This document shows positions 1 through 64,000 of a DNA stretch of 64,000 nucleotides, piece after piece. The DNA is taken from IMG/VR virus record IMGVR_UViG_3300025530_000008, one strand, 5' to 3'. This DNA is from an uncultured virus (IMG/VR IMGVR_UViG_3300025530_000008) (taxonomy: Duplodnaviria > Heunggongvirae > Uroviricota > Caudoviricetes > Herelleviridae). Below the pieces are notes generated by a model. That model was not told the origin of the DNA and did not search any database. It saw nothing but the letters and a program-made list of their open reading frames with translations. The translations under genes and the position numbers were made by a program. Within the stretch, counting starts at the first letter, position 1. Each line of letters opens with the position of its first letter.

Positions 1-2
1 CG

Positions 3-512
3 GCCGCCGTTAAGACAGCACCGCGCCCGCCGGCGGCGGTTAAGCCTCCGGCCCCGTCTGTGCAGCAGGCGCCCGCACCGGAGCCTCCGAAGATCGAGGA
101 TGTGCCGCCGCTGGCAGATCGAGAAGTTCCGAAGTCGGAGGAATACCGCCAGCCGCCGGCAGTCGACGAACCGCCGCGGGCTGATGGGCAGATTACCATG
201 CTCAAACTGCGCGCGCTTCCGCTGGAAGAACGCCACGCTTTGTGGCGGCGCCTGAACAAACAGGTCGGCGACGACACGTTGTTCATCACGGTCCTCATGC
301 CGGAGGAACTTCCGAAGCAGATGCAGCGCGAGCATCCGCCGCAGGGCAAGCGCCCGGTCGGGAAGAACGTGTACTGGTGCTGCTACTGCGCTGATTGGTC
401 GGTATTCGAGCATTTCTCCTATCTGGGAAGCCATAAGTGCATCGGCTGCGGCATTTCGACGAAGGATTACTACGTCCGCGGCGCGAACGGCTTGTGGAAG
501 AAAGAGGTATGA
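3..512 (+). CDS. Pro-rich protein with C-terminal Zn-finger (5' truncated by window edge)
   Basis: Frame is open from the window start; CxxC...CxxC (WCCYC, KCIGC) near the C-terminus. Confidence 0.7.
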   Translation, partial: AAVKTAPRPPAAVKPPAPSVQQAPAPEPPKIEDVPPLADREVPKSEEYRQPPAVDEPPRADGQITMLKLRALPLEERHALWRRLNKQVGDDTLFITVLMPEELPKQMQREHPPQGKRPVGKNVYWCCYCADWSVFEHFSYLGSHKCIGCGISTKDYYVRGANGLWKKEV

Positions 513-778
513 TTACCATGCGAGATCGGATCACGGAAGCATTCAACGACTTCATGCAGCGCCTGTTTGGCGAGGTTCCGGCCGATCCGAGACGGCTTTC
601 GGTCGACCGCACCAGATACACGGAGACGATGCTTGAGGTTCAGAAGGAGTATGGGCTTCAGCAGGGTGACCCGGATTTTCTGGAGTGGGTACTGACGCTT
701 GTCGGCAGATCACCGGTCATTACTGAAGGGAGAGAGGATTATGCAAGATCAGAGCAAGCAGAACATGGGACAGCCTAA
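509..778 (+). CDS. hypothetical protein
   Basis: ATG overlaps the upstream stop; GAGG SD. Confidence 0.55.
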   Translation: MITMRDRITEAFNDFMQRLFGEVPADPRRLSVDRTRYTETMLEVQKEYGLQQGDPDFLEWVLTLVGRSPVITEGREDYARSEQAEHGTA

Positions 779-1109
779 ACCGGGGATGGTGACGACCAAA
801 CAGGGCGCAGAGAACAGCAAACCGTGGGTGCGGCTGCACATGGCCCGGCAGACGGATTCTTGCCGAATGCCGGATGTCATCATAGGCAAGCTTCAGAAGG
901 AGACGCCGACAGAGTTCGTGCTGACGAATGTGCTGGAGATTACACCTGAAGGCGTGAGCGAGCGCAATTTTTACGACGTGATTAACCGGACCTACGTCTA
1001 CCGCTGTGAGGTCATCGGATTTAGGCCGGATGACGAAGAAATACTGGCGTCGCAGTACGGAGAGGTTATGGGACCGTCGCTCGGCGGCGGGTTCGGAGGT
1101 CTCGGATAA
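741..1109 (+). CDS. hypothetical protein
   Basis: GAGG SD before ATG 741; followed by a terminator. Confidence 0.65.
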   Translation: MQDQSKQNMGQPKPGMVTTKQGAENSKPWVRLHMARQTDSCRMPDVIIGKLQKETPTEFVLTNVLEITPEGVSERNFYDVINRTYVYRCEVIGFRPDDEEILASQYGEVMGPSLGGGFGGLG

Positions 1110-1120
1110 CTTCGAAACAT

Positions 1121-1153
1121 GGCCGAGGGTTCAGGCCCTCGGCTTTTATTTTT
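1121..1153 (+). terminator. intrinsic terminator
   Basis: GCCGAGGG-loop-CCCTCGGC followed by a T-tract. Confidence 0.8.
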
Positions 1154-1200
1154 GTCTAAAGTCGTTCACGTTTGTTGTTTTTTGTCCGATATGGTACAAT
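1150..1200 (+). promoter_or_regulatory. SigA-like promoter overlapped by AAAGTTGT-type repeats
   Basis: TTGTTG-N17-TACAAT with TG extension; CTAAAGTCGTTCA repeat unit. Confidence 0.55.
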
Positions 1201-1230
1201 ATCCATGCAAGGAGTAAGGGGGATGATGAC

Positions 1231-3243
1231 GTGTCGGCAGTGATGTTGAAGCTTATGGATAACCCACGGTTCGTCTATTTTGCCGGCAATACTTATCCAT
1301 ACAAGGACATCATCAAAGTCATCCCGGGCGCACGATGGAATAAAACCGCGAAGGTATGGTATATTCCGATCGAGTCCGTGCAGGACGCGTTGCGCATCTT
1401 CCCCTCGCTGCACGTGGACAGCAGCGTAAAGAATGCGCACGCCAGCACCAGCTCGAGGCTTCAGGCGGCGCTGGAGCTTAAGGGTAAGGACTTCCGAAGC
1501 GTCGCTCCGAAGCCGGTTCCCGGCCTTAATGCAACGCTTCGGAATTACCAACAGCTCAGCTTCGACTTCCTGCACCTGCTCGGCCCGGGCGAGGGCGCCG
1601 TGTTGGGCCTCGATATGGGCCTCGGGAAGTCGGTTACGATGCTGGCATATTTTCTGTCCCTGATGCATAAAGGTATCATCGATTACGCCCTCGTTGTATG
1701 TCCGTCTCCGCTTAAGTACGCGACATGGGCAAAGGAGATTCAGAAGTTTACAAACATCCCATTTACCGTCATCGACGGAGACGCCAGCGCGATCGTCGAA
1801 TGGGATAACGGTAAACGTGAGCGTTTGGAAGGTCGGGCGCTGCGGGAGGTCCAGTACCAGCAGTGGATGTTCGGAAGTCGTGTCCTCATCATGAACTATG
1901 AGCTGTTCCTGCATGATTCCGAGCACGACACCTATGTGTTCGAGCAGCCGCTTCTGGAAGTGAACCAGAAGATTTACCAAAACCTTATCGAGCACTTCAA
2001 TGTTTTGGAGGGTCGGAAGCCGGATCATAAGACGGGCATCAAGAAAGCGCAGAGTGAACTGCTTCCGAAGATCGTCAATAACCCTAAAGAATATACGATT
2101 CGGAAGCATAAGGGCGTGTACTCCCTGTTCCGAAGGGTTCGAGTTCCGTCGATTCTGCCGCCGATAACGGATCGCTGGGCGGTCTTTCTGGATGAGGCGC
2201 ACCGCATCAAAAATCCGAAGTCCGACACGACGAAGAAGCTGCTGGCGCACTTGAAGCCGGCAGGTCGGAAAGTGCTCGGAACCGGCACACCGCTGGAGAA
2301 CAACATCGTCGAGCTCTATTCGCTGGTCGACTTCAGCCGGCCGGGCATCCTCGGGACGTACTACGATTTCCTGTCCCGTTATGTCGAATGCGACGACTAC
2401 GGCACGCCGATTGCGCCGAAGCCGCAGATGCTTCAGGAACTGCGGGATAAGATATCACCGATTATGATCCGCTTCACCAAACAGGAAGTGTTGCCGGAGC
2501 TTCCGCCGCTCGAGCGCGTCGACTACTCCGTCAGCATGACGGATGTGCAGAAGAAGCTGTACGACCAGATCAAAGAAGGCATTCTGGTCAACGTCAAAGA
2601 TGGGTCATTTACCTACATGGACGTGATTGTTCAGCTTACTCGGCTCCAGCAAGTGCTTGACTCGCCGGCCCTTCTTCGGAAGGTTATGGAGGACGATACG
2701 CTGCCGGAAGACAGCGGAAAGCTGCGGGAGTTGGTCGGTATCATCTCGGACATCGATCCGAAGCGTAACCAATTCCTGATTTTCAGTCAGTACGCCGAAA
2801 TGACCGACATCCTTTACCGGTTCCTGACGACGCCGCAGAGTGGTAAGCAGATACTTAAACCTTCCGAAGTAGGTTACGTTCGCGGCGGGATGACGGCGCG
2901 GCAGATCGAGAATGTCCGCGAGGCGTTTCAGGCCGGACGTATGCGCTGCGTCATCATGACGACGGCCGGCAATTACGGGCTCGACCTGTATAAGGCCAGC
3001 TATGCGATCTGTTACGACCAGTTATTCAATCCGCAGAAGATGGAGCAGTTCCTGTCCCGCGGACACCGCAGCGGGAACACGACCGGCCTGACGGCGATTA
3101 CGCTGACGACCAAAGACAGCTACGAGGAAAAGAAGCAGGCGCTGCTGGAGCGCAAGCGCGAGCTGTTTAAGGCCATGGTCGACGAGGATGAGGCTGCATT
3201 TATGCGGCTGATTACGCCGGATGATCTCATGGAGCTCTTGTGA
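1231..3243 (+). CDS. SNF2-family (SF2) helicase with small N-terminal HARP/DUF5710-like domain
   Basis: LDMGLGKS Walker A, LDEAH, GTGTPLEN, LIFSQY, GNYGLDL, SRGHR; GTG start after a purine-rich SD. Confidence 0.9.
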   Translation: MSAVMLKLMDNPRFVYFAGNTYPYKDIIKVIPGARWNKTAKVWYIPIESVQDALRIFPSLHVDSSVKNAHASTSSRLQAALELKGKDFRSVAPKPVPGLNATLRNYQQLSFDFLHLLGPGEGAVLGLDMGLGKSVTMLAYFLSLMHKGIIDYALVVCPSPLKYATWAKEIQKFTNIPFTVIDGDASAIVEWDNGKRERLEGRALREVQYQQWMFGSRVLIMNYELFLHDSEHDTYVFEQPLLEVNQKIYQNLIEHFNVLEGRKPDHKTGIKKAQSELLPKIVNNPKEYTIRKHKGVYSLFRRVRVPSILPPITDRWAVFLDEAHRIKNPKSDTTKKLLAHLKPAGRKVLGTGTPLENNIVELYSLVDFSRPGILGTYYDFLSRYVECDDYGTPIAPKPQMLQELRDKISPIMIRFTKQEVLPELPPLERVDYSVSMTDVQKKLYDQIKEGILVNVKDGSFTYMDVIVQLTRLQQVLDSPALLRKVMEDDTLPEDSGKLRELVGIISDIDPKRNQFLIFSQYAEMTDILYRFLTTPQSGKQILKPSEVGYVRGGMTARQIENVREAFQAGRMRCVIMTTAGNYGLDLYKASYAICYDQLFNPQKMEQFLSRGHRSGNTTGLTAITLTTKDSYEEKKQALLERKRELFKAMVDEDEAAFMRLITPDDLMELL

Positions 3244-3269
3244 GTTGGAACTTTGCAGGGAGGGTTACC

Positions 3270-3635
3270 ATGCGACAACCACCGCCGAAGGCCGGCGGGT
3301 ACCGCCCGCCGCCGGGGTTTACGCCGCGGCAGAAGGCGGAAGACCCGCAGGACGAATCACAAGGAGAGGCCATACATGCAGAATACCGGGCGCCGGAGAC
3401 GGACGGACGGAAGGCCGTCGTCGAGCTCAGCATCCGGGTGTTTGTGGAAGTTCCGCACACCGGAGACTACTGGGATATGGTTGACCGGGCTAAAGATGAC
3501 GTGCGGCGGCGTGTGGTCGAGGCGCCTACGTTCTGGCCGGCCAGCATGGAAAGCGAGCGCGTGCACCCGGGAATGACTGTCCCAGAGCTGAAGGACCGGA
3601 CGATGTTCCGGCCGCAGGCGCGGTGGGATCGCTAA
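3270..3635 (+). CDS. hypothetical protein
   Basis: GGAGG SD before ATG 3270. Confidence 0.6.
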   Translation: MRQPPPKAGGYRPPPGFTPRQKAEDPQDESQGEAIHAEYRAPETDGRKAVVELSIRVFVEVPHTGDYWDMVDRAKDDVRRRVVEAPTFWPASMESERVHPGMTVPELKDRTMFRPQARWDR

Positions 3636-3642
3636 CTCGTCG

Positions 3643-3688
3643 TAATTTGTTCAAAGTTGTTGACAGATGTTCATTTTTGGTTTATCAT
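3643..3688 (+). promoter_or_regulatory. SigA promoter with overlapping 10-bp repeat operator
   Basis: TTGACA(3660)-N17-TATCAT(3683); TTTGTTCAAAGTTGTTGACA. Confidence 0.8.
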
Positions 3689-3732
3689 GGGTGTCAAGCA
3701 TGGCAGATAACCGAGAAAGGAGCGGAGCACCC

Positions 3733-3993
3733 GTGAGTACAACCGAGATCATGACACCAGCGCCGGGAACGCCGTCTGCTACCGTATCGGAAGAAGAACG
3801 CTTCACCATGCAACAGGCCATGGACTATCTCGTCAAAAAGGGGATACCCTGTAGGAGCCGCGGGACCTTTTACCGCATACTCAGGGATTTTGACGTAAAG
3901 TACGTTAATTCGAATCCGAACGGAAAGCACAAGACACGAAGGTTTTCTCAGGCAGAGCTGGACCGCGTCGTAGCGACGTACTTCAGCGAATAG
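3733..3993 (+). CDS. excisionase/MerR-like HTH DNA-binding protein
   Basis: FTMQQAMDYL...SRGTFYR...RRFSQAELDR pattern typical of HTH_17/Xis-like proteins; AAAGGAG SD before GTG. Confidence 0.7.
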   Translation: MSTTEIMTPAPGTPSATVSEEERFTMQQAMDYLVKKGIPCRSRGTFYRILRDFDVKYVNSNPNGKHKTRRFSQAELDRVVATYFSE

Positions 3994-4005
3994 GCTGAGC
4001 CGGAA

Positions 4006-4146
4006 GGTTCAGCCCGGCTTTAGGCACCCAAACATCCGCATGGAGTCCACCATCTCCTTCCTTACCGTGTGAGCCGTTATCTGAAGTGCATTGGCCGCTT
4101 AAGCCGAGGCCGATCAGCGTTTGGGTGCCTTAAGGCGGACTGAACC
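4006..4146. ncRNA. candidate structured RNA/leader with a 28-bp basal stem
   Basis: 4006-4033 is the reverse complement of 4119-4146 with 3 mismatches. Confidence 0.45.
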
Positions 4147-4233
4147 GCCGCTGTTGATCGGATGGTACATAGTGCAAGGCAGCCTGTCCGAAACACAGCA
4201 AAATCATCCTGTCTTCCGAAGGAGGAAGCCCAA

Positions 4234-5091
4234 ATGGCCCTGAGAGCAGTACGTACTGGAAGCACCGCACCGACCATGCAGGGGGTACCTGCAACTGCAG
4301 CACCGCAATTTGCTGCACAACAAGCAGCGGCATCTTCCGAAGTTGCCGCGCCTGTACAACAGGTCGCAACTCCATCTTCCGAAGTTGCAGCACCTGTACA
4401 ACAAGCCGCAGCTCCATCTTCCGAAGCTGCGACGCAAGCCGCAGCACCGGCCGCACAGGCCGCACCCGCTCAGCAAGCTGCACCCGCACCGCAAGCCGCA
4501 GCACCGGCCGCACAGGCCGCACCCGCACCGCAAGCCGCAGCACCGGTTGTTCCGGCCGCATCGGGAGTTCCGGTCGTATCTGGAGGCGCATCGGTTGCGG
4601 CATTGAACGAAGGCATTCTGGACAACGTTGAAGGGATCGGTCAGGTCGGCAACTATGTCACGGTTGACGGCTCGCAATTCCTTTACAAGTCCTCCAACCG
4701 CCGCGCGGACTATCTAGACATCTGCGTGCACTACGGCAAGCGGTTCTACCAATGGGTAGACGAGTCCAATCCGAGCGCGAAGGTCTACCATAACTCGGAT
4801 GAGAAGATCGACGATCGCTACAAGCTTAAGTTCGAAATTCGGTGGTACGAGCAAGGCGAGGACGGAGAGCCGGTCGAGTACACCATGTCGCTGTCGACGA
4901 CGAGCTCGATCCAGTTCATCAACTACGTGAAGAATCTGGCGAAAGCCGGCCTCGGCGTAGGTCAAGTGTGGACGCGCATGACGATCAGCCGCCACAATCG
5001 GCCGAATTCGTCGGAGCGCTACAGCCGGGTGGACTTCGAAGCGTTCTCGCTGGAGACGGGCGAACCGCTCGGAATCAAGTCTGCGAACTAG
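4234..5091 (+). CDS. probable ssDNA-binding/annealing protein with Ala-Pro-Gln-rich repetitive N-terminus
   Basis: GGAGG SD; low-complexity repeats followed by a compact aromatic beta-rich domain; lies just upstream of the primase-helicase (function inferred). Confidence 0.5.
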   Translation: MALRAVRTGSTAPTMQGVPATAAPQFAAQQAAASSEVAAPVQQVATPSSEVAAPVQQAAAPSSEAATQAAAPAAQAAPAQQAAPAPQAAAPAAQAAPAPQAAAPVVPAASGVPVVSGGASVAALNEGILDNVEGIGQVGNYVTVDGSQFLYKSSNRRADYLDICVHYGKRFYQWVDESNPSAKVYHNSDEKIDDRYKLKFEIRWYEQGEDGEPVEYTMSLSTTSSIQFINYVKNLAKAGLGVGQVWTRMTISRHNRPNSSERYSRVDFEAFSLETGEPLGIKSAN

Positions 5092-5121
5092 TTGCGTGAT
5101 TGTATTCGATCTTCCGAAGGT

Positions 5122-5158
5122 AATAGAACCCCTGCATCACCTTCGCAGGGGTTCTATT
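5122..5158 (+). terminator. intrinsic terminator
   Basis: AATAGAACCCCTGC...GCAGGGGTTCTATT hairpin. Confidence 0.8.
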
Positions 5159-5340
5159 ATCGGCAAAAATCGAAAGTGGCCTGCATAATACGGTTTGAGA
5201 CAGCCTGCCACAACGGCGCGTGAGCAGAACGTATCGCAAATGCGACCGCCTATGCTTAGGAAGATGAGCTTCCCTCGCTGCCGGCAGGCGTATCCCGGAC
5301 CGATTGGCAAGGACTACAGCATGGGGAGGAACTTAATAAC

Positions 5341-8300
5341 ATGGGTCGGGGAAAAGACCAGCAGTTCAATCTTGACGAATTCCGCTATGTTGACTGTTTC
5401 CACATCAATCCTCAGAGCGGGAAGCGCACGAAATGGGTGCGCCTGCCCATTGATAAGCTCGAAGAATTCCGCAACCAGTGGCAGAACTATAACGTGTTCT
5501 CCACCGTCCAACTCTATCGCCTGAAAACGAGACAAGAGGGCGGCGGCGAATTCATGTACGCGCCGCTGTTCTTTGACATAGACAGCTCGCGCCTCCTTGC
5601 GAAGGATACCGACAAGACGCCCCACAAACTGGGGTTGCTTGAGGAAGGCTCCGTGCACCCGGCAGAGATCATCCAATACTACCAAGGCACGGATTTAGAG
5701 GCGCACCTAAACAACTTTGCAATCGGCATCCCGCTGCCGGACGACGTGTGCAAACGCATCAATGCCATCGTCGACGAAACCGCTGAGCTTCGGGACTTTG
5801 TCTGGATCAAAAATCTCGAGGAAGCTCGGAAGGACGCCGTGAAGCTCATCCACTTCTTCAGGGAGCGATTCGGTCTCACGGAAGACGAAATCCGCGTGTA
5901 CTTCTCCGGGTCGAAGGGCTTTCACATTCTGGTCAATCCGGTTGTGCTCGGCATCCAGCCGGATAAAAACCTGCACCGCGTCTTCAAGTACATTGCGACG
6001 TATCTTGAAAGCCAGCTTGACCTTCGCTCGCTGGATACGTCTTCGATATACGGACACGGCCGCATGCTTCGAATGATTAACTCCATGCACCATAAGAGCG
6101 GCCGGTTCAAAGTGGAGCTTTATCATCATGAGCTGATGGGTGATCTGTGGCATGTCATCAATAATCTTGCCCGGGCACCGCGAATGGAGCTTTACGATCC
6201 GGCGAGCCTTGAGTATTCGCCGAATGAACTCGCCCGGGAATGGTACCTGCAGCAGTGGGAGGCCTATCAGGAATCAACGCAGCTTCACGCTGAGCGGCCG
6301 GTTCTGAAGGATGAAGTGCTGTCGCAAATGGAAGGCGTTCCGGTATGTGTGCAATTCATTCTGGACCGCGGCATCCTGAAGGCCGGCGACCGGAACAAGG
6401 CGACGATGGCACTGGCGTCTTACTACAAGGACATCGGCACGCCCATGGAGGAAACGATCAATATCCTGACGAAGTGGGCAGAGAAGATTCCGAAATCCAT
6501 GACCAGCTCGACACCTTCCGAAGTTCGGGCGTCGACGATCTCCTGCATCAAGACCGTGTACACGAATGACACCTACCACTTCGGTTGTGCCTTCATTCGC
6601 AGCCTGCACGGCGAGCGGAAGGGCCGGGATTACGAGGCGGTTCCATGCGCGGGCCGTGCGTGCCCTGCGCACGAGGACCACACCATCGACAACATCCCGG
6701 CGGAGCACATGCACCTTGCCAAAACGGCGGACGCCCAGTACACCGGCAAGAAGGTCTCCTTCGATGCGCTGGTTTCGGGCAAGATGGATACGCCGTATAT
6801 TGTTCCGAAGAAGGTCCGGTTTGTGTGCGCGCATGAGCCTTTCTGCGAGAAGGACTGCATCATGCACGACTACGCCGGTTTGATGGAGCGCGAGTTCCAC
6901 GAGAACGAACGCTTCCTTATCGAGGCCACAAACCAGAGCGACGAGCGTATCAAGAACATCCTGTTCCACTACTCACGCGCAAGCTGCAAGAAAGTGCAGT
7001 CGGACGTACTGGAGACGGAGAACGTAACGGAAATGCTCGTCGTGCCGATGGCTGATCGGGTGATGACCGTCCGCAACGTCGACGATAGCGGGCAGGAGCA
7101 GGTCACATCCGTTGACGAATCCGGCTACGAGTACGTCAGCCGGAAGATTTACGCTGTTGGCAAGCCGGACCAGATTCCGTCCGCCAACCAGCACTACACG
7201 ATCGAGGGCTTCGTTTACAGCCATCCGCGGAACGCTATGGCGACGATTCTGACGCAGAAGCACATTCCGAAGGCCGACAGCGTGTCGCAGTTCCGGCTGA
7301 CGGAAGAAGTCATCCGCGGCTTCGAAGTGTTCAAAGTGGCGCCCGGGGAAACGCTGGACGACCGCATATCGCTTATCATAAGCGATCTTGTGGAGAACGT
7401 TACGCTCGTCCGCGAGCGTTTCGAGCCGCATCTGGCCGTACTCATGACGTATCATTCCTGCTTGCATTACTACTTTCAGGATCAGCTCGAAAAACGCGGA
7501 TGGATGGAGACGATTTTCGTCGGGGACTCCGGGCAGGCCAAAACGCAGCTCGTCAGCAGCATCATGGAGTTCTGCGGTTTGGGTAACCTGACTTCCGGCG
7601 AGGGATCAAGTCGTACGGGTCTGGTCTACATGCTGGAGCAGATCAACGAGCGCTGGTTCATCAAGTGGGGAAGCTATCCGCTGTCGGACCGGAAGCTGAT
7701 TGCAATCGACGAGTTCTCCGAGCTCAACCCGGAGGACTTCGGGAAGATCACGGAAGCGCGCACGACAGGCGTGCTGAAGCTGACCCGGGCCGGCATCGAT
7801 ACGGAGACGAATGCCCGCGTCCGCCTGATTCTGCTGACCAACCCGGCCAACGCCCGGACGCTGGCAAGCTTCACGCACGGCGTCGAAAGCTTGAAGCCGC
7901 TGTTTGCGTCGCCGGCCGACATACGGCGCCTTGATCTCGCGGTATTCCTCCAATCCGGGGATGTTCCGAAGTCGGTACTGAACGCGGAGCACTCGGCAAC
8001 GCGCCGGCAGCTTATCACGTCCGAAGTGCTGCGAAACAGTGTCCTGTGGGCGTGGAGCCGGCGGCCGGAGCAGATCGAGATCACGCCGGCAGCTATGAAG
8101 CGTATCCTGCAACTGGCCGATGTGCTGGGCGACAAGTACGGCTACGCACAGGACATTCCGCTTATGGAGCCTTCCGATCTTCGGAAGAAGCTTGCTCGGA
8201 TGTCGATCGCGCTGGCGGCGCTGGTCCATTCGACGGACGAAGAACACGAGAAGGTCATCGTGCTGCCGGAGCACGTCGAGTACGTTTCCGACTTTGTGCA

Positions 8301-8628
8301 GGTAGTGTACGACAACAAGAATGCGCGGCTGGACGTTTACGCGGCGAAGTCGAAGGAGGAAACGGAGTTGACGCCGGAAGAGCGTGCTATCGTCGACAAG
8401 GCCCTGAACGATCTCGACTTTGCAGACAGCGCGCCGGTGTCGGCGGAAATACTCGACCTGTTCCGAAAGAACGAAATCCTGAAGCCTGTCGAGATCATCG
8501 ACATGCTGGGGTACGAGCGTGGGCAGGTTAACTCGAGGCTGTCCATCCTGACGAAGCATAGCATGATTACGCGGACGCGCGACGGTCTTCGGAAGCTTCC
8601 GAAGTTCATTGAATTCCTGAACGCATGA
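5341..8628 (+). CDS. AEP primase fused to MCM-family AAA+ helicase
   Basis: AEP motifs FFDID, YFSGSKGFH, RMLR; PriCT-like GDRN helix; Cys clusters; MCM motifs GDSGQAKTQ, SSRTGL, IAIDEF, NARVRLILLTNP, RRLDL. Confidence 0.85.
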   Translation: MGRGKDQQFNLDEFRYVDCFHINPQSGKRTKWVRLPIDKLEEFRNQWQNYNVFSTVQLYRLKTRQEGGGEFMYAPLFFDIDSSRLLAKDTDKTPHKLGLLEEGSVHPAEIIQYYQGTDLEAHLNNFAIGIPLPDDVCKRINAIVDETAELRDFVWIKNLEEARKDAVKLIHFFRERFGLTEDEIRVYFSGSKGFHILVNPVVLGIQPDKNLHRVFKYIATYLESQLDLRSLDTSSIYGHGRMLRMINSMHHKSGRFKVELYHHELMGDLWHVINNLARAPRMELYDPASLEYSPNELAREWYLQQWEAYQESTQLHAERPVLKDEVLSQMEGVPVCVQFILDRGILKAGDRNKATMALASYYKDIGTPMEETINILTKWAEKIPKSMTSSTPSEVRASTISCIKTVYTNDTYHFGCAFIRSLHGERKGRDYEAVPCAGRACPAHEDHTIDNIPAEHMHLAKTADAQYTGKKVSFDALVSGKMDTPYIVPKKVRFVCAHEPFCEKDCIMHDYAGLMEREFHENERFLIEATNQSDERIKNILFHYSRASCKKVQSDVLETENVTEMLVVPMADRVMTVRNVDDSGQEQVTSVDESGYEYVSRKIYAVGKPDQIPSANQHYTIEGFVYSHPRNAMATILTQKHIPKADSVSQFRLTEEVIRGFEVFKVAPGETLDDRISLIISDLVENVTLVRERFEPHLAVLMTYHSCLHYYFQDQLEKRGWMETIFVGDSGQAKTQLVSSIMEFCGLGNLTSGEGSSRTGLVYMLEQINERWFIKWGSYPLSDRKLIAIDEFSELNPEDFGKITEARTTGVLKLTRAGIDTETNARVRLILLTNPANARTLASFTHGVESLKPLFASPADIRRLDLAVFLQSGDVPKSVLNAEHSATRRQLITSEVLRNSVLWAWSRRPEQIEITPAAMKRILQLADVLGDKYGYAQDIPLMEPSDLRKKLARMSIALAALVHSTDEEHEKVIVLPEHVEYVSDFVQVVYDNKNARLDVYAAKSKEETELTPEERAIVDKALNDLDFADSAPVSAEILDLFRKNEILKPVEIIDMLGYERGQVNSRLSILTKHSMITRTRDGLRKLPKFIEFLNA

Positions 8629-8645
8629 AAGGAGGGTGAGCATCT

Positions 8646-9026
8646 ATGCGACCGGAAGCGGTGGACATTTTGGCGAAATACGAGGCGAAGACCGCTGCCG
8701 CCCGGGCCCGGGGCAGTCAAGTCAAAGAATTCAGCGATCCGAGCATCAATGATCTGCTGTTCATCAAGGCTGTCCTGCATCCGACGGCGAAAGCGGACAG
8801 CCGGGAGCTGACCCGGAAGCTCATCACCTTATTGTGCGAGCGGAAAATTTGCACGGCGGAGGAAATCTATGAGGCACTGGAGTGCTCCGATAAGCCGATC
8901 CTGCGCCGGCTGCGCATCCTTCGCCAGAACGGCTTCGTCCGACGTGAGTCGAAGAAGTACTATCTCGCCACGCATAGACTTTATGTGCTGTTCGAACGTC
9001 ATCTTGACCGTGTATGTGGAGTGTGA
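8646..9026 (+). CDS. winged-helix (ArsR-like) DNA-binding protein
   Basis: TAEEIYEALECSDKPILRRLRILRQNGFV HTH-wing pattern. Confidence 0.65.
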   Translation: MRPEAVDILAKYEAKTAAARARGSQVKEFSDPSINDLLFIKAVLHPTAKADSRELTRKLITLLCERKICTAEEIYEALECSDKPILRRLRILRQNGFVRRESKKYYLATHRLYVLFERHLDRVCGV

Positions 9027-9035
9027 CGCAGCAGC

Positions 9036-12000
9036 ATGACCGTCGTAAACATTAGGCATTTCGGAAGTGAGTATGATGTTTACATCGGCCGCGGCAGCAA
9101 ATGGGGAAATCCGTTCTCCCACAAGAGCGGCACGCTGGCGAAGCACGTCGTCAAGACCCGGAAAGAGGCGATTGAACGCTACCGGGAATGGGTTTTGACG
9201 CAGCCAACCCTGCTGCAGGACATCCTCGACGGCGAACTAGATGGGAAACGCCTCGGATGCTTTTGTAAGCCGTATGACTGCCACGGTGATGTATTGCTGG
9301 AGCTTACCCGAAATAAGGAGCTGGTACGATTGAGTCTGGAAAAGCTGAAGCAAAAGATTGCCGAGCAGAAGGCTGGAAGGAAGTCGAGCCTGCTGACCGG
9401 CGAAGGAATCGAGCCGGCGCGGAAATTCACGCCTGTTAAGGTCGAGCGACCGGCAGCGCCACCACAGACGGCAGCACCACCACAGCCGGCTCAGACGGCC
9501 ACAGCGGTGCCTCCACGGCCTCAGATGCCGGCAAGGGTAGTACCGACGCCTCCGCGACCGCCCGCGCCTCAGATGACGCAGCAGGCGCCTCAGCAGCCCG
9601 TGAACACAGCGCCTGTACACGCAGCACCCGTAGCCCGTCCGCATGCACCTGCGGTTCCCCATCTTCCGAAGATGACGCAGGCTCAGCGAGAGGCTGCAGT
9701 CGGCGCGCCGGCCAACTTCGACATGGAAAACCCGCACGGGTACGTTGCATTCGGAAAGCACGATGTCGACAAGCTGAACTGGTTGAAGGAGCAGATTCTT
9801 CAGCACAAGATCATGGCCTTCGACTACGAGACGGACGGCGACCCGGATGACGAGACGACAGACCCGCAGGACCACGTGCTGGTCGGCGTGTCCTGCACAT
9901 TCCGAACCGGATTCGCAGTGTACCTGCCGATTGCGCACGACAACTACGGCGCCAACTGGGATAAGCAGTGGCTTGTCGATAATTTCCTGAAGCCGCTTTT
10001 GGAGCACCCGGACGTTTACATAATCGCGCACAACATCAAAGCGGAGTATCAGTGGAGCTTGCTTGTCGGCATCGACTTCTTCCACAAGGCGCAGCTTCGG
10101 AAGTGCATGGATACGATGCTGATGGTCAAGTCCGTCGCGCTGCCGGAGACGGTGCATCTGTTTGACGGATCGTGGGAAGTCGTTGTCGGTTTGAAACCTA
10201 CGGTAAAGACGATTCTGGCCGACGAGAACGGTATGGTTCATGGACTCATCCACGTCGACGATATCAAGAGCTTCAAGGAGACCGTCGGCCGCATCGAGTG
10301 GGAGGAACCGATCCCGGGTGAGTTTTATAAGTCCGGGGAGAAGAAGGGCCAACCAAAGACGAAGAAGATGAGCCGCAGCCGCACATTCAACGAGCTGCCG
10401 GTTGATAAGCATACCATCGACTATGCCGCATCGGACTCAGACTGGGCATTGGGCGTGTTCCAGTACTATCTGCCGATCTGCGAGGCCGCCGGTGTCATGG
10501 ACACGCTCTATGAGCTCGACGTAATGCGGATGATGGTTCTGGCCGAATACGAGCTGGCGGGCTGGCATATCAGCCGCGACAAGCTGCTTGCGCTCGGCGA
10601 CGTTGCGCAGAAGGCCTTGTACGGAGACCCGGACGCGGATACGGAAGAAGCGCAGCTAGGACTGGAGCGTTTGCTTCAGCTTGAACTGATGGCGCTTGTG
10701 CCGGACGCAAAACGGGTAACCGCCCCGGAAACCGGATGGGAAACGATTGAAGTACCGGCTGGCAAGTACCCGATGGGCAGGGGACGCGTCTCCGGCAGCC
10801 GCGACAAGCAGGACGTGTTTCTGGAGATCAAGTCTCCGAAGCCGTTTAACTGGGGAAGCACACAACACAAGCAGTGGCTGTTCTATCACATCTTGAAGTT
10901 CCCCACGGACGGCGTTGACCGATCGAAGTCGACCGGGCTTCCGACGACAGATGGTGAGACAATCGACCGCTTCATCAAGGAGTACGAGGGCGACAGCCGG
11001 TTCATGGAGCTTCTGAAGGAGCGCGCGAAGTACCACAAGATGTACTCGACTTACGTGGAAGGCCTGCTGCCGTTCTGCCGGGTGGATACCGACCGCATCC
11101 ACACGAACCTGAAGCTCGTGTCAACGTGGCGGCTGTCCTCCAGCAAACCGAACCTTCAGAACATCCCGAGGCCGGATAATGACCCGATGGGCATCCGAAG
11201 CGTCTTCGTGGCGCCGCATCTGCCGCCGACCGGCGAGCTGCACGTGCCGGAAAAGCGCATCCTGCTGCCGGACAAGACGCCGTCGACTTCGGAACCGATG
11301 ATCGTAACGCCGGATAAGCTCAATCCGTGGACGGCAAAAACATGGCACTTCATCATCGGCAACCGCCTCTCCGGTCATGTGTTCTATATCAGCGCCGATT
11401 ACAGCCAGATCGAGCTGAAAGTGCTGGCATGGTTCGCCAACGAGCGCACCATGATTGAAACGTTGGCAAACGGCGGCGACCTGCATAGTAAGGTTGCGAA
11501 GGACGTATTCAAGCTGGACTGCGAAGTCGAGCAGGTCAAAGAGCGGTACAAACCGTTCCGGTACCGGGCGAAGAAGGTCAACTTCGGTTTGGTCTACGGC
11601 ATGACGGAGTACGGTCTGTCCTCCGACCCGAAAATGGGTATGACGGTCGAACAGGCGAAGCAGTTCATCGAGGACTATATGCGCACGTATCCGGGCGTTC
11701 GGGAATACGCAAACGAGCAGATCGCCTTTGCTCGCAAGAACGGCTACGTCACGACGATGTTCGGCCACCGTCGGCCGGTGCCGCACATCAATGACCCGAA
11801 CAAGTGGGTGCGGCAGAAGGCGGAGAACATCTGCATGAACACGCCGATTCAGGGCAGCGCGGCTGACATCATGGCGCTTGCTATGGTCAACCTTCGGAAG
11901 GAACAAGATCGCTGCCCGGCGCTCTCCATGCACATGCAGATTCACGACGAGCTTCAGGGGCAGGCGCCGGTTGAACATGCGGTCGAAGCTGCGGTGTTCA

Positions 12001-12230
12001 TGAAAGAGGTCATGGAACGGCCGATTGACGGATTCTCGGATATCATGCCGATTACGGCAGATGCTGCGGTCGGCGCGACGTGGGATACAGCGCTGGACCT
12101 GCAATTCGAACCGGACGGAACGCCGTTCGTGAAACCGAAGAAGGAGAAGAAGGAAGCGACCGACGTAACCTACGACATGATCGCGCCCTACGAGCATTTG
12201 TATAAGCTTGCCGGAATCAAGATTGCGTGA
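9036..12230 (+). CDS. polA: family A DNA polymerase with 3'-5' exonuclease and N-terminal DUF4326-like domain
   Basis: Exo motifs FDYET, AHN, YAASD; polymerase motifs DYSQIEL, RAKKVNFGLVYG, IHDE; N-terminal YIGRGSKWGNPF...LGCFCKP..CHGDVL. Confidence 0.92.
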   Translation: MTVVNIRHFGSEYDVYIGRGSKWGNPFSHKSGTLAKHVVKTRKEAIERYREWVLTQPTLLQDILDGELDGKRLGCFCKPYDCHGDVLLELTRNKELVRLSLEKLKQKIAEQKAGRKSSLLTGEGIEPARKFTPVKVERPAAPPQTAAPPQPAQTATAVPPRPQMPARVVPTPPRPPAPQMTQQAPQQPVNTAPVHAAPVARPHAPAVPHLPKMTQAQREAAVGAPANFDMENPHGYVAFGKHDVDKLNWLKEQILQHKIMAFDYETDGDPDDETTDPQDHVLVGVSCTFRTGFAVYLPIAHDNYGANWDKQWLVDNFLKPLLEHPDVYIIAHNIKAEYQWSLLVGIDFFHKAQLRKCMDTMLMVKSVALPETVHLFDGSWEVVVGLKPTVKTILADENGMVHGLIHVDDIKSFKETVGRIEWEEPIPGEFYKSGEKKGQPKTKKMSRSRTFNELPVDKHTIDYAASDSDWALGVFQYYLPICEAAGVMDTLYELDVMRMMVLAEYELAGWHISRDKLLALGDVAQKALYGDPDADTEEAQLGLERLLQLELMALVPDAKRVTAPETGWETIEVPAGKYPMGRGRVSGSRDKQDVFLEIKSPKPFNWGSTQHKQWLFYHILKFPTDGVDRSKSTGLPTTDGETIDRFIKEYEGDSRFMELLKERAKYHKMYSTYVEGLLPFCRVDTDRIHTNLKLVSTWRLSSSKPNLQNIPRPDNDPMGIRSVFVAPHLPPTGELHVPEKRILLPDKTPSTSEPMIVTPDKLNPWTAKTWHFIIGNRLSGHVFYISADYSQIELKVLAWFANERTMIETLANGGDLHSKVAKDVFKLDCEVEQVKERYKPFRYRAKKVNFGLVYGMTEYGLSSDPKMGMTVEQAKQFIEDYMRTYPGVREYANEQIAFARKNGYVTTMFGHRRPVPHINDPNKWVRQKAENICMNTPIQGSAADIMALAMVNLRKEQDRCPALSMHMQIHDELQGQAPVEHAVEAAVFMKEVMERPIDGFSDIMPITADAAVGATWDTALDLQFEPDGTPFVKPKKEKKEATDVTYDMIAPYEHLYKLAGIKIA

Positions 12231-12329
12231 CGGCTCGGCTGGCGCGCAATAACTTACGATCTTCGGAAGATCGTAATAGCACAGGGCACCGTTTAGCGGT
12301 ATGCTGAAGGCAGGAAGGAGGACTACGAT

Positions 12330-12497
12330 ATGGACAATCAGATGATCGACGACAAGCCGTTGAGTCAGTGGATGGCTGAATGGGGCTACCGCTGGACGGG
12401 CCCTGAGCAGCTTATCAAAGGCCGGCTCAGCCGGTCAGACGCAGCGGCGCTGCTGGCACGGATGCGCGCGGAAGGGGCAGTGGTCTGTGAGCAATAA
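12330..12497 (+). CDS. small hypothetical protein (55 aa, not in the ORF track)
   Basis: AAGGAGG SD; MDNQMIDDKPLSQWMAEWGY...; translated manually. Confidence 0.6.
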   Translation: MDNQMIDDKPLSQWMAEWGYRWTGPEQLIKGRLSRSDAAALLARMRAEGAVVCEQ

Positions 12498-12762
12498 TAA
12501 ACAGGAACTGGATGCGTTTTTCCTGCCGATGATCGCGCACGCGGAGGCGTTTACGCAGTGGACGGATAAACTTCCGAAGTACCTTATAATTAACCCGGAC
12601 ATTCTGACGCGCCTGTCGCGCATCGAAGGGTTCTACCAACGGCCGGAGGTTGCGTCGATGGTGTCTGCACACGCGCCGATCGTGCGGTACTTCAAGCTTC
12701 CGATGTGTACGGTCATGATCCATGAATCACCGGAAGAAGACTTTTACCACTTCGAGAGCTAG
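12487..12762 (+). CDS. hypothetical protein
   Basis: ORF coupled within the operon. Confidence 0.55.
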   Translation: MSNNKQELDAFFLPMIAHAEAFTQWTDKLPKYLIINPDILTRLSRIEGFYQRPEVASMVSAHAPIVRYFKLPMCTVMIHESPEEDFYHFES

Positions 12763-12773
12763 GGGTGGTCGGC

Positions 12774-13124
12774 ATGTATTTCTATTCCGACTCGACCGGC
12801 AGCGCTGCGACCGCCCGGATCGCCCTCTATCAGGAGGGCGACTGGGTGGAGGGCGTTACGCTTTCGCGGCATACGGTCATGGGGTATGTTGAGGAAATCG
12901 ACCGCGTCAAGCGGCAGCTTCTGATCCGGGTTATCCGAAGCTGCTGCGGCGAGGTCGATGAGCTAGAATGGGCACATGTCAACGAAATCCGCCCGCTTCT
13001 GAACATCAATCCGAATTCGGATGAAGCCTACTTGCGCAGCATGATTGATCTGGCGCTGGAGACCTTCGACGAGGAATGGTTCAACCAGCTTACCGCAAGG
13101 CTTCTCCGCATTCGGAAGGGGTGA
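12774..13124 (+). CDS. IDEAL-domain protein
   Basis: C-terminal MIDLALETFDEEWFNQLT. Confidence 0.75.
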   Translation: MYFYSDSTGSAATARIALYQEGDWVEGVTLSRHTVMGYVEEIDRVKRQLLIRVIRSCCGEVDELEWAHVNEIRPLLNINPNSDEAYLRSMIDLALETFDEEWFNQLTARLLRIRKG

Positions 13125-13128
13125 GTGT

Positions 13129-13668
13129 ATGCTGACGATTCTCGGTATTGATCCCGGGACCGCGAACACCGGGTACGCGATTATTCAGGGCGACACCCAT
13201 ACCGGAAAAGCGTCGCTCGGATCGTTCGGCGTCTGGCAGACAACGAAGGCCAGCGGGCTTACGGTGCGCGACCGCATTGACTCGCTGGCGGACCAGTACG
13301 CCGACCTGATAAGGATTTCCGGCGTTCAGATGGTGTCTGTGGAGGACTTCACAGAGCAGGGCCGGCGCGTCGGCAAGACCTACAAGGACATGGCGTGGCT
13401 GGTAGAAAACCTGCGAATCACTGGACGAACGCTGGGCGTACCCGTTTACATATACAAAAACGCGGAGTGGAAGCGGATCATCATGCATGCCGGACAGGCG
13501 ACGAAACGGCAGGTTCAGCATTTCGTATCGCACAACATTGCCGGCGCGGAACGTCTGAGAGGTTTCCCGGACCATGTATGGGATGCCGCGGCCATTGGAT
13601 ACTGCCTGTTTTGGCAGCGACATTTGGAGATAAAGCTGCTGTCCTCAGCACGAGCTCAGAAGCCCTAG
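13129..13668 (+). CDS. ruvC: Holliday junction resolvase RuvC-like
   Basis: ILGIDPGTANTGYA, VSVE, ATKRQVQ, DHVWDAAAIG. Confidence 0.9.
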   Translation: MLTILGIDPGTANTGYAIIQGDTHTGKASLGSFGVWQTTKASGLTVRDRIDSLADQYADLIRISGVQMVSVEDFTEQGRRVGKTYKDMAWLVENLRITGRTLGVPVYIYKNAEWKRIIMHAGQATKRQVQHFVSHNIAGAERLRGFPDHVWDAAAIGYCLFWQRHLEIKLLSSARAQKP

Positions 13669-13695
13669 AATTCTGGTATAGTGCCTGTGTATGCT
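13666..13695 (+). promoter_or_regulatory. TAGAAT-class phage promoter (18-bp spacer)
   Basis: TAGAAT...GCCTGTG-TATGCT, same motif as at 21670, 22077, 23529 and 26712. Confidence 0.6.
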
Positions 13696-13725
13696 ATGGG
13701 TATCAAAGATAAGGAGGAAACAGCC

Positions 13726-14367
13726 ATGTGGGGTATCAAACACTATGCACCTACTCTACCGGAAATCGTATTTGAGCGCGTCCGCAAGGACGCCGTTCTT
13801 CCGAAGTACGCTGATGAGCACGCATCGGGCATGGATGTGTACGCTGCGGAGTCGGTTATCCTGCTTCCGCAGGAGCAGGCCATTATTCCGATCGGCGTAA
13901 AAATGCATCTTCCGAAGCATCCATATCATGATCTCGGCTACCGGTGGGGTGTAACGGTCCGCCCGCGGTCGGGCCTGTCGAGCCGCACGTCGCTGGTGGT
14001 TGCACTAGGCACAGTGGACAACAACTACCGGCATGAGGTCGGCGTAATCGTTAAAAACGATGCGCAGATCGATTACGCCGTCATCCACGACACAGACGAC
14101 AACGGCGTTCCGTACAACATCGAACTGTACGACGTGCCTGAGCGCGTGTTCGATCTGGAAGGAAAAGCCGTCCCGCTGGAGGAAGTCGCTCAGATAGCGA
14201 ATCCCTTACAGGCATTGGTAAAGGGATCACTGCTCATTCGAAAGGGAGACCGGATCGCGCAGCTCGTTGTGGAGCAGGTTGTCCGCCCGCTGGCGATTCG
14301 TGAGGGGAAAGTCTCGGACGAGGGTGCCCGCGGCGGCGGATTCGGACATACGGGGGTGCGAGGGTAA
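13726..14367 (+). CDS. dut: trimeric dUTPase with large insertion
   Basis: ASGMDV, RPRSGLS, GTVDNNYR, GDRIAQL, RGGGFGHTG. Confidence 0.92.
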   Translation: MWGIKHYAPTLPEIVFERVRKDAVLPKYADEHASGMDVYAAESVILLPQEQAIIPIGVKMHLPKHPYHDLGYRWGVTVRPRSGLSSRTSLVVALGTVDNNYRHEVGVIVKNDAQIDYAVIHDTDDNGVPYNIELYDVPERVFDLEGKAVPLEEVAQIANPLQALVKGSLLIRKGDRIAQLVVEQVVRPLAIREGKVSDEGARGGGFGHTGVRG

Positions 14368-14810
14368 TGACGACAGAAACAGCTACCAGCCAGCAGCTTT
14401 ATTTCATCCGCATGCAGGCATCTTCCGAAGGTGACGTGCGGATCGTAAAGGAGCTTACGGCGTACACCGTCGAGAAAGTGACGGACAAAAGCTATGTCAT
14501 CCGGCGCGTCGTGCCAGACCCGCTGATGAACATCGGAAAGCGGCCGCGTAGCCTCGACCGGCGCCTTGTCGGCGAGAACTTCCCGGTTATCCGCCATAGG
14601 ATCACGGTCGATCCTGATACGCTGCGTCTTACGATATCCGCGGAGACGTGGACGTTTGGCAACATCGACGAGCATGTGCAGGAGCTTGAGCACCATATCG
14701 CTTCCGTTCTGCGCCGGATGACGGCTGAGGCGGAGACGGTCATCGACGAGGTCGAATACCGGCAGGACGCGCAAACCAGAAGTGACCGCGTATTCAAGTT
14801 GACCAGCTAA
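14367..14810 (+). CDS. hypothetical protein
   Basis: Start overlaps the dut stop; followed by a hairpin and T-tract. Confidence 0.6.
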   Translation: MTTETATSQQLYFIRMQASSEGDVRIVKELTAYTVEKVTDKSYVIRRVVPDPLMNIGKRPRSLDRRLVGENFPVIRHRITVDPDTLRLTISAETWTFGNIDEHVQELEHHIASVLRRMTAEAETVIDEVEYRQDAQTRSDRVFKLTS

Positions 14811-14831
14811 ACGATACGGGCGCGAAAGCGC

Positions 14832-14898
14832 CTGTTTTGTTTAAAGTTGTCTAAAGTTGTCCAAAGTTGTTGACATTGCGGCAGCACTGTCCTAAACT
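14832..14898 (+). promoter_or_regulatory. SigA promoter preceded by three 10-bp AAAGTTGT repeats
   Basis: TTAAAGTTGT CTAAAGTTGT CCAAAGTTGT running into TTGACA(14870)-N17-TAAACT. Confidence 0.8.
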
Positions 14899-14935
14899 GG
14901 TAATGTACTAAAAACCTATGAAGGAGCTGAAAACC

Positions 14936-16534
14936 GTGTTAGTTGCGGCCATGAACGCGTATCAGGTCGCCAAGCGCAGGCATAAGGAGAACGTCAAGAA
15001 CCAGCACACCGCGGCGAAGGGCGCGAACGGCGAGAAGACGTACTTCCGGGCTTCCGAGCTGGGCAACGGCGACCGCAAGATCGTTTACTCTTTCTTCGCA
15101 CACCAACTTCCGAAGGTGGAAAAGAGCGCGAAGAATTTGCGGCAGCTCGAAAATGGCGACTACGTACACGAGCGGTATCAAAAGGCATGGGAGGAAATGG
15201 GCGTCCTGCTGTCTAAAGAGCAGCGTGTGTCGTCCCGGGATGATGAATGGCTGTCGCAGTTTCCGTGGGAGTGGGCAGGACACTACGACGGCGAGCTCGA
15301 CCTGAACATCCTCCGCGCGTTTGCGCTGGGCAAGGCGCATGTGGATTCGGTCTTTAACGAGGAAGCAAACGAATGGGAAATCGTCGTGGACATCGACGAT
15401 GATTACGCAGCCGAGATCGGCCTGTTCCTGCAGGATCAGCCCGGCGTACTCAATCCCGACTATCAGCCGTTGCGTATGGTCGCAGACATCAAGACGATTA
15501 ACCCGTGGGGCTTCAAAGCGATCAAAGAGAACCGGGATGTAAGCGGCGTGACTGGATACATCGACCAGATCATGGGCTACATGTGGATGCTGAAGACGCC
15601 GTATGGGTCCATCTTCTTCGAGTCGAAGGACAACAACGATGTTGTCGAGGTTCAGATTCTGTGGGAAGACTTCTACGAAGGCGTGACGCTCGACTTCACG
15701 GAAGATGTTCACGGGCCGCAGGGGCCGGATGTTGTGCGTATCCGCGTCAACTGGGCGCGCATGCTGGGCGACGATACGCAAGAAGGCATTGTGCCGCGGC
15801 TTTCTCGCCTGCACGAGATCACGGAAGCACTGAAGCAGGCGGACGCTGCCGGCGACATGGAGGCGATTGCACAACTGATGCCGCCGCGGTGCGCAGACGA
15901 TCCGAAGAAATTTCCGTGCTCGTGGGGCCACAAGTCCGGTGAGGTTCAATATTGCGAATACTATGATCACTGCTGGAACGCGGAGCATAACGGTCTGGCC
16001 GTGCGGGAGAAGCCGGCGGTTGAGCCGATCCCGCCGGAAGCAATCTGGACCTTCACGGACGGCGATACCGGCGCCGAAATCCTTATCGACAGCCGGAAAG
16101 TTCCGCAGGGATTGACCTACGACACGTTCCTGCAACTGGTGCAGATGGGCGCGCTGAATTACGAGCAGTTCGTGATTGATCCGCAAGTTGCTGAGCAGGC
16201 CGTCGCAGCGGCATCTTCCGAAGCTGTTCAGCAGATGACGCCTTCGCAACAGATGACGGCCGCGACGCTGTCGCAGCAAATGCAGGAGGCGGCCGAGCGG
16301 GCCATGAAAGGCGCAAAAGACCTATTCATGCATGATGGGACGCTGAAGGTCGAAGGTTTTGGCGGCGTCGGCCAGCCGCCGGCGGAAGCTCAGGAGTACA
16401 TCGACGACGCAAGCGGAGACAAGGCCATCAATTGCACGAACTGCGGCGCGAAGAACACGTACAAGCGGCTGGGCAACGGCAACACGAAAAAGTGCAGCAC
16501 GTGCGGCCATATCAACCGCGTAACGCGACTGTAA
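14936..16534 (+). CDS. Cas4-like PD-(D/E)XK exonuclease with C-terminal Zn ribbon
   Basis: FRASELG, GHYDG, ADIKT, QIMGYM, C...CEYYDHC; terminal CTNC/CSTC; AAGGAG SD before GTG 14936. Confidence 0.75.
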   Translation: MLVAAMNAYQVAKRRHKENVKNQHTAAKGANGEKTYFRASELGNGDRKIVYSFFAHQLPKVEKSAKNLRQLENGDYVHERYQKAWEEMGVLLSKEQRVSSRDDEWLSQFPWEWAGHYDGELDLNILRAFALGKAHVDSVFNEEANEWEIVVDIDDDYAAEIGLFLQDQPGVLNPDYQPLRMVADIKTINPWGFKAIKENRDVSGVTGYIDQIMGYMWMLKTPYGSIFFESKDNNDVVEVQILWEDFYEGVTLDFTEDVHGPQGPDVVRIRVNWARMLGDDTQEGIVPRLSRLHEITEALKQADAAGDMEAIAQLMPPRCADDPKKFPCSWGHKSGEVQYCEYYDHCWNAEHNGLAVREKPAVEPIPPEAIWTFTDGDTGAEILIDSRKVPQGLTYDTFLQLVQMGALNYEQFVIDPQVAEQAVAAASSEAVQQMTPSQQMTAATLSQQMQEAAERAMKGAKDLFMHDGTLKVEGFGGVGQPPAEAQEYIDDASGDKAINCTNCGAKNTYKRLGNGNTKKCSTCGHINRVTRL

Positions 16535-16595
16535 GATGTATGGGAGGACTTCCGAAGTGAAGTCCTCTCTTATTCCACACAGGGAGGAATTACGG

Positions 16596-16880
16596 ATGAA
16601 GCAGGTAACGGGAATCCGCGTGACCGCGTACACGAACGCAAATGAGCTGCTGAGTGCTCGAGATGGAAAGGGCAGCGTCCTGATTGCTTACACAAGCCGG
16701 TCTCTCGACAATCCGATTGAAATCAGCGCGGTTTTGGAGGCTTGCGACTTTGTCGGCGGCGAAATCCGAATCAACATTGCGAAAGCCAATATGGAGCTCG
16801 CAGAAGCGGCGCAGATGATGGGCGAGCAGTTCGGGAAAGCCATCGAGGCTAGCATTGGCAGCATCATGGCGAAAAGCTGA
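16596..16880 (+). CDS. hypothetical protein
   Basis: GGAGG SD. Confidence 0.6.
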   Translation: MKQVTGIRVTAYTNANELLSARDGKGSVLIAYTSRSLDNPIEISAVLEACDFVGGEIRINIAKANMELAEAAQMMGEQFGKAIEASIGSIMAKS

Positions 16881-16896
16881 GTCGGAGGTCTGATCC

Positions 16897-18213
16897 ATGC
16901 GTGAACTGATGGAGCGCTATGGCTGGGACGAACCGTTCCTGCCGATGAACGTAAAAAATTCCGGCGAGAAGCTGGAGAAGCTGTTCAAGGACGACAACTA
17001 TGTGGCGGAGCTGAAGCGCGACGGCAGCCGGTACGTATGTATTGATGGGCGGTTCTTCAGCCGGAAGCTGTCGGAGAACAAGAAGCAGCCGGAGACCTAC
17101 GGCATGCCTGTCGAGAAGACCGACAACATCCCGCATCTGGCGGAGTTCTTTTCCCAGTTCGGTCCCGGCGGGATCATCGTGGATGGAGAGATTTACTACC
17201 CGGGCAGAAAGAGCAACACCGTAACCGGCATCATGGGCTGCGATCCATGGAAGGCCTGCATGCGGCAGGGATTCGGGGAGTTCTTGGATAATAATGATCC
17301 AGTGGACTGGAGCGTCATGTGGGCGCAGTACGATTCCAACGGCGGCGTAGCCTTCGCGTTTGACGCCCTCATGCAGTCCGAAAAGCTTCGCTGGCGGCCG
17401 GGCGATACGGAAGATTGGCGGCTTGTATCCAAACTCGACAAAGACTTCTGGGATTACATCCATCTCGGACCGATCCGCTATATGATCTTCGACATCCTGC
17501 ACTTGAATGGTACGTCGTATCTGGAGGCGACATGGGAAGAACGCCGGGATGTGTTGGATAATTGGTTCGAAAAGTATGTGCAGGGCACGGAATGGGAGAA
17601 GTACATCACGATCTCGGTGCCCTATGAGACGGAAAACGGGAAGCGTGCGCTGATGAAGTGGGCGGAGGCTAACCGGGAAGAAGGTCTCGTGTTTAAGAAC
17701 CGCACATCCCTGTACGTTCCCGGAAAGCGGCCGGAACACCACTGGTATCGGATCAAGGGGAAGATATACGCTGATGTCGTAGTGATGGGTGTCGAGCCGC
17801 CGGAGGCCGAGCACAAGGGCAAACCGTCCGAGCTAGGGAAATGGCCGTATTGGGAAAGCGTTGACGGTAAATTCGAACTTAATCCGGCAGAGCATGGCGG
17901 CGTAAATGAGCTGGTCGGCGCCGGATACCGGCCTATCAGCAGGTACCACTATTACGGCTGGATCGGTTCGGTGGTGTTTGGGCTGTATAAAGACGGCGAG
18001 CTCGTAAAAGCCGGCACGTGCTCAGGCATGGACGACGAGACACGGGCGCTGTTTACGGAGCGCTGGCAGGAGTTCGTCGAAAATCAAACGGTTATCGAGA
18101 TCAGTGCCATGGAGCGAACGCATAAGGGCATGTTCCGCCACCCGCAGTTCGAGCGGTTCCGGGACGACAAGAGCGCTGCGGACTGTCTGTGGGAGGTTGA
18201 AATGGGTGAATAA
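16897..18213 (+). CDS. lig: ATP-dependent DNA ligase
   Basis: ELKRDG, VDGEI, IFDIL, EGLVFK, WYRIK, FRHPQFERFRDDK. Confidence 0.92.
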   Translation: MRELMERYGWDEPFLPMNVKNSGEKLEKLFKDDNYVAELKRDGSRYVCIDGRFFSRKLSENKKQPETYGMPVEKTDNIPHLAEFFSQFGPGGIIVDGEIYYPGRKSNTVTGIMGCDPWKACMRQGFGEFLDNNDPVDWSVMWAQYDSNGGVAFAFDALMQSEKLRWRPGDTEDWRLVSKLDKDFWDYIHLGPIRYMIFDILHLNGTSYLEATWEERRDVLDNWFEKYVQGTEWEKYITISVPYETENGKRALMKWAEANREEGLVFKNRTSLYVPGKRPEHHWYRIKGKIYADVVVMGVEPPEAEHKGKPSELGKWPYWESVDGKFELNPAEHGGVNELVGAGYRPISRYHYYGWIGSVVFGLYKDGELVKAGTCSGMDDETRALFTERWQEFVENQTVIEISAMERTHKGMFRHPQFERFRDDKSAADCLWEVEMGE

Positions 18214-18511
18214 CCACGGCAGACGTGCGCCGGAGTGCTCGGGCAAGACGGTCATCGGCGTCAGCGCATTCAGCAATATTGCACACCAGCCGGGGTATGA
18301 GGCGTTTAAGGCTCTCGGCCAGCTTAACGATTACGTGTATCAGGCGCTGGTCCATACAAGCAACGCGAAGTGGCAGCTATCATGGGCAAGCAAGGTGCTG
18401 GATGGTACGAGGCGTGTTCCTGACGACGTGAAGGAACGCCTGCTGAAGATTACTTCCGAGCTCACCGAGCTTCAGGTAGAGCTTCGGAAGTACAAGAAGT
18501 ACGGGAGGTAA
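18206..18511 (+). CDS. hypothetical protein
   Basis: GGAGG SD, GTG start. Confidence 0.55.
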   Translation: MNNHGRRAPECSGKTVIGVSAFSNIAHQPGYEAFKALGQLNDYVYQALVHTSNAKWQLSWASKVLDGTRRVPDDVKERLLKITSELTELQVELRKYKKYGR

Positions 18512-18516
18512 GCGCG

Positions 18517-18861
18517 GTGGGCAAGGTGGTGGACTTCTTCAGTCGGAAGGTCGTGGGCGAGTCCGTTCGCGCTGATATGGAGGGTGCGGACGATCTGGCG
18601 GCGCTTATTCAGGCGAAGGGCCGGTACGTCGGCGTGCTGCCGGAGAACGAGGCGGCTGTCATGCGCCGAGTGCTCCATAACATGCGCAGCAAGCGGAAGC
18701 AGATCGAAGTGCTGATTGACGAATACCAGCGCATGCTCGAGCACTACTTCCACATGCAGATTCGGGCCGGCGAAATCCTCGGCGTGAAAGACGAGCCCTT
18801 CGAGAAAAATGAATTGGTGGTCGATAAAAACGGCCATTGCTGGATTGTTCCGATCGAATAA
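18517..18861 (+). CDS. hypothetical protein
   Basis: GGAGG SD. Confidence 0.6.
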   Translation: MGKVVDFFSRKVVGESVRADMEGADDLAALIQAKGRYVGVLPENEAAVMRRVLHNMRSKRKQIEVLIDEYQRMLEHYFHMQIRAGEILGVKDEPFEKNELVVDKNGHCWIVPIE

Positions 18862-18896
18862 TATCACTAGCGACTTCTGGGAGGTAGTAATTTCAG

Positions 18897-19184
18897 ATGA
18901 AAAACGTTCAGAATGCGTGCGAAAAGCACGGAAATGAGGCCCGTGGAGGCTGCCCGTACTGCGCGACCGACCGGCTAAAGGAGGATATCACGAAGCTTAC
19001 GGTGGCGTTCGAGAGCGCGTATCTGACGCTCCGCAGTCGGCTGCCGCAGGCGGATGAGATTGACAAGGTCTTCAGTCTGTGTCTGCCGGAGCTGAGCACA
19101 GGAAAGCTTTCGCTGCCGCAGCCGCTGCCTTCCGAAGACTCGGCTTATGGGATGGACTGCCGGAACGGGCGGTGTGAGTTCTGA
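18897..19184 (+). CDS. Cys-containing hypothetical protein
   Basis: GGAGG SD; CEKH..CPYC and C-terminal CRNGRC. Confidence 0.6.
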   Translation: MKNVQNACEKHGNEARGGCPYCATDRLKEDITKLTVAFESAYLTLRSRLPQADEIDKVFSLCLPELSTGKLSLPQPLPSEDSAYGMDCRNGRCEF

Positions 19185-19471
19185 TGCGCAGCGTGGTCAG
19201 GGCCTTCGCCCTTGCGGTGTACTGCTTCGTTTACGGCACCGTGCAGATCATCTACACGGTGAAAATCTTAAGCGGTGCGTCAATCTCGCTGACGATCTTC
19301 GGTGTGATGCTTGGCGTATTCTCCGGCGCCGGGCTGTACGTCATCGGCACGCAGTTCTGGCGTGAGGCCAAAGAACTGCACCGGACCTACAAGGAGCACG
19401 TCAATGCGGCGGTGCCAATCAGCAGCGACTGGCTGCGCATTAACCGCGACAGGGTCGAAGATGAAGCATAA
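19184..19471 (+). CDS. small membrane protein
   Basis: Two hydrophobic segments. Confidence 0.55.
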   Translation: MRSVVRAFALAVYCFVYGTVQIIYTVKILSGASISLTIFGVMLGVFSGAGLYVIGTQFWREAKELHRTYKEHVNAAVPISSDWLRINRDRVEDEA

Positions 19472-19511
19472 CCCTATCCCCTGCCCCATAGGATAATAGC
19501 GTCATGGCGCC

Positions 19512-19814
19512 ATGACATCGAGGATCATTATCCGAGTGGAGGCGAGAGGGATGAGGCAGGAGAGACGGCCGCGGATTGACCGGAAGCACAGATTCCCGCT
19601 TAGAATTGACGAGGTTGCACACAACGAGGCGGATGCGCTGGCGTTCCGGCATAACGTGTCCATGAATGTGCTCTACTGTGAAGCTATTCTGTGGGCGCTG
19701 GCGAGCGACGAATTTCGTCGGCACTTGCAGGAGAGGTTCCCCCGGGATACCCGCCGGGGGTATTTCACGTACAACGTCGACATGACAACGGCGCGGATCG
19801 GAAGGCAGGTGTAG
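19512..19814 (+). CDS. possible ribbon-helix-helix-like protein
   Basis: FPLRIDEVAHNEADALA...SMNVL strand-helix-helix pattern. Confidence 0.5.
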   Translation: MTSRIIIRVEARGMRQERRPRIDRKHRFPLRIDEVAHNEADALAFRHNVSMNVLYCEAILWALASDEFRRHLQERFPRDTRRGYFTYNVDMTTARIGRQV

Positions 19815-19817
19815 CCG

Positions 19818-20141
19818 GTGGGGTTCTTTGATCGCGTTGCGGACATCCTGTTCCGCGAGCGCCGGGACACTTCGATCGTCGTCACGCTGCCGACCGCCTT
19901 GGTTAAGGCCGTGGATACATTGGTGTACATGCGGAACGGGCTTTCGGAAGACAGCAGCAGAGTCGACCGCGACGATATTATCGGGCTGGCGCTGTCCGAA
20001 TACCTTCAGAAGCATCTGGTCGACCGGAACGAGGCGAAAATTAAGGCCATGCCGGCACCGTCATACACCAGCGGCCGCCGGCAGGCCCGATCCGCGTCGG
20101 TGTATGCCGACTATCAGACCTACTACAGGCAGCAGCAATAA
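19818..20141 (+). CDS. CopG/RHH-like DNA-binding protein
   Basis: IVVTLPTALVKAVD...RDDIIGLALSEYL. Confidence 0.55.
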   Translation: MGFFDRVADILFRERRDTSIVVTLPTALVKAVDTLVYMRNGLSEDSSRVDRDDIIGLALSEYLQKHLVDRNEAKIKAMPAPSYTSGRRQARSASVYADYQTYYRQQQ

Positions 20142-20170
20142 AGCCGCCCTCTCGGGCGGCCTTTCTTTTT
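20141..20170. terminator. terminator between convergent genes
   Basis: GCCGCCC-TCTC-GGGCGGC followed by a T-tract. Confidence 0.75.
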
Positions 20171-20474
20171 ATTCGAACCCTGCCAGCATGTTCCGAAGGA
20201 TATCGTCATCCGCTTCAACCGCCGGCTCAGGGGGCTTGTATTCGACAGCCGGCTCCAGCGGAGGCGGCGCGGGCGCCGCAGCAGGCGCAGCGGTCGCAGG
20301 AACCGCGACGATCTTCGGAAGCTCCGATGCCCGGACGTACTCGCCGCGCTCGACGGCCAGACCGAGCAGGTAGAGCTCTCGGATGCGGGCGGACTGATTC
20401 TTATATCTGCTCAAGTCCTCCATGATCTCGGGGTGCTTCTTCCCCGGCCGGAAGGCGACGAAGTTCCGGGCCAT
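20169..20474 (-). CDS. ParR-like partition adaptor
   Basis: Small gene directly after parM; N-terminal RHH-like segment (NQSARIREL), Pro/Ala linker, acidic-hydrophobic tail. Confidence 0.6.
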   Translation of the reverse strand: MARNFVAFRPGKKHPEIMEDLSRYKNQSARIRELYLLGLAVERGEYVRASELPKIVAVPATAAPAAAPAPPPLEPAVEYKPPEPAVEADDDILRNMLAGFE

Positions 20475-20477
20475 ACG

Positions 20478-21563
20478 TCACGCCCCCATAAGCAGCATGC
20501 CGTACTTCCGGTAACCGCTGGCGTTGCTATATTCCGCGTGCGACAACTGGATGACTGGGACAGAGGTGATGGACTGGATATACGGTGTATAGAGCGCTGC
20601 ACCGCCGCCGGCAACCAGAATGGCCGAGAACCGCCGCAGATCGTCCACATACACGGACAGCTCGTCGCGGATGGCCGGGAAATGGGTCTCCAGCGCCTTC
20701 GTGCGCAGGTGCGTCACATCTTCCTGCGTCCCGCCGATATTCAGGATTCCGGTCCGCATGACCGCGTCCACTTCTGAAGGAGCCAGAACAAAACCACGAT
20801 AATGCCGGGCAATGAGCTTACGAAGCTCGTTGTGGACCTTCCATATCCCCTGACGGATCGTAAAGCTGTCCTGACTGTACTTCGATTTCTCCATGATGCA
20901 TCCGTCCGTTGTCTTCCCGCCGATATCGAACACCAGCACCGTCTCCCGCAGCAGTGGGCTGTCTGTGAGCTTTCCATCGTCCGTCAGGCCATAATCGTAG
21001 AACGCGCCGGCCGCCTGCGGGATGACCGCGACCTTCTTTACGGAAATCTGCATTTGCTGGCTTCCGAAGCCGAACTGGAAGTCTCCGGTCAGCGCTTGCT
21101 GGAGCGCGCCGCGGTATTGGCTGTACTCGTCGACTGGAAGACCCGATACGAGCAGGTCGATGATGGAAGAACCGGTCTGCTGCCGGAACAGCGCCAGTGC
21201 AGTATAGAGCTTTGGAAGGTCGGAGTCCCGCGTCAGGCGTTCCGAAGTGAAGTCATAGCTGCCTTTGCTGCCGACGTTCCACGTGCCATGCTCGTCCACG
21301 ATGACGTACCCTTCGGCATCCTCCAGTCCTTCCGTTGCGACTTCCGAACGACGCTTGACCAGACTTCCGAACTTGCAGGTATTGCCGGGGTCGACCATGA
21401 TGCCGGCGTCGCTGTACTGCGGCCGCCGCGTGCCCCAGACGAACTTTGTCTGTACGAATCCGAGGTCAAGCCCGGCCACCCGCTTCGGATGCGCGGGCGG
21501 AGCCGGCGGTATGGCGGAAAATGTGCGGCTTCCGATGGTCGCCTTTACGGTCATTTTCAGCAT
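20478..21563 (-). CDS. parM: ParM/StbA-family actin-like partition ATPase
   Basis: GLDLGFVQTK, VSGLP, VIPQAAGA, VFDIGGKTTD, VAGGGA, NASGY. Confidence 0.88.
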   Translation of the reverse strand: MLKMTVKATIGSRTFSAIPPAPPAHPKRVAGLDLGFVQTKFVWGTRRPQYSDAGIMVDPGNTCKFGSLVKRRSEVATEGLEDAEGYVIVDEHGTWNVGSKGSYDFTSERLTRDSDLPKLYTALALFRQQTGSSIIDLLVSGLPVDEYSQYRGALQQALTGDFQFGFGSQQMQISVKKVAVIPQAAGAFYDYGLTDDGKLTDSPLLRETVLVFDIGGKTTDGCIMEKSKYSQDSFTIRQGIWKVHNELRKLIARHYRGFVLAPSEVDAVMRTGILNIGGTQEDVTHLRTKALETHFPAIRDELSVYVDDLRRFSAILVAGGGAALYTPYIQSITSVPVIQLSHAEYSNASGYRKYGMLLMGA

Positions 21564-21653
21564 TCCCCTTTCCGAGATTTGTTAAACATCCTATGCGCAT
21601 ATTCTCGCACATATGCGGGAATTAGAAAATCTGAGCGTTAAACGTAAATTTCG

Positions 21654-21755
21654 CACTTCGGAAGCGCGCTAGAATTTTGCAAAACGCCTGTGTATGGTGA
21701 ACATGAGGGAGGAACACTCCTGCCTCCAATCACAAAAAGGAGCTGATATATCATG
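21654..21755 (+). repeat. promoter-leader cassette copy 1 (CTTCSGAAG, TAGAAT-N17-TATGGT, hairpin, AAAGGAGCTG SD)
   Basis: Near-identical to 22061-22161. Confidence 0.9.
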
Positions 21756-22079
21756 CGGAAACAAAAGGTACTCGACCGGTGCACGAATATGCACGGAAAG
21801 CTCGGATCAGAGCTTGTGGATCGGATCAAGGATTACCTGAACGAGCCAACGATGGACAGATGGGATGACATCCACTCGATCATCATCGACGGTCGATCGT
21901 TTAAGACGATCTGGAACGCAGTGCTGGAATACGACCCGACGTTCCCGTCGTCGGGCCGGGTGACGGACGCCAACGGCCGGATCATTCAGGAATGGGCGAG
22001 AATTCCAACGCCGTTTGAGCTCATGAAGGCGATCCAACTGGCAACGCGGCCGATCATTTACACTTCCGAAGCGCGCTAG
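21753..22079 (+). CDS. hypothetical early protein
   Basis: Strong SD within the cassette. Confidence 0.75.
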   Translation: MRKQKVLDRCTNMHGKLGSELVDRIKDYLNEPTMDRWDDIHSIIIDGRSFKTIWNAVLEYDPTFPSSGRVTDANGRIIQEWARIPTPFELMKAIQLATRPIIYTSEAR

Positions 22080-22161
22080 AATTCTGCAAAACGCCTGTGT
22101 ATGGTGAATCTGAGGGAGGAACACTCCTACCTCCAATCATAAAAAGGAGCTGATATTTATG
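22061..22161 (+). repeat. promoter-leader cassette copy 2
   Basis: Near-identical to 21654-21755. Confidence 0.9.
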
Positions 22162-22341
22162 GCGTTCGTAAAACTCGTAACAAACAAGAGCGGTGAGGTC
22201 ATCGGTGAGATTTGGCAGGACATGCGGAAAGGTAAATACCTCGCACGGGCGATTTTCCCCGGACACAACCGCAGCGAGAGCGTCGGCAAGTTCGCAAGCT
22301 GGAAGGCTGCGGAGCGTGCCGTCAAGCAATACGTATACTGA
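22159..22341 (+). CDS. small hypothetical early protein
   Basis: Strong SD within the cassette. Confidence 0.7.
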   Translation: MAFVKLVTNKSGEVIGEIWQDMRKGKYLARAIFPGHNRSESVGKFASWKAAERAVKQYVY

Positions 22342-22376
22342 GGGAAGCAGCGCTCCCTTCACCACCAAAACCAATA
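22301..22376 (+). repeat. 76-bp direct repeat copy 1
   Basis: Identical to 22722-22797. Confidence 0.9.
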
Positions 22377-22400
22377 AGAGGAAAACACCAGACGGAGGTA

Positions 22401-22595
22401 ATGAAAGTGAAAATCCATGTATACGGAAAAAACAAGCCGATATTGAGAGGGTTTGACAAAGACGGGAATTACAAAGAGTTTAGAACAGCAAGTTATTCGG
22501 GGCATAGGATAGCAAAAAGTTTGATCGAAGCCCAGAAGTATATCCAAGATTACCTCAACAGAAATTGGGACGTTCAGATTGTAGTTGAAACATAA
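22401..22595 (+). CDS. small AT-rich hypothetical protein
   Basis: GGAGG SD; visibly lower GC than its neighbours. Confidence 0.7.
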   Translation: MKVKIHVYGKNKPILRGFDKDGNYKEFRTASYSGHRIAKSLIEAQKYIQDYLNRNWDVQIVVET

Positions 22596-22674
22596 AAAGC
22601 CACCCGCGACCATGCAGAGTGACTTTCGAGGAAGGATAGAGTGCAGACTATCCTTCCTCGGAAGGATAATTTCA

Positions 22675-22728
22675 ATGAGCGTTTACAAAATTGTTACCGA
22701 CCGTATTATTGCGAAACTGAAGGAAGGC
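22675..22728 (+). pseudogene. truncated ArdC-like antirestriction gene N-terminus
   Basis: MSVYKIVTDRIIAKLKEG resembles the ArdC/DUF1738 N-terminus, then runs into repeat copy 2. Confidence 0.6.
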
Positions 22729-22797
22729 TGCGGAGCGTGCCGTCAAGCAATACGTATACTGAGGGAAGCAGCGCTCCCTTCACCACCAAAACCAATA
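22722..22797 (+). repeat. 76-bp direct repeat copy 2
   Basis: Identical to 22301-22376. Confidence 0.9.
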
Positions 22798-22819
22798 CGA
22801 CAAGGAGCTGGAAACCGTC

Positions 22820-23008
22820 ATGAAGAAAGTCAAAATCGAAATCGTAACAGAACACGCAGCATTCGGGGACGACGATCGAGCCAAGATTACGGAGACGGCG
22901 TACATCCTGCGCCGGCTGGCGGACCAGTTGGAAGAAGGTCTGATGCCGCAGTTTGTACGGGACACGAACGGCAACAAATGCGGGACAGTTAAATACGTGC
23001 GCAAGTAA
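22820..23008 (+). CDS. small hypothetical phage protein
   Basis: AAGGAG SD; ILRRLADQL...RDTNGNKCG. Confidence 0.7.
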   Translation: MKKVKIEIVTEHAAFGDDDRAKITETAYILRRLADQLEEGLMPQFVRDTNGNKCGTVKYVRK

Positions 23009-23076
23009 ATAATCCGAAAGCCATGAAGGAATTCAAAACCGGGATGGCGAATAGTTAAAGAAAAGGAGATGGTACC

Positions 23077-23433
23077 ATGTTTGAAGTGCTTCACACATAC
23101 TCGAGGAAACAGGCAATTGAGGATGGTATTTTGATCGACGTAACGGAGATGGCAGAGGAAGCCGGCTTCCGTTACCCGGTCGCGGTTACGCGGACGCTAT
23201 GGGAGGCGCACATCAAGACAGAAGGCACGGAGCGCAGCGGCGACACGAACGGTCGCCTGTGGGATACGTTATGGATGCTGCGCGTAAGGCTCGCCGATCC
23301 GTCCGTGCAGGGCTCGGCAGAGGCTCGCTATGAAGTCCTCTACGGCCGAAAGCGCGTCCAGCTTAAAGCCGTATGCGGTCCCGGGGACAACTACGAGCCG
23401 GTCATTACGATTATGCTGCCGGATGAAGCCTGA
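23077..23433 (+). CDS. DUF6573-like protein
   Basis: YSRKQAIEDGILIDV...PVAVT...GRLWD...GPGD..EPVITIMLPDE. Confidence 0.7.
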   Translation: MFEVLHTYSRKQAIEDGILIDVTEMAEEAGFRYPVAVTRTLWEAHIKTEGTERSGDTNGRLWDTLWMLRVRLADPSVQGSAEARYEVLYGRKRVQLKAVCGPGDNYEPVITIMLPDEA

Positions 23434-23528
23434 CGCGAGGCGGGCGACGGCCCGCCTTACAATCCGAAACCGCACCGTAAGGAAGCGACAATAAACCTGC
23501 GACCTGCGCTACACGAGATGTGACCCCT

Positions 23529-23557
23529 TAGAATTTCGGGAAAGTCCTGTGTATGTT
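23529..23557 (+). promoter_or_regulatory. TAGAAT-class phage promoter
   Basis: TAGAAT-N17(..CCTGTG)-TATGTT, then hairpin and SD. Confidence 0.75.
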
Positions 23558-23611
23558 GAATGTGAGGGAAGCAAGCTCCCGCTTCCCAAAACATCAAAAG
23601 GAGCGGATAAT

Positions 23612-23992
23612 ATGTCAAAGAAAGACCTGCAAGATGTCATTAAAACGCACGGATACGCCCTGACCTTCAGCTCAGGTACGCTGAACCCGGAGCATCTGCT
23701 GGCGGTCGCGCATGACATTATCGTCGAGTACAACCTGCGCACACCACTGCTGAAAGCAATACGCGACGCCTACCGATACAAAGACAAGCTGTATAAAAAG
23801 GAGATGCGCCGCAGTTTATGGTCGGCCGTCTACTACGGATGGGCAGAGTTGAAAGAGGACGCCGATGCGTTCGCATTGTGGGAAGACGTATGCGACTACT
23901 TCGATGATTTGGCGCCGGAAGGGTACTGCTTCGGAAGCGCTGAAGGCAGCGCCGACGATATCGGGTGGTGGCTGGTTCACGACGAGGGCTGA
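23612..23992 (+). CDS. hypothetical early protein
   Basis: AAAGGAG SD. Confidence 0.7.
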   Translation: MSKKDLQDVIKTHGYALTFSSGTLNPEHLLAVAHDIIVEYNLRTPLLKAIRDAYRYKDKLYKKEMRRSLWSAVYYGWAELKEDADAFALWEDVCDYFDDLAPEGYCFGSAEGSADDIGWWLVHDEG

Positions 23993-24041
23993 TGCCCTCG
24001 TCAACCTTCCGAACACCGGACAGGCGGAAAGGATGATCGGC

Positions 24042-24449
24042 ATGGCGAGGAAGGACCTGATTGACATGATTGCAGCAAGTGATGAGTTTGTCCTGATTGC
24101 CGACAGCGACCTGCCGGAAGGTGAGACGCTGAGAACCGATAAAACGGTGAGCCGATACGTGCTCGCAAGGGTGTATGACTTGTTTCGGAAGTACAACGTA
24201 GAACCACTGATGCGGCGGACGATTGATCGGACATTCGACTGGAGCGGAAAAGGTTCGCTGGTTGAGGCACTAGCGAAGGGTCGGGCAAGCCCGATCGACG
24301 ATATCGCCGTAAATGCCGCCTATGGTAGTGTTTGGGGCTATTGCAGCAGCTTGATTCGTAATTATTCCTTCAGTATAGAGACGGAGCATGCGGACGCAGG
24401 CGCGGAAGGCACAACACGGGTGCTGTGGCGCCGAGCGTGGGATGAATGA
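24042..24449 (+). CDS. hypothetical protein
   Basis: AAAGGA SD. Confidence 0.55.
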   Translation: MARKDLIDMIAASDEFVLIADSDLPEGETLRTDKTVSRYVLARVYDLFRKYNVEPLMRRTIDRTFDWSGKGSLVEALAKGRASPIDDIAVNAAYGSVWGYCSSLIRNYSFSIETEHADAGAEGTTRVLWRRAWDE

Positions 24450-24513
24450 CGAAAGGAGCTACACCCATGGAAATGCTCGTAAAATTGGCAAGACGCATGA
24501 GAGGATGATGATC

Positions 24514-24744
24514 ATGAAAAAATGGTATATCGACCAAACGTTTGTCCGCGAGGGCCGGGAGTACGACAGAGGCTATTACATCCGGGAAGACGGCACCATC
24601 GAGTGGACGGAGCCGGTGCCGAACGGAGAAACGCACGAGTTTCCCATCAGCGAATGCTTCCATCCTTCCGGGCCGCTGTCCAGCGAACCGGGAGATCCGA
24701 TCAGCGTCGAGGACGGAGAACTGCTCGGGGAATTGGTAGAGTAG
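24514..24744 (+). CDS. small acidic hypothetical protein
   Basis: GAGGA SD. Confidence 0.6.
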   Translation: MKKWYIDQTFVREGREYDRGYYIREDGTIEWTEPVPNGETHEFPISECFHPSGPLSSEPGDPISVEDGELLGELVE

Positions 24745-25164
24745 CAGGGCTAGGGAGACGCCGGAGAATCCCGGCGCGGCCGCTTCGGCGGCTTCCGCTC
24801 AACCTGCGGAAGCAGGAAAACACACGAAAGGATGATCAAAATGAAAAAGGTTAAGGTTCGCGTCGAGTACAAGGCAGGCGAAAGCCGCTACAGCAACAAA
24901 GCTGTCGATTGGATGCTGGCCGTCGTTCCGATCTACGAAGACGGTATCCACGTTGATGATGTCGAACTGTACGCCGAGGCGGAAAATGCGACGTGGAACG
25001 AGGATGGAGGCTATTACGAAGACGAGCGGGCGACTTTCGAGGAGCTGAAGGCGGAAATCTTTGATCAGGCGGAAGAAAAAGGCATCGACCTGTCGCAGTA
25101 TGAATTGATTTACGAATGACCGCAGGGCTAGGGAGAGCGCCGAGAATCCCGGCGCGTCCGCTCG
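24745..25164 (+). repeat. pair of ~40-bp post-stop elements (about 24745-24785 and 25122-25163)
   Basis: GCAGGGCTAGGGAGA..GCCG.GAGAATCCCGGCGCG.CCGCT follows two consecutive genes. Confidence 0.75.
24841..25119 (+). CDS. small acidic hypothetical protein
   Basis: AAAGGA SD; Asp/Glu-rich. Confidence 0.7.
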   Translation: MKKVKVRVEYKAGESRYSNKAVDWMLAVVPIYEDGIHVDDVELYAEAENATWNEDGGYYEDERATFEELKAEIFDQAEEKGIDLSQYELIYE

Positions 25165-25354
25165 ACCACCAGCACTATGCGGGTGTATTTGAGCAACCTT
25201 GCACTTCGACAAGGCGACAGGCGAAAGCGTTCCGCGAAAGCGCAGGTGGATCAGGCTTTACGAGAGCTCGCGCGGGAAGTATGTGGTGTACCAGCGAAAG
25301 CGGTACTACCTGCCGGACGCGTCGTAAAGGTCTTATGGAGAAAGGGATGGTATA

Positions 25355-25960
25355 GTGCTGGCAATCTACATGATCCAGACGCAGCAAGATGCCTACAGCG
25401 CAGCGCGGCTGCGCCATGAGTATCTTGCGCAGGAAACCGAGGAAGCGCGGCAGCTTATGGAAACCCGCGGCCGAGAGCTCGTCCGACTTCAGAAGGTGGC
25501 ACATCTGGCTGGGCTCGACTACGATCCCACGGAATGGCGGAGCGACGAACGCGACTGCACGCACCACACCAACTATGAGCGTCATGTCGTGCACACGCTG
25601 GAGACGGCGACGCTGCTGTTTGTGGTGGCGGTAAGCACGCTGCGGGACCTGAAGCGCAAGCCGCACCGCGTAACCTACTCGGTCCGCGAGTTCAGACTAT
25701 CGAGTACGCCGGGCGAGCTCTACAATGCACACTGCAACATCATAGCCAACTTCCCGGACGTGCCGCAGGAGCAGAAGTTCCGCGACTGGGAGGAAGCCGA
25801 AAGGTACGCTCGATCCGTAATGGAACGGCTCGAGGCGAAGTACTACGAAACGCTGAACTATGAGCGCCAGACGTTCCGACTTCTGAAGGATGCGGGCATC
25901 TACTACGACAACGACGAGAAGAAGTTTGTGGTCCCAGATCAGGGTGAAACGAAAGGGTGA
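25355..25960 (+). CDS. hypothetical protein
   Basis: ORF with SD and typical codon usage. Confidence 0.65.
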   Translation: MLAIYMIQTQQDAYSAARLRHEYLAQETEEARQLMETRGRELVRLQKVAHLAGLDYDPTEWRSDERDCTHHTNYERHVVHTLETATLLFVVAVSTLRDLKRKPHRVTYSVREFRLSSTPGELYNAHCNIIANFPDVPQEQKFRDWEEAERYARSVMERLEAKYYETLNYERQTFRLLKDAGIYYDNDEKKFVVPDQGETKG

Positions 25961-26029
25961 TGCACAAGGCCGCGGCCCACGTGCCCGGCCTTGCTCATAA
26001 TATCCACTTCAAGCGAGGGGAGAGTAAGG

Positions 26030-26389
26030 ATGGGCACGAAGGTACGAATCGGGCTGCTGAGGGCTCAGCAGGAGCGGCAACCGGCGCCGGTCGAACGCTT
26101 CCTGATTAACGATGATGTCGTTCCATTTGACCGCGCGCATCTGCTTACGTCGGAGGCTATGAAGGAACTGGTTAAGGAGGTCGGACCTGATACCGACATC
26201 TGTCTGTACATCGTAGGGTTCACCCGGGCGGTGCTCGGCGCGGTCGCCGGGTTTATGTCATCCGGCAGCCGCGCGACGCTGCGCATCTATGAGTACAATG
26301 ATGCGGTGTCAAAATACGAAACCCGCATTTCGTTCTGGGCAAGCGAACGGCCGGAAGGCGACCACTGCTACGCTATGCATTTATGGTGA
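26030..26389 (+). CDS. hypothetical protein
   Basis: GGGGAG SD. Confidence 0.55.
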   Translation: MGTKVRIGLLRAQQERQPAPVERFLINDDVVPFDRAHLLTSEAMKELVKEVGPDTDICLYIVGFTRAVLGAVAGFMSSGSRATLRIYEYNDAVSKYETRISFWASERPEGDHCYAMHLW

Positions 26390-26411
26390 TGCCTTAAGGG
26401 GGTATGAGGGG

Positions 26412-26714
26412 ATGGCGACTACCGTACTTCGTTACGAGCCGAAGCTGTACACGGACGGCGACTGCCTGCCGGAATCTGAGCACATGGACTGGAACGACTG
26501 CCTGCTGATCCTAAAGCCGGACCGGCTTCCGATCGAGCAGCAGCTTCCGCCTTTCCAACTGTGGAAGGGTGACGGCGGGTTCGGGTGCACGCCGGGAACT
26601 GGCGGCGACGCCGTGTTCGCGATCAGTCTGGTGACCGGGGAGCGCCGGCGCTGGCGCCGCAGCGACTTCTATGGCGTGCTGAAGCCGGCTTACCAGCGCT
26701 GGCAGGCCAACTAG
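26412..26714 (+). CDS. hypothetical protein
   Basis: ATG after a G-rich SD; GGFGCTPGTGG motif. Confidence 0.6.
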   Translation: MATTVLRYEPKLYTDGDCLPESEHMDWNDCLLILKPDRLPIEQQLPPFQLWKGDGGFGCTPGTGGDAVFAISLVTGERRRWRRSDFYGVLKPAYQRWQAN

Positions 26715-26740
26715 AATTTTAGATTTTGCCTGTGTATGTT
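26712..26740 (+). promoter_or_regulatory. TAGAAT-class phage promoter
   Basis: TAGAAT-N17(..GCCTGTG)-TATGTT, then hairpin and AAAGGAGCTG SD. Confidence 0.75.
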
Positions 26741-26793
26741 GAATTTGAGGGGAATGCTCCATTCCCCAAAAATCAAAAGGAGCTGATTCAAAG

Positions 26794-27303
26794 ATGAACA
26801 ACACGGGTATGTATTCAAGTGGTGCGTCATCCGCGGGCATTTCAGCAGACATTCCGGCGGATGAAGTTATCCGAATCCGACAGGCCGAGATCGTGGCCGA
26901 TATCGACGAGATCGATATCCGGCTGGAGGAAATCGCAAGGCAGATCGACGCGCTCGATCGTGAGCGCGGGCTGCTGGAGGAAAAACGCCGGCGGCGCCTA
27001 CTGGAGCACGATCTGTGGAACCGCTATGATCGCGGGATCATCGTTACGCAAACCACGGTCGAAATTCACGGCGGAAACATCGGCCGCAAGCGCACGGCGG
27101 ACAGGCTGCCGATCGAAGAATGTCTACGGCGCATCTTCGAAGCTGCCGGACGGCCGCTGGCGTTCAGTGAGATTCGGGAACGGCTGGAGGCGTTCGGCTA
27201 CCGGTGGAACCGGTACATAAGCGCACACAATTACTTGACGCGAAAGGGTCTGCTGGAGCCCACGGGCAAGCGCGGGTTCTATAACCTGTCGCGTCGGTGG
27301 TAG
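26794..27303 (+). CDS. Rok-like coiled-coil plus winged-helix DNA-binding protein
   Basis: N-terminal coiled coil; C-terminal wHTH ending KRGFYNL. Confidence 0.5.
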   Translation: MNNTGMYSSGASSAGISADIPADEVIRIRQAEIVADIDEIDIRLEEIARQIDALDRERGLLEEKRRRRLLEHDLWNRYDRGIIVTQTTVEIHGGNIGRKRTADRLPIEECLRRIFEAAGRPLAFSEIRERLEAFGYRWNRYISAHNYLTRKGLLEPTGKRGFYNLSRRW

Positions 27304-27375
27304 TCCGGGCAAAGACATCATGGCTCCGCGTCCGTGCTGCCCGGCTGCCGAAATCTATAAAAGGAGCTGGGGAGC

Positions 27376-27705
27376 ATGGACAAGGAATTGCGTGCAGGAC
27401 TGGAATTGGGACATCCTTTGACGGAGGGGCAACCATACTGGTGTACCCTGTGCAATAAGGTACACCACAGAAAACAAGGTTCCGAAGAATACGTGACGCG
27501 CACATGCTGGGTGTTCATCACGCCGGACGGCAAGATCGACACCAGCGGCGAGGCCGTGTTCAAAGTGAACATCGGATTCTGTAACGGCGCGCACGGTCCG
27601 GTCGCCTCGCCGCCGCGGTACGCACCCGCCGGGGTTACGCCGGTGGTGCACATCCTGCCGAGATACGGGAACCACGAAGGTGAAGGCGTACCGGCCGAGA
27701 CATAA
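27376..27705 (+). CDS. hypothetical protein (CxxC-H)
   Basis: AAGGAG SD; WCTLCNKVHH. Confidence 0.6.
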   Translation: MDKELRAGLELGHPLTEGQPYWCTLCNKVHHRKQGSEEYVTRTCWVFITPDGKIDTSGEAVFKVNIGFCNGAHGPVASPPRYAPAGVTPVVHILPRYGNHEGEGVPAET

Positions 27706-27732
27706 CAAACCTGACGAAAGGAGCTGGTAAGT

Positions 27733-27882
27733 GTGTCGCTTTACCGAGTGACGGACGCGCTGTGTGCTGCCCAAAACGGGCGGGTGACCGGCAAGCAGTT
27801 TGGTACTATCCAGCGGGCTGCTGCCGCGTACTCCGCGCACCGCGACCGCGTTAACGGAAGTCAGACGGTAGTCCTTCGATAA
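27733..27882 (+). CDS. small hypothetical protein (49 aa, not in the ORF track)
   Basis: AAAGGAG SD, GTG start; translated manually. Confidence 0.45.
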   Translation: MSLYRVTDALCAAQNGRVTGKQFGTIQRAAAAYSAHRDRVNGSQTVVLR

Positions 27883-27975
27883 AGCGAATAACCCGGACGG
27901 CCTGCAGCAGGCCGTCCGACCACATGAACTTGAGTAGGGGAGAGTCCCACTCCCCAGTTAAGGAGGGATGGCCGA

Positions 27976-28182
27976 ATGGCCGAGGCCGTAACGCCGTTGT
28001 TTCGGAAGTATGTGGATGGTTTTACGATAGGCGAGCTTCCGAAGACGAGCACACCGGAGGTCAACACGAAAAACTTCCGCACGCCCGGATACGTGCAGCT
28101 TGACGATGGCAGTTGGGCTCCTCAAACGGAATGCGTGCGGCTGCCGCGAGGCGGCAGGTTCGTTTGGGTCCGATTGTCATAG
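27976..28182 (+). CDS. small hypothetical protein
   Basis: AAGGAGG SD. Confidence 0.6.
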   Translation: MAEAVTPLFRKYVDGFTIGELPKTSTPEVNTKNFRTPGYVQLDDGSWAPQTECVRLPRGGRFVWVRLS

Positions 28183-28299
28183 AATTGTACGAAAGACAGC
28201 GCTGCCATAGGAAAAAGCTGCATGCGCATCGAGATTTTACATAAATCAGACGAGACGAGAAATGATAAGATGAGGATACGGAGATAGGAGGAACGGAGG

Positions 28300-28560
28300 G
28301 TGTCTGAAAGAGAACGCGAAAAGCAACGCCTGCAAGCAATTCGGGAGATGTCGCAGCGGCTCGACGAAATCAATCTGGAACGCCAACATCTGGAGTACTT
28401 CATTCGCTGCTGTGGAAACACGCCGAAGCTGCGGGACGATATTAAGGCGCTGCTGCAAGACCGTATCAAGGAGAGCAAGGCGGTGCACAAGCAGCTTATT
28501 CGACTGGCAACCAAACCGAAGGGATATCAAACGTTGCCTATTATTGAACGCGAGGATTGA
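28300..28560 (+). CDS. small coiled-coil protein
   Basis: GGAGG SD. Confidence 0.6.
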   Translation: MSEREREKQRLQAIREMSQRLDEINLERQHLEYFIRCCGNTPKLRDDIKALLQDRIKESKAVHKQLIRLATKPKGYQTLPIIERED

Positions 28561-28624
28561 TCAATAACGGGTTAATTTTTTGAGTAGGGCGCAGGTTCAT
28601 CTTCCGAACTTGCGCTTTTATTCT

Positions 28625-28677
28625 ACTGTTTAAATTTGTCCAAAGTTGTTGAGTTTTGTTCACGTTTGGTGTAAGAT
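28625..28677 (+). promoter_or_regulatory. SigA-like promoter overlapped by AAAGTTGT-type repeats
   Basis: TTGAGT(28649)-N17-TAAGAT; TAAATTTGTCCAAAGTTGTTG. Confidence 0.65.
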
Positions 28678-28706
28678 GGTGGCATAACATAAAGGAGGTA
28701 TTTTCG

Positions 28707-29324
28707 ATGGCAGTCATTACAAAGCAGGCCGTTCGAGACTGGATTGAGAAGATGGTGGTTACCCGGAGAAAGGAAGTCTATCAAGAGATCGGCGACATCG
28801 TCGATGAGCGCCTGAATCCGGTGCTGGATGAGCTCGTTGCCGCGCTTCCGGGTGTGGATAAGCTGGAGGAAGCCGGGCGGTCGTTTTACCGCGCAGTGGA
28901 GGCATACGCAGATCAGCCGTATTTCAGGGACTATCAGCACGTTGTCCAACACATGCTACACACCGCAGAGCGTTACGGAGAGAATATCAAGAAGCTTATC
29001 CGGCATGACATCCGCACGCGCGTTGTGAACTACGCCAGCGGCGGAAACGCCATCACGACTCAGGATACTTGCGGTTCGGAGGCGGTTGTGGCGCTGGCGC
29101 ATGAGATCGCCCGGGAGCTCAGACCGAAGTACAACATAATCAACGATTTGAGCAGGCTTCACAAGGAGCTGCAAAACATCGTTTCGCAGGCTGCAAGCGG
29201 TAAGGAAGCCCTGAAGCTGCTGCAGGAGGCCGGCGTCGACACATCGAGCTTTACGGTCGAGCAGCGTAACTTACCGGTTGCTGTGAATCTGTCGGTTGAT
29301 CCGAAAATTCTGGCAAGTGTGTAA
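28707..29324 (+). CDS. hypothetical protein
   Basis: AAAGGAGG SD. Confidence 0.75.
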   Translation: MAVITKQAVRDWIEKMVVTRRKEVYQEIGDIVDERLNPVLDELVAALPGVDKLEEAGRSFYRAVEAYADQPYFRDYQHVVQHMLHTAERYGENIKKLIRHDIRTRVVNYASGGNAITTQDTCGSEAVVALAHEIARELRPKYNIINDLSRLHKELQNIVSQAASGKEALKLLQEAGVDTSSFTVEQRNLPVAVNLSVDPKILASV

Positions 29325-29351
29325 ATCACGAGATAAAGGAGAGTACTTAAC

Positions 29352-29753
29352 ATGACGAAAGCAATGCAGACCATCATCGACATCTTCAAGCGTTTTTCGC
29401 CTCAACCGGAAATGCAATCTTCCGAAGGCGGACCGATCGGAGCAAGTCGGGCGGTCGACGAAGACCAACTCATCGACGAAGCGTCGAAGGAGTTCTCGGC
29501 CGCGGTGGCGGAGCTCCACAGCGCGCAGCGCTTCATGGACAATGTCGATCCGCAGGATGTGCGCATGGTCGACGAAGCCATTGCCCGCCTGAACGTGGCC
29601 CGGCTCCGCGTAGACAATGCCACGCGCCGGTTGAAGACGCTGCTCGGGATTCCGCTTCAGGAGCACCGGCCGCAGGAGCAAGTTATTACGGAGCGTATTT
29701 CGGCCGCGTTGAAAATGCCATCTTCGGAAGATGGCGCTCACGCCGTTTGCTGA
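29352..29753 (+). CDS. helical protein, possibly YaaL/DUF2508-like
   Basis: AQRFMDNVDP..MVDEAIARLNVA. Confidence 0.5.
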   Translation: MTKAMQTIIDIFKRFSPQPEMQSSEGGPIGASRAVDEDQLIDEASKEFSAAVAELHSAQRFMDNVDPQDVRMVDEAIARLNVARLRVDNATRRLKTLLGIPLQEHRPQEQVITERISAALKMPSSEDGAHAVC

Positions 29754-29767
29754 TGGAGGGAAGCGGG

Positions 29768-30700
29768 ATGGCAAGACTTGAAGGCATGCTGCTGCTCGAC
29801 TTTGAAACGACCGGCGTCGACCCGGATAAAGACCTACCGGTTGAGGTATGCGCCGTTCGGTTCGTGGGTGACAAGCAGGTGTCCATCCTCGATACGCTGA
29901 TTTACTACCCGCAGGATAAGCCGTGGACGGATGCGCTGGAGATGGGCCACCACTCGCGGCAGGACCTGCTGCAAGGGCTGGATGAGCGGACGGTCGCCGC
30001 CTACATGTTCCAGCTTCTGAAGCAGGCGGTTGACGCCGGACATCCGCTGGTCGCCTACAACGTTTTGTTCGACGCATCGTTCCTGTACAAGATGCTGACG
30101 CGGCATTTCAGCGTCGACGAAATCGCCGGCGTGTTCCAACGGATGAATATGCTGGACCCGCTGACCATCGTCCGCGAGCGGGAGCCGTACCCGCACCGGC
30201 TATCGGAGGTCTGCCTGCGCCGCGGCATTCAACTCGTCGACGCGCATCGGGCGCTGGATGATGCGCTGGCTATGGCTGAGCTCGTGGAACAACTCGGTTC
30301 GGAAGTTGACTTGAGGTCCTACATCAACCGGATCGGCTTCAACCGTCAGTACGGCGTCCCGCCGTATGTACAGGAATGGGCGCCGCCGCATGTGGAACTC
30401 GTACCGCAGGGGTCCGTCACGATCTACAAACACGCCGATGGCCGTGTCTCGCGGCAGCGGCACATCGGCCGGCCGTATCAGCAGAAGATTATGGGCAAAC
30501 CGGTTCCGCCGAATCGGCCGGTTGTCATGTCGCCGGGAGCAGGTGCCGGGAGCGGTAATAAGCCGCCGTATGGTGTCCCGGGACGGCCGCCGGCAATTAT
30601 AGGTTCCATTACGTGGCCGCAGCCCGCACCGAATGTCAAGTTTACGATGCCTGATAAATCACAGACCGAAGGGAGTTCGAACGACAATGCCGATGTTTGA
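29768..30700 (+). CDS. DEDDh 3'-5' exonuclease (DnaQ-like) with Pro-rich tail
   Basis: LDFETTG, VAYNVLFD, AHRALDDA. Confidence 0.88.
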   Translation: MARLEGMLLLDFETTGVDPDKDLPVEVCAVRFVGDKQVSILDTLIYYPQDKPWTDALEMGHHSRQDLLQGLDERTVAAYMFQLLKQAVDAGHPLVAYNVLFDASFLYKMLTRHFSVDEIAGVFQRMNMLDPLTIVREREPYPHRLSEVCLRRGIQLVDAHRALDDALAMAELVEQLGSEVDLRSYINRIGFNRQYGVPPYVQEWAPPHVELVPQGSVTIYKHADGRVSRQRHIGRPYQQKIMGKPVPPNRPVVMSPGAGAGSGNKPPYGVPGRPPAIIGSITWPQPAPNVKFTMPDKSQTEGSSNDNADV

Positions 30701-30875
30701 AGGACGCTTTTACACTGCACGGGAAATCCTGTGCGCGGACTGTCACGAACTGTACGCCTCCAGCGGGCAGGAGATCACCGCGCACGACGCCTGCCCGACC
30801 TGCCGGGATAGCATGCTGTCGCTGGAGGTCTCCGCGCTGGGGCCGGAGGACGAGGGAGACGACGCCAATGGGTGA
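30687..30875 (+). CDS. small Zn-ribbon protein
   Basis: CADC...CPTC. Confidence 0.55.
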   Translation: MPMFEGRFYTAREILCADCHELYASSGQEITAHDACPTCRDSMLSLEVSALGPEDEGDDANG

Positions 30876-31380
30876 CCTTCAGGAGTACCGGAATTTCGAT
30901 GATCCGATCGAAGTTGCGCATCGTATCGTGCAAGGCTTTCGAAGCTTCAGGGACCAGTATGATCGAGCATATGAGGCCATCAACCGGTCGGACCACGAAC
31001 TTCAAGACCTGCTGCACGAAATCGAGATGCTTGACCTTTCAGAGGGCGCCGCGCTGGAGACATTCAACGCGCTGCGACAGAATCGCGTCGAGCGCCGGGA
31101 GGCAAAGCAGCTCATGCAGGTCGGCAAGCCCTTGTACGACTTCGTGCGCCGCAATCATAAAGTTATCGCGGAACTGGAGACGGTACTGAGGTCCATGCAG
31201 AACATCGAAAGCCGCATGCGCTTCAGCATCTACAGCCCGCGCATACGGAAGGAAAAGCTCGACGCCTTTATCAACCTGACGGCCCGGGCGTCCGGCAAGA
31301 CGCCTGAAGAAATCCGCACCATGCTGGCGGAGATTGGAGAGGTTGACGATGACGAAACCGATGATGCCGCAAATGGATAA
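30868..31380 (+). CDS. coiled-coil hypothetical phage protein
   Basis: DLLHEIE...RVERREAK...YSPR. Confidence 0.65.
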   Translation: MGDLQEYRNFDDPIEVAHRIVQGFRSFRDQYDRAYEAINRSDHELQDLLHEIEMLDLSEGAALETFNALRQNRVERREAKQLMQVGKPLYDFVRRNHKVIAELETVLRSMQNIESRMRFSIYSPRIRKEKLDAFINLTARASGKTPEEIRTMLAEIGEVDDDETDDAANG

Positions 31381-31503
31381 TGGTTCCGAAGTTGCGCTGC
31401 CTGCCGGCCTCCGGCGGACGGTGGTCATTGATGGCGAGGTTTACGTTTTAGATTCCGAAGAAGGCATAAATGCGCATGAGGTCGATGTAAAGGAGCGTTT
31501 GAC

Positions 31504-31716
31504 ATGACAGGCGCATCAGTCTATGCGCATCTGTTTGGCGTGGTGGAGTCCATAGATCGGTTATGCGCGGAACTGGAGGGTGTCACCCGCCGGCTGGAGG
31601 CGCTAAACGGCGGCGCCTATCTGGGCGACTATCTTCATGGTTTAAGCGACGAGCTCCGCGACAGCATCCAGAATCTGAAGCATGATTTGATCGCGGCACA
31701 GGGCCGCGGCGCCTGA
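31504..31716 (+). CDS. small hypothetical protein
   Basis: AAAGGAG SD. Confidence 0.55.
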   Translation: MTGASVYAHLFGVVESIDRLCAELEGVTRRLEALNGGAYLGDYLHGLSDELRDSIQNLKHDLIAAQGRGA

Positions 31717-31746
31717 CGATACCAAGCGGCTATGAGGTGACGGCAC

Positions 31747-32850
31747 ATGAAGAAATACGAATTCGTTCCGAATGACAGAATCAGGTTTCGAGTAGGTGAC
31801 AAGGACATCATTCTGAATCGCATCCGTGCGGTGCGGGATATTCCGAAGCATGATATTTCGGCCGGGCAGCTCGGCGGATACATTGAATGCGAAGACAACC
31901 TGTCGCACGCCGGCTCCTGCTGGGTCGGCGGAAATGCGCAGGTATTTGGTGATGCGAAAGTGTTCGAATACGCGCTGGTGACCGACCGGGCGAAGGTCGC
32001 CAGCAACGCGAAGGTGTACGGGCATGCCCGTGTCGACGGCAGCGCCTCCGTTATAGCCGGCTCCGTGGTCGAGGGTAACGCCCACGTCGGCGGCCGCGCA
32101 CTCGTCCGCGGAGATGCCATGATCCTCGAGCATGCAAGGGTGATGGACAGCGCCATCGTCGAAGGTGGTGTGGTAAGCGGCCGCGCGATCGTTTCGAAGT
32201 CTGCACGGGTGCTGGATAAGGCGCAGGTGAGCGGTAACGCCGTGGTTACAGACCGCGCGAAAATCAGAGGGCACGCAAAGGTCAGCGATAATGCACGGGT
32301 CAGCGGCAGCGCCCGCCTCGGCTGGTCGGCGCAAGTCTCCGGCAACGCGAAGGTCTACGGCAACGCCTATATCGCCAACCGAGCGCGGGTGGCAGGATAT
32401 GCGAACGTCTTCGGCGAAGCGCAGATTATCGAGGATGCCTACGTCGGCGGAGGTGCGAAGATCGGCGGCGCCGTCGGACTCTACGGCATGGCGAGCGTAT
32501 GGGATGCGGAGATCGTGTTGACGGAGGGTCAGGAGCTGCGCATCGGTACGCATGCGCGGATCATCGACGAGACGGCCTTCCTGATGGTTCATCCGGTCGG
32601 CATGGGCCGGTATATACTGGCCGCTTACGTGGCGCACGAGGCCGACCAGCGCGACGTTCTGAAGGCGACGATCGGCGTGACGCTCGGCATGCAGAGCTTC
32701 ACGCTGGATAAGTTCGAGGCACACATCAAGAAGCTGCTGATGAACGGCAACATCGAAAAGAGCGAAGGCGAGTTTATGCTGGCGCTGGTTCCGGCCATTC
32801 AGCATAAACTGGCGCCGGCGGTTGCCGAGTACCAGAGCGTCATCGAATGA
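31747..32850 (+). CDS. hexapeptide-repeat (left-handed beta-helix) protein 1
   Basis: KYE...RIRAVRD...GGYIE..NLS N-terminus; xAxVxG hexapeptides. Confidence 0.85.
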   Translation: MKKYEFVPNDRIRFRVGDKDIILNRIRAVRDIPKHDISAGQLGGYIECEDNLSHAGSCWVGGNAQVFGDAKVFEYALVTDRAKVASNAKVYGHARVDGSASVIAGSVVEGNAHVGGRALVRGDAMILEHARVMDSAIVEGGVVSGRAIVSKSARVLDKAQVSGNAVVTDRAKIRGHAKVSDNARVSGSARLGWSAQVSGNAKVYGNAYIANRARVAGYANVFGEAQIIEDAYVGGGAKIGGAVGLYGMASVWDAEIVLTEGQELRIGTHARIIDETAFLMVHPVGMGRYILAAYVAHEADQRDVLKATIGVTLGMQSFTLDKFEAHIKKLLMNGNIEKSEGEFMLALVPAIQHKLAPAVAEYQSVIE

Positions 32851-32876
32851 AATTTTCAAAGAGAGGGATGAGGTGA

Positions 32877-33950
32877 ATGAGCTTCTTAATCGGCTCGGAT
32901 GAGCAGCGCGTGAATAACAGCCACACGGATGAGGGTGTTCGGAGGAAGTACGAGTTCACAGGGGATACGAAGCCCATCATAGATGCGGAAGGAAAAGAGC
33001 GCACCCTACGCCGCATCCGCGCGGTTCGGGACATTCCGAAGCATAACGTTCCAGCCGGCGGCACCGGCGGATGGATTGAATCGGAGGTTAACCTGTCGCA
33101 GGAAGGCGACTGCTGGGTCGGCGGGGAATCGCAGGTGTACGGAAAGGCGCATGTAACCGGAGACGCGCTGGTAACCGGTGGGTCCGTTGTATGCGACGAG
33201 GCAATCGTTTGCGGGCTTTCGCTCGTTGCCGGATCGGTGCGCATCAAAGGTCGGGCGAAGATCGCGCGCCGCGCGCAGGTCACCGGTTCTGCGTGCGTAT
33301 CCGGGCAGGCGCTTATCAGCGAACGCGCGGTCGTGGCGAACTATGCTCACGTCACGGATCAGGCCGTGGTGATGGGAGATGCCAGAGTCCGCGGCTGGGC
33401 AAAGGTTGGAGGAAACGCGAGAATCGAGGACCGCTCCGAGCTCGAAGGGTACTCCATCATCGGCGGTGACGTCGTCCTCTCCGGTGCATATGTATGGGAC
33501 CGCGCCGAAATAAAGGGAAGCGTTCGACTATACGGGAACGCCTCGATTTGCGGGTACTCGGTGATCGATATCGAGGACGACGGACTGAGCATTTGCGCGG
33601 ATGCATCGATCCGTGACGGCGCACGCATTCGGTATGCTGACGATATCCTCGTCCTCTCCCCAGTCGGCTCCGAGAACGGTACGCTGACCGCGTATGTCGG
33701 CATCCACTACGAGAACGACGAGGAAATCCCGGCGATTCTGGTCACCCGCGGCTGCTACAAAGGTACGCTGGATCAGTTCGAGCAGCGCGTGAAAAGGCTC
33801 GGCCAGCGCTTCGCGTACACAACCGCAAGCAGCAGGCGGCGGGAAGCGTACCTGAAGTTAACGCCGGCGATCCGGGCGTATCTGACGCCGGCGCTGGAAC
33901 GGCTGAAGGCAGAGCTTCAGGAAAAACAAGGAGGTAAATGTCATGAGTGA
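32877..33950 (+). CDS. hexapeptide-repeat protein 2
   Basis: Same architecture; C-terminal PVGSE.GTLTAY...TRGC. Confidence 0.85.
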   Translation: MSFLIGSDEQRVNNSHTDEGVRRKYEFTGDTKPIIDAEGKERTLRRIRAVRDIPKHNVPAGGTGGWIESEVNLSQEGDCWVGGESQVYGKAHVTGDALVTGGSVVCDEAIVCGLSLVAGSVRIKGRAKIARRAQVTGSACVSGQALISERAVVANYAHVTDQAVVMGDARVRGWAKVGGNARIEDRSELEGYSIIGGDVVLSGAYVWDRAEIKGSVRLYGNASICGYSVIDIEDDGLSICADASIRDGARIRYADDILVLSPVGSENGTLTAYVGIHYENDEEIPAILVTRGCYKGTLDQFEQRVKRLGQRFAYTTASSRRREAYLKLTPAIRAYLTPALERLKAELQEKQGGKCHE

Positions 33951-35184
33951 GCGCCGCAAGTACGAAATAACGAATGAGTCACGCACGGTGCATCTTTTGG
34001 ACGGACGGAAAATTACGGTCTTCCGCATCCGGGCGCTACGGGATATTCCGCGCCACGGCGTCAAAGCGGGTGAGCTCGGCGGCTGGGTTGAGGGTACGCA
34101 CAACCTGTCACAGTACGACGACTGCTGGATCGATCAATATGCCCGCGTCGTGGGCGGCGCCACGGTCATCGGTAACGCGCTGATTGCCGGCCGGTCGCAG
34201 GTGTACGATAAAGCGCAAGTCAGAGGCAACGCGAAAGTCACTGGTCAAGCCTGCGTATTTGGTAAGGCGGTGGTTGCGGGAAATGCTTCCGTATTAAGCT
34301 GCGCGGTAATCCGCGATCAGGCTATGGTTATGGGCAAAGCCACGGTCGACAGCTACGCTGAGATCGCCGGCGAGGCACGGGTTGCCGGATACGCCGTCGT
34401 CACAGACAACGCCCGCGTGACAGGAAAGGCACGACTGCTCGGAAACGCGCATGTGATGGACGATGCGTGGGTGTACGGCAGCGCCGTCATCGGCGAAAAC
34501 GCCTCCATATCCGGTTACGCGCACGTCTTCGGAAGTGCACAGGTCAGTCATTACGCGGCCATCATGGACAACGCGCAGGTATCGGGATTTTCGCGCATAC
34601 ACGGCGACGTGACGGTTGAGGACTTTGCAGTTGTCACAGGACACGTTACCCTGAGCGGCAGCGTACATGTAGGCGGAAGGGCAGAGATCAACGTGCAGAG
34701 AGACGATCACGCCAGCCATCGGTTGTATTTATGCGGTGATATACAGATCAAGGACAAAGCGCGCATCCGCTCGCAGCGTGACATCCTTTCGATATCGCCG
34801 GTCGGTTCCGAAGGCGGGACGCTGACGGCTTACGTGGCGCTGACAAAGGAAGGCCGGGCGTATGTCCATCTTACGCGCGGGTGCTTCAGCGGTACCTTAA
34901 GCGAATTCAAAGACGCGCTGCGGGCAGGCCAGCAGCACAAGGAGCTTCGGAAGATTTACAAAAAGCTGATTCCGATCATCGAGGAACACTTCGCGCCGTC
35001 GCTGTCCGAGCTCCAGCGCCGCGTGCTTGAAGGGCTGGAGGAAAACGACGACCGCGCCGAGCTCGGCGACTGCCCGGTATATGCGGATTACGCCGATATC
35101 CCGCGTCTGACGCCGCCGAAGCTGCCGCCGGTTCCTTACGCGCCGGACTTTGAGGATGGGGAGGTCAAATACGCCGATGAGTGA
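33943..35184 (+). CDS. hexapeptide-repeat protein 3
   Basis: Same architecture. Confidence 0.85.
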   Translation: MSERRKYEITNESRTVHLLDGRKITVFRIRALRDIPRHGVKAGELGGWVEGTHNLSQYDDCWIDQYARVVGGATVIGNALIAGRSQVYDKAQVRGNAKVTGQACVFGKAVVAGNASVLSCAVIRDQAMVMGKATVDSYAEIAGEARVAGYAVVTDNARVTGKARLLGNAHVMDDAWVYGSAVIGENASISGYAHVFGSAQVSHYAAIMDNAQVSGFSRIHGDVTVEDFAVVTGHVTLSGSVHVGGRAEINVQRDDHASHRLYLCGDIQIKDKARIRSQRDILSISPVGSEGGTLTAYVALTKEGRAYVHLTRGCFSGTLSEFKDALRAGQQHKELRKIYKKLIPIIEEHFAPSLSELQRRVLEGLEENDDRAELGDCPVYADYADIPRLTPPKLPPVPYAPDFEDGEVKYADE

Positions 35185-35617
35185 GCCGCGCAAGTACGAA
35201 CTGACGGACGAGGTAAAGACGGTCAGCGGCCCGGGAGGTCGGAAGGTTACCCTGCGCCGCATCCGGGGCGGGGTTCCTAACTACGTGAAGCATGCGCTCG
35301 TGCAGGCTGCAAAGCACAACGAGAAAGCGCGACAGTTTGAGCGTAAAATCGAGCGCTGGCTGGAACAGCACGATATTCATGATCTCGATGTGGTGCGGGA
35401 TATCCTGATTGACTGCACGCAGCTCGAGAACCGGCCGGATGAGGCGATTCGGCGTCTGGAGGATGTGATCGATAGCGTGCGTCAGTACAAGGCGTACTAC
35501 AAACAAACAGGCAAGTCCCGAGCAAGCAAAGTCCAACAAGCAAGCGCAAGTCCCAAACAAGCAAGCGCAAGTCCCAAACAAGGAGGCAGGTATCGTGACA
35601 TCACCGCTGAAATATAA
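35177..35617 (+). CDS. chimeric ORF: hexapeptide-paralogue N-terminus fused to unrelated sequence
   Basis: MSEPRKYELT...VTLRRIR then diverges; 21-bp tandem repeat near the end. Confidence 0.55.
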   Translation: MSEPRKYELTDEVKTVSGPGGRKVTLRRIRGGVPNYVKHALVQAAKHNEKARQFERKIERWLEQHDIHDLDVVRDILIDCTQLENRPDEAIRRLEDVIDSVRQYKAYYKQTGKSRASKVQQASASPKQASASPKQGGRYRDITAEI

Positions 35618-36638
35618 GCTCGTAGGAAAGCCGCGCGTGAAGTTCTCGCCTTCCGAAGGGCGTGAGATCGCGCTGCACCAGATTCAAGCACTAATCGATC
35701 TTCCGAAGCACGGCGTTAAGGCCGGCGATATCGGCGGGTGGGTTGAAGGCCCGCACAACCTGAATCAGGAAGGTGCCTGCTGGGTCGAGGGTGAGGCCGA
35801 AGTGTACGGCGAGGCGCGTGTGACGGATGACGCGCTCATCCGCTGTCAGGCGAGGGTGTACGGAAGCGCCGTGGTCGCAGGGGATGCGACGGTTGAAGGC
35901 GTGGCGAAGGTGTACGGCAAGGCGCTCATCTCCGGCAGCGCGCGGGTTTCCGGCAATTCCGATATCTGCGGGCATGCCGACGTTTCCGGCAGCGCGGTGG
36001 TGCACGATACCGACATTGAGGACCACGCCGTTATCAAGGATAACGTTAAGATCGTCGACAGCTACGTGCGTGACCGCGCGGTCGTGCGCGGGGATATGAT
36101 GATCAGAAACGCCTACATCATCGAGCATGCGCATATCGAAGGCAACGGAACGCTCGAGAAAATAGCCGTCAGCGGCCACGCCCGTATTTCGGGGAATGTT
36201 ACGCTTCATAAAGTGATCATCTCGGACCATTCACTGATTATGGGCGACATAGTCCTGCGCGGGAAGCAGGAGGATGGCATGAACACATCCTGCCGCGTGC
36301 GCGGCAGGATGATCTTCCGTGACGGTGCCTATGTGACGCACCCGGAGCACATGCTGGCCATCTCACCCATCGGCCGTGATCTGGATACGCTGACGGCCTA
36401 CACGGGCGTTACGACCGGCGAAGACGGCAAGCAGCAGGCAGTGATCCGCGTCGCCCGCGGGCTGTACACGGGAACCATCGATGAATTCATTGATCACGTT
36501 ATCGAGAAGGACGCCGGGGAGCGGAAAGAGGAAACGTTCATCTACCTGCAGTTGGCGCCGCTGATAAAGTCGCACTTCGCCAGAGCGGTAAAAGAGCTTC
36601 AAGCCGTGCTGGATGCGCAGGCGAGCGAATCACATTAA
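35595..36638 (+). CDS. hexapeptide-repeat protein 4
   Basis: Same architecture. Confidence 0.85.
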   Translation: MTSPLKYKLVGKPRVKFSPSEGREIALHQIQALIDLPKHGVKAGDIGGWVEGPHNLNQEGACWVEGEAEVYGEARVTDDALIRCQARVYGSAVVAGDATVEGVAKVYGKALISGSARVSGNSDICGHADVSGSAVVHDTDIEDHAVIKDNVKIVDSYVRDRAVVRGDMMIRNAYIIEHAHIEGNGTLEKIAVSGHARISGNVTLHKVIISDHSLIMGDIVLRGKQEDGMNTSCRVRGRMIFRDGAYVTHPEHMLAISPIGRDLDTLTAYTGVTTGEDGKQQAVIRVARGLYTGTIDEFIDHVIEKDAGERKEETFIYLQLAPLIKSHFARAVKELQAVLDAQASESH

Positions 36639-36673
36639 CATACAGTCACATTAACATACAGGAGGCATGTCTC

Positions 36674-37771
36674 ATGGAACAGTATAAAACGGATTTCTCA
36701 GGCTTCGTTTATGTCCGCCTCGAGGGCGCGGCGATACCGATCGTTGAGGATGGACCGGAAATCGTGTACATGCCGAAGGCCGGCGATCACGTCGTTGTGC
36801 CGGCCGGACCGCATTCAATCAAGCCGAAGCAGTTTAGCATGCTGAAGGATGGGACCGACGTGGAGCTCACCGTAAGCGACATTCCTCTATCGATGATGCA
36901 GGAAACCGTAAGGCTCATCACGGAACGCCTTCGCAAGAATGGCAGCGTGCGGATCGAGGTCGAGGTTTACGAATCGGCCATGAAGATCGGCAAAATCACG
37001 CAGTTCGAAGAACGTCATGTTCAGAAGGACGGCTACCTGACGTACAAGATTACTTTCCCATTCCGCATTACCGGGTCTTCGCCGCTGTGCCCGCATGGCG
37101 AGAACCAGCGTAGGTGCCCGATCTGCAAGGCGTTCAAGGAAGGAAGCGAAGCCGGCAGCAGCACCAACGCGGCAGCGAAGCCGGCCATCTCCCGGTTCGA
37201 GGGCCGAACCGTCGACATCGACGGCACGAAAGCTCGCCTGAATTCGGAAGGGTTGCTGGTAGTGGAGATGCCCAACTTCTGCGGCACGCGTGTGCCCGGG
37301 GAATACTATGTGTTCTTCCGGCTGGTCGCCGTGCGGCGGCGGACAAACCTGATAAGTCCTACGCAGATGCATTACCTGCCGGAGCTGTGGGCCGGGTGCC
37401 CGGATGAGGACGACATCTACGATGTCCTGAAATCTGGGGATTACGCATTCGTTATCGTCGAGAAGGAGTTTTGGAGCACATCGGCTCCGCTTCCGAAGGA
37501 GCGAATCAAGTATCCGAAGAACGAGCCGGCCGGGAAAGTCGAGGAACTGACGGACTGCTCGATTATCACCACGCCGGCGGGCGGCGCACTCATTACCTAT
37601 TACGTGCTCGTCGGCTATACGGACGACGGCCGGCAGGCTGTCGGCATCGAACATTACAGGAGCGCGCCGAGCCGGGAGGCTGTCAAGGATGCACTCGAGC
37701 GCTATAAATGGCGGTCGGCAAGCGCGGAGAAGCGGTATGAACTGGCCCGTGTGGTTGAGGACTACAAATAA
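36674..37771 (+). CDS. hypothetical protein
   Basis: GGAGG SD; CPH..CPIC motif; 16-bp tandem duplication at 36630-36661 upstream. Confidence 0.7.
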   Translation: MEQYKTDFSGFVYVRLEGAAIPIVEDGPEIVYMPKAGDHVVVPAGPHSIKPKQFSMLKDGTDVELTVSDIPLSMMQETVRLITERLRKNGSVRIEVEVYESAMKIGKITQFEERHVQKDGYLTYKITFPFRITGSSPLCPHGENQRRCPICKAFKEGSEAGSSTNAAAKPAISRFEGRTVDIDGTKARLNSEGLLVVEMPNFCGTRVPGEYYVFFRLVAVRRRTNLISPTQMHYLPELWAGCPDEDDIYDVLKSGDYAFVIVEKEFWSTSAPLPKERIKYPKNEPAGKVEELTDCSIITTPAGGALITYYVLVGYTDDGRQAVGIEHYRSAPSREAVKDALERYKWRSASAEKRYELARVVEDYK

Positions 37772-39116
37772 CAGGACAGCTACCGTGACTTCTGAAGTCC
37801 GGCGGCGTTGGGAATCATTACCCATGGCCGCCGGCGTCTTGTTTTGATAAAATGGAGACCAACGCATAGCGCGCCCCCGACGGCGCTCTCCATTCTTTGC
37901 CCTCGCCTTCCCGGCTGACCTGAGCCGGCGGCGGGGGCATCTTTTTGTGCTCGACGACCGCGACGATTGGGCGCCGGGGAGGTCGTCGGCCGGTTAATCC
38001 TGCAGGCACGCTCGGTCCCTGTGTTTACCGATAACTGGACGCCGGGGAGGTCGCCGGCCGGTTAATCCTACAAACTTACTAGGTTCAGTAGGTTTATTTC
38101 GGTTCACTTTGGTTTGATTCGGTGCGAAATTTTTGTACAAGATTGGTTAAGAATGTTCAGGATCATACGATGATGTTGGGGAATGTTCACGAATGTACGG
38201 GATTGTCCAATTGCAAATATCTGGGAATTTCCCAGCGACGGAATCCAGCCCCGGTTTCATTATTTAAACTGTTTAAATAACGGGGGAACGTATGTTCTAC
38301 GGACGAGATTGCTGCGAATTCTAAATTTTCTGACTATTCTGACTGAACAACTTTTAACGACTTTAAACAAGTTTGAACAAGTGATGTTTTCAAGTTTACT
38401 TTCATTTCCAATTTTAAGGCATACCCCATAGGGGTATTTTTCGCGGTTGGTAAAAGGTGGCAGAATCGGCAACTGGAAAAAATCTGGAAAAACGCGAATT
38501 ACGTACCAACTCGTACTGAATACGGGGTGTCACGCGCAGAAAAAGGGGGGCCCCTAAAAAATTTTTTACGTCGCAAAAATTTTTTAAAATAAAAATTTTT
38601 CTCGATGAAAAAATCTGAAGGCTGCAATCCGGGAATTCAGTACGAGTTGATACGTAATTCGCGAATTGACAAGTTTTACCAGTTGTATTTAAGCACGTTA
38701 AATATCTCGAATATACCCTATGGGGGTATATATTGGCAGATTTTAGGAGATCAACGGAGCTGGTAATAGGTGTCCTATATTATATGGTATTTGTATGCAC
38801 TGGAAAATGTTAGGATGTAGGGTTGGGTCGATTTGGGAGTGAAATTGGTAAATTTACGCTTTGTTAAACATTTGTTTCGTCTGGTGAAACCTCATGTAAG
38901 GTTTTGGAGGGGACAGGTAACAGTTCTGGCAGATTTAAGGAGATCACCGCCGGCGCGGGCTACAGGCGGCCTGCAGGTTCCGTGCGGTCCGCGCGTCGGA
39001 CGCCGCTGAAATGCAGCGAAAATAGGGAAATGCTGGACAGGACAGAGAAAACCGGATACTATATACACAGATAACTACATTTTTGAACAACTTTGGACAA
39101 AGGGAGACCGAATACT
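37772..39116. other. AT-rich non-coding control region (candidate origin and/or packaging site)
   Basis: About 1.3 kb without a credible ORF; A-tracts, 29-bp inverted repeat, palindromes and 10-bp iterons. Confidence 0.7.
38493..38663. repeat. 29-bp inverted repeat (38493-38521 / 38635-38663) flanking an A/T-tract core
   Basis: CGCGAATTACGTACCAACTCGTACTGAAT vs ATTCAGTACGAGTTGATACGTAATTCGCG, one mismatch. Confidence 0.9.
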
Positions 39117-39953
39117 ATGGCACGGCTGAAAACTCAGATTAAGCAAGCCATGAAGCCGGTATCCCCGTATGACTTGCGCAAGACGCAGGGCCATACGAAG
39201 GACGGCGAGGGCGTCGGCAGTCGCCGAAGAATTCCGCTTCCTGAGCCGCAATACGAGGAAATCGGGGAGCTTACGCCGGAGGAACAGGAAAAGGGCACCC
39301 GCAGAAAAGCGACGAAGTTCGTAACATTCGAAGTCACCGGCAGTACCGGGAAGAAATACCGCGTGACTTGCCCGGAAGTGTACTATAAGAAAGTTCCGAA
39401 GGTTTGGGAGTGGACACCCATCCGCTACAAGGTTGCTGAGCTGATTGCGGATGGTCATTCGATTCGCTCGATTGCGGACGACCCGGAGGTCGGCGTCGCT
39501 CGCATGACGATCTACGCATGGTTGGAGCACCCGGAGTTCCGCGAGCATGTCGATGCGCTTGTGACGGAAACGGGCTTCGCTTCCCGGCGTGAGCGTTTGG
39601 CGGGTCTGGCGCGGCTGACGCAGCGCCTGTTCGACAAGCTGCTGCGTGAGATCGACGGTGTTCCGATTACTGACAAGTCGGTTGGCGCCATTATCAGCGG
39701 CATCCAGCAGGGCATGAAGCAGCTTGCGACGGAGAAGGGCGAGTTTGTCGAGCAGCAGAATGTCACGCAGCAAACGACGATCGGCGGCCAGCTAGCGGTT
39801 GCAGACGTGAAGGTCGACGAGCTGCTGAAGTCGGCGACGGACGAGGAACGCAAGAAGCTCGAGGAAGAATTCGATCGGATCGGCGACGAGATCATCCGCG
39901 GGCTGCTGTCGGGCTCGAACAGGGCTGGAGGTACGGCGGAATCGGAGGGTTGA
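39117..39953 (+). CDS. terS: probable terminase small subunit (HTH-containing)
   Basis: SIRSIADDPEVGVARMTIYAWLEHPEF HTH; first gene of the packaging module. Confidence 0.65.
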   Translation: MARLKTQIKQAMKPVSPYDLRKTQGHTKDGEGVGSRRRIPLPEPQYEEIGELTPEEQEKGTRRKATKFVTFEVTGSTGKKYRVTCPEVYYKKVPKVWEWTPIRYKVAELIADGHSIRSIADDPEVGVARMTIYAWLEHPEFREHVDALVTETGFASRRERLAGLARLTQRLFDKLLREIDGVPITDKSVGAIISGIQQGMKQLATEKGEFVEQQNVTQQTTIGGQLAVADVKVDELLKSATDEERKKLEEEFDRIGDEIIRGLLSGSNRAGGTAESEG

Positions 39954-40059
39954 CGCTGCATAAAGAGAAGTCCAATCTTCCGAAGATGGTGTGAATGGAG
40001 AGCGTTGCAAACATACCCTATAGGGGTACCTTACGAGTTCATCACTACGTACATGGAGC

Positions 40060-40530
40060 GTGGGTGCGTTGACGGGGAAACATACCAGATATATGGGAAA
40101 TCACGCAGCCGGGCTGCGGCGGTATTATGGTCTGTGCCTCATGGAGGACGGGTCTGAGGCTGTGCTTGAAGTGGAGGCATCTTCCGAAGCTGAAGCGAGT
40201 CAGAAGCTTCATACGCACGGGGTCATGATGGTGCTGGAGTTCGTGCTGGCGGAGAAGAAGGAGAAGGAAAAACCGGAAAAGCCGGTGGCGTCCAGCGCGG
40301 TGCCGAAGAACAAGCAGCCGTTGAACCGCTATTTCGGCCTGTGTCTCATGGAGGATGGGTCCGAAGTGGTGCTTGTGGCAAAGGCATCTTCCGAAGCTGA
40401 GGCCTGCCGGCATCTACACGAGTACGCTATCGTGATGGTGCTGGACCTGTTGCCGGCGGAAGAATATCTCCAGCGCCGGTATACACATCGGCCCGGGACG
40501 CTGTCCTTCGGGGTGCCGAATCTGATCTGA
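40060..40530 (+). CDS. protein with an internally duplicated ~40-aa domain
   Basis: YYGLCLMEDGSE...ASSEAEA occurs twice; start may be ATG 40093. Confidence 0.6.
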   Translation: MGALTGKHTRYMGNHAAGLRRYYGLCLMEDGSEAVLEVEASSEAEASQKLHTHGVMMVLEFVLAEKKEKEKPEKPVASSAVPKNKQPLNRYFGLCLMEDGSEVVLVAKASSEAEACRHLHEYAIVMVLDLLPAEEYLQRRYTHRPGTLSFGVPNLI

Positions 40531-40653
40531 TGGCATGCAAAGGACGGCGCGCAGGCGGCCCGCCGGATATACCCACGGGGTACCCTATGGGGGTATGTTC
40601 CACATACGCCCTGCACATGCCACGTCGGTCCCTGACATAGGGGGTAGGGGTAC

Positions 40654-40917
40654 ATGAAAGTCAAGCGCGTCAGCGCTTCTGTCGTCCGTTTCTGGTGTGA
40701 GGGCTGCCGCTCGTACCACGCCTTCGGCCGGGCCTCGGCCCGCTTCGACGGGAACTACGCTCGGCCGACGTTCGGCCGCCCGCTTCTCGTGACCGACGGA
40801 CGAGGAAACATCATCTGTGAGTCGACCATACAAGACGGCATCATCACGTACACGATGCGCAGCCGCCATCGTCTGGCCGGCCAGCGCATGGAGCTGCCGG
40901 AAGGCCGGCTGCCGTGA
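40654..40917 (+). CDS. DUF6527-like Cys/His protein
   Basis: FWCEGC..YH...FDGN..RPTF...C...DG.I...H.LAGQ. Confidence 0.6.
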   Translation: MKVKRVSASVVRFWCEGCRSYHAFGRASARFDGNYARPTFGRPLLVTDGRGNIICESTIQDGIITYTMRSRHRLAGQRMELPEGRLP

Positions 40918-40996
40918 TTGCCTGCTGAATATCCCGCGACCGGATACCTTTACGGCGCGGGATATGTTGTATGGAATCAGGAAAGGAGTGGTCTGC

Positions 40997-42823
40997 GTGA
41001 TATCGCTGAATGACCTGACACCGACGCAGATACTGGATTACCAGACGAAAAAGCGGCCGTCGATCTGGGCGCAGCGGTACACACGCCTGCGCGGAAGGCC
41101 GTACCGGTTCGAGCAGCGATTACCGAACGGCCAGCTCGACCTTCGGAAGCCGCACGAGATTCCACCGGGTGACCTAAACATCGGTCTGCGCGGGCAGCGG
41201 CAGTTCCTGCAGCAGCCTCTGGATGATCAGCACCCACACAAGGCCATGCAGAAATCCCGTCAGTGCGGCGCCAGCGAGAACGAAGTGCGGGAGATGCTAT
41301 GGTTTGGCGACATGCATCCGCATACGAAACAGGCGTATGTGTTTCCGACGTTCGATCAGGTCGCGGACTTCTCGAAGACCCGGGTTGACGCCGTCATGAA
41401 GGACAGCCCATACGTTAAAGAGCGCATGGGCTACGACCCGATTACAGGCAAGAAGAAGCAGGGAGAGGACCCGGTCGATAACGTGCGCCTCAGAAAAATC
41501 GGAGAGGATCACTGGATATTCTTCCGAAGCGGTCATACGCCGAAAGCGGGCGAAGGTATCGACGTTGATGTCGTGCGATTTGACGAAATCGATCGCATGC
41601 ATCCCAACGTGATGATCGCCTTCAACGAAACGTTGTCTTCGTCAGCCTATGGCTGGCGCCGGGATATTTCGACGCCGTCGCTGCCGGGTGTAGGCGTAAA
41701 CGCAAGCTTCCAGAAATCCGACCAGTATCACTGGATGATGAAGTGCCCGCACTGCGGCCACTGGTTCACGCTCATTCATGATTTTCCGCGCTGCGTTGTG
41801 GAGCTTCCGAAGGACAGCCGCGGCATGCCGAATCATAACTACCATCTGTCGCATCCGTGGCTGTCGGAGGACGATACGCACGCATACATCTGCCTGAAAT
41901 GTCGGCGGTTTATCAGCGACGAAACCCGCATTCACGGCATCTGGCGGCCGTTCTACCCGCACAAGAAGGACGTACGCGGCTATCAAATATCACAGCTTAT
42001 CTGTCCGTGGATTAGCGCGACGCAGCTCATGAAGAAGCGCGAGGACTACACGCTCGAGCAGCTTTTCATGAACTACGTCATCGGGCTTCCATATCTCGGC
42101 GACAACGTGCTGGTGACCCGGGCCGACATCATGGCCTGCGTGGATACGAGTCTGACCAACCCTTACGAGCTGCCGCGGCGGAATATCTGTCAGGGCGTCG
42201 ACTGGGGCAACACAAGCTGGGGCGTCAACGGCATGCGCGACCCGGATAACCCGGATAGGATCATCCTGCTTGACATCTGGTCCGTGGAGGATTCGGAAGC
42301 TCTCGCCGGCATCGACGGCCGGAAAGACAATCCGCACGTTCGGAAGGTGGCGGAGAAAATGCGCGCGTGGGACGTGCGGCGCGCCGTGTTCGACGCCGGC
42401 TACGGTAAAGACAAGAACTGGGAGCTCATGCAGGTGTTCCCGGGGAAGGTGTTCGGCTGCTTCTATCCGAACCTGTCGACGGATGCGACGAAGAACACGG
42501 ACGATGTGTGGGACGAGGACGGCGGCAAAGTCAACGTCGACCGGACGATGACGCTGCTGCTCATGTGTTCGATGTTCCGGCAAGGCCGCATCCGCATCCC
42601 GCAGTGGGTGGCATCCAATCCGCTGTTTGAGACGTTCATTCAGCACGTGACGAATCTGGTGCTCGTGCGCGACATCGAGACCGACGACAAGACGAAAAAG
42701 GAAGTCATCAAGCAGCGCGTGGGTACGCTGCCGGGCGGCGACCACTTCGGCCACGCCATGAACTACCTGTGCATTGCGATCCGCCGGACAACGACGAAAG
42801 GCAAGTCCGCGTTCTTCTTCTGA
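40997..42823 (+). CDS. terL: terminase large subunit (GpA/SPO1-like)
   Basis: KSRQCGASE, FDEID, ISTP, CPHC/CLKC, GVDWG, DHFGHA; AAAGGAG SD. Confidence 0.92.
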   Translation: MISLNDLTPTQILDYQTKKRPSIWAQRYTRLRGRPYRFEQRLPNGQLDLRKPHEIPPGDLNIGLRGQRQFLQQPLDDQHPHKAMQKSRQCGASENEVREMLWFGDMHPHTKQAYVFPTFDQVADFSKTRVDAVMKDSPYVKERMGYDPITGKKKQGEDPVDNVRLRKIGEDHWIFFRSGHTPKAGEGIDVDVVRFDEIDRMHPNVMIAFNETLSSSAYGWRRDISTPSLPGVGVNASFQKSDQYHWMMKCPHCGHWFTLIHDFPRCVVELPKDSRGMPNHNYHLSHPWLSEDDTHAYICLKCRRFISDETRIHGIWRPFYPHKKDVRGYQISQLICPWISATQLMKKREDYTLEQLFMNYVIGLPYLGDNVLVTRADIMACVDTSLTNPYELPRRNICQGVDWGNTSWGVNGMRDPDNPDRIILLDIWSVEDSEALAGIDGRKDNPHVRKVAEKMRAWDVRRAVFDAGYGKDKNWELMQVFPGKVFGCFYPNLSTDATKNTDDVWDEDGGKVNVDRTMTLLLMCSMFRQGRIRIPQWVASNPLFETFIQHVTNLVLVRDIETDDKTKKEVIKQRVGTLPGGDHFGHAMNYLCIAIRRTTTKGKSAFFF

Positions 42824-42932
42824 TCTTCCGAAGACGATGTGTTCCATATGTACCAATCGCGAAAGTGCTGGTATCCTGAAGGTGCCAGCACTTATTTACT
42901 CGCACGAGAAAAACGAAGCGGAGGGATCAGGA

Positions 42933-43139
42933 ATGAAACGGATCGGAACGTTGGTCGGTCTGACGGTTACGCTGCTGCGGGTGCTCATCTGGAGACTTCG
43001 GCTGCGTCTCGGCGCCTTCGGTTCGCCTGAATACTGGTCTACCCAGCTTCAGAAGTTGCAAGAAAAGGGGATGTGGAGCGTTGACGACTGGACAAGCAAA
43101 ACCCGTCCGGGGGTATCCCGGGTACACCGTCACCGCTGA
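42933..43139 (+). CDS. small membrane-anchored protein
   Basis: GGAGG SD; hydrophobic N-terminus. Confidence 0.45.
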   Translation: MKRIGTLVGLTVTLLRVLIWRLRLRLGAFGSPEYWSTQLQKLQEKGMWSVDDWTSKTRPGVSRVHRHR

Positions 43140-43320
43140 TGGTCGTGTCTTCAGCACGCACCGTTCGAAGACGGGCAAACCGAAGCAACTCATACCCGGC
43201 AACTGGCGGCCGGATCGGAAAGTGCTGCTTTGCCGCGGCGCTTACGAACGCCGGAACGTGCTTGTGAAGAACCTTGTGCTGGCGACATGGGGAACGCTGG
43301 AGCACTTCAAGGAAGAATAA
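43081..43320 (+). CDS. NUMOD4-only protein (degenerate HNH homing endonuclease remnant)
   Basis: KPVRGYPGYTVTADGRVFS; no HNH motif. Confidence 0.6.
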   Translation: MTTGQAKPVRGYPGYTVTADGRVFSTHRSKTGKPKQLIPGNWRPDRKVLLCRGAYERRNVLVKNLVLATWGTLEHFKEE

Positions 43321-43339
43321 ACTGAAGGAGTGGAAAGGG

Positions 43340-43642
43340 ATGGCTGAAGTTGTAATAGCGCCGGAGTCGCCGGCGATCAAGAAGCTTGATGCGGATGTCT
43401 ACTACGTGACGGCAGATTTGACGGATGCGGAGCTGCGGTCGCTGGAGGAAACATGGGAGCGCATGAACAAAGCAACCAGCCAGCATAAGCTGCTGATGGT
43501 GCTGCCGGAAAGTCTGACGCTGAAGCAGATGTCGACGGACGTTGTGCGCTCGCTCATGCAGGCTTGCGCCCGGGTGCTGCGCGAACGTGGGGAGGAACTT
43601 CCCGATATGTCCGGCCGTCCCGCTTCTAATTCGGATAATTAA
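43340..43642 (+). CDS. hypothetical protein
   Basis: AAGGAG SD. Confidence 0.6.
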   Translation: MAEVVIAPESPAIKKLDADVYYVTADLTDAELRSLEETWERMNKATSQHKLLMVLPESLTLKQMSTDVVRSLMQACARVLRERGEELPDMSGRPASNSDN

Positions 43643-43729
43643 GGCCTTCCGAAGCTGGAAAAGGTCGGATATTCAGGCCCGCGTTCTCGTTGTATGATAA
43701 TTATGACAACTTCCGAAGGGGGTGTACGC

Positions 43730-44434
43730 GTGGCTACGCAGATTGACACGCTCCGCGAATACACCAGCATTGATGAGCGCGGGCGCTCGGATATTACGCA
43801 GTGTCCGTCCTGCGGCGTATTCGCCGTTCCGCGGGGCATCACGTCGACGATGAAGGATGATCTCGGATCGTTTGAAGTAAAGCATTGCCCGAACTGCGGC
43901 CACACTTATGGCCGCGACACGGTTGCGCAGTCGAAGTCCGGGACGGTTATCATCGAGGCCTACGATGTGGAGGCCGAAGTGGTCGACGACGACACGCCGA
44001 TTGCGGGGGCGCTGCGGGTGAAGTTCCGCCTGAGCGCGCCGTTTGACTTCGACGACCCGGATGCGGATATCCGGCTGAGCTACTTCACGGAGGAAAACGG
44101 CGAACTGAAGCCGATGTTGAATCTGCTCGCAGGATATGCGCCGCTGGTGAAGAACAAGGAATGGGCCGGCTATCTGGCGAACATCGGCTCCGAAGGCAAT
44201 CCGGGAAAGACCTATTCGAAGGGCACCGAGAATAACCCGGAGTATCTGAACCAGATTCCTGCTGATGTCCTCATCGGTTCGCTGGTCCGCAGCGGGTTCA
44301 AGTCGGATGGCTCCATGGACTACGTCGAAATCGACGACTTCCGCGAGGCGCCGGGCACTTACGTCATCCGTATCGATGTCCTCAACCGCGCCGGCATTGC
44401 ACGCACAGCTTACGCCTCCGTAACGGTGGAGTAA
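43730..44434 (+). CDS. Zn-ribbon N-terminal protein, paralogue A
   Basis: ATQIDT...CPSC...CPNCGH. Confidence 0.7.
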   Translation: MATQIDTLREYTSIDERGRSDITQCPSCGVFAVPRGITSTMKDDLGSFEVKHCPNCGHTYGRDTVAQSKSGTVIIEAYDVEAEVVDDDTPIAGALRVKFRLSAPFDFDDPDADIRLSYFTEENGELKPMLNLLAGYAPLVKNKEWAGYLANIGSEGNPGKTYSKGTENNPEYLNQIPADVLIGSLVRSGFKSDGSMDYVEIDDFREAPGTYVIRIDVLNRAGIARTAYASVTVE

Positions 44435-44564
44435 CGCAAGCTTCGGAAGCACGAAGCGCGGACATGTACCGCGTAAACATTGTGCTTCCGAAGTCCCCGT
44501 GCAGGTGCTATGATAGAGACGCGAGCACCAAGCGCGATCGAAACCTATGTACGGGGGTGTAACG

Positions 44565-45062
44565 ATGGCAACGCAGATCGACACGACTCGGATTTACACG
44601 AGTCACGATGAGGAAACCCGCTCGGACCTGCGGAAGTGTCCGCAGTGTCAGGTGTACGCTGTACCGCGCGGCCTTACGTCTACCCGCAAGGACGACATCA
44701 ACGGCGAGCGCAGGACGTGCCCGAACTGCGGCCATGTGTACGGCGTCAATAGCCTTCTTGTTCGGAAGGTACGGGCGATCAACATCACGGCTGATGGCGA
44801 CACGACGGAAGTCGGTGTGGGCGCCGATCTCCAGCTTACGGCAACCGTCGTGCCGGAGTATGCCGATGACCCGCGCGTCGAATGGAAGTCCTCGGATGAG
44901 GCGATTGCAACGGTCGACGGGACCGGCAAGGTCACGGGCGTTGTGGCCGGAGATGTCATCATCTCGGCAGAAGCGCAGGATGGCTCCGGCGTTGTTGGCT
45001 TCTTCGGTCTGACAGTCGGCAGTGGTTCCGGCGGCGGGGACAGCGGCAGCGGCGACGAGTAA
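44565..45062 (+). CDS. Zn-ribbon N-terminal protein with Ig-like (Big_2) domain, paralogue B
   Basis: Same N-terminus as A; LTATVVP...VEWKSSDEAIATVDGTGKVTGV. Confidence 0.8.
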   Translation: MATQIDTTRIYTSHDEETRSDLRKCPQCQVYAVPRGLTSTRKDDINGERRTCPNCGHVYGVNSLLVRKVRAINITADGDTTEVGVGADLQLTATVVPEYADDPRVEWKSSDEAIATVDGTGKVTGVVAGDVIISAEAQDGSGVVGFFGLTVGSGSGGGDSGSGDE

Positions 45063-45114
45063 ACCGCCATTTGAGACAGCAAGCTTAACATGACGCAGCT
45101 TGCCGGATGAAGTG

Positions 45115-45152
45115 AAGGCAGCAGGCTTCAGCTCCGAAGCTGCTGCCTTTTC
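45115..45152 (+). terminator. intrinsic terminator
   Basis: AAGGCAGCAG...CTGCTGCCTT followed by a T-tract. Confidence 0.7.
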
Positions 45153-45180
45153 ATTTTAGGCAAGAGAGGGGTGCAAAGTT

Positions 45181-46980
45181 ATGTCGACAGTTCTGGAGTT
45201 ATGGCAGTCGGCGCCGAATGGCGAACAGCTTCTGAAGGCATTGGAGAATGACCGGGCCTTAAAGCAGCAGGAGACGGCGAAGCCGAAGTCCGCGTTTATC
45301 GATCCGTACAACGTGTACGGACTCGGCGGAACACGGGCGAAGCAGGCGGTCATCAATTACCGGCTGCTGCGGCAGATGGCTACGGTGCCGCCGGTGGCTG
45401 CCATTCTGCTTACCCGACTCAATCAAGTCGCCCGTTTTACGAACCGGCCGCGGTTTGAGGGAGATATTGGGTTCCAGATCATCCACAAGAACAAGACGAA
45501 GAAAATGACGAATGCGCAGCGCAGGCGCGCGGTCGAGATCGAAGAATTCTTTCTGAAGACCGGCTGGGCGAATAACAAGCTGCGCAAGGATAACTTCAAC
45601 GCCTTCGTTCGGAAGATTGTCCGGGATACGCTGGTACTGGACGCCATGACGTTTGAGCTCGTGCCGAACCTGAAGGGCGAGCTGGCGGAAATCTGGGCCA
45701 TCGACGCGGAGACGATCGAGCTGGTTGCCAATGCGCCGGTCGGTTACGGCCGCGAGCTGCCGGTGTACGAGCCGATGACCAAAGACGGCCTGCGGCTGGG
45801 CAGCGACAATATCGCATATGTGCAGCGCATCAACGGCGAAATCGTGGCCGAGTACTCGGAAGAACAGCTTGCATATGCGGTACGCAACCCACGGACGGAC
45901 ATCTTACTGGCGGACTTCGGGCATTCCGAGCTGGAAGTGCTCATCGAGATCGTCACGGGCATCCTGAACGGCATCCGCTACAATACGACGTACTTCACGC
46001 ATAACCATGTGCCGCAGGGCGTGCTGTCGATCATCGGCAAGTATGACGATGAGCATTTGGAAGCCTTCAAGCGGCACTGGCGTGTGATGACCAGCGGCGC
46101 CGCCGGAAAGTGGGCTGCTCCGGTCATCGCCGTGGAGGACGGACAGGGCATCAACTGGACACCGTTTAAGCAGTCCAATCAGGACATGCAGTTCAACGAA
46201 TTCCTTGAGTTCCTGTTTAACATTGCGTGCGCGGTGTACCAGATCGACCCGAATGAAGTTGGCTTTAAGAGCTGGACCAGCTCGAGAGCGTCGCTTACCT
46301 CGTCTGACAACACAGCAGAACGCATGGAGCGGTCGCAGGACAAGGGATTCGTCCCGCTGATGAACTTCCTTGCGAACGTGTTCAATCACGAAATCCTGCC
46401 GCTCATCGACGACGAGTTCGAGTTTACGTGGGTTGGTCTCGACGAGCAGGACGAGGACAAAAAGCTCGAGCGTCAAGTCAAGCAGCTCGGCTCCGGCATC
46501 ATCACGGTTGCCGAAGCCCGCAAGGCCGACGACCGCGACGAGCTCATCAACCCGGCGACCGGCAAGCCGTGGATATGGACGCAGGCACCGGCGAATCCGC
46601 AACTGCTTCAGGTGTTCATGGCCGAGTCCGGCCTGAATCAGCCGCAGGGCGGTCCGGGAGCTCAGGGTTCCGAAGACGGGGAAGGCGCCGAAGATCAGGA
46701 TCAGCGCGACGCTCAGCAGTCGGGTGAGCAGGACGAGCAGCAGGATAAGGACCCGGCGGAAGCCAGCCACGAGCGAGAGCTTGAGAAGATGGAGCGCCGG
46801 CACGAGCTTGAGCTTGAGCAGAAGAAGCTCGAGCACGAACATCAAATGGAGCTCGAAAAGCTGCGGGCGGAGGCTCGGCAGCAGAAGGTGAATAAGTCAC
46901 TGACGGAGACGGCTGATCCGCGGAACGCTCCGGCGGACGATGAGGCGGTCGAAATCTCCATCACATGGAGTGACTACTGA
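45181..46980 (+). CDS. portal protein (SPO1-like)
   Basis: FVRKIVRD, YVQRING, NPRTD...G.SELE, DMQFNEFL, IDPNEVG; located downstream of TerL. Confidence 0.9.
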   Translation: MSTVLELWQSAPNGEQLLKALENDRALKQQETAKPKSAFIDPYNVYGLGGTRAKQAVINYRLLRQMATVPPVAAILLTRLNQVARFTNRPRFEGDIGFQIIHKNKTKKMTNAQRRRAVEIEEFFLKTGWANNKLRKDNFNAFVRKIVRDTLVLDAMTFELVPNLKGELAEIWAIDAETIELVANAPVGYGRELPVYEPMTKDGLRLGSDNIAYVQRINGEIVAEYSEEQLAYAVRNPRTDILLADFGHSELEVLIEIVTGILNGIRYNTTYFTHNHVPQGVLSIIGKYDDEHLEAFKRHWRVMTSGAAGKWAAPVIAVEDGQGINWTPFKQSNQDMQFNEFLEFLFNIACAVYQIDPNEVGFKSWTSSRASLTSSDNTAERMERSQDKGFVPLMNFLANVFNHEILPLIDDEFEFTWVGLDEQDEDKKLERQVKQLGSGIITVAEARKADDRDELINPATGKPWIWTQAPANPQLLQVFMAESGLNQPQGGPGAQGSEDGEGAEDQDQRDAQQSGEQDEQQDKDPAEASHERELEKMERRHELELEQKKLEHEHQMELEKLRAEARQQKVNKSLTETADPRNAPADDEAVEISITWSDY

Positions 46981-48287
46981 TGGCAAAGAGCCTTAACATA
47001 AAGCTTCCGAAGGACATATTGGCGGCGCCGGAAAACGTCCGGCGCGCCGTACTGGAGACGCTGCGCACGGCCATGAAGCTTCCGAAGGAAGTCCCGCTCG
47101 TGCGCGGCGACGGTCCGGTTGAGCACAAGCTGTGGGAGCGCAACAGTGACGAGCTCATGGCCGACACGGAGGATGCGTTTTACGAATGGCTAATCCAGCC
47201 GGCGACCGAGCGGATGGCCGACCTGTTTATCGCGCTGGGACTGTCGCTGGATGGTGTGAAGGTCGAGAAGGCCTTCAGCAAAGAGTTCGATGTCTACGCC
47301 GACCAGCTTGTAAAGGCCCGCGGCGGCCGCAAACCGAACGCGAAGAAAGCGCTTGAGGAATTGATCAAGATCGGCCGCGAGAAGCGTGAGGCGTTTCTGA
47401 AGTACATCAATGACGCCAAACCGCTGTCCAAAAAGGACCTGCGGGCGCTTGACAAGCTGCTGCGGTCGAAGCTGGCCGAGTACGCCCAGAAGACGATCGA
47501 GGCGTTTCAGGTGCGCGCCGGCATGCTGGCAAAGATTCGGAATCAGGCGGACAAGGAATTTTTCACGACGGTCGGCGCATACGTTGACCGCTACCCGGAG
47601 ACGGTGAAGGCTGCCGAGCGCGAGCATACCGTACTGACGATTCCTGAGAAACGCAAGGCGGACGCTGAGGGCCGGAAGGTTATCATCAAGCCGCTTACCC
47701 GGCAGGAGGCGCAGGCGGTGGAACACGCCGTCCAGAGCGCGGCCGAGAAGATATCCGAAGTCAACGAGCGGCACATCAACGGCATCCGGCAGCTTGTGGT
47801 GCGAGCAAAGCGCGAACGTTGGAGCGCGGAGCGTCTGGCGCAGGAGCTTTACGACATGTACGGCGAACAAAACCGCGACTGGCGACGCGTCGCCATTACG
47901 GAGCTCGCCATGGCCGATAACGATGCATACCTGTCCGGGGTCGAGGAAGGTGAGACGGTCGTCGGGATGAGCTCGGCCGGTATGTGCAAGCAATGTGAAA
48001 AGCTCATCACGTCGAAGACGTATATCGTCACCCACGACCCGGAGAAGATGAACGAGCAGTACGGACACACGCATGTATGGCCGGGCAAGACGAACTTCGG
48101 AAGGCGCGTCAGCGAGTACTGGCCGTGCATCCCGCTTCATCCGAACTGCCGTTGTCGCTGGCACCGCATCTCCCGCTTCTATAAAATGGTCGACGGCAAG
48201 CTCGTCATGAAGACGACGGCTGAGCTCATTCAGGAAGAACGGGCGCGGCGCGGGCTGCCGCCGGACCCGAATCTGAAGGAGGAATGA
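46980..48287 (+). CDS. MuF-like minor head protein
   Basis: DWRRVAITE, CKQC, IPLHPNCRCRW. Confidence 0.85.
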   Translation: MAKSLNIKLPKDILAAPENVRRAVLETLRTAMKLPKEVPLVRGDGPVEHKLWERNSDELMADTEDAFYEWLIQPATERMADLFIALGLSLDGVKVEKAFSKEFDVYADQLVKARGGRKPNAKKALEELIKIGREKREAFLKYINDAKPLSKKDLRALDKLLRSKLAEYAQKTIEAFQVRAGMLAKIRNQADKEFFTTVGAYVDRYPETVKAAEREHTVLTIPEKRKADAEGRKVIIKPLTRQEAQAVEHAVQSAAEKISEVNERHINGIRQLVVRAKRERWSAERLAQELYDMYGEQNRDWRRVAITELAMADNDAYLSGVEEGETVVGMSSAGMCKQCEKLITSKTYIVTHDPEKMNEQYGHTHVWPGKTNFGRRVSEYWPCIPLHPNCRCRWHRISRFYKMVDGKLVMKTTAELIQEERARRGLPPDPNLKEE

Positions 48288-48290
48288 CCG

Positions 48291-48581
48291 ATGGCCGACC
48301 AGCGCAGATTGATTGACGACCTGCTCGACCGCAAGCCGGAAGCCGCGCATATGATAAAGGACATCTTCGAGAACAACCGGAAGCTTGCCGACTGCGCCTA
48401 CCATGATTTCTCGATCAATCTGACACCGGAGCGCGTCGTCGGCAGGCGGTGGCGGTGCGCACGCTGCGGCGGAGAAATTGACGACCGGGACAAGATGTGG
48501 TACGAACGGGGTATAAAGCACGAAAGAAATAAAGGAGCTGGAAACTATGAACAGAGCCGAGGCAGCAAAGCTGCTGATTGA
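48291..48581 (+). CDS. hypothetical protein (Cys/His)
   Basis: AAGGAGG SD; CAYHDF..CARCGG. Confidence 0.65.
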   Translation: MADQRRLIDDLLDRKPEAAHMIKDIFENNRKLADCAYHDFSINLTPERVVGRRWRCARCGGEIDDRDKMWYERGIKHERNKGAGNYEQSRGSKAAD

Positions 48582-48873
48582 CCAAGTTGTGAAGCAGACC
48601 GGCTATCCGGCCATTGGCCAAGTGCTTCAGGCTGAGGGGATCGCCGACCGCAGGCTGCTGCGGGACATGGAGCGCAAGGGCATCATCAAACGCATTCCAG
48701 TCAAGCGCGCCGGGACGGTATTTTACGGCTACTATTCAAACGACGAAGTTCCGAAGATCATTCGGGAAAGGAGCGACGAGCATGCCGGAGTTCGTGAGGA
48801 CGGAGAAGGACGAGAAGCTGTGGGAGAAAGCGAAGGAGATCGTCAAGAAGCAGTACGGGAAAACGGAGGCTGA
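48547..48873 (+). CDS. small wHTH-like protein
   Basis: AAAGGAG SD; RRLLRDMERKGII. Confidence 0.5.
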   Translation: MNRAEAAKLLIDQVVKQTGYPAIGQVLQAEGIADRRLLRDMERKGIIKRIPVKRAGTVFYGYYSNDEVPKIIRERSDEHAGVREDGEGREAVGESEGDRQEAVRENGG

Positions 48874-50215
48874 CGGCGACGAGTTCTGGGCGCTGGTAAC
48901 AGGCGTCTATAAGCGCGCCGGCGGCAGGGTAGGCGGGGACAGTGTTCGGAAGTCGGTATCCGGCGCCCGTCTTATTCCGCTTTCGGAGCTGGAGATCGTT
49001 AACCCGGAATGCTCCCTGATGAAGTCGGCCAGCAAGAAGCCTGCAGCGAAGAAAACATCCAGTAAGGCATCGACCAAAGCAGCAAGCAAGAAGCCTGCAG
49101 CGAAGAAAACGTCCAGTAAGGCATCGACCAAAGCAGCAAGCAAGAAGCCTGCAGCGAAGAAAACGTCCAGTAAGGCATCGACCAAAGCAGCAAGCAAGGA
49201 AGTACAATCTTCGGAAGACCTGCCGCCGGGTGGTGTATGGCGGACGATCCGCGGCCACAAGGTTTACATCGTTGACGGGAAGATCGTCGGCGGCTCGGTG
49301 CAGCCGTGGATGAAGGACCAGCAGGAGAGCGCGACATCCGCTTCGGCTCCAGCATCTCCAGCAGCAGACGGCAAGCCCGTGAAGTACACGGTGACCGGCC
49401 TGAGCGGAAAGGAGTTCGAACGCACGTCCCACCGCAGCTACACGCATGCCGTCGTCGGATATGACAAGAAGACCGGCGAGCGTTGGGCGATCTCCTTCCA
49501 TGACGGGCTGCACAACGCGCAGAAGAAAGCAGCGAGCGTCTACCATCTGGACCCGAAAGCGCACAGGATCGAAATTCACCCGGTCATGCCGAAGCCGAAG
49601 AAGGGCGAGACTATGCCGGAAGCGAAGCCGGTTATGACGATGGTTCCGAAGTCGCCGGAGGAACGCACGGAGCGCAGACGGATGTCGGCGCTGGGCCGGA
49701 CGTTACAGCAGTTCAAGCAGCAGAAAGAGGCTGAGGCGAAGGCTGCGAATGCGTCGAAAGCTAAGGCGGAGAAGGAAAAACCCGCTTCCGAAGCGAAGAA
49801 ACCAGCGGCGAATGGGGAGAAACCGGCCGACAAGTCGGCGAAGCCCCGGGATACGTCGCAGGGGTATATGCAGCTTGAGGATTCGGATGGTGACACGGTC
49901 CAGTGGCAGCCGGCCAAAAGCGCGCAGCGCGTCGAAATCCACCCTGACCTGCACACGTTCCTGCACCGCGGGAAGTACGGCTGGCTCGTCATCAACCACG
50001 ATACCGGTCTGGCTATAACAAGCGGCAAGACCCGGGCGGAGGCCATCAATAACGCAAAACAGCGAGTGCGCATGCAGGGCCCGCAGCAAATTCAGGAGAA
50101 CCACCAGTCGGTGCTGCGGGAGATGGCAAAGCGTCACGGACCGATTCCGCCGAATCCCAGCACGATTAAGAAATCCATTGCGCTTTATATCGACCTTCGG
50201 AAGGAAAGGAGGTAG
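48782..50215 (+). CDS. multi-domain head-module protein with histone H1-like repeats
   Basis: AAAGGAG SD; 3 x 18-aa Lys/Ala repeats; WRTIRGHKVYI motif. Confidence 0.8.
   Translation: MPEFVRTEKDEKLWEKAKEIVKKQYGKTEADGDEFWALVTGVYKRAGGRVGGDSVRKSVSGARLIPLSELEIVNPECSLMKSASKKPAAKKTSSKASTKAASKKPAAKKTSSKASTKAASKKPAAKKTSSKASTKAASKEVQSSEDLPPGGVWRTIRGHKVYIVDGKIVGGSVQPWMKDQQESATSASAPASPAADGKPVKYTVTGLSGKEFERTSHRSYTHAVVGYDKKTGERWAISFHDGLHNAQKKAASVYHLDPKAHRIEIHPVMPKPKKGETMPEAKPVMTMVPKSPEERTERRRMSALGRTLQQFKQQKEAEAKAANASKAKAEKEKPASEAKKPAANGEKPADKSAKPRDTSQGYMQLEDSDGDTVQWQPAKSAQRVEIHPDLHTFLHRGKYGWLVINHDTGLAITSGKTRAEAINNAKQRVRMQGPQQIQENHQSVLREMAKRHGPIPPNPSTIKKSIALYIDLRKERR
49031..49198 (+). repeat. 54-bp tandem repeat x3 (SKKPAAKKTSSKASTKAA)
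   Basis: Seen directly. Confidence 0.9.
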
Positions 50216-50220
50216 GCCCG

Positions 50221-53200
50221 ATGGCCATCACCCGGGCACAAGCAAAGGGTGTACATAAGGACCTGCCTCCGGGCGGCGTCTGGCGAACGATCCGCGGTAA
50301 TCACGTGTACATCCTGAATGGCGAAATCGTGGCCGGCGCTGGTGTCGGGAAAACCGGCAAACCGGTGAAATTGACGAAGAAGCAACTGGCGGAGCATTTC
50401 GCCGAGCTTCAGAAGAAGGACGCGGCGGCCACCAAAACCAGAGCGGCGACCAAAACCAAAGCCGCTGAGAAGAAAACAGCATCGACCAAAACCAAAGCCG
50501 CTGAGAAGAAATCAGCGGCGACCAAAACCAAAGCCGCTGAGAAGAAAACAGCATCGACCAAAACCAAAGCCGCTGAGAAGAAATCAGCGGCGACCAAAAC
50601 CAAAGCCGCTGAGAAGAAATCAGCGGCGACCAAAACCAAAGCCGCTGAGAAGAAATCAGCGGCGACCAAAACCAAAGCCGCTGAGAAGAAATCAGCGGCG
50701 ACCAAAACAAAGGCTGCTGAGAAGAAAACAGCATCGACCAAAACCAAAGCCGCTGAGAAGAAAACAGCATCGACCAAAACCAAAGCCGCTGAGAAGAAAA
50801 CAGCGGCGACCAAAACAAAGGCTGCTGAGAAGAAAACAGCATCGACCAAAACGAAGACATCCGAGAAAAAGCGGCCTGAAAAGAAAGCACCAGCTTCCGA
50901 AGCAAATACCACCCGAACGCGCCGGGTGCTGGACGCGCAGAAGATTAAACCGGATGACTCGCTGGCGGCGTCGGCCCGGAAGTTCAAGGCAAAAGAGGTC
51001 ATGGACTGGTACAACAGCCTGTCCGACGCAGACAAAGACCGCGTGGCGAAGTTGAAGAACCTGCCGGAATCGAAGGTTCGGGCGTCCCATATCGCAGCCA
51101 GCAAACGCGAACGGCTTCAGCATCTGGTGAATGCGTTCCACTATCTGCGTGCGGTTGGCGGCCTTTCGGCTAAGTCATCCGACAAGGAGCGTGCCGGCGT
51201 AAAGGACGTGCGGCATAAAGCGCAGGAGGGGCGCAAGGTCGCATACGACGTTGGCGAGAAAGTAGGCGGAGCCCGCAAGGACCTTACGGCGGTCGCGCAA
51301 CGCTTCGAGGCTACGCCGACAGCGCAGGACTTAGAAATTCTGGAGCGCGAGCACCCGGAGATGGCGCAAAAGCTCGTCAACAAGAAGAATCTGCTGAAGC
51401 CGCTGGATTGGGAGACCGAGTACAACAACGGCGTCGACGTGAACGTCGCCATGGCGAAGAAACTGATTTACGACCGTATCGCCGCGCAGCCGGCCGCCAA
51501 CGATCCGATGAACCGACTCCTGTACTTCAACGCGATCCAAAACATTCAACGCGTGCTGGAGCCGATCAAGACGTGGGACGAGTTCCAGAGCGCGACGCGG
51601 GAGCTCGGCAATTACATGCGGCGGGAGACGCCGAAGGAGCTTAAATACCGCGAGTTTATCGCCCAGTCGACGGCAAAGAAGCTTCAGGAGGACAGCCCGA
51701 GCGAGTATGACCTGACGGAGTTTGGCGCCTACTACGACCGCAACAAAGAGAAGTGGGTCATTCCGAAGGACGCGAAGGCGAAATGGCGCGAGAAGATGCA
51801 GCGCAGGCTCATGGAAGACCTTCAGAAACTGGCGGAGTCGAAGGCAGCCAACATGGCGCCAATGGGTCTGCCGCTGGGTGAGAAGTTCCACAATTTCTTT
51901 ACGAGCTTCGATAGCTGGCGCCGGACTATGGACACGATCCGCAGCAAGCGTCTGACGTGGGAGAAGCACTTCGAAAGCCTCGGTCAGCAGAAAGGGCGCA
52001 CGGATGGCGGCGGTAAAGGCGACAAGTTGCGGCCGGGTGAGGAACGGTCCAAAATCCCGGTCAGCGAGGCGAAGCGTGTCGGAGGCAAAGCAGTGAAGGT
52101 GTCGAAGCCTGAAGATATGGTGAAGAACTACGGCTTCAGGGCCGTCGAGTTCGGTAACTACGTCAACGACGAAGACGGCAAGCACCATCTCCAAAAGGCT
52201 TCCGAAGCATTCTCCGATCTGGCCGACGTGCTCGGCCTTTCGCCGAGGGACGCGTCACTGGGCGGCAAGCTCGCCATAGCTTTCGGCGCCCGCGGCAAAG
52301 GTCGCGCATTGGCGCATTACGAGGCCGTATCGAAGGTCATCAACGTAACCCGGGACGCCGGCGCCGGAACACTGGCCCACGAATGGGGCCATGCCATGGA
52401 CAACATCCTGCATGCAGAGAGCACCGGAAAGCCGTCGATCGGATTCGCGTCTGACGGCATAGGTGATAAGGGAAGTTCGGAAGTGCGGGAAGCATACGAA
52501 GATGTGCTAAACGCCATGATGCGGGGTAACGGTACCCGGGAAGTTCATTACAACGGCAAAGCTTACCATTCGCCATATGAGTATAAGCTGTGGGCGCAGC
52601 GCGATATGCCTTTTCAGGATGCGTGGAAGCGCGTCATGTCGAAGCTGTCGCAGTCGTTTGAACTGGAAGATAAACTGGCGCGGGAGCACGGCATGAAGAT
52701 CAGCGACCAGCGTCTGCAAAAGCGGCAGCAGATACTCGAGAACCACTATCATGCGCTGGCCTATGCATACACACAGGCCGGACGGAAGATCGAACCGCTT
52801 CGGGTTCCGACGACTACGTCACAGTTTAAGGCCAATGCGGACGCGCTGTGCGGCGGCAGGTCTGGTTACTGGAACCGGCCGCATGAAATGTTCGCCCGGG
52901 CGTTTGAGGCCTACGTCCTCGACAAGTTACGGAAATCCGGCCGGCGAAACGACTATTTGGTGTACGGCACGGACCACCCGATGGCATACCCGCAGGGCGA
53001 GGAACGCGAGAAAATCAATGCAGCGTTCGACAGGCTGATGGCCGCCGTGCGCAAGTCCGGTGCCATTCGCAAAGGTCTGCGCATTCAAATGCTGCTCGAA
53101 TTGTTCCCGGACGAAGAACTTCGGAAGGCTGTCGACGACATCATGATTGACTGGCCGGAATCCGGCATCACGGAGCGCAACGCCTACGATGTCGACCACG

Positions 53201-54726
53201 ATACGGACCTTTCGGAAGTCATTTATATCCCGGTCAACCGCCTGCGTATGGTTTACCAGACAGACGAAGCAACGGACTGGGATAAGGTATGGGAAAACAT
53301 CGAGAAGATGCGATCCGGCGAGGCGCTTAAGCCGGTCGAGATCGGATACGACTACGACATACACGACGGACATCACCGTTGGCTGGCCTCGAAGGAGCTC
53401 AACTACACGCACGTTCCCTGCATCGTTAAGGGTAAGGACGAAGCGGAGCGGCAAGAAGCAATAGCCCGGTACCGCGAGCTGTGGAAGTCGCTGGACGACA
53501 AAGAATTGACAGGCGGAAGATGGGTAACAATCGAGCATCGTCATGTGTACATCAAAGGCGGGAAAGTAGTTGCCGGGCATCTTCCGAACGGAGATAAGAT
53601 GGAGGCACACCACATCAAAGAAACCCAAGAAAAGATAGACGCACAATCTTCCGAAGACCATCTTGAACGGGCGAAGAAGGCAGCGCGTAAAACCGACGAC
53701 CCGATGGAATGGCTGCACGGCATGCGCGAGAACGATAAGGCCGCTTACGACGCCGTAATAGCGTACCGTAGTAAGCACGGCGTTAAAATCCAAGACCTGC
53801 ACAAGGAATTCGGCGGCGGGGAAGACATGGACGAATACGTACCGGACAGCACGAAGAAGATGGATGACGTGAATATAGGTGAGCCGAAGTTTAAGGCGCA
53901 CGACGTTACGCTAAAGCGCAGGACAGACGGGCGTACAGCCCTAGCAAGCGCACCGACAGGCTCGACCATCCAAGTCCATGACGACTTGCTAAAGCACGAT
54001 AAGACCACACAGCGGTATGTCATTGCGCACGAAATCGGCCACATCCTTTCCAATGCGCACCCGGAGCTTGAACGGCATGTATTGGATAATCCAGAGGGAG
54101 CGCTTGGGCGGATGAACCGCAAGTACATGCGGTTTGAAGGTGTGTCCTACACACCGGAAGAATCATGGGCAGATGCGTTTGCATTCTATCACGTTGACCC
54201 GGAATACCTGAAAGTCAACCATCCGAAGGCATACGAATTCGTGGATAAGATGCTGAAAAAGATGCCGCACGCCAAGAGTTACCTTGAACATGCGTGGAAG
54301 CAGATGGATGACATGGCTGACATGAAAAAATCCATCGTAGCTGACCCGACCTCCGACACGCTGTCTTCCGAAGAAAGCGGAATGTTTATGTACCGGGGAA
54401 TCGGCCAGAAAGAGCTTGAATTCATTCTTCGGCATGGTTTCATTCAATCCAAGGGGAAGGGCAACGATGACGATAAGGGAAACAAGGATACCTGTTTTAC
54501 GTGCCTGTATCAACAGGCCGAGGGGTACGCCTTGTGGAACTACATCGAATATAACGAGCCAGCAGCCTACGTCATCATCGTACCGCGCCCGCCGTGGGTG
54601 TACGAGGACGAGCACGGGGAGCTTATCAGCGACCGTCCGGTTCCGTTCGACTTTGGCTCCGTTGTTTACATCCCGCACCCGGATGCAGATCGGAAAATCA
54701 CAAATGATCAGGCTTCCGAAGTATAA
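50221..54726 (+). CDS. polyvalent protein: Lys/Ala repeats, LPD1-like, ParB-like, zincin and possible ART domains
   Basis: FRAVEFGNY...AFGARG...LAHEWGHA...EMFARAFE; DGHHRW; AHEIGH; MYRGI. Confidence 0.85.
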   Translation: MAITRAQAKGVHKDLPPGGVWRTIRGNHVYILNGEIVAGAGVGKTGKPVKLTKKQLAEHFAELQKKDAAATKTRAATKTKAAEKKTASTKTKAAEKKSAATKTKAAEKKTASTKTKAAEKKSAATKTKAAEKKSAATKTKAAEKKSAATKTKAAEKKSAATKTKAAEKKTASTKTKAAEKKTASTKTKAAEKKTAATKTKAAEKKTASTKTKTSEKKRPEKKAPASEANTTRTRRVLDAQKIKPDDSLAASARKFKAKEVMDWYNSLSDADKDRVAKLKNLPESKVRASHIAASKRERLQHLVNAFHYLRAVGGLSAKSSDKERAGVKDVRHKAQEGRKVAYDVGEKVGGARKDLTAVAQRFEATPTAQDLEILEREHPEMAQKLVNKKNLLKPLDWETEYNNGVDVNVAMAKKLIYDRIAAQPAANDPMNRLLYFNAIQNIQRVLEPIKTWDEFQSATRELGNYMRRETPKELKYREFIAQSTAKKLQEDSPSEYDLTEFGAYYDRNKEKWVIPKDAKAKWREKMQRRLMEDLQKLAESKAANMAPMGLPLGEKFHNFFTSFDSWRRTMDTIRSKRLTWEKHFESLGQQKGRTDGGGKGDKLRPGEERSKIPVSEAKRVGGKAVKVSKPEDMVKNYGFRAVEFGNYVNDEDGKHHLQKASEAFSDLADVLGLSPRDASLGGKLAIAFGARGKGRALAHYEAVSKVINVTRDAGAGTLAHEWGHAMDNILHAESTGKPSIGFASDGIGDKGSSEVREAYEDVLNAMMRGNGTREVHYNGKAYHSPYEYKLWAQRDMPFQDAWKRVMSKLSQSFELEDKLAREHGMKISDQRLQKRQQILENHYHALAYAYTQAGRKIEPLRVPTTTSQFKANADALCGGRSGYWNRPHEMFARAFEAYVLDKLRKSGRRNDYLVYGTDHPMAYPQGEEREKINAAFDRLMAAVRKSGAIRKGLRIQMLLELFPDEELRKAVDDIMIDWPESGITERNAYDVDHDTDLSEVIYIPVNRLRMVYQTDEATDWDKVWENIEKMRSGEALKPVEIGYDYDIHDGHHRWLASKELNYTHVPCIVKGKDEAERQEAIARYRELWKSLDDKELTGGRWVTIEHRHVYIKGGKVVAGHLPNGDKMEAHHIKETQEKIDAQSSEDHLERAKKAARKTDDPMEWLHGMRENDKAAYDAVIAYRSKHGVKIQDLHKEFGGGEDMDEYVPDSTKKMDDVNIGEPKFKAHDVTLKRRTDGRTALASAPTGSTIQVHDDLLKHDKTTQRYVIAHEIGHILSNAHPELERHVLDNPEGALGRMNRKYMRFEGVSYTPEESWADAFAFYHVDPEYLKVNHPKAYEFVDKMLKKMPHAKSYLEHAWKQMDDMADMKKSIVADPTSDTLSSEESGMFMYRGIGQKELEFILRHGFIQSKGKGNDDDKGNKDTCFTCLYQQAEGYALWNYIEYNEPAAYVIIVPRPPWVYEDEHGELISDRPVPFDFGSVVYIPHPDADRKITNDQASEV
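50449..50844 (+). repeat. 36-bp tandem repeat x11 (TKTKAAEKK[S/T]A[A/S])
   Basis: Seen directly. Confidence 0.9.
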
Positions 54727-54780
54727 TCAAGCTGCGGACAGCCTGCGAATTCGCATGCTACAATAGCAGTAACATGCGCG

Positions 54781-54814
54781 GGGCACCTTCCGAACCGTGA
54801 AGGTGCCCATTTTC
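54781..54814 (+). terminator. hairpin/terminator between the two giant genes
   Basis: GGGCACCTTC...GAAGGTGCCC followed by ATTTT. Confidence 0.6.
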
Positions 54815-54837
54815 AAGGCAGAATGGAGGGTTAAGGC

Positions 54838-57800
54838 ATGAAACCGGCGCTTGTCATCGACCTGCAAAAAGCGTCGGCCGCCCGGACGTGGCGCGAAGAA
54901 CTGCATCCGCGGGATGAGCAGGGCAGGTTCACGCGCATCCGGGGTGGTAGCCGTATCGTGACGCGTACCGGTAAAACCGGCCGTGTACACAAGGTCACGG
55001 ATACGCACTATCATGTCACTGCCGACGACGGGTCGAAGTTCACGGTATCCAAAAAGAATGCCGTGCACTATGACGACTATGAAGCCGCAATGAAGGCGGC
55101 GAAAAAGAACAAGCGGAAGGCGAGTGCCGCCGCGAAGAAGGCGAAAGCCACGAAGGCGAGCAACAAAGCAAACGCCACCGGCAAAACCGGTGCAGCAAAA
55201 CCGCTGGCAGACCCGACGAAAAAGGCAGCGAAGAAGAATCCCGCGGCGAAGAAAACTTCCGAAGCTGCCGAGAACAAAACGCTGGTGATGCCAGTTACGC
55301 CGAAAAAGCGCAAGGCAGAAAAACCTCTTGATAACGAGCAGAACCGGGCGATTGCTGAGGTTGCGGAGATCGAGAAAACGCCGGAGAAGGCGAATCTCGA
55401 CAAGCAGTGGCAGAGTGCTGAAGTCCAGAACATCCTGAAGAAGCCGGTCAACAAGCGGAGCGCTGAAGAAATCCGGCGCGTGGCCGGCAAGCTGACGAAG
55501 GAAAATGACAAGCTTGCCCGCCACGTCGTACATAAAATGGCGGCAGCCCGCGGCATGAGTATTCTGGGACAAGTTTACCGATTAAAGCGCCATGTAGGCG
55601 GTAACCGATCCAAAGAGGGGAAAGAGGAAGCAAAGCTGCACGGTGCCACGGTGGTACAGGAAACCGGACTGTACGGCGACCTGCTGCAATCTGCTCGAGC
55701 ATCGATGTTTGCGACCCTTTCCAGTGTGCTTTCCGGCAGCCAGAACCCGCGGAAGGGTACGGCGATCGGCGCGCACGTCATCAGCCGGATGCGTCAGCAG
55801 CTCCATAGGGATATGTACGACATCCTGAATACCATTCCGGCACCGCATGAGATTCGCACAGCAATCGGCGACGCTTGGAAGGCGGAGGAAACGCTGACGG
55901 GTAAGCTGGGCCGCACGCCGACGCATGACGAAGTCGCTTCATACCTTCAGAAGAATTCGAAGGCGTTCCGCGAGGCGCCGATCATGCAGCCGCCAGTCTG
56001 GAACGAAGATAAGGGCGAGTGGGAGGCGAAAAATCAGCGCGTGACAGACCCTTCGGAACGGCTGCGCGTGCTGAAGAACTACGCCGACCAGCAGAAGGCA
56101 ACACATCTGGATCAGGGCGTTACGGACGAACGAACCGGCGAGCGTCGGAACGTGGCCGAAGCTATGGCCGACCGCACGGCAGCGTCACCGGAAGCCCGCG
56201 CCATCGAGCGCGAGCGTCAGCAAGAGCTGCGGACGGCACTTCCGAAGGCTATGAAAGAGATGGGTCTGACCGACGACGAGATTCGCGTCATGGTGATCAA
56301 GTTCTCGAATCCGTCCTCGACGACCAGCAAGCCGACGATGACCTCGCCGGAAGTGGCCGCTTATCTGAAAGAGCACTACGGAATGGATGTCACGTCGAAG
56401 TGGGTCGACAACCGGATTACGCTCGGCATGCAGAAGATCAAGCGGGCGCGGGAGCAAAATCACCCGGCGCTGGAGCAACTGCGCATGCTGAAGTCGCTGG
56501 TGGTCCGGGCGATCCTGAAGATGAGCTGGGAAATCGATCTGTACAAGGCCCTGACGAGCTGGGGACTCACCCCGGATGTGCTGGAGATGCGACCGACGCG
56601 CATCGTCTACGGCCGGAGCCGGGAAGACATCCTGAAGTCGCTCGAGCCGCATGAATACGTCGGCAGCTTCGTTACGTTCGAAGACGGCGAAGTCGCTGCG
56701 CAGGTAACGGAGCTCACGCTGCCTGAAGGTCACGAACTTCGGAAGGCCTTTATGGACACGCTTCAGAAGGCCATGTTCCCGCACAAGGGAGCATCCAACG
56801 CCGAGATCAACAAGAAGGCGCAGGAATACGTACGGGCCAATAAACAGCGGTACGCCAGTCTGGCGGACCAGCAACTGGGACGTATCCGGGGAAAAGGCGG
56901 TAGCCTCACATGGTCTGAAGAACTTCTTCTGAAGAACCCGGGAAGCGCGTGGATCACGTGGGGCGGTAAACGCATCCTGATTAACACCGGGAACGGTGAG
57001 ATCATATACGACTCCCGGAATGAGGCACACCGCGAGGACTACAACCAAGGGGCGCAGGAAGACAAGATCGAGTTCCACCACGAGAAGGAAGCCGGCGTCA
57101 GTGAGGAAAACGCTCACGAGCACGACCACGGCATCCAAGCCTTCCGAAACGAGTTCATGAACCGCATGCGGGACGAGTGGATCAAGAAGGAAGGCAACAA
57201 GATTGTCGGCGGAATAAAGGGAGAGTTTTTGCAACACAACTCGCACAAGGCACTGGACGTGTACCGCGACCTTTCGGATGAGGAACGGAAGGCACTTGAT
57301 GACATGGGCGCCGACCGCGAGGCGAAAGCGGCGTTCCTCGGCGACCACTTCCTGCGTAAAGAGGGCGTCATCGAAGCGCTCCAGCAATACCGGAACGGCG
57401 AGCTTTCGGAAGAAGACATTCGGCAGCGGCTGGCCGGTCTGGGGTCGCTGGCGGGACGCAACTCGAAGATGATGGCTTCGTTCCTCGGCGACGTGAAGAA
57501 GCACGACCCGGCGACGGAGGAAGGGCTTAAGAAGCTGGCCGAATCGTTCGGTGCGAAAGAAATGACTCGTGCTGGCGAAGAAGCGAGCAAGAACCTTCTG
57601 CCGGAGGGCAAATACATGATTGGCAACCCGATTACGGGCAAAACCATGATTGTACACGTTGGCGGTGCCTTCACCGGCGGCCGCGGCAGCCGGAAGAAGG
57701 ACGAGTCCGGCAAAGAGGAAAAAGGGAAGTACACTTCCGAAGTTCTCGAAGCGTTCGACCCGGATGGCCGCATCCATGAGACGATCAACACGTGGGGCGA

Positions 57801-60800
57801 TCTCGGCCGGGCACTCGGCTACACGGGCAAAGAGGCAAGCGACCTGAAGGCGACGCTGGTGGCACACGCCAACACGGCGCCGGATAAGCCGTTCATGCAG
57901 AAAATTTCGGATGAGGAATTCGCCCAGCACCGGGCGAAGACGAAAGCCGGGCTTCAGGAGTCCATGCTTCATAAAGATTTCCGGCTGGTCGACCAGACCC
58001 GGGACAAGGACGGCAACATCACGAGCCAGACCTTTGCTCAGAAGATGCCGGACGGCACCATGAACCACATCACGGTCGACGGCAGCGGCCGGATTACGGA
58101 CCCGCTGATGCGACGCCTGCTCAACCAGCGCGCACCGGTGACGAACGAGAAGGAACTGAACGAACTTCTGAAGAACGCGGTCGGCAACCGGGTATGGGTG
58201 ACGGCACACTTCGGAAGCGACATCCACATCGGAGACGCGCTGGGCCATCACGTGCAACTGGAGTATGACGGAAAAGGCGCGCCGCGGGTAGTCGGCGGAA
58301 AGTACGACGGCTATCGGTACGTTGACCGCCGCGACATTCCGAAAGGCGCAATCGACCCGGCAACGGGCGAGCCGGTAAAAGCGCTGTTCCGCAACGGCCG
58401 ATTGGTTGATCGTCGATTTACGACGAAAAATGACGTGCCGATGCGGGAAGGTAATCCGGTCATGTACAGGGACGGCGACAGCTACAAGAAGGGCCGCATC
58501 TACTCCATCGAGGGCGACAACTACAAGATCACGGATGGCCAAGGGCACGTCATCGGCATTTTCAAGAAGGAAGACCTGAAGCCGGCGAAGCAGGAAGGTC
58601 GCATGCTTTCGGAAGCCGGAACGGCCGTGCTGAAGGTAGCTCAGACCGGTACGCACCGCTTGAACGTACAGGAAGCACTGGCTGACATGTCGAAGGGCCG
58701 CCGGAAGCTGCTTGAAGAAGCCCTTCAGAGGGCACACATCCAGCGCGCAGCATTCGACTCCGACGGTAACCTTCGGAACGAGCTGGAGCTGTCGGATGCA
58801 GCGCACAAGCGGCTGAGCAAAATCCTCGGCCGGTCGAAAGCCGGACGGGAAATCCTGTCGAAGTTCAACAGCGCCTACACGAAAGAACTGGAGCTGCATG
58901 TGCCGGAGCGCCTGCGGAGCGTGGTCGAAGCGGAAGGCGTCCGGGTGCTGGCAGACGGCACGGCGCGCATTTCGGCATCGAAGTTCGAACAACTTCGGGA
59001 TGTGCTGAACAACGCCGGCAGCGGCATTTCGCTGACCTATCAAGCGCAGGAGCATTTGGCGGATCACTTCGCCCGCAAAGATCGTGTTCCGAAGGAAGTC
59101 AGCGAGCTGCGGAAGAAGTATCAGCCGTCGACGATTGAATCCGGCGACAAGGAATTCGACAAGCACTACAAGGCGCAGTTCAACGAGAAGTCGTACCTGA
59201 TGGACCCGTCAAAAGGTCTGTACGGCACGCAGCTTGACGGCGTCTCGCACCTCATCGAGCGCGGCCGGGGCATTGCCGGCCACGGCATGGGTACGGGTAA
59301 GACGATCCTCGGCGTGGTTGCCGGCCTGCATACGAAAGCGCAGGCGCTTGCTCGGGGCGAGAAACCGAAGAAGACGCTTATCGTGGCGCCGAAGGGCATC
59401 ATGTCGGACTGGGGCAAGGAAATCGCCACGCACACCAACAGCAAGGCGCTCTATATCGGTGGCGCAAGCAGCTTCGCCGGAGCGAAGCGCGGCGAGGACG
59501 GTAAGCGCTACTGGGGCCAAGCCGGCACGGAGCAGGAAGCTGTCGACATTCGGAAGTTCAAGAAAGGCTCGCACGCCGGTCAAGATCACGACTTCCATAT
59601 CGTCAGCTACGACACGTTCATGCGGAACCGCGACTTCTTCGCCAACAGCGGCGAGTACGACAACATCGTCATCGACGAAGTCCACGCCTTCAAGAACCAG
59701 AAAGGCAAGCGCGGCGCCGCGCTGGCGGAGACGACGGACAAGTTCAAGAACGTGTGGGGCCTGTCAGGTACGCCGATGGAGAATGATCCGCGTGAGATGC
59801 ACGCATTGGTCGACACCATCACCGGCGGCCGGCACGAGCTCGGAAGCCTGCGGGAGTTCCAGAACAAGTACATGATGAAGGACCGCAACGGCAAGCTGGT
59901 CGGCATCAAGCCGAGCATGGCGGAAAAGCTGGGCGACATTCTGGCATCCATAGTGCAGTTCCGAAGCGGCGAGGACGTAACCTACAACGACGGCAGCAAG
60001 ATTCGCTTCCCGCATCTGGTTGGTCAGCAATCGAATGATCCGGGACAGAATCCGAGTCCTCCGGTCGACTTCATCGGTGACATGGTCGACCGCAGCCGCG
60101 ACCACCAGACGACGGATTACTACGGCACGAAGCACTCGATTACCGATTTCGAAACCAGTACGAAGCAGGTTACCAACGCGAAAAGCGGCGAAACCTACGA
60201 GGTCACCACGACGACGCCGAAGAATGTATCGCCGGAGCTGGCGGCCATGTATGATACGTACAAGTCACTTGAAGCGAAGTACCTGCCAGCATCGAAGCTT
60301 AACGAGCTGGCGTCTGCGGCCGCAACAGGCATCGATCAAGGCCAGAAAGGTCAGTCGAACTACCTGACGGCCATGCAGAAGCTTCAGAAGTTCCTGAATG
60401 CACCGCTGGCGCACAAGATGTATGTCGAAGGCGGAAACGCAATCGATTCCGACGCAACGGATGCGCAGGCGGAAAAGCCGGCGAAGGGTGGCGCCTCCGG
60501 TCTGGTCGAAGGCAAGCACTACATCGTCGACGAGAACGGCTTCAAGCGCTACTTTGAAAGCGACGGCAAGGGCGGTTACCTGCGTAACCCGGACGGCAGC
60601 CCGAAGCTGCTGCCGCCGCTGCACAAGCAGAATCCGAAAGCGCAGTACCTGCAAGACCGGATTCACAAGTATCTGGATTCGCTCATGTTGGAGAACCGCC
60701 GTCGGGTAGCCCGCGGCGATAAGCCGCTGGTGCCGAAGGTTGTCGTGAAGTCGAACTACACGACGTTCGGCACAGACATCGTCGACAACGTGCTGAAGGA

Positions 60801-61449
60801 AGTCCGTAACACGCACCCGATCTTCGCCGAACTGGCGCGGCAGGGTTACACGAACTTGACCCACGGACAGTTCACCGGTGAAGCGAAGGACCGGGAAGAA
60901 ACAAAGAGCGGCTTCCGCGGCAACAAGCACGACTACCTGAATAATCAGGGCAACCTGTGGGCCACGACGGTTTCGCCGGCCGGTAAAGAAGGCGTTGACT
61001 TCGGAAACGCGCATCTGATGATCCACTACGATCAAGACTGGAACCCGCAGAAGATGGCGCAGTTTACGGCGCGCGTCCGGCGGTCGGACTCGGCGAAGAC
61101 GCACGAGCAGGTCGGCCGGGCGAATGCGGTTCGGGTCGAATCGCTGCACGTTCCGAATACGGTCGAGGACTTCATCTTCAACGCGCAAGACGCGAAGATG
61201 CGTGCGATTCAGCACGTTGTCCAAAGCACCCGGGATGCAGAGGCCTTCCCGAAGCTCGGTGAAACCGAAGGCACGGTCGGTTACGGTGCCCGCGGATTCA
61301 CCAGTCGCAAGCAGCCGCGTCAGCCGGTTGCACCGGCACGACCGGATAAAGCGCCGAGCATTCCAAAGCCCGGAAGCGGCGGAGCTGAAGTTCGGAAGCC
61401 CATGTTGGCGAGTGCTGACAAAGCACTGAAGTTAGTGGTACTCTTGTAG
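54838..61449 (+). CDS. giant polyvalent protein with a sigma70-like domain and C-terminal SNF2 ATPase
   Basis: Sigma regions 2-4 (DLLQ, LGRTPTHDEVASYL, LTDDEIRV...MTSPEVA); SNF2 GMGTGKT, IDEVH, SGTPMEN, GKEGVD, DWNP. Confidence 0.85.
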   Translation: MKPALVIDLQKASAARTWREELHPRDEQGRFTRIRGGSRIVTRTGKTGRVHKVTDTHYHVTADDGSKFTVSKKNAVHYDDYEAAMKAAKKNKRKASAAAKKAKATKASNKANATGKTGAAKPLADPTKKAAKKNPAAKKTSEAAENKTLVMPVTPKKRKAEKPLDNEQNRAIAEVAEIEKTPEKANLDKQWQSAEVQNILKKPVNKRSAEEIRRVAGKLTKENDKLARHVVHKMAAARGMSILGQVYRLKRHVGGNRSKEGKEEAKLHGATVVQETGLYGDLLQSARASMFATLSSVLSGSQNPRKGTAIGAHVISRMRQQLHRDMYDILNTIPAPHEIRTAIGDAWKAEETLTGKLGRTPTHDEVASYLQKNSKAFREAPIMQPPVWNEDKGEWEAKNQRVTDPSERLRVLKNYADQQKATHLDQGVTDERTGERRNVAEAMADRTAASPEARAIERERQQELRTALPKAMKEMGLTDDEIRVMVIKFSNPSSTTSKPTMTSPEVAAYLKEHYGMDVTSKWVDNRITLGMQKIKRAREQNHPALEQLRMLKSLVVRAILKMSWEIDLYKALTSWGLTPDVLEMRPTRIVYGRSREDILKSLEPHEYVGSFVTFEDGEVAAQVTELTLPEGHELRKAFMDTLQKAMFPHKGASNAEINKKAQEYVRANKQRYASLADQQLGRIRGKGGSLTWSEELLLKNPGSAWITWGGKRILINTGNGEIIYDSRNEAHREDYNQGAQEDKIEFHHEKEAGVSEENAHEHDHGIQAFRNEFMNRMRDEWIKKEGNKIVGGIKGEFLQHNSHKALDVYRDLSDEERKALDDMGADREAKAAFLGDHFLRKEGVIEALQQYRNGELSEEDIRQRLAGLGSLAGRNSKMMASFLGDVKKHDPATEEGLKKLAESFGAKEMTRAGEEASKNLLPEGKYMIGNPITGKTMIVHVGGAFTGGRGSRKKDESGKEEKGKYTSEVLEAFDPDGRIHETINTWGDLGRALGYTGKEASDLKATLVAHANTAPDKPFMQKISDEEFAQHRAKTKAGLQESMLHKDFRLVDQTRDKDGNITSQTFAQKMPDGTMNHITVDGSGRITDPLMRRLLNQRAPVTNEKELNELLKNAVGNRVWVTAHFGSDIHIGDALGHHVQLEYDGKGAPRVVGGKYDGYRYVDRRDIPKGAIDPATGEPVKALFRNGRLVDRRFTTKNDVPMREGNPVMYRDGDSYKKGRIYSIEGDNYKITDGQGHVIGIFKKEDLKPAKQEGRMLSEAGTAVLKVAQTGTHRLNVQEALADMSKGRRKLLEEALQRAHIQRAAFDSDGNLRNELELSDAAHKRLSKILGRSKAGREILSKFNSAYTKELELHVPERLRSVVEAEGVRVLADGTARISASKFEQLRDVLNNAGSGISLTYQAQEHLADHFARKDRVPKEVSELRKKYQPSTIESGDKEFDKHYKAQFNEKSYLMDPSKGLYGTQLDGVSHLIERGRGIAGHGMGTGKTILGVVAGLHTKAQALARGEKPKKTLIVAPKGIMSDWGKEIATHTNSKALYIGGASSFAGAKRGEDGKRYWGQAGTEQEAVDIRKFKKGSHAGQDHDFHIVSYDTFMRNRDFFANSGEYDNIVIDEVHAFKNQKGKRGAALAETTDKFKNVWGLSGTPMENDPREMHALVDTITGGRHELGSLREFQNKYMMKDRNGKLVGIKPSMAEKLGDILASIVQFRSGEDVTYNDGSKIRFPHLVGQQSNDPGQNPSPPVDFIGDMVDRSRDHQTTDYYGTKHSITDFETSTKQVTNAKSGETYEVTTTTPKNVSPELAAMYDTYKSLEAKYLPASKLNELASAAATGIDQGQKGQSNYLTAMQKLQKFLNAPLAHKMYVEGGNAIDSDATDAQAEKPAKGGASGLVEGKHYIVDENGFKRYFESDGKGGYLRNPDGSPKLLPPLHKQNPKAQYLQDRIHKYLDSLMLENRRRVARGDKPLVPKVVVKSNYTTFGTDIVDNVLKEVRNTHPIFAELARQGYTNLTHGQFTGEAKDREETKSGFRGNKHDYLNNQGNLWATTVSPAGKEGVDFGNAHLMIHYDQDWNPQKMAQFTARVRRSDSAKTHEQVGRANAVRVESLHVPNTVEDFIFNAQDAKMRAIQHVVQSTRDAEAFPKLGETEGTVGYGARGFTSRKQPRQPVAPARPDKAPSIPKPGSGGAEVRKPMLASADKALKLVVLL

Positions 61450-61454
61450 TAGCA

Positions 61455-61478
61455 GAGCGGGGCGGAAATGCCCCGCTC
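61455..61478 (+). terminator. GC hairpin after the giant gene
   Basis: GAGCGGGGC-loop-GCCCCGCTC; weak T-tract. Confidence 0.5.
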
Positions 61479-61500
61479 CCTTAAGGGAGGGGGTAGGTAA

Positions 61501-61755
61501 GTGGCGGACCGGATGTTCGATACGGACTCATTTCTGGATGAGATTCAGACACCGGAAGAAGCAAAAGCCTGCGTGGATTTCCTGACCGCGAACGAACGAA
61601 TCTTCCGAAGACAGCTTATGGACGAGGGCCTGTCGCATGAGCAGGAAGAACAGGAAGTAAAGGCGGTCTGGACGAATCTCATCAAGGCCTGCCGCCGGGT
61701 CGGCTACAAAGACCCGTGGGTGGATGAGAAGGCAAAACGATACGGTGTAGGGTAA
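61501..61755 (+). CDS. hypothetical protein
   Basis: GGAGG SD. Confidence 0.65.
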   Translation: MADRMFDTDSFLDEIQTPEEAKACVDFLTANERIFRRQLMDEGLSHEQEEQEVKAVWTNLIKACRRVGYKDPWVDEKAKRYGVG

Positions 61756-61768
61756 GGAGGTCTGGGCG

Positions 61769-61969
61769 GTGGTAAAATGCGAAGGCTGCGGGCGGATCAT
61801 TCTTGACCAGACTTCGGAGGGATGGAAGCTGCGCACACGAATGCTGCTGTTCGAGCGCGGCGGTGCGTATGCGATATGTCCGTCTTGCAAGAAGGAAGTC
61901 AAGGTGCCTGTCGTATTGAACGATCCACCGCCCGCACTTCCGAAGACGAAATTGTTGGTGAAAATTTGA
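61769..61969 (+). CDS. small Zn-ribbon protein
   Basis: CEGC...CPSC; AAGGAGG SD. Confidence 0.65.
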   Translation: MVKCEGCGRIILDQTSEGWKLRTRMLLFERGGAYAICPSCKKEVKVPVVLNDPPPALPKTKLLVKI

Positions 61970-61979
61970 AACAATATTA

Positions 61980-62008
61980 TTGACTAACTTCCGAAGTGGA
62001 AGTATATT
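61980..62008 (+). promoter_or_regulatory. SigA-like promoter for the protease/capsid operon
   Basis: TTGACT-N17-TATATT with CTTCCGAAG in the spacer. Confidence 0.65.
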
Positions 62009-62029
62009 CAGAATCAAAAGGGCAACGAA

Positions 62030-62149
62030 GTCCAACGAGGACAGCCCAAGACGTGCATTTGTGGATCGTCCTTTACCAGCTCCTCGATCCACAAATGACA
62101 TAGCCGTCCCCATCCCGCGGCTTACGTCTTGTGCTGTCCTCGTTGGATT
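62030..62149. ncRNA. candidate structured leader RNA
   Basis: 24-bp basal stem (1 mismatch) plus a perfect 13-bp inner hairpin. Confidence 0.5.
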
Positions 62150-62175
62150 TTTGGCGGGGAAAGGTAGGTGATAAC

Positions 62176-63789
62176 ATGCGTTCCACGCTGGAAAACAACG
62201 ACACTTACCATCTGTGGGTGCCCATTGAAGACGCCGACCTGATGAAGTCGGTCGAAGTCGATGAAAATGGCGACTGGATTGTTCGCGGCGTCATGACATC
62301 CGACGACAAGGACGAGGAAAACGACGTTATCAGCCCTGAAGGTATGGATTGCTCGTACTTCCTCGAGAAAGGCTGGATCAAATACGAGCACGGCAACAAT
62401 CCGAACCAGTTCATCGGCGAACCGATCGCCGTCAAGGTAGGGCGCTTCAAGCATCCGACACTCGACAAGTCGGTCAACGGCGTCTATGTCGAAGGCAGGC
62501 TGTACCGTAACCGCGAGCTTGCAAAGCAGGCCGTTCAAACGATCGAAGACCTTCAGAAGTCGAACACCAAACGGCGGATGGGTTGGTCGATCGAGGGCAG
62601 CGTGCGCGAGCGGTGCCGAAAGACCGGCAAAATCGTGAAATCCGTTCTTCGGAACGTGGTACTTACGATGAATCCGGTAAATACAATGACGTGGGTCGAA
62701 CTGGCGAAGTCCTTCGCTAAAAACCACGAACTGACGATCGACATGCCGATGGACAAGTCTCTTGACACCGGCGAAATGGCGGAAGTGACGCCGCAGTCGG
62801 TCGAGGGCGGGAGCAAGAAAGCTGTTCCCGAAGTAAGCGACGAGGCATGGAGCCGTCTTCTGCGCGCTTTCGTTGAAAGCGACGAAGACGATATCCATAA
62901 ATCCGTGGACTCGCCGGGAAGTTTGGCCATGAAGGCCTTCGCCTTTGCCAAACTGAAAGGCTTCAACTACGACGACGCCTACACTTTCGGTGCGTTCGTC
63001 AAGCAAAACCACGGGAAAATTCGGCTCTTAATCAAGAGCCATGGGGGTGAGACGATGAGCAAGCAAACGGGTGTGCTCGACACGGCGCTGGAGGAACTGG
63101 AGAAGGCGCTGGACATCGAAGCTGTGCAGGACGAGGACGAGCTGCTGAAATCGCAATCTTCCGAAGATGACGAGGAAGATTACGAGGACGACAGCGAGGA
63201 CTACGAAGACGCCGACGAGGACAGTGACGAGGACAGCGACGAGGACAGCGACGAGGACAGCGACGAGGACAGCGACGAGGAAGGCGACGGCGAAGGTTTT
63301 GCGAAGTCCTTCAGCAAGGACAGCACGGTGCAGCAAGCGCTGGAAGTCTCGGACTTCCTGTCCAGACTCGTCGACGAAGTCGGCTACTCGATCGACACCG
63401 TGAACAAGTCCCTGAGCAGCGTAAGCCGTCAGCAAAGCGCACTTCTGAAGGCATTCAAGGCCGTTGGCGAACAGCTCCGCGACCTTGCGGAAGAAAACGC
63501 TGAGCTGAAGAAATCCTTCGAAGAACTGCTGAATCGTCCGATCGGGCGCCGCGGCGTAACGTCGACGCGGGAAGTCCAAACCATCACGAAGGGCTTCAAT
63601 CTGGGTCCGCAGCCGATGGAAGGCAAGCTGACGAGAGCGAGAGTGCTCGCCGAGCTGAATAAATCGTTCGAAGCCGGCAACTACAGCCTCGGCGAAGAAA
63701 TCATGCGCTACGAGGCGGGTGTTCCGCTCGAGAACTTGAACCTTCCGCACGAGCTGCGCGTGAAGTTCGGCCTCGCATCGGCTGAATAA
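62176..63789 (+). CDS. prohead protease fused to an acidic scaffold-like domain
   Basis: GWIKYEH, IGEP, VEGRLY, MGWSIEG, NVVLT.NPVN; DEDS repeats; coiled-coil C-terminus. Confidence 0.88.
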   Translation: MRSTLENNDTYHLWVPIEDADLMKSVEVDENGDWIVRGVMTSDDKDEENDVISPEGMDCSYFLEKGWIKYEHGNNPNQFIGEPIAVKVGRFKHPTLDKSVNGVYVEGRLYRNRELAKQAVQTIEDLQKSNTKRRMGWSIEGSVRERCRKTGKIVKSVLRNVVLTMNPVNTMTWVELAKSFAKNHELTIDMPMDKSLDTGEMAEVTPQSVEGGSKKAVPEVSDEAWSRLLRAFVESDEDDIHKSVDSPGSLAMKAFAFAKLKGFNYDDAYTFGAFVKQNHGKIRLLIKSHGGETMSKQTGVLDTALEELEKALDIEAVQDEDELLKSQSSEDDEEDYEDDSEDYEDADEDSDEDSDEDSDEDSDEDSDEEGDGEGFAKSFSKDSTVQQALEVSDFLSRLVDEVGYSIDTVNKSLSSVSRQQSALLKAFKAVGEQLRDLAEENAELKKSFEELLNRPIGRRGVTSTREVQTITKGFNLGPQPMEGKLTRARVLAELNKSFEAGNYSLGEEIMRYEAGVPLENLNLPHELRVKFGLASAE

Positions 63790-63822
63790 TCCATTAGCCT
63801 AAGAGAAAGGGGAGAACGCGAC

Positions 63823-64000
63823 ATGTTGGGTGTTATGGACCCGCAAGTTACCGAAGGCTTCGGTGTATCGTCGGTAGAACAACTCGACGAGCTTCAGAAG
63901 GCCCTCGGTACTGGTCAGGATGGCGAAGCATATGGCAATGGTGCCTATGCTGACATGTCCGCTATCCGTCCGCAGTCGCTTGAAGGTACGCTCAAGGTCG
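63823..64000 (+). CDS. major capsid protein (3' truncated)
   Basis: MLGVMDP...ELQKALGTG...AIRPQSLEGTLKV, an SPO1-like capsid N-terminus; follows the protease. Confidence 0.8.
   Translation, partial: MLGVMDPQVTEGFGVSSVEQLDELQKALGTGQDGEAYGNGAYADMSAIRPQSLEGTLKV

Follow-up and report, generated by a model that had tools for sequence, protein, structure and literature searches.

A highly iterated CTTC-N-GAAG palindrome in the genomes of an uncultured phage clade, and a candidate reader

The 9-base palindrome CTTC-N-GAAG (CTTCNGAAG) is written throughout the genomes of five related phages, both within genes and between them. Our preferred reading, to which we assign a probability of about 0.5, is that it is a recognition site in duplex DNA, maintained by selection at near-maximal density and most likely read by a phage-encoded protein with two-fold symmetry. 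From sequence comparisons, we infer that the copies function as an array of binding sites for a putative reader, and a sister lineage that lacks the motif points to two candidate genes.

We analyzed a stretch of 64,000 bases (the window) from an uncultured phage of ~94 kb and ~100 genes, whose relatives are ~100 kb and form a myovirus-like clade. G001, a record that is 99% identical to the window, was the reference genome for comparisons. The phage genes that we identified include the terminase, portal, capsid, sheath, and baseplate; no tRNA genes were found in the phage genome. Megablast found no close relatives among GenBank phages, only distant portal matches (37% or less). The only terminases that a scan of genome contigs turned up were distant ones, from two metagenome bins. 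The stretch is present in 20 of 24 listed runs (assembled contigs).

Abundance and codon-level writing

The window contains 72 exact copies of CTTCSGAAG, whereas dinucleotide shuffles gave 0.78 copies on average and at most 3. The initial annotation had estimated about 70, and every position that it listed does hold a copy. It had also mentioned copies of CTTCWGAAG and one-mismatch variants, and these are in excess as well: there are 19 copies of CTTCWGAAG (shuffle mean of 0.39) and 188 sites within one mismatch of CTTCNGAAG (mean of 25.9). The sites are strand-symmetric, with a 4+1+4 arrangement and a free center base, and by exact-word counts they lie as follows.

309..63900 (unstranded): array of 91 exact copies of CTTCNGAAG
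CTTCSGAAG starts, part 1: 309, 1491, 2062, 2674, 2861, 4213, 4334, 4376, 4418, 5111, 6515, 8179, 8587, 8596, 9663, 10095, 11892, 12261
CTTCSGAAG starts, part 2: 12571, 13798, 13909, 14422, 15107, 16215, 16549, 18482, 19129, 20313, 21061, 21656, 22063, 23929, 28036, 29419, 29722, 34527
CTTCSGAAG starts, part 3: 34945, 35650, 35700, 37490, 39977, 40181, 40388, 41141, 41521, 41804, 42825, 43646, 43710, 44441, 44485, 47004, 47079, 48095
CTTCSGAAG starts, part 4: 49209, 49785, 50195, 50894, 52199, 53119, 53648, 54365, 54713, 55256, 56239, 56737, 57734, 58209, 61602, 61937, 61988, 63158
CTTCWGAAG starts: 891, 11010, 20004, 20771, 25487, 25880, 30014, 37789, 43047, 45229, 50407, 55945, 56761, 56926, 58165, 60382, 62551, 63442, 63892

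The core is TTCSGAA, with 133 copies in the window; C is at position -1 in 85 of these and G is at position +1 in 112. If any center base is allowed, there are 165 cores (TTCNGAA), and 91 of them are exact copies of CTTCNGAAG (72 with C or G at the center and 19 with A or T).

Of the 72 copies of CTTCSGAAG, 59 lie in the 62 genes that were called and 13 lie outside gene calls. All three reading frames are used, as the initial annotation had stated: frames 0, 1, and 2 of + strand genes hold 27, 23, and 7 copies, and 2 more are in - strand genes. When we shuffled synonymous codons within each gene (300 rounds), which preserves amino acids and codons, 17.9±2.2 copies were left (at most 25), compared to 72 observed. 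This figure includes the 13 nongenic copies, which shuffling does not touch, so the genic expectation is about 5, compared to 59 observed. The overall interpretation in the initial annotation is partly supported: its central inference, a DNA-level signal analogous to HIP1, holds, and the excess is neither a peptide nor a codon artifact.

The five related phages (G001 to G005; 43-57% GC) have 79-191 copies of CTTCNGAAG per genome, and in the uncultured phage and its relatives the palindrome recurs about every 500-700 bases. In each of them, it is the top palindrome by at least 6-fold, and in G001, TTCNGAA occurs 246 times versus 72.3 expected. Synonymous codon choice writes the motif wherever the protein permits. 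Across the five motif phages, 57/79, 63/83, 95/113, 43/87, and 32/82 of the L[PRQL]K tripeptides (39-84%) are encoded by the motif, while codon usage predicts just 1.6-7.5 cases per genome; [APST]SE[VADEG] is spelled as the motif in 37/43, 44/51, 39/41, 48/56, and 26/34 cases (76-95%). In the motif-less sister, G006, the corresponding counts are 0/44 and 1/17. Peptides that are compatible with the motif are likewise more common. No replacement palindrome was found in the motif-less lineage, only the nonpalindromic CAGAGGC in a modest 3- to 4-fold excess.

Two places in the window have closely packed copies.

4334..4426 (+): three copies spaced 42 bases apart, within the open reading frame at 4162-5091 (G001_37), which is conserved in all relatives
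8587..8604 (+): CTTCGGAAG and then, abutting it, CTTCCGAAG, which encode L-R-K-L-P-K at the C terminus of the primase-helicase (six-phage comparison)

The primase-helicase peptide GL(R/K)KLPKF is identical in all six phages except for one R/K change in G006. Both copies are spelled as the motif in G001 and G002, one is in G003 and G004, and neither is exact in G005; G006 spells the stretch as CTT AAG AAG CTA CCA AAG.

Conservation and placement of the sites

Motif sites of G001 are kept in other motif phages more often than other 3N3 words are: 39/107 (36%) versus 9.1% in G002, 41/134 (31%) versus 8.6% in G003, 18/94 (19%) versus 4.9% in G004, and 10/105 (9.5%) versus 3.4% in G005. In the motif-less G006, just 2 of 96 are kept, versus 2.4% for other words. 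Overall, retention in the motif phages is 3-4 times that of other words, and amino acid identity across the same codons is near background (1.0-1.25 times). Between two strains that are 99% identical, there are 0 changes over 942 motif positions, with 6.2 expected. The positional conservation and the absence of SNPs suggest selection on existing sites, and these comparisons indicate that selection keeps the motif in place.

TTCNGAA is about as dense between genes (2.78/kb) as in core genes (2.72/kb) or accessory genes (2.31/kb). The sparseness that had been noted in parts of the accessory region is weaker than described, and the near-core density in accessory genes would also be consistent with a pool of host genes rich in the motif. 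Random placement would leave gaps like those at 24-28 and 37.5-40 kb (the maximum gap in G001 is 4721, versus a random mean of 3852). The mean spacing of TTCNGAA is 330-710 bases, and it is more even than random in three of the five genomes (coefficients of variation of 0.72-1.00, versus 0.99 for random placement). We found no helical phasing, short-range phasing, or clustering of the sites, no strand polarity, and no consistent sense-strand rule for the center base across genomes.

Some of the sites are in or beside promoter-like sequences, as the initial annotation had proposed for positions 21656, 22063, and 61988.

21654..21750 (+): promoter/5'-leader cassette, copy 1, with a G-center motif just 5' of a TAGAAT -10-like hexamer
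22061..22157 (+): promoter/5'-leader cassette, copy 2, with a C-center motif
61980..62008 (+): sigma-70-like promoter, TTGACT-N17-TATATT, with CTTCCGAAG in the spacer (61988-61996), upstream of the prohead protease/scaffold gene

The flip of the center base between the two cassettes is real (G in copy 1 and C in copy 2). In G001, the cassette head (TTTACATG-CTTCCGAAG-CGCGCTAGAAT) occurs a third time, upstream of gene 31. Across the five genomes, 13 of 287 promoter-like sites, identified as consensus matches only, have the motif in the -35/-10 spacer (starting 7-11 bases past the start of the -35 hexamer), versus ~2 expected.

Candidate readers and rival explanations

In the phylogeny, G005 and the motif-less G006 are sisters (support of 99/99), so that the motif-less lineage is nested beside a motif phage. 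Of 47 genes that are common to all five motif phages, just 2 have no match in the full genome of the G006 type. Because the lineage without the motif also lacks both of these genes, they are the best candidates for the reader.

48547..48873 (+): candidate reader, a 108-amino-acid winged-helix protein, encoded in the virion module with the polyvalent proteins just downstream
44578-46092 of G001, just upstream of the window: Spartan-like DNA-dependent metalloprotease, with a SprT domain and a TyrR-type helix-turn-helix (HTH)

The link between the motif and these genes comes from one evolutionary loss event, as all of the informative motif-less loci belong to one lineage; none of the further loss lineages in the metagenome collection was informative. 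The joint loss could be due to chance, or both losses could follow from a change of host.

The winged-helix protein has orthologues in all five motif-rich genomes and none in G006 (tblastn yielded nothing but noise up to E = 10). Among loci that span its neighborhood, the gene is there in all 11 motif-rich ones and in none of the 3 motif-less ones. In the AlphaFold2 model, the core has pLDDT above 90 and is arranged H-H-H-beta-hairpin-H. The nearest folds are RTP, PadR/LmrR, and MecI, which are weak Foldseek matches (E = 0.005-0.09), and the homodimer prediction (score of 0.01; mark, 0.42) speaks neither for nor against a dimer. A search for sequence relatives found only the protein itself, and Pfam gave only subthreshold hits to LexA_DNA_bind, AbiEi, and MerR. 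The half-sites that winged-helix dimers read are usually ~10 bases apart instead of 5, and ribbon-helix-helix, bZIP-like, or enzyme-like readers would better suit a 4+1+4 site. As for the Spartan-like gene, in G005 it lacks the C-terminal HTH, yet that phage keeps a reduced level of the motif, and an unrelated temperate phage without the motif has a 189-amino-acid minimal homologue. Both observations weaken the case for it as the sole reader.

A site for a dimeric DNA-binding protein of the phage, which the initial annotation had suggested, is also the best reading here, but the comparison does not favor the proteins it named. The ParB-like domain belongs to a polyvalent protein (50221-54726) that the motif-less sister has as well, and neither PHROGs nor Pfam named a Rok-like protein in the scanned ORFs. 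Another candidate, a ParM-like partition gene with its small neighbor, is missing from the motif-rich G003 and G004.

The results speak neither for nor against a recombination cue, which the initial annotation had also suggested. We found no support for the other suggestion that the motif is a modification target marking self DNA. Among three DNA methyltransferase families, PF01555 is found in one of the five motif genomes (G004) and PF00145 and PF02086 in none. PHROGs made no methyltransferase calls except for cross-hits to SNF2 helicases, and scanning in pieces found no hidden methyltransferase in the N-terminal 1400 residues of the 2203-amino-acid protein or in the polyvalent protein. Furthermore, several 6-base palindromes are avoided (TCCGGA, 2 observed versus 46 expected; CAGCTG, 0 versus 45.8; GACGTC, 3 versus 42.2; GGATCC, 0 versus 25.8), which implies that the phage DNA behaves as unprotected by general modification.

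The reader might instead be a host protein, with the phages having amassed a host recognition word, like the Chi-rich lambdoid phages, or the site of a host nucleoid or regulatory protein, and the motif-less lineage having changed to hosts without it. Phages that are enriched in a word read by the host have been described (PMC12315714). A host reader would also account for the near-core density of the motif in accessory genes; the even spacing suits a protective word, and PHROGs named no recombinase or annealing protein in the phage (it did name a RuvC-like resolvase, a Cas4-like nuclease, and a ligase). However, the phages that share the motif span 43-57% GC and probably infect different hosts, and this argues for an inherited phage factor over the bias of one host. 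Also, known Chi sites are asymmetric, while this palindrome has no strand or orientation bias; it is located in promoter spacers; and the lineage that lost it has lost two phage genes too. We consider a host reader unlikely. We think it less likely again that these are start or loading sites for the replisome, such as a word recognized by the primase-helicase on either strand. The phage does encode its own large primase-helicase (1095 amino acids), a palindrome would serve both strands, and the mean spacing, with its evenness, would suit sites placed at the scale of Okazaki fragments. But the motif-less sister has an orthologous primase-helicase (65% identical to that of G001 and 68% to that of G005), primases read single strands and do not need a duplex palindrome, and the placement in promoter spacers would be unexplained.

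A HIP1-like by-product of repair that is biased in connection with methylation seems slightly more doubtful still: a methyltransferase (from the host, or unrecognized in the phage) together with mismatch repair bias would keep creating the word, with no function at each site. The near-saturation of synonymous opportunities would be expected of a strong directional process, and G004, the sole genome with an N6/N4 methyltransferase, also has 68 copies of CTTCGAAG. On the other hand, the scarcity of methyltransferases and the avoidance of other palindromes speak against modification, and the conservation of existing sites points to selection. Of the one-mismatch neighbors of the core, only TCCSGAA is depleted, and the avoided TCCGGA lies within it; the others have ratios of 0.64-1.57. 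The signature of VSP-type T-to-C conversion is not seen either, as TTTSGAA (ratios of 0.65-1.09) shows no consistent depletion. Finally, most copies are genic and nearly all of the genes are on one strand, as might be expected if the signal were a favored peptide, a codon-pair effect, or an mRNA element. This we give almost no credence, since the three frames encode different peptides, the density between genes is equal or higher, the sister spells the same peptide otherwise, the center base follows no sense-strand rule across genomes, and a 4+1+4 palindrome cannot form a hairpin.

If the motif is indeed a duplex site for a phage protein, then the small PadR/RTP-like winged-helix protein (48547-48873) would be the candidate reader, and the Spartan-like metalloprotease might be a partner or an effector on motif-marked DNA. 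Such even coverage, at about one site per 400-700 bases, points to a task for which the whole molecule must be covered, and not to ordinary gene-by-gene regulation. Such a role might be genome-wide occupancy as both operator and roadblock, either to shut off promoters or to stop translocating host enzymes; alternatively, the sites might dock the neighboring injected polyvalent proteins. A more elaborate and rather improbable version is that the palindrome is an address code: the winged-helix protein would recruit or activate the Spartan-like protease, so that host proteins on phage DNA are blocked or cut, and the injected polyvalent proteins are perhaps recruited too. The targets could include restriction translocases, RecBCD-type nucleases, SMC-type loop extruders, or silencers. 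If true, this would be a sequence-addressed, protease-based system of genome protection, of a kind so far undescribed.

Relation to known systems

HIP1 (GCGATCGC) of cyanobacteria is a hyperabundant short palindrome that is maintained by selection and has no known reader (PMC5861425). It resembles the phage motif in being overabundant relative to composition, in occurring in all gene frames as well as between genes, and in being conserved above background. The phage motif differs in that it belongs to a phage clade and not a cellular chromosome, is far denser (~1.3-1.8 per kb), and is a different word, of odd length with a free center. HIP variants reportedly track methyltransferases (attributed to Elhai, 2015), whereas here no cognate methyltransferase was found in four of the five genomes, and a natural loss lineage points to two candidate genes.

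Dispersed sites for one protein are known from other mobile genomes: the stoperators of cluster A mycobacteriophages, the sites of P1 C1, and the OB sites of RK2 KorB (TTTAGCSGCTAAA). Some of these operators are in promoters, and others act at a distance or as roadblocks. Those sites, of 13-17 bases, occur in 10-36 copies and are mostly intergenic; in the case of stoperators, they also have an asymmetric sequence and an orientation. The KorB site is also of odd length with a C/G center, and the motif resembles stoperators in its presence in promoter-like spacers (13/287 versus ~2 expected, for consensus matches only). It differs from these dispersed operators in having 130-190 full copies, ~80% of them inside genes (59/72 in the window), and in being palindromic and written by codon choice. 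The folds closest to that of the candidate reader are those of RTP of Bacillus subtilis and small PadR-type dimers, with a winged helix and a C-terminal helix; RTP bound to DNA acts as a barrier against helicase translocation. These are weak matches (Foldseek E = 0.005-0.09) with no sequence similarity; the known sites of RTP/PadR-type proteins are longer, and the dimer of the candidate is only putative.

Lambdoid phages that are rich in Chi (LLS and others) have genomes enriched in a short word that is read by a machine, to the benefit of the phage (PMC12315714). Enrichment of a phage genome in a short DNA word is the likeness. Chi is asymmetric and defined by the host, whereas the palindrome has no polarity, lies in promoter spacers, and tracks phage genes and not a known host enzyme. 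No comparable phage-wide palindrome was reported in the open-access full texts that were searched.

To our knowledge, hyper-iterated words such as HIP1 have gone for decades without a reader or a function. The same type of signal is now found in a small genome of ~100 genes, and because there are just two candidate genes, which are small enough to express, the question of the reader is directly testable. If a reader is confirmed, it would mean that carrying a protein-binding array can lead a phage to alter most of its codon choices and part of its protein sequence. The motif would also serve as a marker for members of this uncultured clade.

A palindrome shared by a phage clade

The initial annotation listed copies of CTTC(C/G)GAAG across the window, about 70 in all; its motif coordinates are all correct, and we found 72 exact copies of CTTCSGAAG (where S is C or G), as compared to a mean of 0.78 and a maximum of 3 in dinucleotide shuffles. 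CTTCWGAAG (where W is A or T) occurs 19 times (shuffle mean, 0.39), and 188 sites are within one mismatch of CTTCNGAAG (mean, 25.9). CTTCNGAAG is the commonest word of its length, and no palindrome rivals it. In a sequence logo, the conserved unit is TTC-S-GAA, with 133 copies: C precedes this core in 85 of them and G follows it in 112, and no conservation was seen around the core beyond the nine bases of the motif.

We called 62 genes in the window, using a codon model trained on long open reading frames, and shuffled the synonymous codons within each gene 300 times; the 13 copies outside the gene calls were untouched. The shuffled sequences contained 17.9 ± 2.2 copies of CTTCSGAAG (at most 25) versus 72 observed, so the enrichment survives the amino-acid- and codon-preserving null that the initial annotation proposed. 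Because the 13 nongenic copies were left unshuffled, just 5 or so genic copies are expected, versus 59 observed. As had also been claimed, the motif uses all three reading frames: genes on the + strand have 27, 23, and 7 copies in frames 0, 1, and 2, and genes on the − strand have the other 2. The genic copies encode L-P/R-K, S-E, or F-R/G-S/R. The excess of the motif is neither a codon artifact nor a peptide artifact.

Relatives were collected from IMG/VR by their terminase and primase matches. G001 to G005 are rich in the motif (G001, the closest of them, is about 99% identical to the window), and G006 is a motif-less sister phage.

Copies of CTTCNGAAG in related phage genomes
Genome; GC content; CTTCNGAAG
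G001; 57%; 134
G002; 55%; 161
G003; 55%; 191
G004; 45%; 133, plus 68 of CTTCGAAG
G005; 43%; 79
G006; 40%; not among the commonest palindromes listed (1 CTTCSGAAG)

In G005, A or T is commoner than C or G at the center. Three fragments of the G006 type have 1 to 2 copies each, and the motif was not found in more distant relatives (terminase 36 to 61% identical). As it occurs in genomes of 43 to 57% GC, the motif has persisted over a 14-point range. It is a property of a phage clade, not of a single genome.

Other words are unusually common in some of these genomes. CTTCGAAG, a second palindrome without a center base, is confined to G004, where TTCGAA is about 2-fold over its shuffle expectation. 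G006 has no TTCGAA (8.7 expected), a modest, 3- to 4-fold overrepresentation of the nonpalindromic CAGAGGC on both strands (57 versus 17.8 and 15 versus 3.8), and an excess of CTCNGAG (34 versus 9.2). AGGAGCTGG (CCAGCTCC on the other strand) has 27 to 28 copies in G002 and G004, where a third-order Markov model predicts about 1 to 2; it is probably a shared ribosome-binding or start context. CCAGCTC(C) is overrepresented in G002 to G004.

The motif is under purifying and density-maintaining selection

In G001 to G005, respectively, 72%, 76%, 84%, 49%, and 39% of L[PRQL]K tripeptides are spelled with CTTCNGAAG, while codon usage predicts 2 to 8%. For [APST]SE[VADEG] tetrapeptides, the motif spelling accounts for 86%, 86%, 95%, 86%, and 76%. 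The corresponding counts in G006 are 0 of 44 and 1 of 17. Corrected for genome length, motif-compatible peptides are also about 1.5 to 2 times commoner in the motif phages, which implies that the pressure reaches protein sequences. For example, the C terminus of the primase-helicase, GL(R/K)KLPKF, is identical in all six phages apart from a single R/K difference in G006; G001 and G002 spell it CTT CGG AAG CTT CCG AAG, versus CTT AAG AAG CTA CCA AAG in G006.

We also projected the TTCNGAA sites of G001 onto aligned orthologs, with other 3N3 words as the control.

Conservation of G001 TTCNGAA sites in aligned orthologs
Genome; sites kept; other 3N3 words kept
G002; 39/107; 9.1%
G003; 41/134; 8.6%
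G004; 18/94; 4.9%
G005; 10/105; 3.4%
G006; 2/96; 2.4%

Amino acid identity over the motif codons was close to background (1.0 to 1.25 times). Between the window and G001, there are 403 differences in 60,990 aligned positions, but none of them is on the 942 specified motif positions (6.2 expected). Two thirds of the sites are unshared between relatives, which indicates site turnover with density held. The motif is thus a duplex word, symmetric between strands and specific to a phage lineage, and the selection on it is purifying and maintains its density.

The density of TTCNGAA is 2.72 per kb in core genes, 2.31 in accessory genes, and 2.78 in intergenic DNA. The coefficient of variation of the spacing is 0.72 to 0.85 in three genomes and 0.92 to 1.00 in two (random placement, 0.99 ± 0.06 to 0.10). 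There is a slight deficit of short-range spacings, and no phasing at 10 to 11 bases was seen at short range.

Some copies lie in predicted promoters. In five genomes, 287 matches to a sigma-70-like consensus serve here as predicted promoters. In 13 of them, the motif starts 7 to 11 bases past the beginning of the −35 hexamer (about 2 expected); the other 81 offsets examined have 24 motif starts (about 32 expected). The HU gene's predicted promoter has motif copies on both flanks. Promoters with the motif in the window include:

61980-62008, predicted promoter TTGACT-N17-TATATT with the motif in its spacer
21654-21750 and 22061-22157, repeated promoter/leader cassette of about 97 bases (third copy from G001 42929 onward; about 10929-11010 in locus L066)

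The cassettes precede three different small or medium genes and combine the motif with CGCGC, TAGAAT, a Shine-Dalgarno sequence, and a conserved leader that includes a GGGAGG...CCTCC pairing.

Gene content and candidate readers

The window covers about two thirds of an uncultured tailed phage of ~94 kb (G001 has 94,044 bases, with terminal repeats). We found no close relative among GenBank phages. PHROGs and Pfam identify a replication module (SNF2 helicase, primase-helicase, family A polymerase, RuvC-like resolvase, dUTPase, Cas4-like nuclease, and ligase) and a structural side with a GpA-type large terminase, portal, prohead protease, and two very large "polyvalent" proteins: LPD1 with a ParB-like nuclease domain and an SNF2 protein of 2203 amino acids. 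G001 supplies the remaining 30 kb, with capsid, sheath, baseplate, fibers, lysis genes, an HU-like protein, and a SprT-like protein. Other features of the window are:

20169-20474 (−), small gene downstream of the ParM-like gene
20478-21563 (−), ParM/Alp actin-like partition ATPase (Pfam ALP_N, MreB-like_C), on the strand opposite to nearly all other genes
31747-36638, four tandem paralogs of a left-handed beta-helix/hexapeptide-repeat protein (PHROGs 7964/5070, function unknown)
50430-50860, about 12 copies of a 36-base tandem repeat (12-residue units), close to the N terminus of the polyvalent protein

The ParM-like gene and its small neighbor suggest a plasmid-prophage lifestyle; orthologs were found in G002 and G005, whereas none was found in G003 or G004. 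The four beta-helix paralogs have no best reciprocal hits in the relatives. The polyvalent protein with the 36-base repeat has 1501 amino acids in the window versus 1189 in the 99%-identical G001, so copy number or length varies between strains. In six loci (L023, L025, L026, L030, L031, and L119), the large-terminase match spans 2.7 to 3.0 kb for about 580 to 610 matched residues, versus about 1.8 kb elsewhere. In some relatives, then, the terminase gene may be interrupted by about 1 kb of intein or intron-like sequence.

When the primase-helicase was used for a maximum-likelihood tree that included a distant, motif-less outgroup, G006 was placed as the sister of the motif-bearing G005 (99/99), beside the other motif lineages; pairwise identities of the capsid, portal, sheath, and polymerase agree. 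The simplest history would be that the motif was lost on the G006 branch. Of the 118 genes of G005, tblastn finds 47 in each of the other four motif genomes, and just 2 of these 47 have no match in the whole G006-type genome (G006 combined with an overlapping fragment, G007). The link between these genes and the motif rests on one loss event. The two genes, and a neighbor, are:

G001 44578-46092, just outside the window, Spartan-like protease (354 to 590 amino acids), between the HU and SNF2 helicase genes
48547-48873, winged-helix protein, candidate reader (84 to 153 amino acids; 108 in the window), between the portal-side genes and the polyvalent proteins
48291-48581, 96-amino-acid protein, weakly suggestive of a zinc ribbon (PHROG 9844), directly upstream of the winged-helix gene and overlapping it

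The Spartan-like protease combines a SprT-like HExxH domain, a conserved Cys-rich ribbon, and a clade-specific domain, and in 4 of 5 genomes it has a C-terminal TyrR/Fis-type helix-turn-helix. Its AlphaFold2 model (mean pLDDT, 84.7) is nearest, weakly, to human SPRTN (Foldseek E, 0.004; probability, 0.99; query-normalized TM-score, 0.17). A profile search found no match in G006 to G009 or in a distant complete motif-less genome (G010), and the family (62 proteins) is confined to the motif-phage clade; a minimal SprT-ribbon homolog of 189 amino acids occurs in an unrelated, motif-free temperate phage. G005 retains a weaker motif, yet its Spartan-like gene lacks the helix-turn-helix, so the winged-helix protein is preferred as the reader candidate.

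The winged-helix gene is not among the 62 gene calls because a longer call overlaps it. All 11 motif-rich loci that span the neighborhood have it, as compared with 0 of 3 motif-less loci. In the model, residues 1 to 70 have pLDDT above 90, and the elements follow the winged-helix order, with a further helix at the C terminus. The nearest folds (weak, E of 0.005 to 0.09) are Bacillus subtilis RTP, small PadR proteins (LmrR), and MecI, all of which are DNA-binding dimers. For a winged-helix dimer, a spacing of 5 bases between half-sites would be unusual.

How the motif might be read

We infer, with a probability of roughly 0.5, that a symmetric protein encoded by the phage binds the motif; we are less confident in the winged-helix and Spartan-like proteins as the specific pair involved. 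A signal in peptides or RNA is rejected: the center base on the sense strand shows no polarity (C:G of 58:55, 63:51, and 58:50 in G002 to G004), and the C bias in G001 tracks the codon frame. The motif would be read either as a duplex, by a reader with two-fold symmetry, or from both strands alike. A Chi-like host reader seems unlikely. In lambdoid phages, Chi accumulates as a phage-wide word (PMC12315714), as the motif does. Unlike Chi, the motif has no asymmetry and no known host machine. Sites for the replisome or primase are more doubtful still.

Biased repair linked to methylation is less probable again. The motif is like HIP1 in every statistical respect that a 2018 study considered (PMC5861425), but it is a different word, in a phage genome, with no methyltransferase. 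We found no methyltransferase in the open reading frames or in the large proteins scanned piecewise (PHROGs and Pfam), and in six-frame searches of G001 to G005, DNA_methylase and MethyltransfD12 had no matches and N6_N4_Mtase matched in G004 only (40152-40787, −). So a methyltransferase, the companion that defines HIP-type palindromes, is missing here unless the host provides it. One-mismatch neighbors of the motif are not depleted (0.64 to 1.57 of shuffle), except for TCCSGAA, which contains TCCGGA. Under the synonymous-codon null, the whole G001 genome strongly avoids the 6-base palindromes TCCGGA (2 versus 46), CAGCTG (0 versus 45.8), GACGTC (3 versus 42.2), GGATCC (0 versus 25.8), and AGATCT (0 versus 13.8). 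This is classical restriction-site avoidance, and it makes the phage DNA look as though it is not modified and faces restriction. TTCSGAA is hyperabundant, while words of the TTCCGGAA type, which are one base longer, are depleted.

Stoperators and the KorB and P1 C1 operator sets are dispersed arrays of sites that include promoters. The motif is a similar array but is ten times more numerous and mostly intragenic. No phage report of the motif, or of a HIP-like phage palindrome, was found in the open-access literature searched.

If a phage protein does bind the motif, the even, saturating, cluster-free coverage would fit a task that needs the whole molecule to be occupied or addressed. The motif might be a genome-wide operator and roadblock, and the placement in promoter spacers would make its function repressive. 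Or, protective proteins might dock on motif-marked DNA, as suggested by the candidate gene adjoining the large polyvalent proteins, which resemble injected antirestriction proteins such as P1 DarB, and by the covariation of a DNA-dependent protease with the motif. The natural loss of the motif gives two concrete candidate genes for its reader, both testable.

Follow-up and report, generated by a model that had tools for sequence, protein, structure and literature searches.

Could a phage pack a sigma factor into its particle and, as its DNA enters the cell, use it to steer the host RNA polymerase to phage promoters? The question is raised by a protein encoded in the head module of an uncultured herellevirus, within a stretch of 64,000 nucleotides that is here called the window (Table 1). 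According to the original prediction, a complete sigma70-like factor embedded in this protein is packaged, injected and directs host core enzyme to TAGAAT promoters before any phage protein is made.

Over the greater part of the window, identity to the virus record G001, of 94,044 bp and with terminal repeats, is 99%. The genes of G001 include those for a contractile tail, an SLH-bearing lysin, PolA, an MCM-type primase-helicase, a second SNF2 protein, HU and a ParM-like actin. We regard the phage as probably a SPO1-related myovirus of ~94 kb. The capsid protein of G001 is 33-38% identical to those of SPO1-like phages and 55-58% to those of Paenibacillus prophages, and the latter figure makes a Paenibacillaceae-like member of the Bacillota the probable host. 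Related records G001-G009 were compared, the sequences of G005 and G008 being without their last 258 and 211 bases, respectively, and counts were made over six distinct genomes, G001-G006.

Table 1. Features of the window that bear on the sigma polyprotein and its proposed promoters (candidate cuts fall after K).
Feature	Position	Strand	Remarks
Family-specific promoter copy	13666..13695	+	TAGAAT, 18-bp spacer, CCTGTG-TATGCT; before dUTPase
Family-specific promoter copy	21670..21698	+	TAGAAT-N17-TATGGT; then stem-loop and RBS
Family-specific promoter copy	22077..22105	+	Motif match
Family-specific promoter copy	23529..23557	+	Motif match
Family-specific promoter copy	26712..26740	+	Motif match
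MuF-like gene	46980..48287	+	Directly after portal; PHROG 2662 E 1.6e-6; no MuF match in Pfam
Co-cargo candidate, 477 aa	48782..50215	+	Lys/Ala repeats, GGxWRTIRG lead motif
Polyvalent protein, 1,501 aa	50221..54726	+	LPD1 E 1.5e-23, ParB-like, metallopeptidase-like
Extended -10-type element TGCTACAAT (TGnTAnnAT), without -35	54756..54764	+	82 nt before start codon; then hairpin and RBS
Polyprotein ORF	54838..61449	+	2,203 aa, head module, 0 Cys
N-terminal IDLQKA leader, candidate head-protease site K11-A12	54856..54873	+	Site in 21/32 sequences
Sigma2 (regions 2.1-2.4, aa ~204-334)	55447..55839	+	Structure match; 25-40 aa insertion between 2.1 and 2.2
Sigma3 (regions 3.0-3.1, aa ~330-420)	55825..56097	+	PxPHExR motif; beta-hairpin insertion
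Region 3.2 linker	56098..56187	+	Low pLDDT
Sigma4 helix-turn-helix (aa ~453-546)	56194..56475	+	Homologue profile matches and structure match
Six conserved hydrophobic-x-K-[S/A] candidate sites (aa 552, 561, 570, 600, 636, 644)	56485..56775	+	22-32/32 sequences
Tudor/KOW-like beta-barrel (aa ~1198-1256)	58429..58605	+	Middle region; best Z 8.1, rmsd 2.0, 53 aligned
SNF2 ATPase and Helicase_C	59266..61083	+	Walker A GHGMGTGKT, DEVH, motif III, motif VI; Pfam E 1.8e-22
Head maturation protease fused to scaffold	62176..63789	+	PHROG 1028 E 5e-46; 8 LxKS sites

The sigma module and its protein

There is hardly any doubt that residues ~204-546 of the protein are a divergent, complete sigma2-sigma3-sigma4 module of the sigma70 family. 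The ten peptides in which sigma regions had originally been recognized all occur in order and in the frame of the ORF (residues 222-535, nt 55501-56442), and the claim of an embedded complete factor is borne out by homologue profiles and structure. The window sequence taken alone gives weak matches, namely E 0.0037 to Pfam Sigma70_r3, which is under the cut-off, and E 0.049 to the B. subtilis-type SigA chain 7ckq_F.

A region search returned 32 homologous proteins (1,254-2,361 aa, 37-99% identity; SNF2 annotation in 26). P0006 and P0012 match the sigma3 profile above cut-off. Searching without a filter brought in more distant forms, whose sigma regions 2 and 4 exceed the Pfam cut-offs: Sigma70_r2 in P0038 (E 1.4e-6), where the sigma is fused to a ParB-like part in place of SNF2, and Sigma70_r4 in P0035 (E 2.3e-6). 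The genomic context of these two was looked for and not found. Searches for cultured relatives came up empty: nothing among 50,697 phage records matched the sigma part, and matches to the full protein went through SNF2 only. No relative of the sigma part was found in GTDB genome contigs. The automatic JGI names of two homologues mention sigma.

By profile the module appears nearest to the group 3 factors FliA/WhiG, though far under curated cut-offs (14.2 bits for the window protein, where TIGR02479 has 189.6). FliA was its best profile (E 7.8e-4), and TIGR02479 was matched by 10 of 12 aligned members (best E 6.8e-8). Like FliA/WhiG and SigB/F, the module has the order sigma2-sigma3-3.2-sigma4 and no region 1.1; unlike FliA/WhiG, it has insertions in 2.1-2.2 and after 3.1 and is embedded in a 2.2-kaa protein. 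We also take the predicted promoter of the window phage to be unlike the sigma28 consensus.

As had been anticipated, AlphaFold predicted a sigma fold (mean pLDDT 78.5, pTM 0.41), and the structure search returned RNA-polymerase/sigma entries: all of the 49 matches listed by Foldseek against the PDB were such complexes (best E 1e-4, low global TM), with 13-19% structural identity to host sigmas. ESM Atlas gave a concordant assignment to Sigma70 families at 0.95. VIA-align, with Z values that are middling for helical domains taken singly, matched sigma2 (model residues 4-134) to SigI6 (Z 8.4, rmsd 3.1, 84 aligned) and pro-sigmaK (Z 8.3, rmsd 2.1, 68 aligned), sigma3 (130-218) to SigF (Z 6.7) and sigma4 (253-341) to SigD4 (Z 8.0).

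Among homologues, D281, Q284, H313 and R317 of sigma2 are invariant. In an ungapped alignment to SigA, H313 and R317 correspond to Y430 and W434; Q437 and R441 are kept in the window protein, and H455/E458 are not, nor is the residue equivalent to E407 (sigma70 numbering). This pattern would fit a -10 element starting T-A with a non-TG extension. Equating the invariant R340 with sigma70 E458/sigmaS K173 (PMC3367168) was considered and dropped, because the ungapped alignment puts a variable residue there.

From its N-terminus the protein comprises a leader and a beta-rich domain, a Lys/Ala-rich linker, the sigma module, a K-S cluster, a middle region of ~800 aa and an SNF2 ATPase. The original prediction was right that a giant head-module protein contains the sigma module, and it overlooked the ATPase, whose motifs (Walker A/B, III, V, VI) are intact in 26 of 32 homologue rows, the other 6 ending before Walker B. 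In an 821-residue model of the middle region (pLDDT 82.9) the Tudor/KOW barrel was the sole known fold found. A hidden RNA polymerase was considered there and rejected, no such fold appearing in this model, in which single domains may be missed. Genes for RNA polymerase beta/beta' (PF00623, PF00562) were found in 0/5 near-complete family genomes and in 14/14 controls by a search that a very divergent enzyme could escape. Since the phage thus appears to be without its own polymerase, an injected sigma may steer the host enzyme to phage promoters.

A docking model is in keeping with such a partnership. The complex of sigma residues 201-425 with Paenibacillus beta' 1-330 reached a score of 0.83, against 0.00 for the best of 3 controls, and passed a mark that is reached by 116/157 solved and 2/215 mismatched pairs. 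Contacts agreed by at least 93% between runs, with a partner pLDDT of at least 78, and the closest were those of the invariant D281/Q284 (region 2.2) on the beta' clamp helices 264-287. However, the result should be interpreted with some caution, since sigma and beta' are a textbook pair with like complexes solved; the pass may come from resemblance to these, and it speaks for likeness, not for binding. We consider it highly likely that the module functionally binds host core RNA polymerase.

Head-module setting and candidate cleavage sites

The sigma ORF does lie between a MuF-like gene and the head protease, as had been stated, but three genes precede it and two follow. We take the HPNCRC motif of the MuF-like product to be MuF-type, its identity resting on position and motif. 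In six genomes (G001-G006) the sigma gene is found between portal/MuF and protease and adjoins the gene of the LPD1 polyvalent protein. Its own product has the hallmarks of a polyvalent protein, being large and multidomain, with unrelated activities, and encoded among head genes near MuF. The equivalent slot in 2 distant loci holds InPase/ART/LPD1/SNF2 polyvalent proteins; of the 22 large ORFs examined, the majority gave no such match.

The protein is almost free of cysteine: over the 32 homologues there are 12 Cys in 68,368 aa (none in 21/32), and Cys per 1000 aa is 13.06 in seven cytoplasmic families, the phage's second SNF2 included, and 2.55 in seven virion families.

The candidate protease sites said to bracket the sigma also stood up, the flanking K-S/A sites being real and conserved among the 32 sequences. 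Residues 548-660 hold at least 3 sites in 32/32 sequences, with a density of 4.98 per 100 aa versus 0.04 in the SNF2 part; within the sigma module there is a K-A site, LPKA470, in 24/32. The LxKS motif is enriched in the head module of 6/6 genomes (Poisson p 5e-6 to 8e-13), mainly owing to the protease-scaffold with its 8-13 copies, and is found at the capsid N-terminus as well. The Kayvirus capsid homologue reads VVK24-S25, and PDB chain 9row (439 aa) starts 24 residues after the 463-aa 5lii chain. The hydrophobic-x-K-S/A type thus agrees with Kayvirus capsid chain lengths, those in the window protein being candidates; if cut there, the protein would yield a fragment of ~540 residues that carries the sigma. 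Taken together, the head-module slot, the lack of cysteine and the clustering of K-S/A sites after sigma4 suggest that the polyprotein is probably packaged in the virion.

Two kinds of putative promoter

The TAGAAT promoters of the original prediction were retained in altered form. Bare TAGAAT occurs at chance (11 found, 13.3 expected) and was rejected as a -10 promoter; what stands is TAGAAT as the upstream box of a bipartite element, TAGAAT-N12/13-CTGTGTATG, with 5 copies in the window and 0 in 100 shuffles. From its shape and position, this element reads as a promoter with -35 TAGAAT, 17 bp and -10 TATG[G/T]T. All relatives' versions share C[C/G]TDTG-TATRnT, in 4-13 intergenic copies per genome, and differ in the -35 box, which is TAGAAT in G003, AAGAGT/AATAGT in G002, TCCACT in G004, TATACT in G005 and mostly TAGAGA in G006. 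The boxes are fixed and the spacers variable, and TTGACA occurs in none of 44 intergenic copies. Across the six genomes the class occupies 42/206 non-structural and 0/98 structural intergenic gaps, with dUTPase and the second SNF2 among the target genes; two promoter-like copies lie within genes of the structural arm (G004 71466, G005 13549). A scan of viral contigs for the exact promoter gave single matches per locus only, taken as chance. Of the RNA runs, which were found with this stretch and consist of contigs that cannot show starts or levels, X1 spans the whole promoter region, and several pieces of X3-X5 start near 22101, 23576, 23611 and 26757.

Does the class go with the sigma? In sister Paenibacillus proviruses, whose capsid is the 55-58% identical one, portal, MuF, protease and capsid are contiguous, with no cargo genes and no sigma match (9/9 loci), and the promoter core has 0-1 matches, as in controls (6/6 records); this is a single phylogenetic contrast, with records 56-66% complete. 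The co-occurrence of domain and promoter, suggested originally as a check, is seen for the class, which is found with the sigma and is absent from sigma-less sisters; the TAGAAT box itself is lineage-specific. The similarity of -35 boxes follows capsid identity (rho 0.78, p 0.017) more closely than it does sigma4-helix similarity (rho 0.43, p 0.05), so that in these six genomes covariation of sigma4 and -35 is not separable from relatedness. A stand-alone sporulation-type sigma was rejected as the reader: it is encoded by G002, G003 and G006 (3/5 genomes searched), and G001 and G004 are without the gene yet have the promoters. Given both core binding and packaging, we find it fairly probable that the sigma module reads TAGAAT-class promoters.

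Promoters of host type are also present. TGnTAnnAT is found 68-89 nt ahead of the orthologous gene start in 6/6 genomes (shuffle frequency 0.006-0.07 per genome), and some other structural genes have like elements ahead of them. In 5/6 genomes, TTGACA promoters stand ahead of the genes for HU, HTH and nuclease proteins. Consequently, host sigmaA could express the sigma gene early, and the phage need not rely on injecting a sigma; an early activator could serve the special promoter class. The claim that the sigma acts before any phage protein synthesis is weakened by these host sigmaA-like promoters at several early genes and by the extended -10 of the sigma gene itself.

Proposed mechanism, alternatives and known systems

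We propose that the polyprotein would be made late and taken into the prohead, where the phage protease would cut at K-S/A sites to give an N-terminal fragment of ~540 residues, with the beta domain, the basic linker and sigma2-4, and a fragment of ~1,550 residues that bears the SNF2 ATPase. At infection the sigma piece would enter the cell with the DNA, bind host core RNA polymerase and direct it to promoters with -35 TAGAAT, 17 bp and CCTGTG-TATRnT at small-gene and DNA-metabolism blocks, while a second promoter set would be served in parallel by host sigmaA. The chain as a whole, a packaged, cut and injected sigma steering host core to TAGAAT-class promoters, has in our view nearly an even chance of being correct, a figure that follows from high confidence in core binding, slightly lower confidence in packaging and a moderate one in promoter reading given both. 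A bolder version is tentative and falls somewhat short of that chance: a polymerase-less phage family may inject a protease-released sigma and an SNF2 motor from one precursor, use private promoters from the first seconds, immune to translation-blocking defences, and possess in its sigma/-35 pairs, drifted between lineages, a natural orthogonal set.

The packaged sigma could instead not be the reader of the TAGAAT class, and compete with or displace host sigmas (as shut-off or decoy) or read other promoters; the TAGAAT cassettes would then be PeSL-like and have host sigmaA as their reader, possibly aided by an early activator of the MotA type. We consider this unlikely. The -10 TATRnT does resemble that of sigmaA, sigma4/-35 covariation is not beyond relatedness, conserved HTH proteins occur in all genomes (3733 and 8646 in the window), some behind host-type promoters, and a stem-loop and RBS come after the copies, in the manner of the PeSL cassettes of T4-type phages (PMC2839356). 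However, regions 2.4, 3.0 and 4.2 are all present, with little or no variation in H313, R317 and PxPHExR, and a pure decoy would need none of this. Moreover, the -35 is fixed per genome at a non-TTGACA box, the extension is CCTGTG, CCTATG or CGTATG and not TGn, and where the sigma is missing, so is the class.

In a different account, the protein is made in the cell. Against it stand a cysteine content at or close to zero, which none of the cytoplasmic enzymes compared has, and dense head-protease-type sites exactly after sigma4, the protease being a head protein made late. Under this account host sigmaA would transcribe the gene shortly after the phage DNA has entered, and the sigma-SNF2 product, either intact or cleaved, would be a middle-phase, SPO1 gp28-like sigma with a RapA-like ATPase, packaging being absent or incidental. 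The TGnTAnnAT ahead of the start in 6/6 genomes would suit this account, but similar -10 elements precede some other structural genes, and the lead motifs are common to the sigma gene and the neighboring cargo genes. The targets dUTPase and second SNF2 are typical middle genes, and a Tudor/KOW domain stands ahead of the SNF2 part; RapA has N-terminal Tudor domains. Overall we judge this account rather improbable. Still less credible is a packaged sigma fold that has ceased to direct transcription and works for the SNF2 motor as a DNA-binding or scaffolding part, for instance to protect DNA or counter restriction, as with P1 DarB. None of the three sigma domains has been lost, nor have the core-docking residues, which model on beta'; the predicted cuts part sigma from SNF2, and in P0038 the sigma is joined to ParB instead. 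A DNA-coating protein is suggested by a CTTCSGAAG palindrome that occurs genome-wide, but G005 has sigma-SNF2 and 1 palindrome only. Strong divergence from host sigmas, the insertions in regions 2 and 3 and the E407-equivalent residue not being kept would agree with such a role, as would the fact that SNF2 cargo such as DarB are anti-restriction factors (PMC5512222). In favor of a packaged sigma that reads the TAGAAT class there is, within the limits of one contrast, the joint lack of sigma and promoter class in the sister proviruses.

Entry-time transcription has been described by way of host holoenzyme, of host RNA polymerase modification (T4 Alt) and of whole-polymerase injection (N4, phiKZ, possibly Arash). 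Phage polyvalent proteins, such as P1 DarB, T4 Alt and the N4 virion RNA polymerase, are injected or proposed to be so (Iyer et al. 2017; PMC5512222). The window protein resembles them in being large, multidomain and encoded in the head module near MuF, with SNF2, LPD1, metallopeptidase and ART domains in the repertoire; it differs in that transcription takeover there proceeds via N4-type polymerase or host polymerase modification (PMC5512222), and the word sigma has 0 occurrences in the main text of that report and of PMC9503650. In the literature we found no sigma within a virion polyprotein and no packaged sigma for host core, though the supplementary domain lists of PMC5512222 might contain such a fusion. 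SPO1 gp28/gp34, T4 gp55 and the sporulation-type sigmas of Bacillus phages are small, stand-alone and made after infection (PMC3601020, PMC7824862). Like them, the window sigma is phage-encoded and would use host core at phage-specific promoters; unlike them, it is embedded, and G002, G003 and G006 encode a stand-alone sigma as well. The promoter copies share with PeSL cassettes the repeated promoter and stem-loop in variable small-gene regions, whereas PeSLs are strong sigma70-like promoters and the -35 here is a lineage-specific non-TTGACA box (PMC2839356).

The closest precedent is Salmonella phage Arash, whose particles contain, by mass spectrometry, the sigma Gp10 (467 spectra), RNA polymerase Gp206/Gp216 and helicase Gp217; its authors suggest a role in early transcription and allow for carry-over (PMC10585845). 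Since Arash particles contain sigma, there is a precedent for packaging one, and the strategy is not wholly undescribed, as the original view had it, although the Arash sigma was detected together with that phage's own polymerase. Both phages have a sigma and a helicase, which in Arash are seen in particles. Unlike the window phage, Arash packages its own beta/beta' and has a stand-alone sigma gene; here the sigma lies inside an SNF2 polyprotein with host core as required partner, and phage-encoded beta and beta', which mark an Arash-type system, were found in 0/5 genomes. Phage sigmas and polyvalent cargo are known kinds; what would set this case apart is the reliance on host core together with an identified, testable promoter set. 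As the candidate sigma and its candidate cut sites are available, along with promoter consensuses for six lineages, the idea is testable in vitro with B. subtilis or Paenibacillus core and without culturing the phage. If it is true, sigma joins the polyvalent-protein repertoire, orthogonal sigma-promoter pairs become available for Bacillota, and injection of the specificity subunit alone would add to the three described routes a cheaper fourth.

Two short motifs with skewed counts

The palindrome CTTC[C/G]GAAG is extremely over-represented, with 72 copies in the window and 107 in G001, the 94,044-bp record that is 99% identical to most of it, and the copies are evenly distributed and occur in all reading frames. 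Within the genes of G001 we counted 88 copies, against approximately 5 expected from synonymous-codon shuffles. Four related virus genomes (G002, G003, G004 and G006) hold 151, 145, 127 and 29 copies, respectively, G005 holds a single one, and the loci of the sister prophages in Paenibacillus (∼21 kb each) hold 0–1 per locus. These results suggest that the palindrome is a candidate binding site, distributed across the genome, for a host or a phage protein. The hexamer TCCGGA is absent from the window and occurs 0–2 times in each of five genomes (G001, G002, G003, G005 and G006), but 20 times in G004; its scarcity suggests restriction-site avoidance.

Variable candidate cargo and the sigma and SNF2 genes

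Approximately 900 bp of the window (53490–54388), lying within the gene for a 1,501-aa candidate cargo protein, are missing from the G001 version (1,189 aa), and this difference is an exchange of a module inside that protein. The tandem array of related hexapeptide-repeat genes (∼350–410 aa each) also differs between the two. In the distant related loci L214, L221, L238 and L249 the position 5′ of the protease is taken by alternative cargo: InPase-ART-LPD1, SNF2-ART-LPD1, a Zeta-toxin-like kinase and a histidine phosphatase.

Three relatives encode a stand-alone sporulation-type sigma of 393–490 aa with a long C-terminal extension, which was not found in G001 or G004. In several homologues of the sigma-SNF2 gene, including the 1,547–1,592-aa forms, the SNF2 part is interrupted just past the start of Walker A, probably by an intron or homing element. 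Two copies of the family-specific promoter class, with an RBS-like stretch downstream, lie within the cargo gene that precedes the sigma-SNF2 gene, and could allow either the sigma-SNF2 gene or a C-terminal part of that cargo protein to be expressed early.

Coordinates of features in the window and in related genomes (G002–G006, oriented coordinates for sigma and promoter-class entries)
Feature	Genome	Position	Strand	Remark
Hexapeptide-repeat array	window	31747–36638		
Stand-alone sigma	G002	27906		
Stand-alone sigma	G003	34688		
Stand-alone sigma	G006	~75000		
Split SNF2 part	G003	65887–73687		~1 kb inserted
Promoter-class copy	G004	71466		within CDS of preceding cargo gene
Promoter-class copy	G005	13549		within CDS of preceding cargo gene
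ParM-like actin and small divergent neighbour	window	~20169–21563	minus	ALP_N E 5e-15 (G001 copy)

A possible maintenance function

For the ParM-like actin and its neighbour, a role in plasmid-type maintenance of the prophage is possible.
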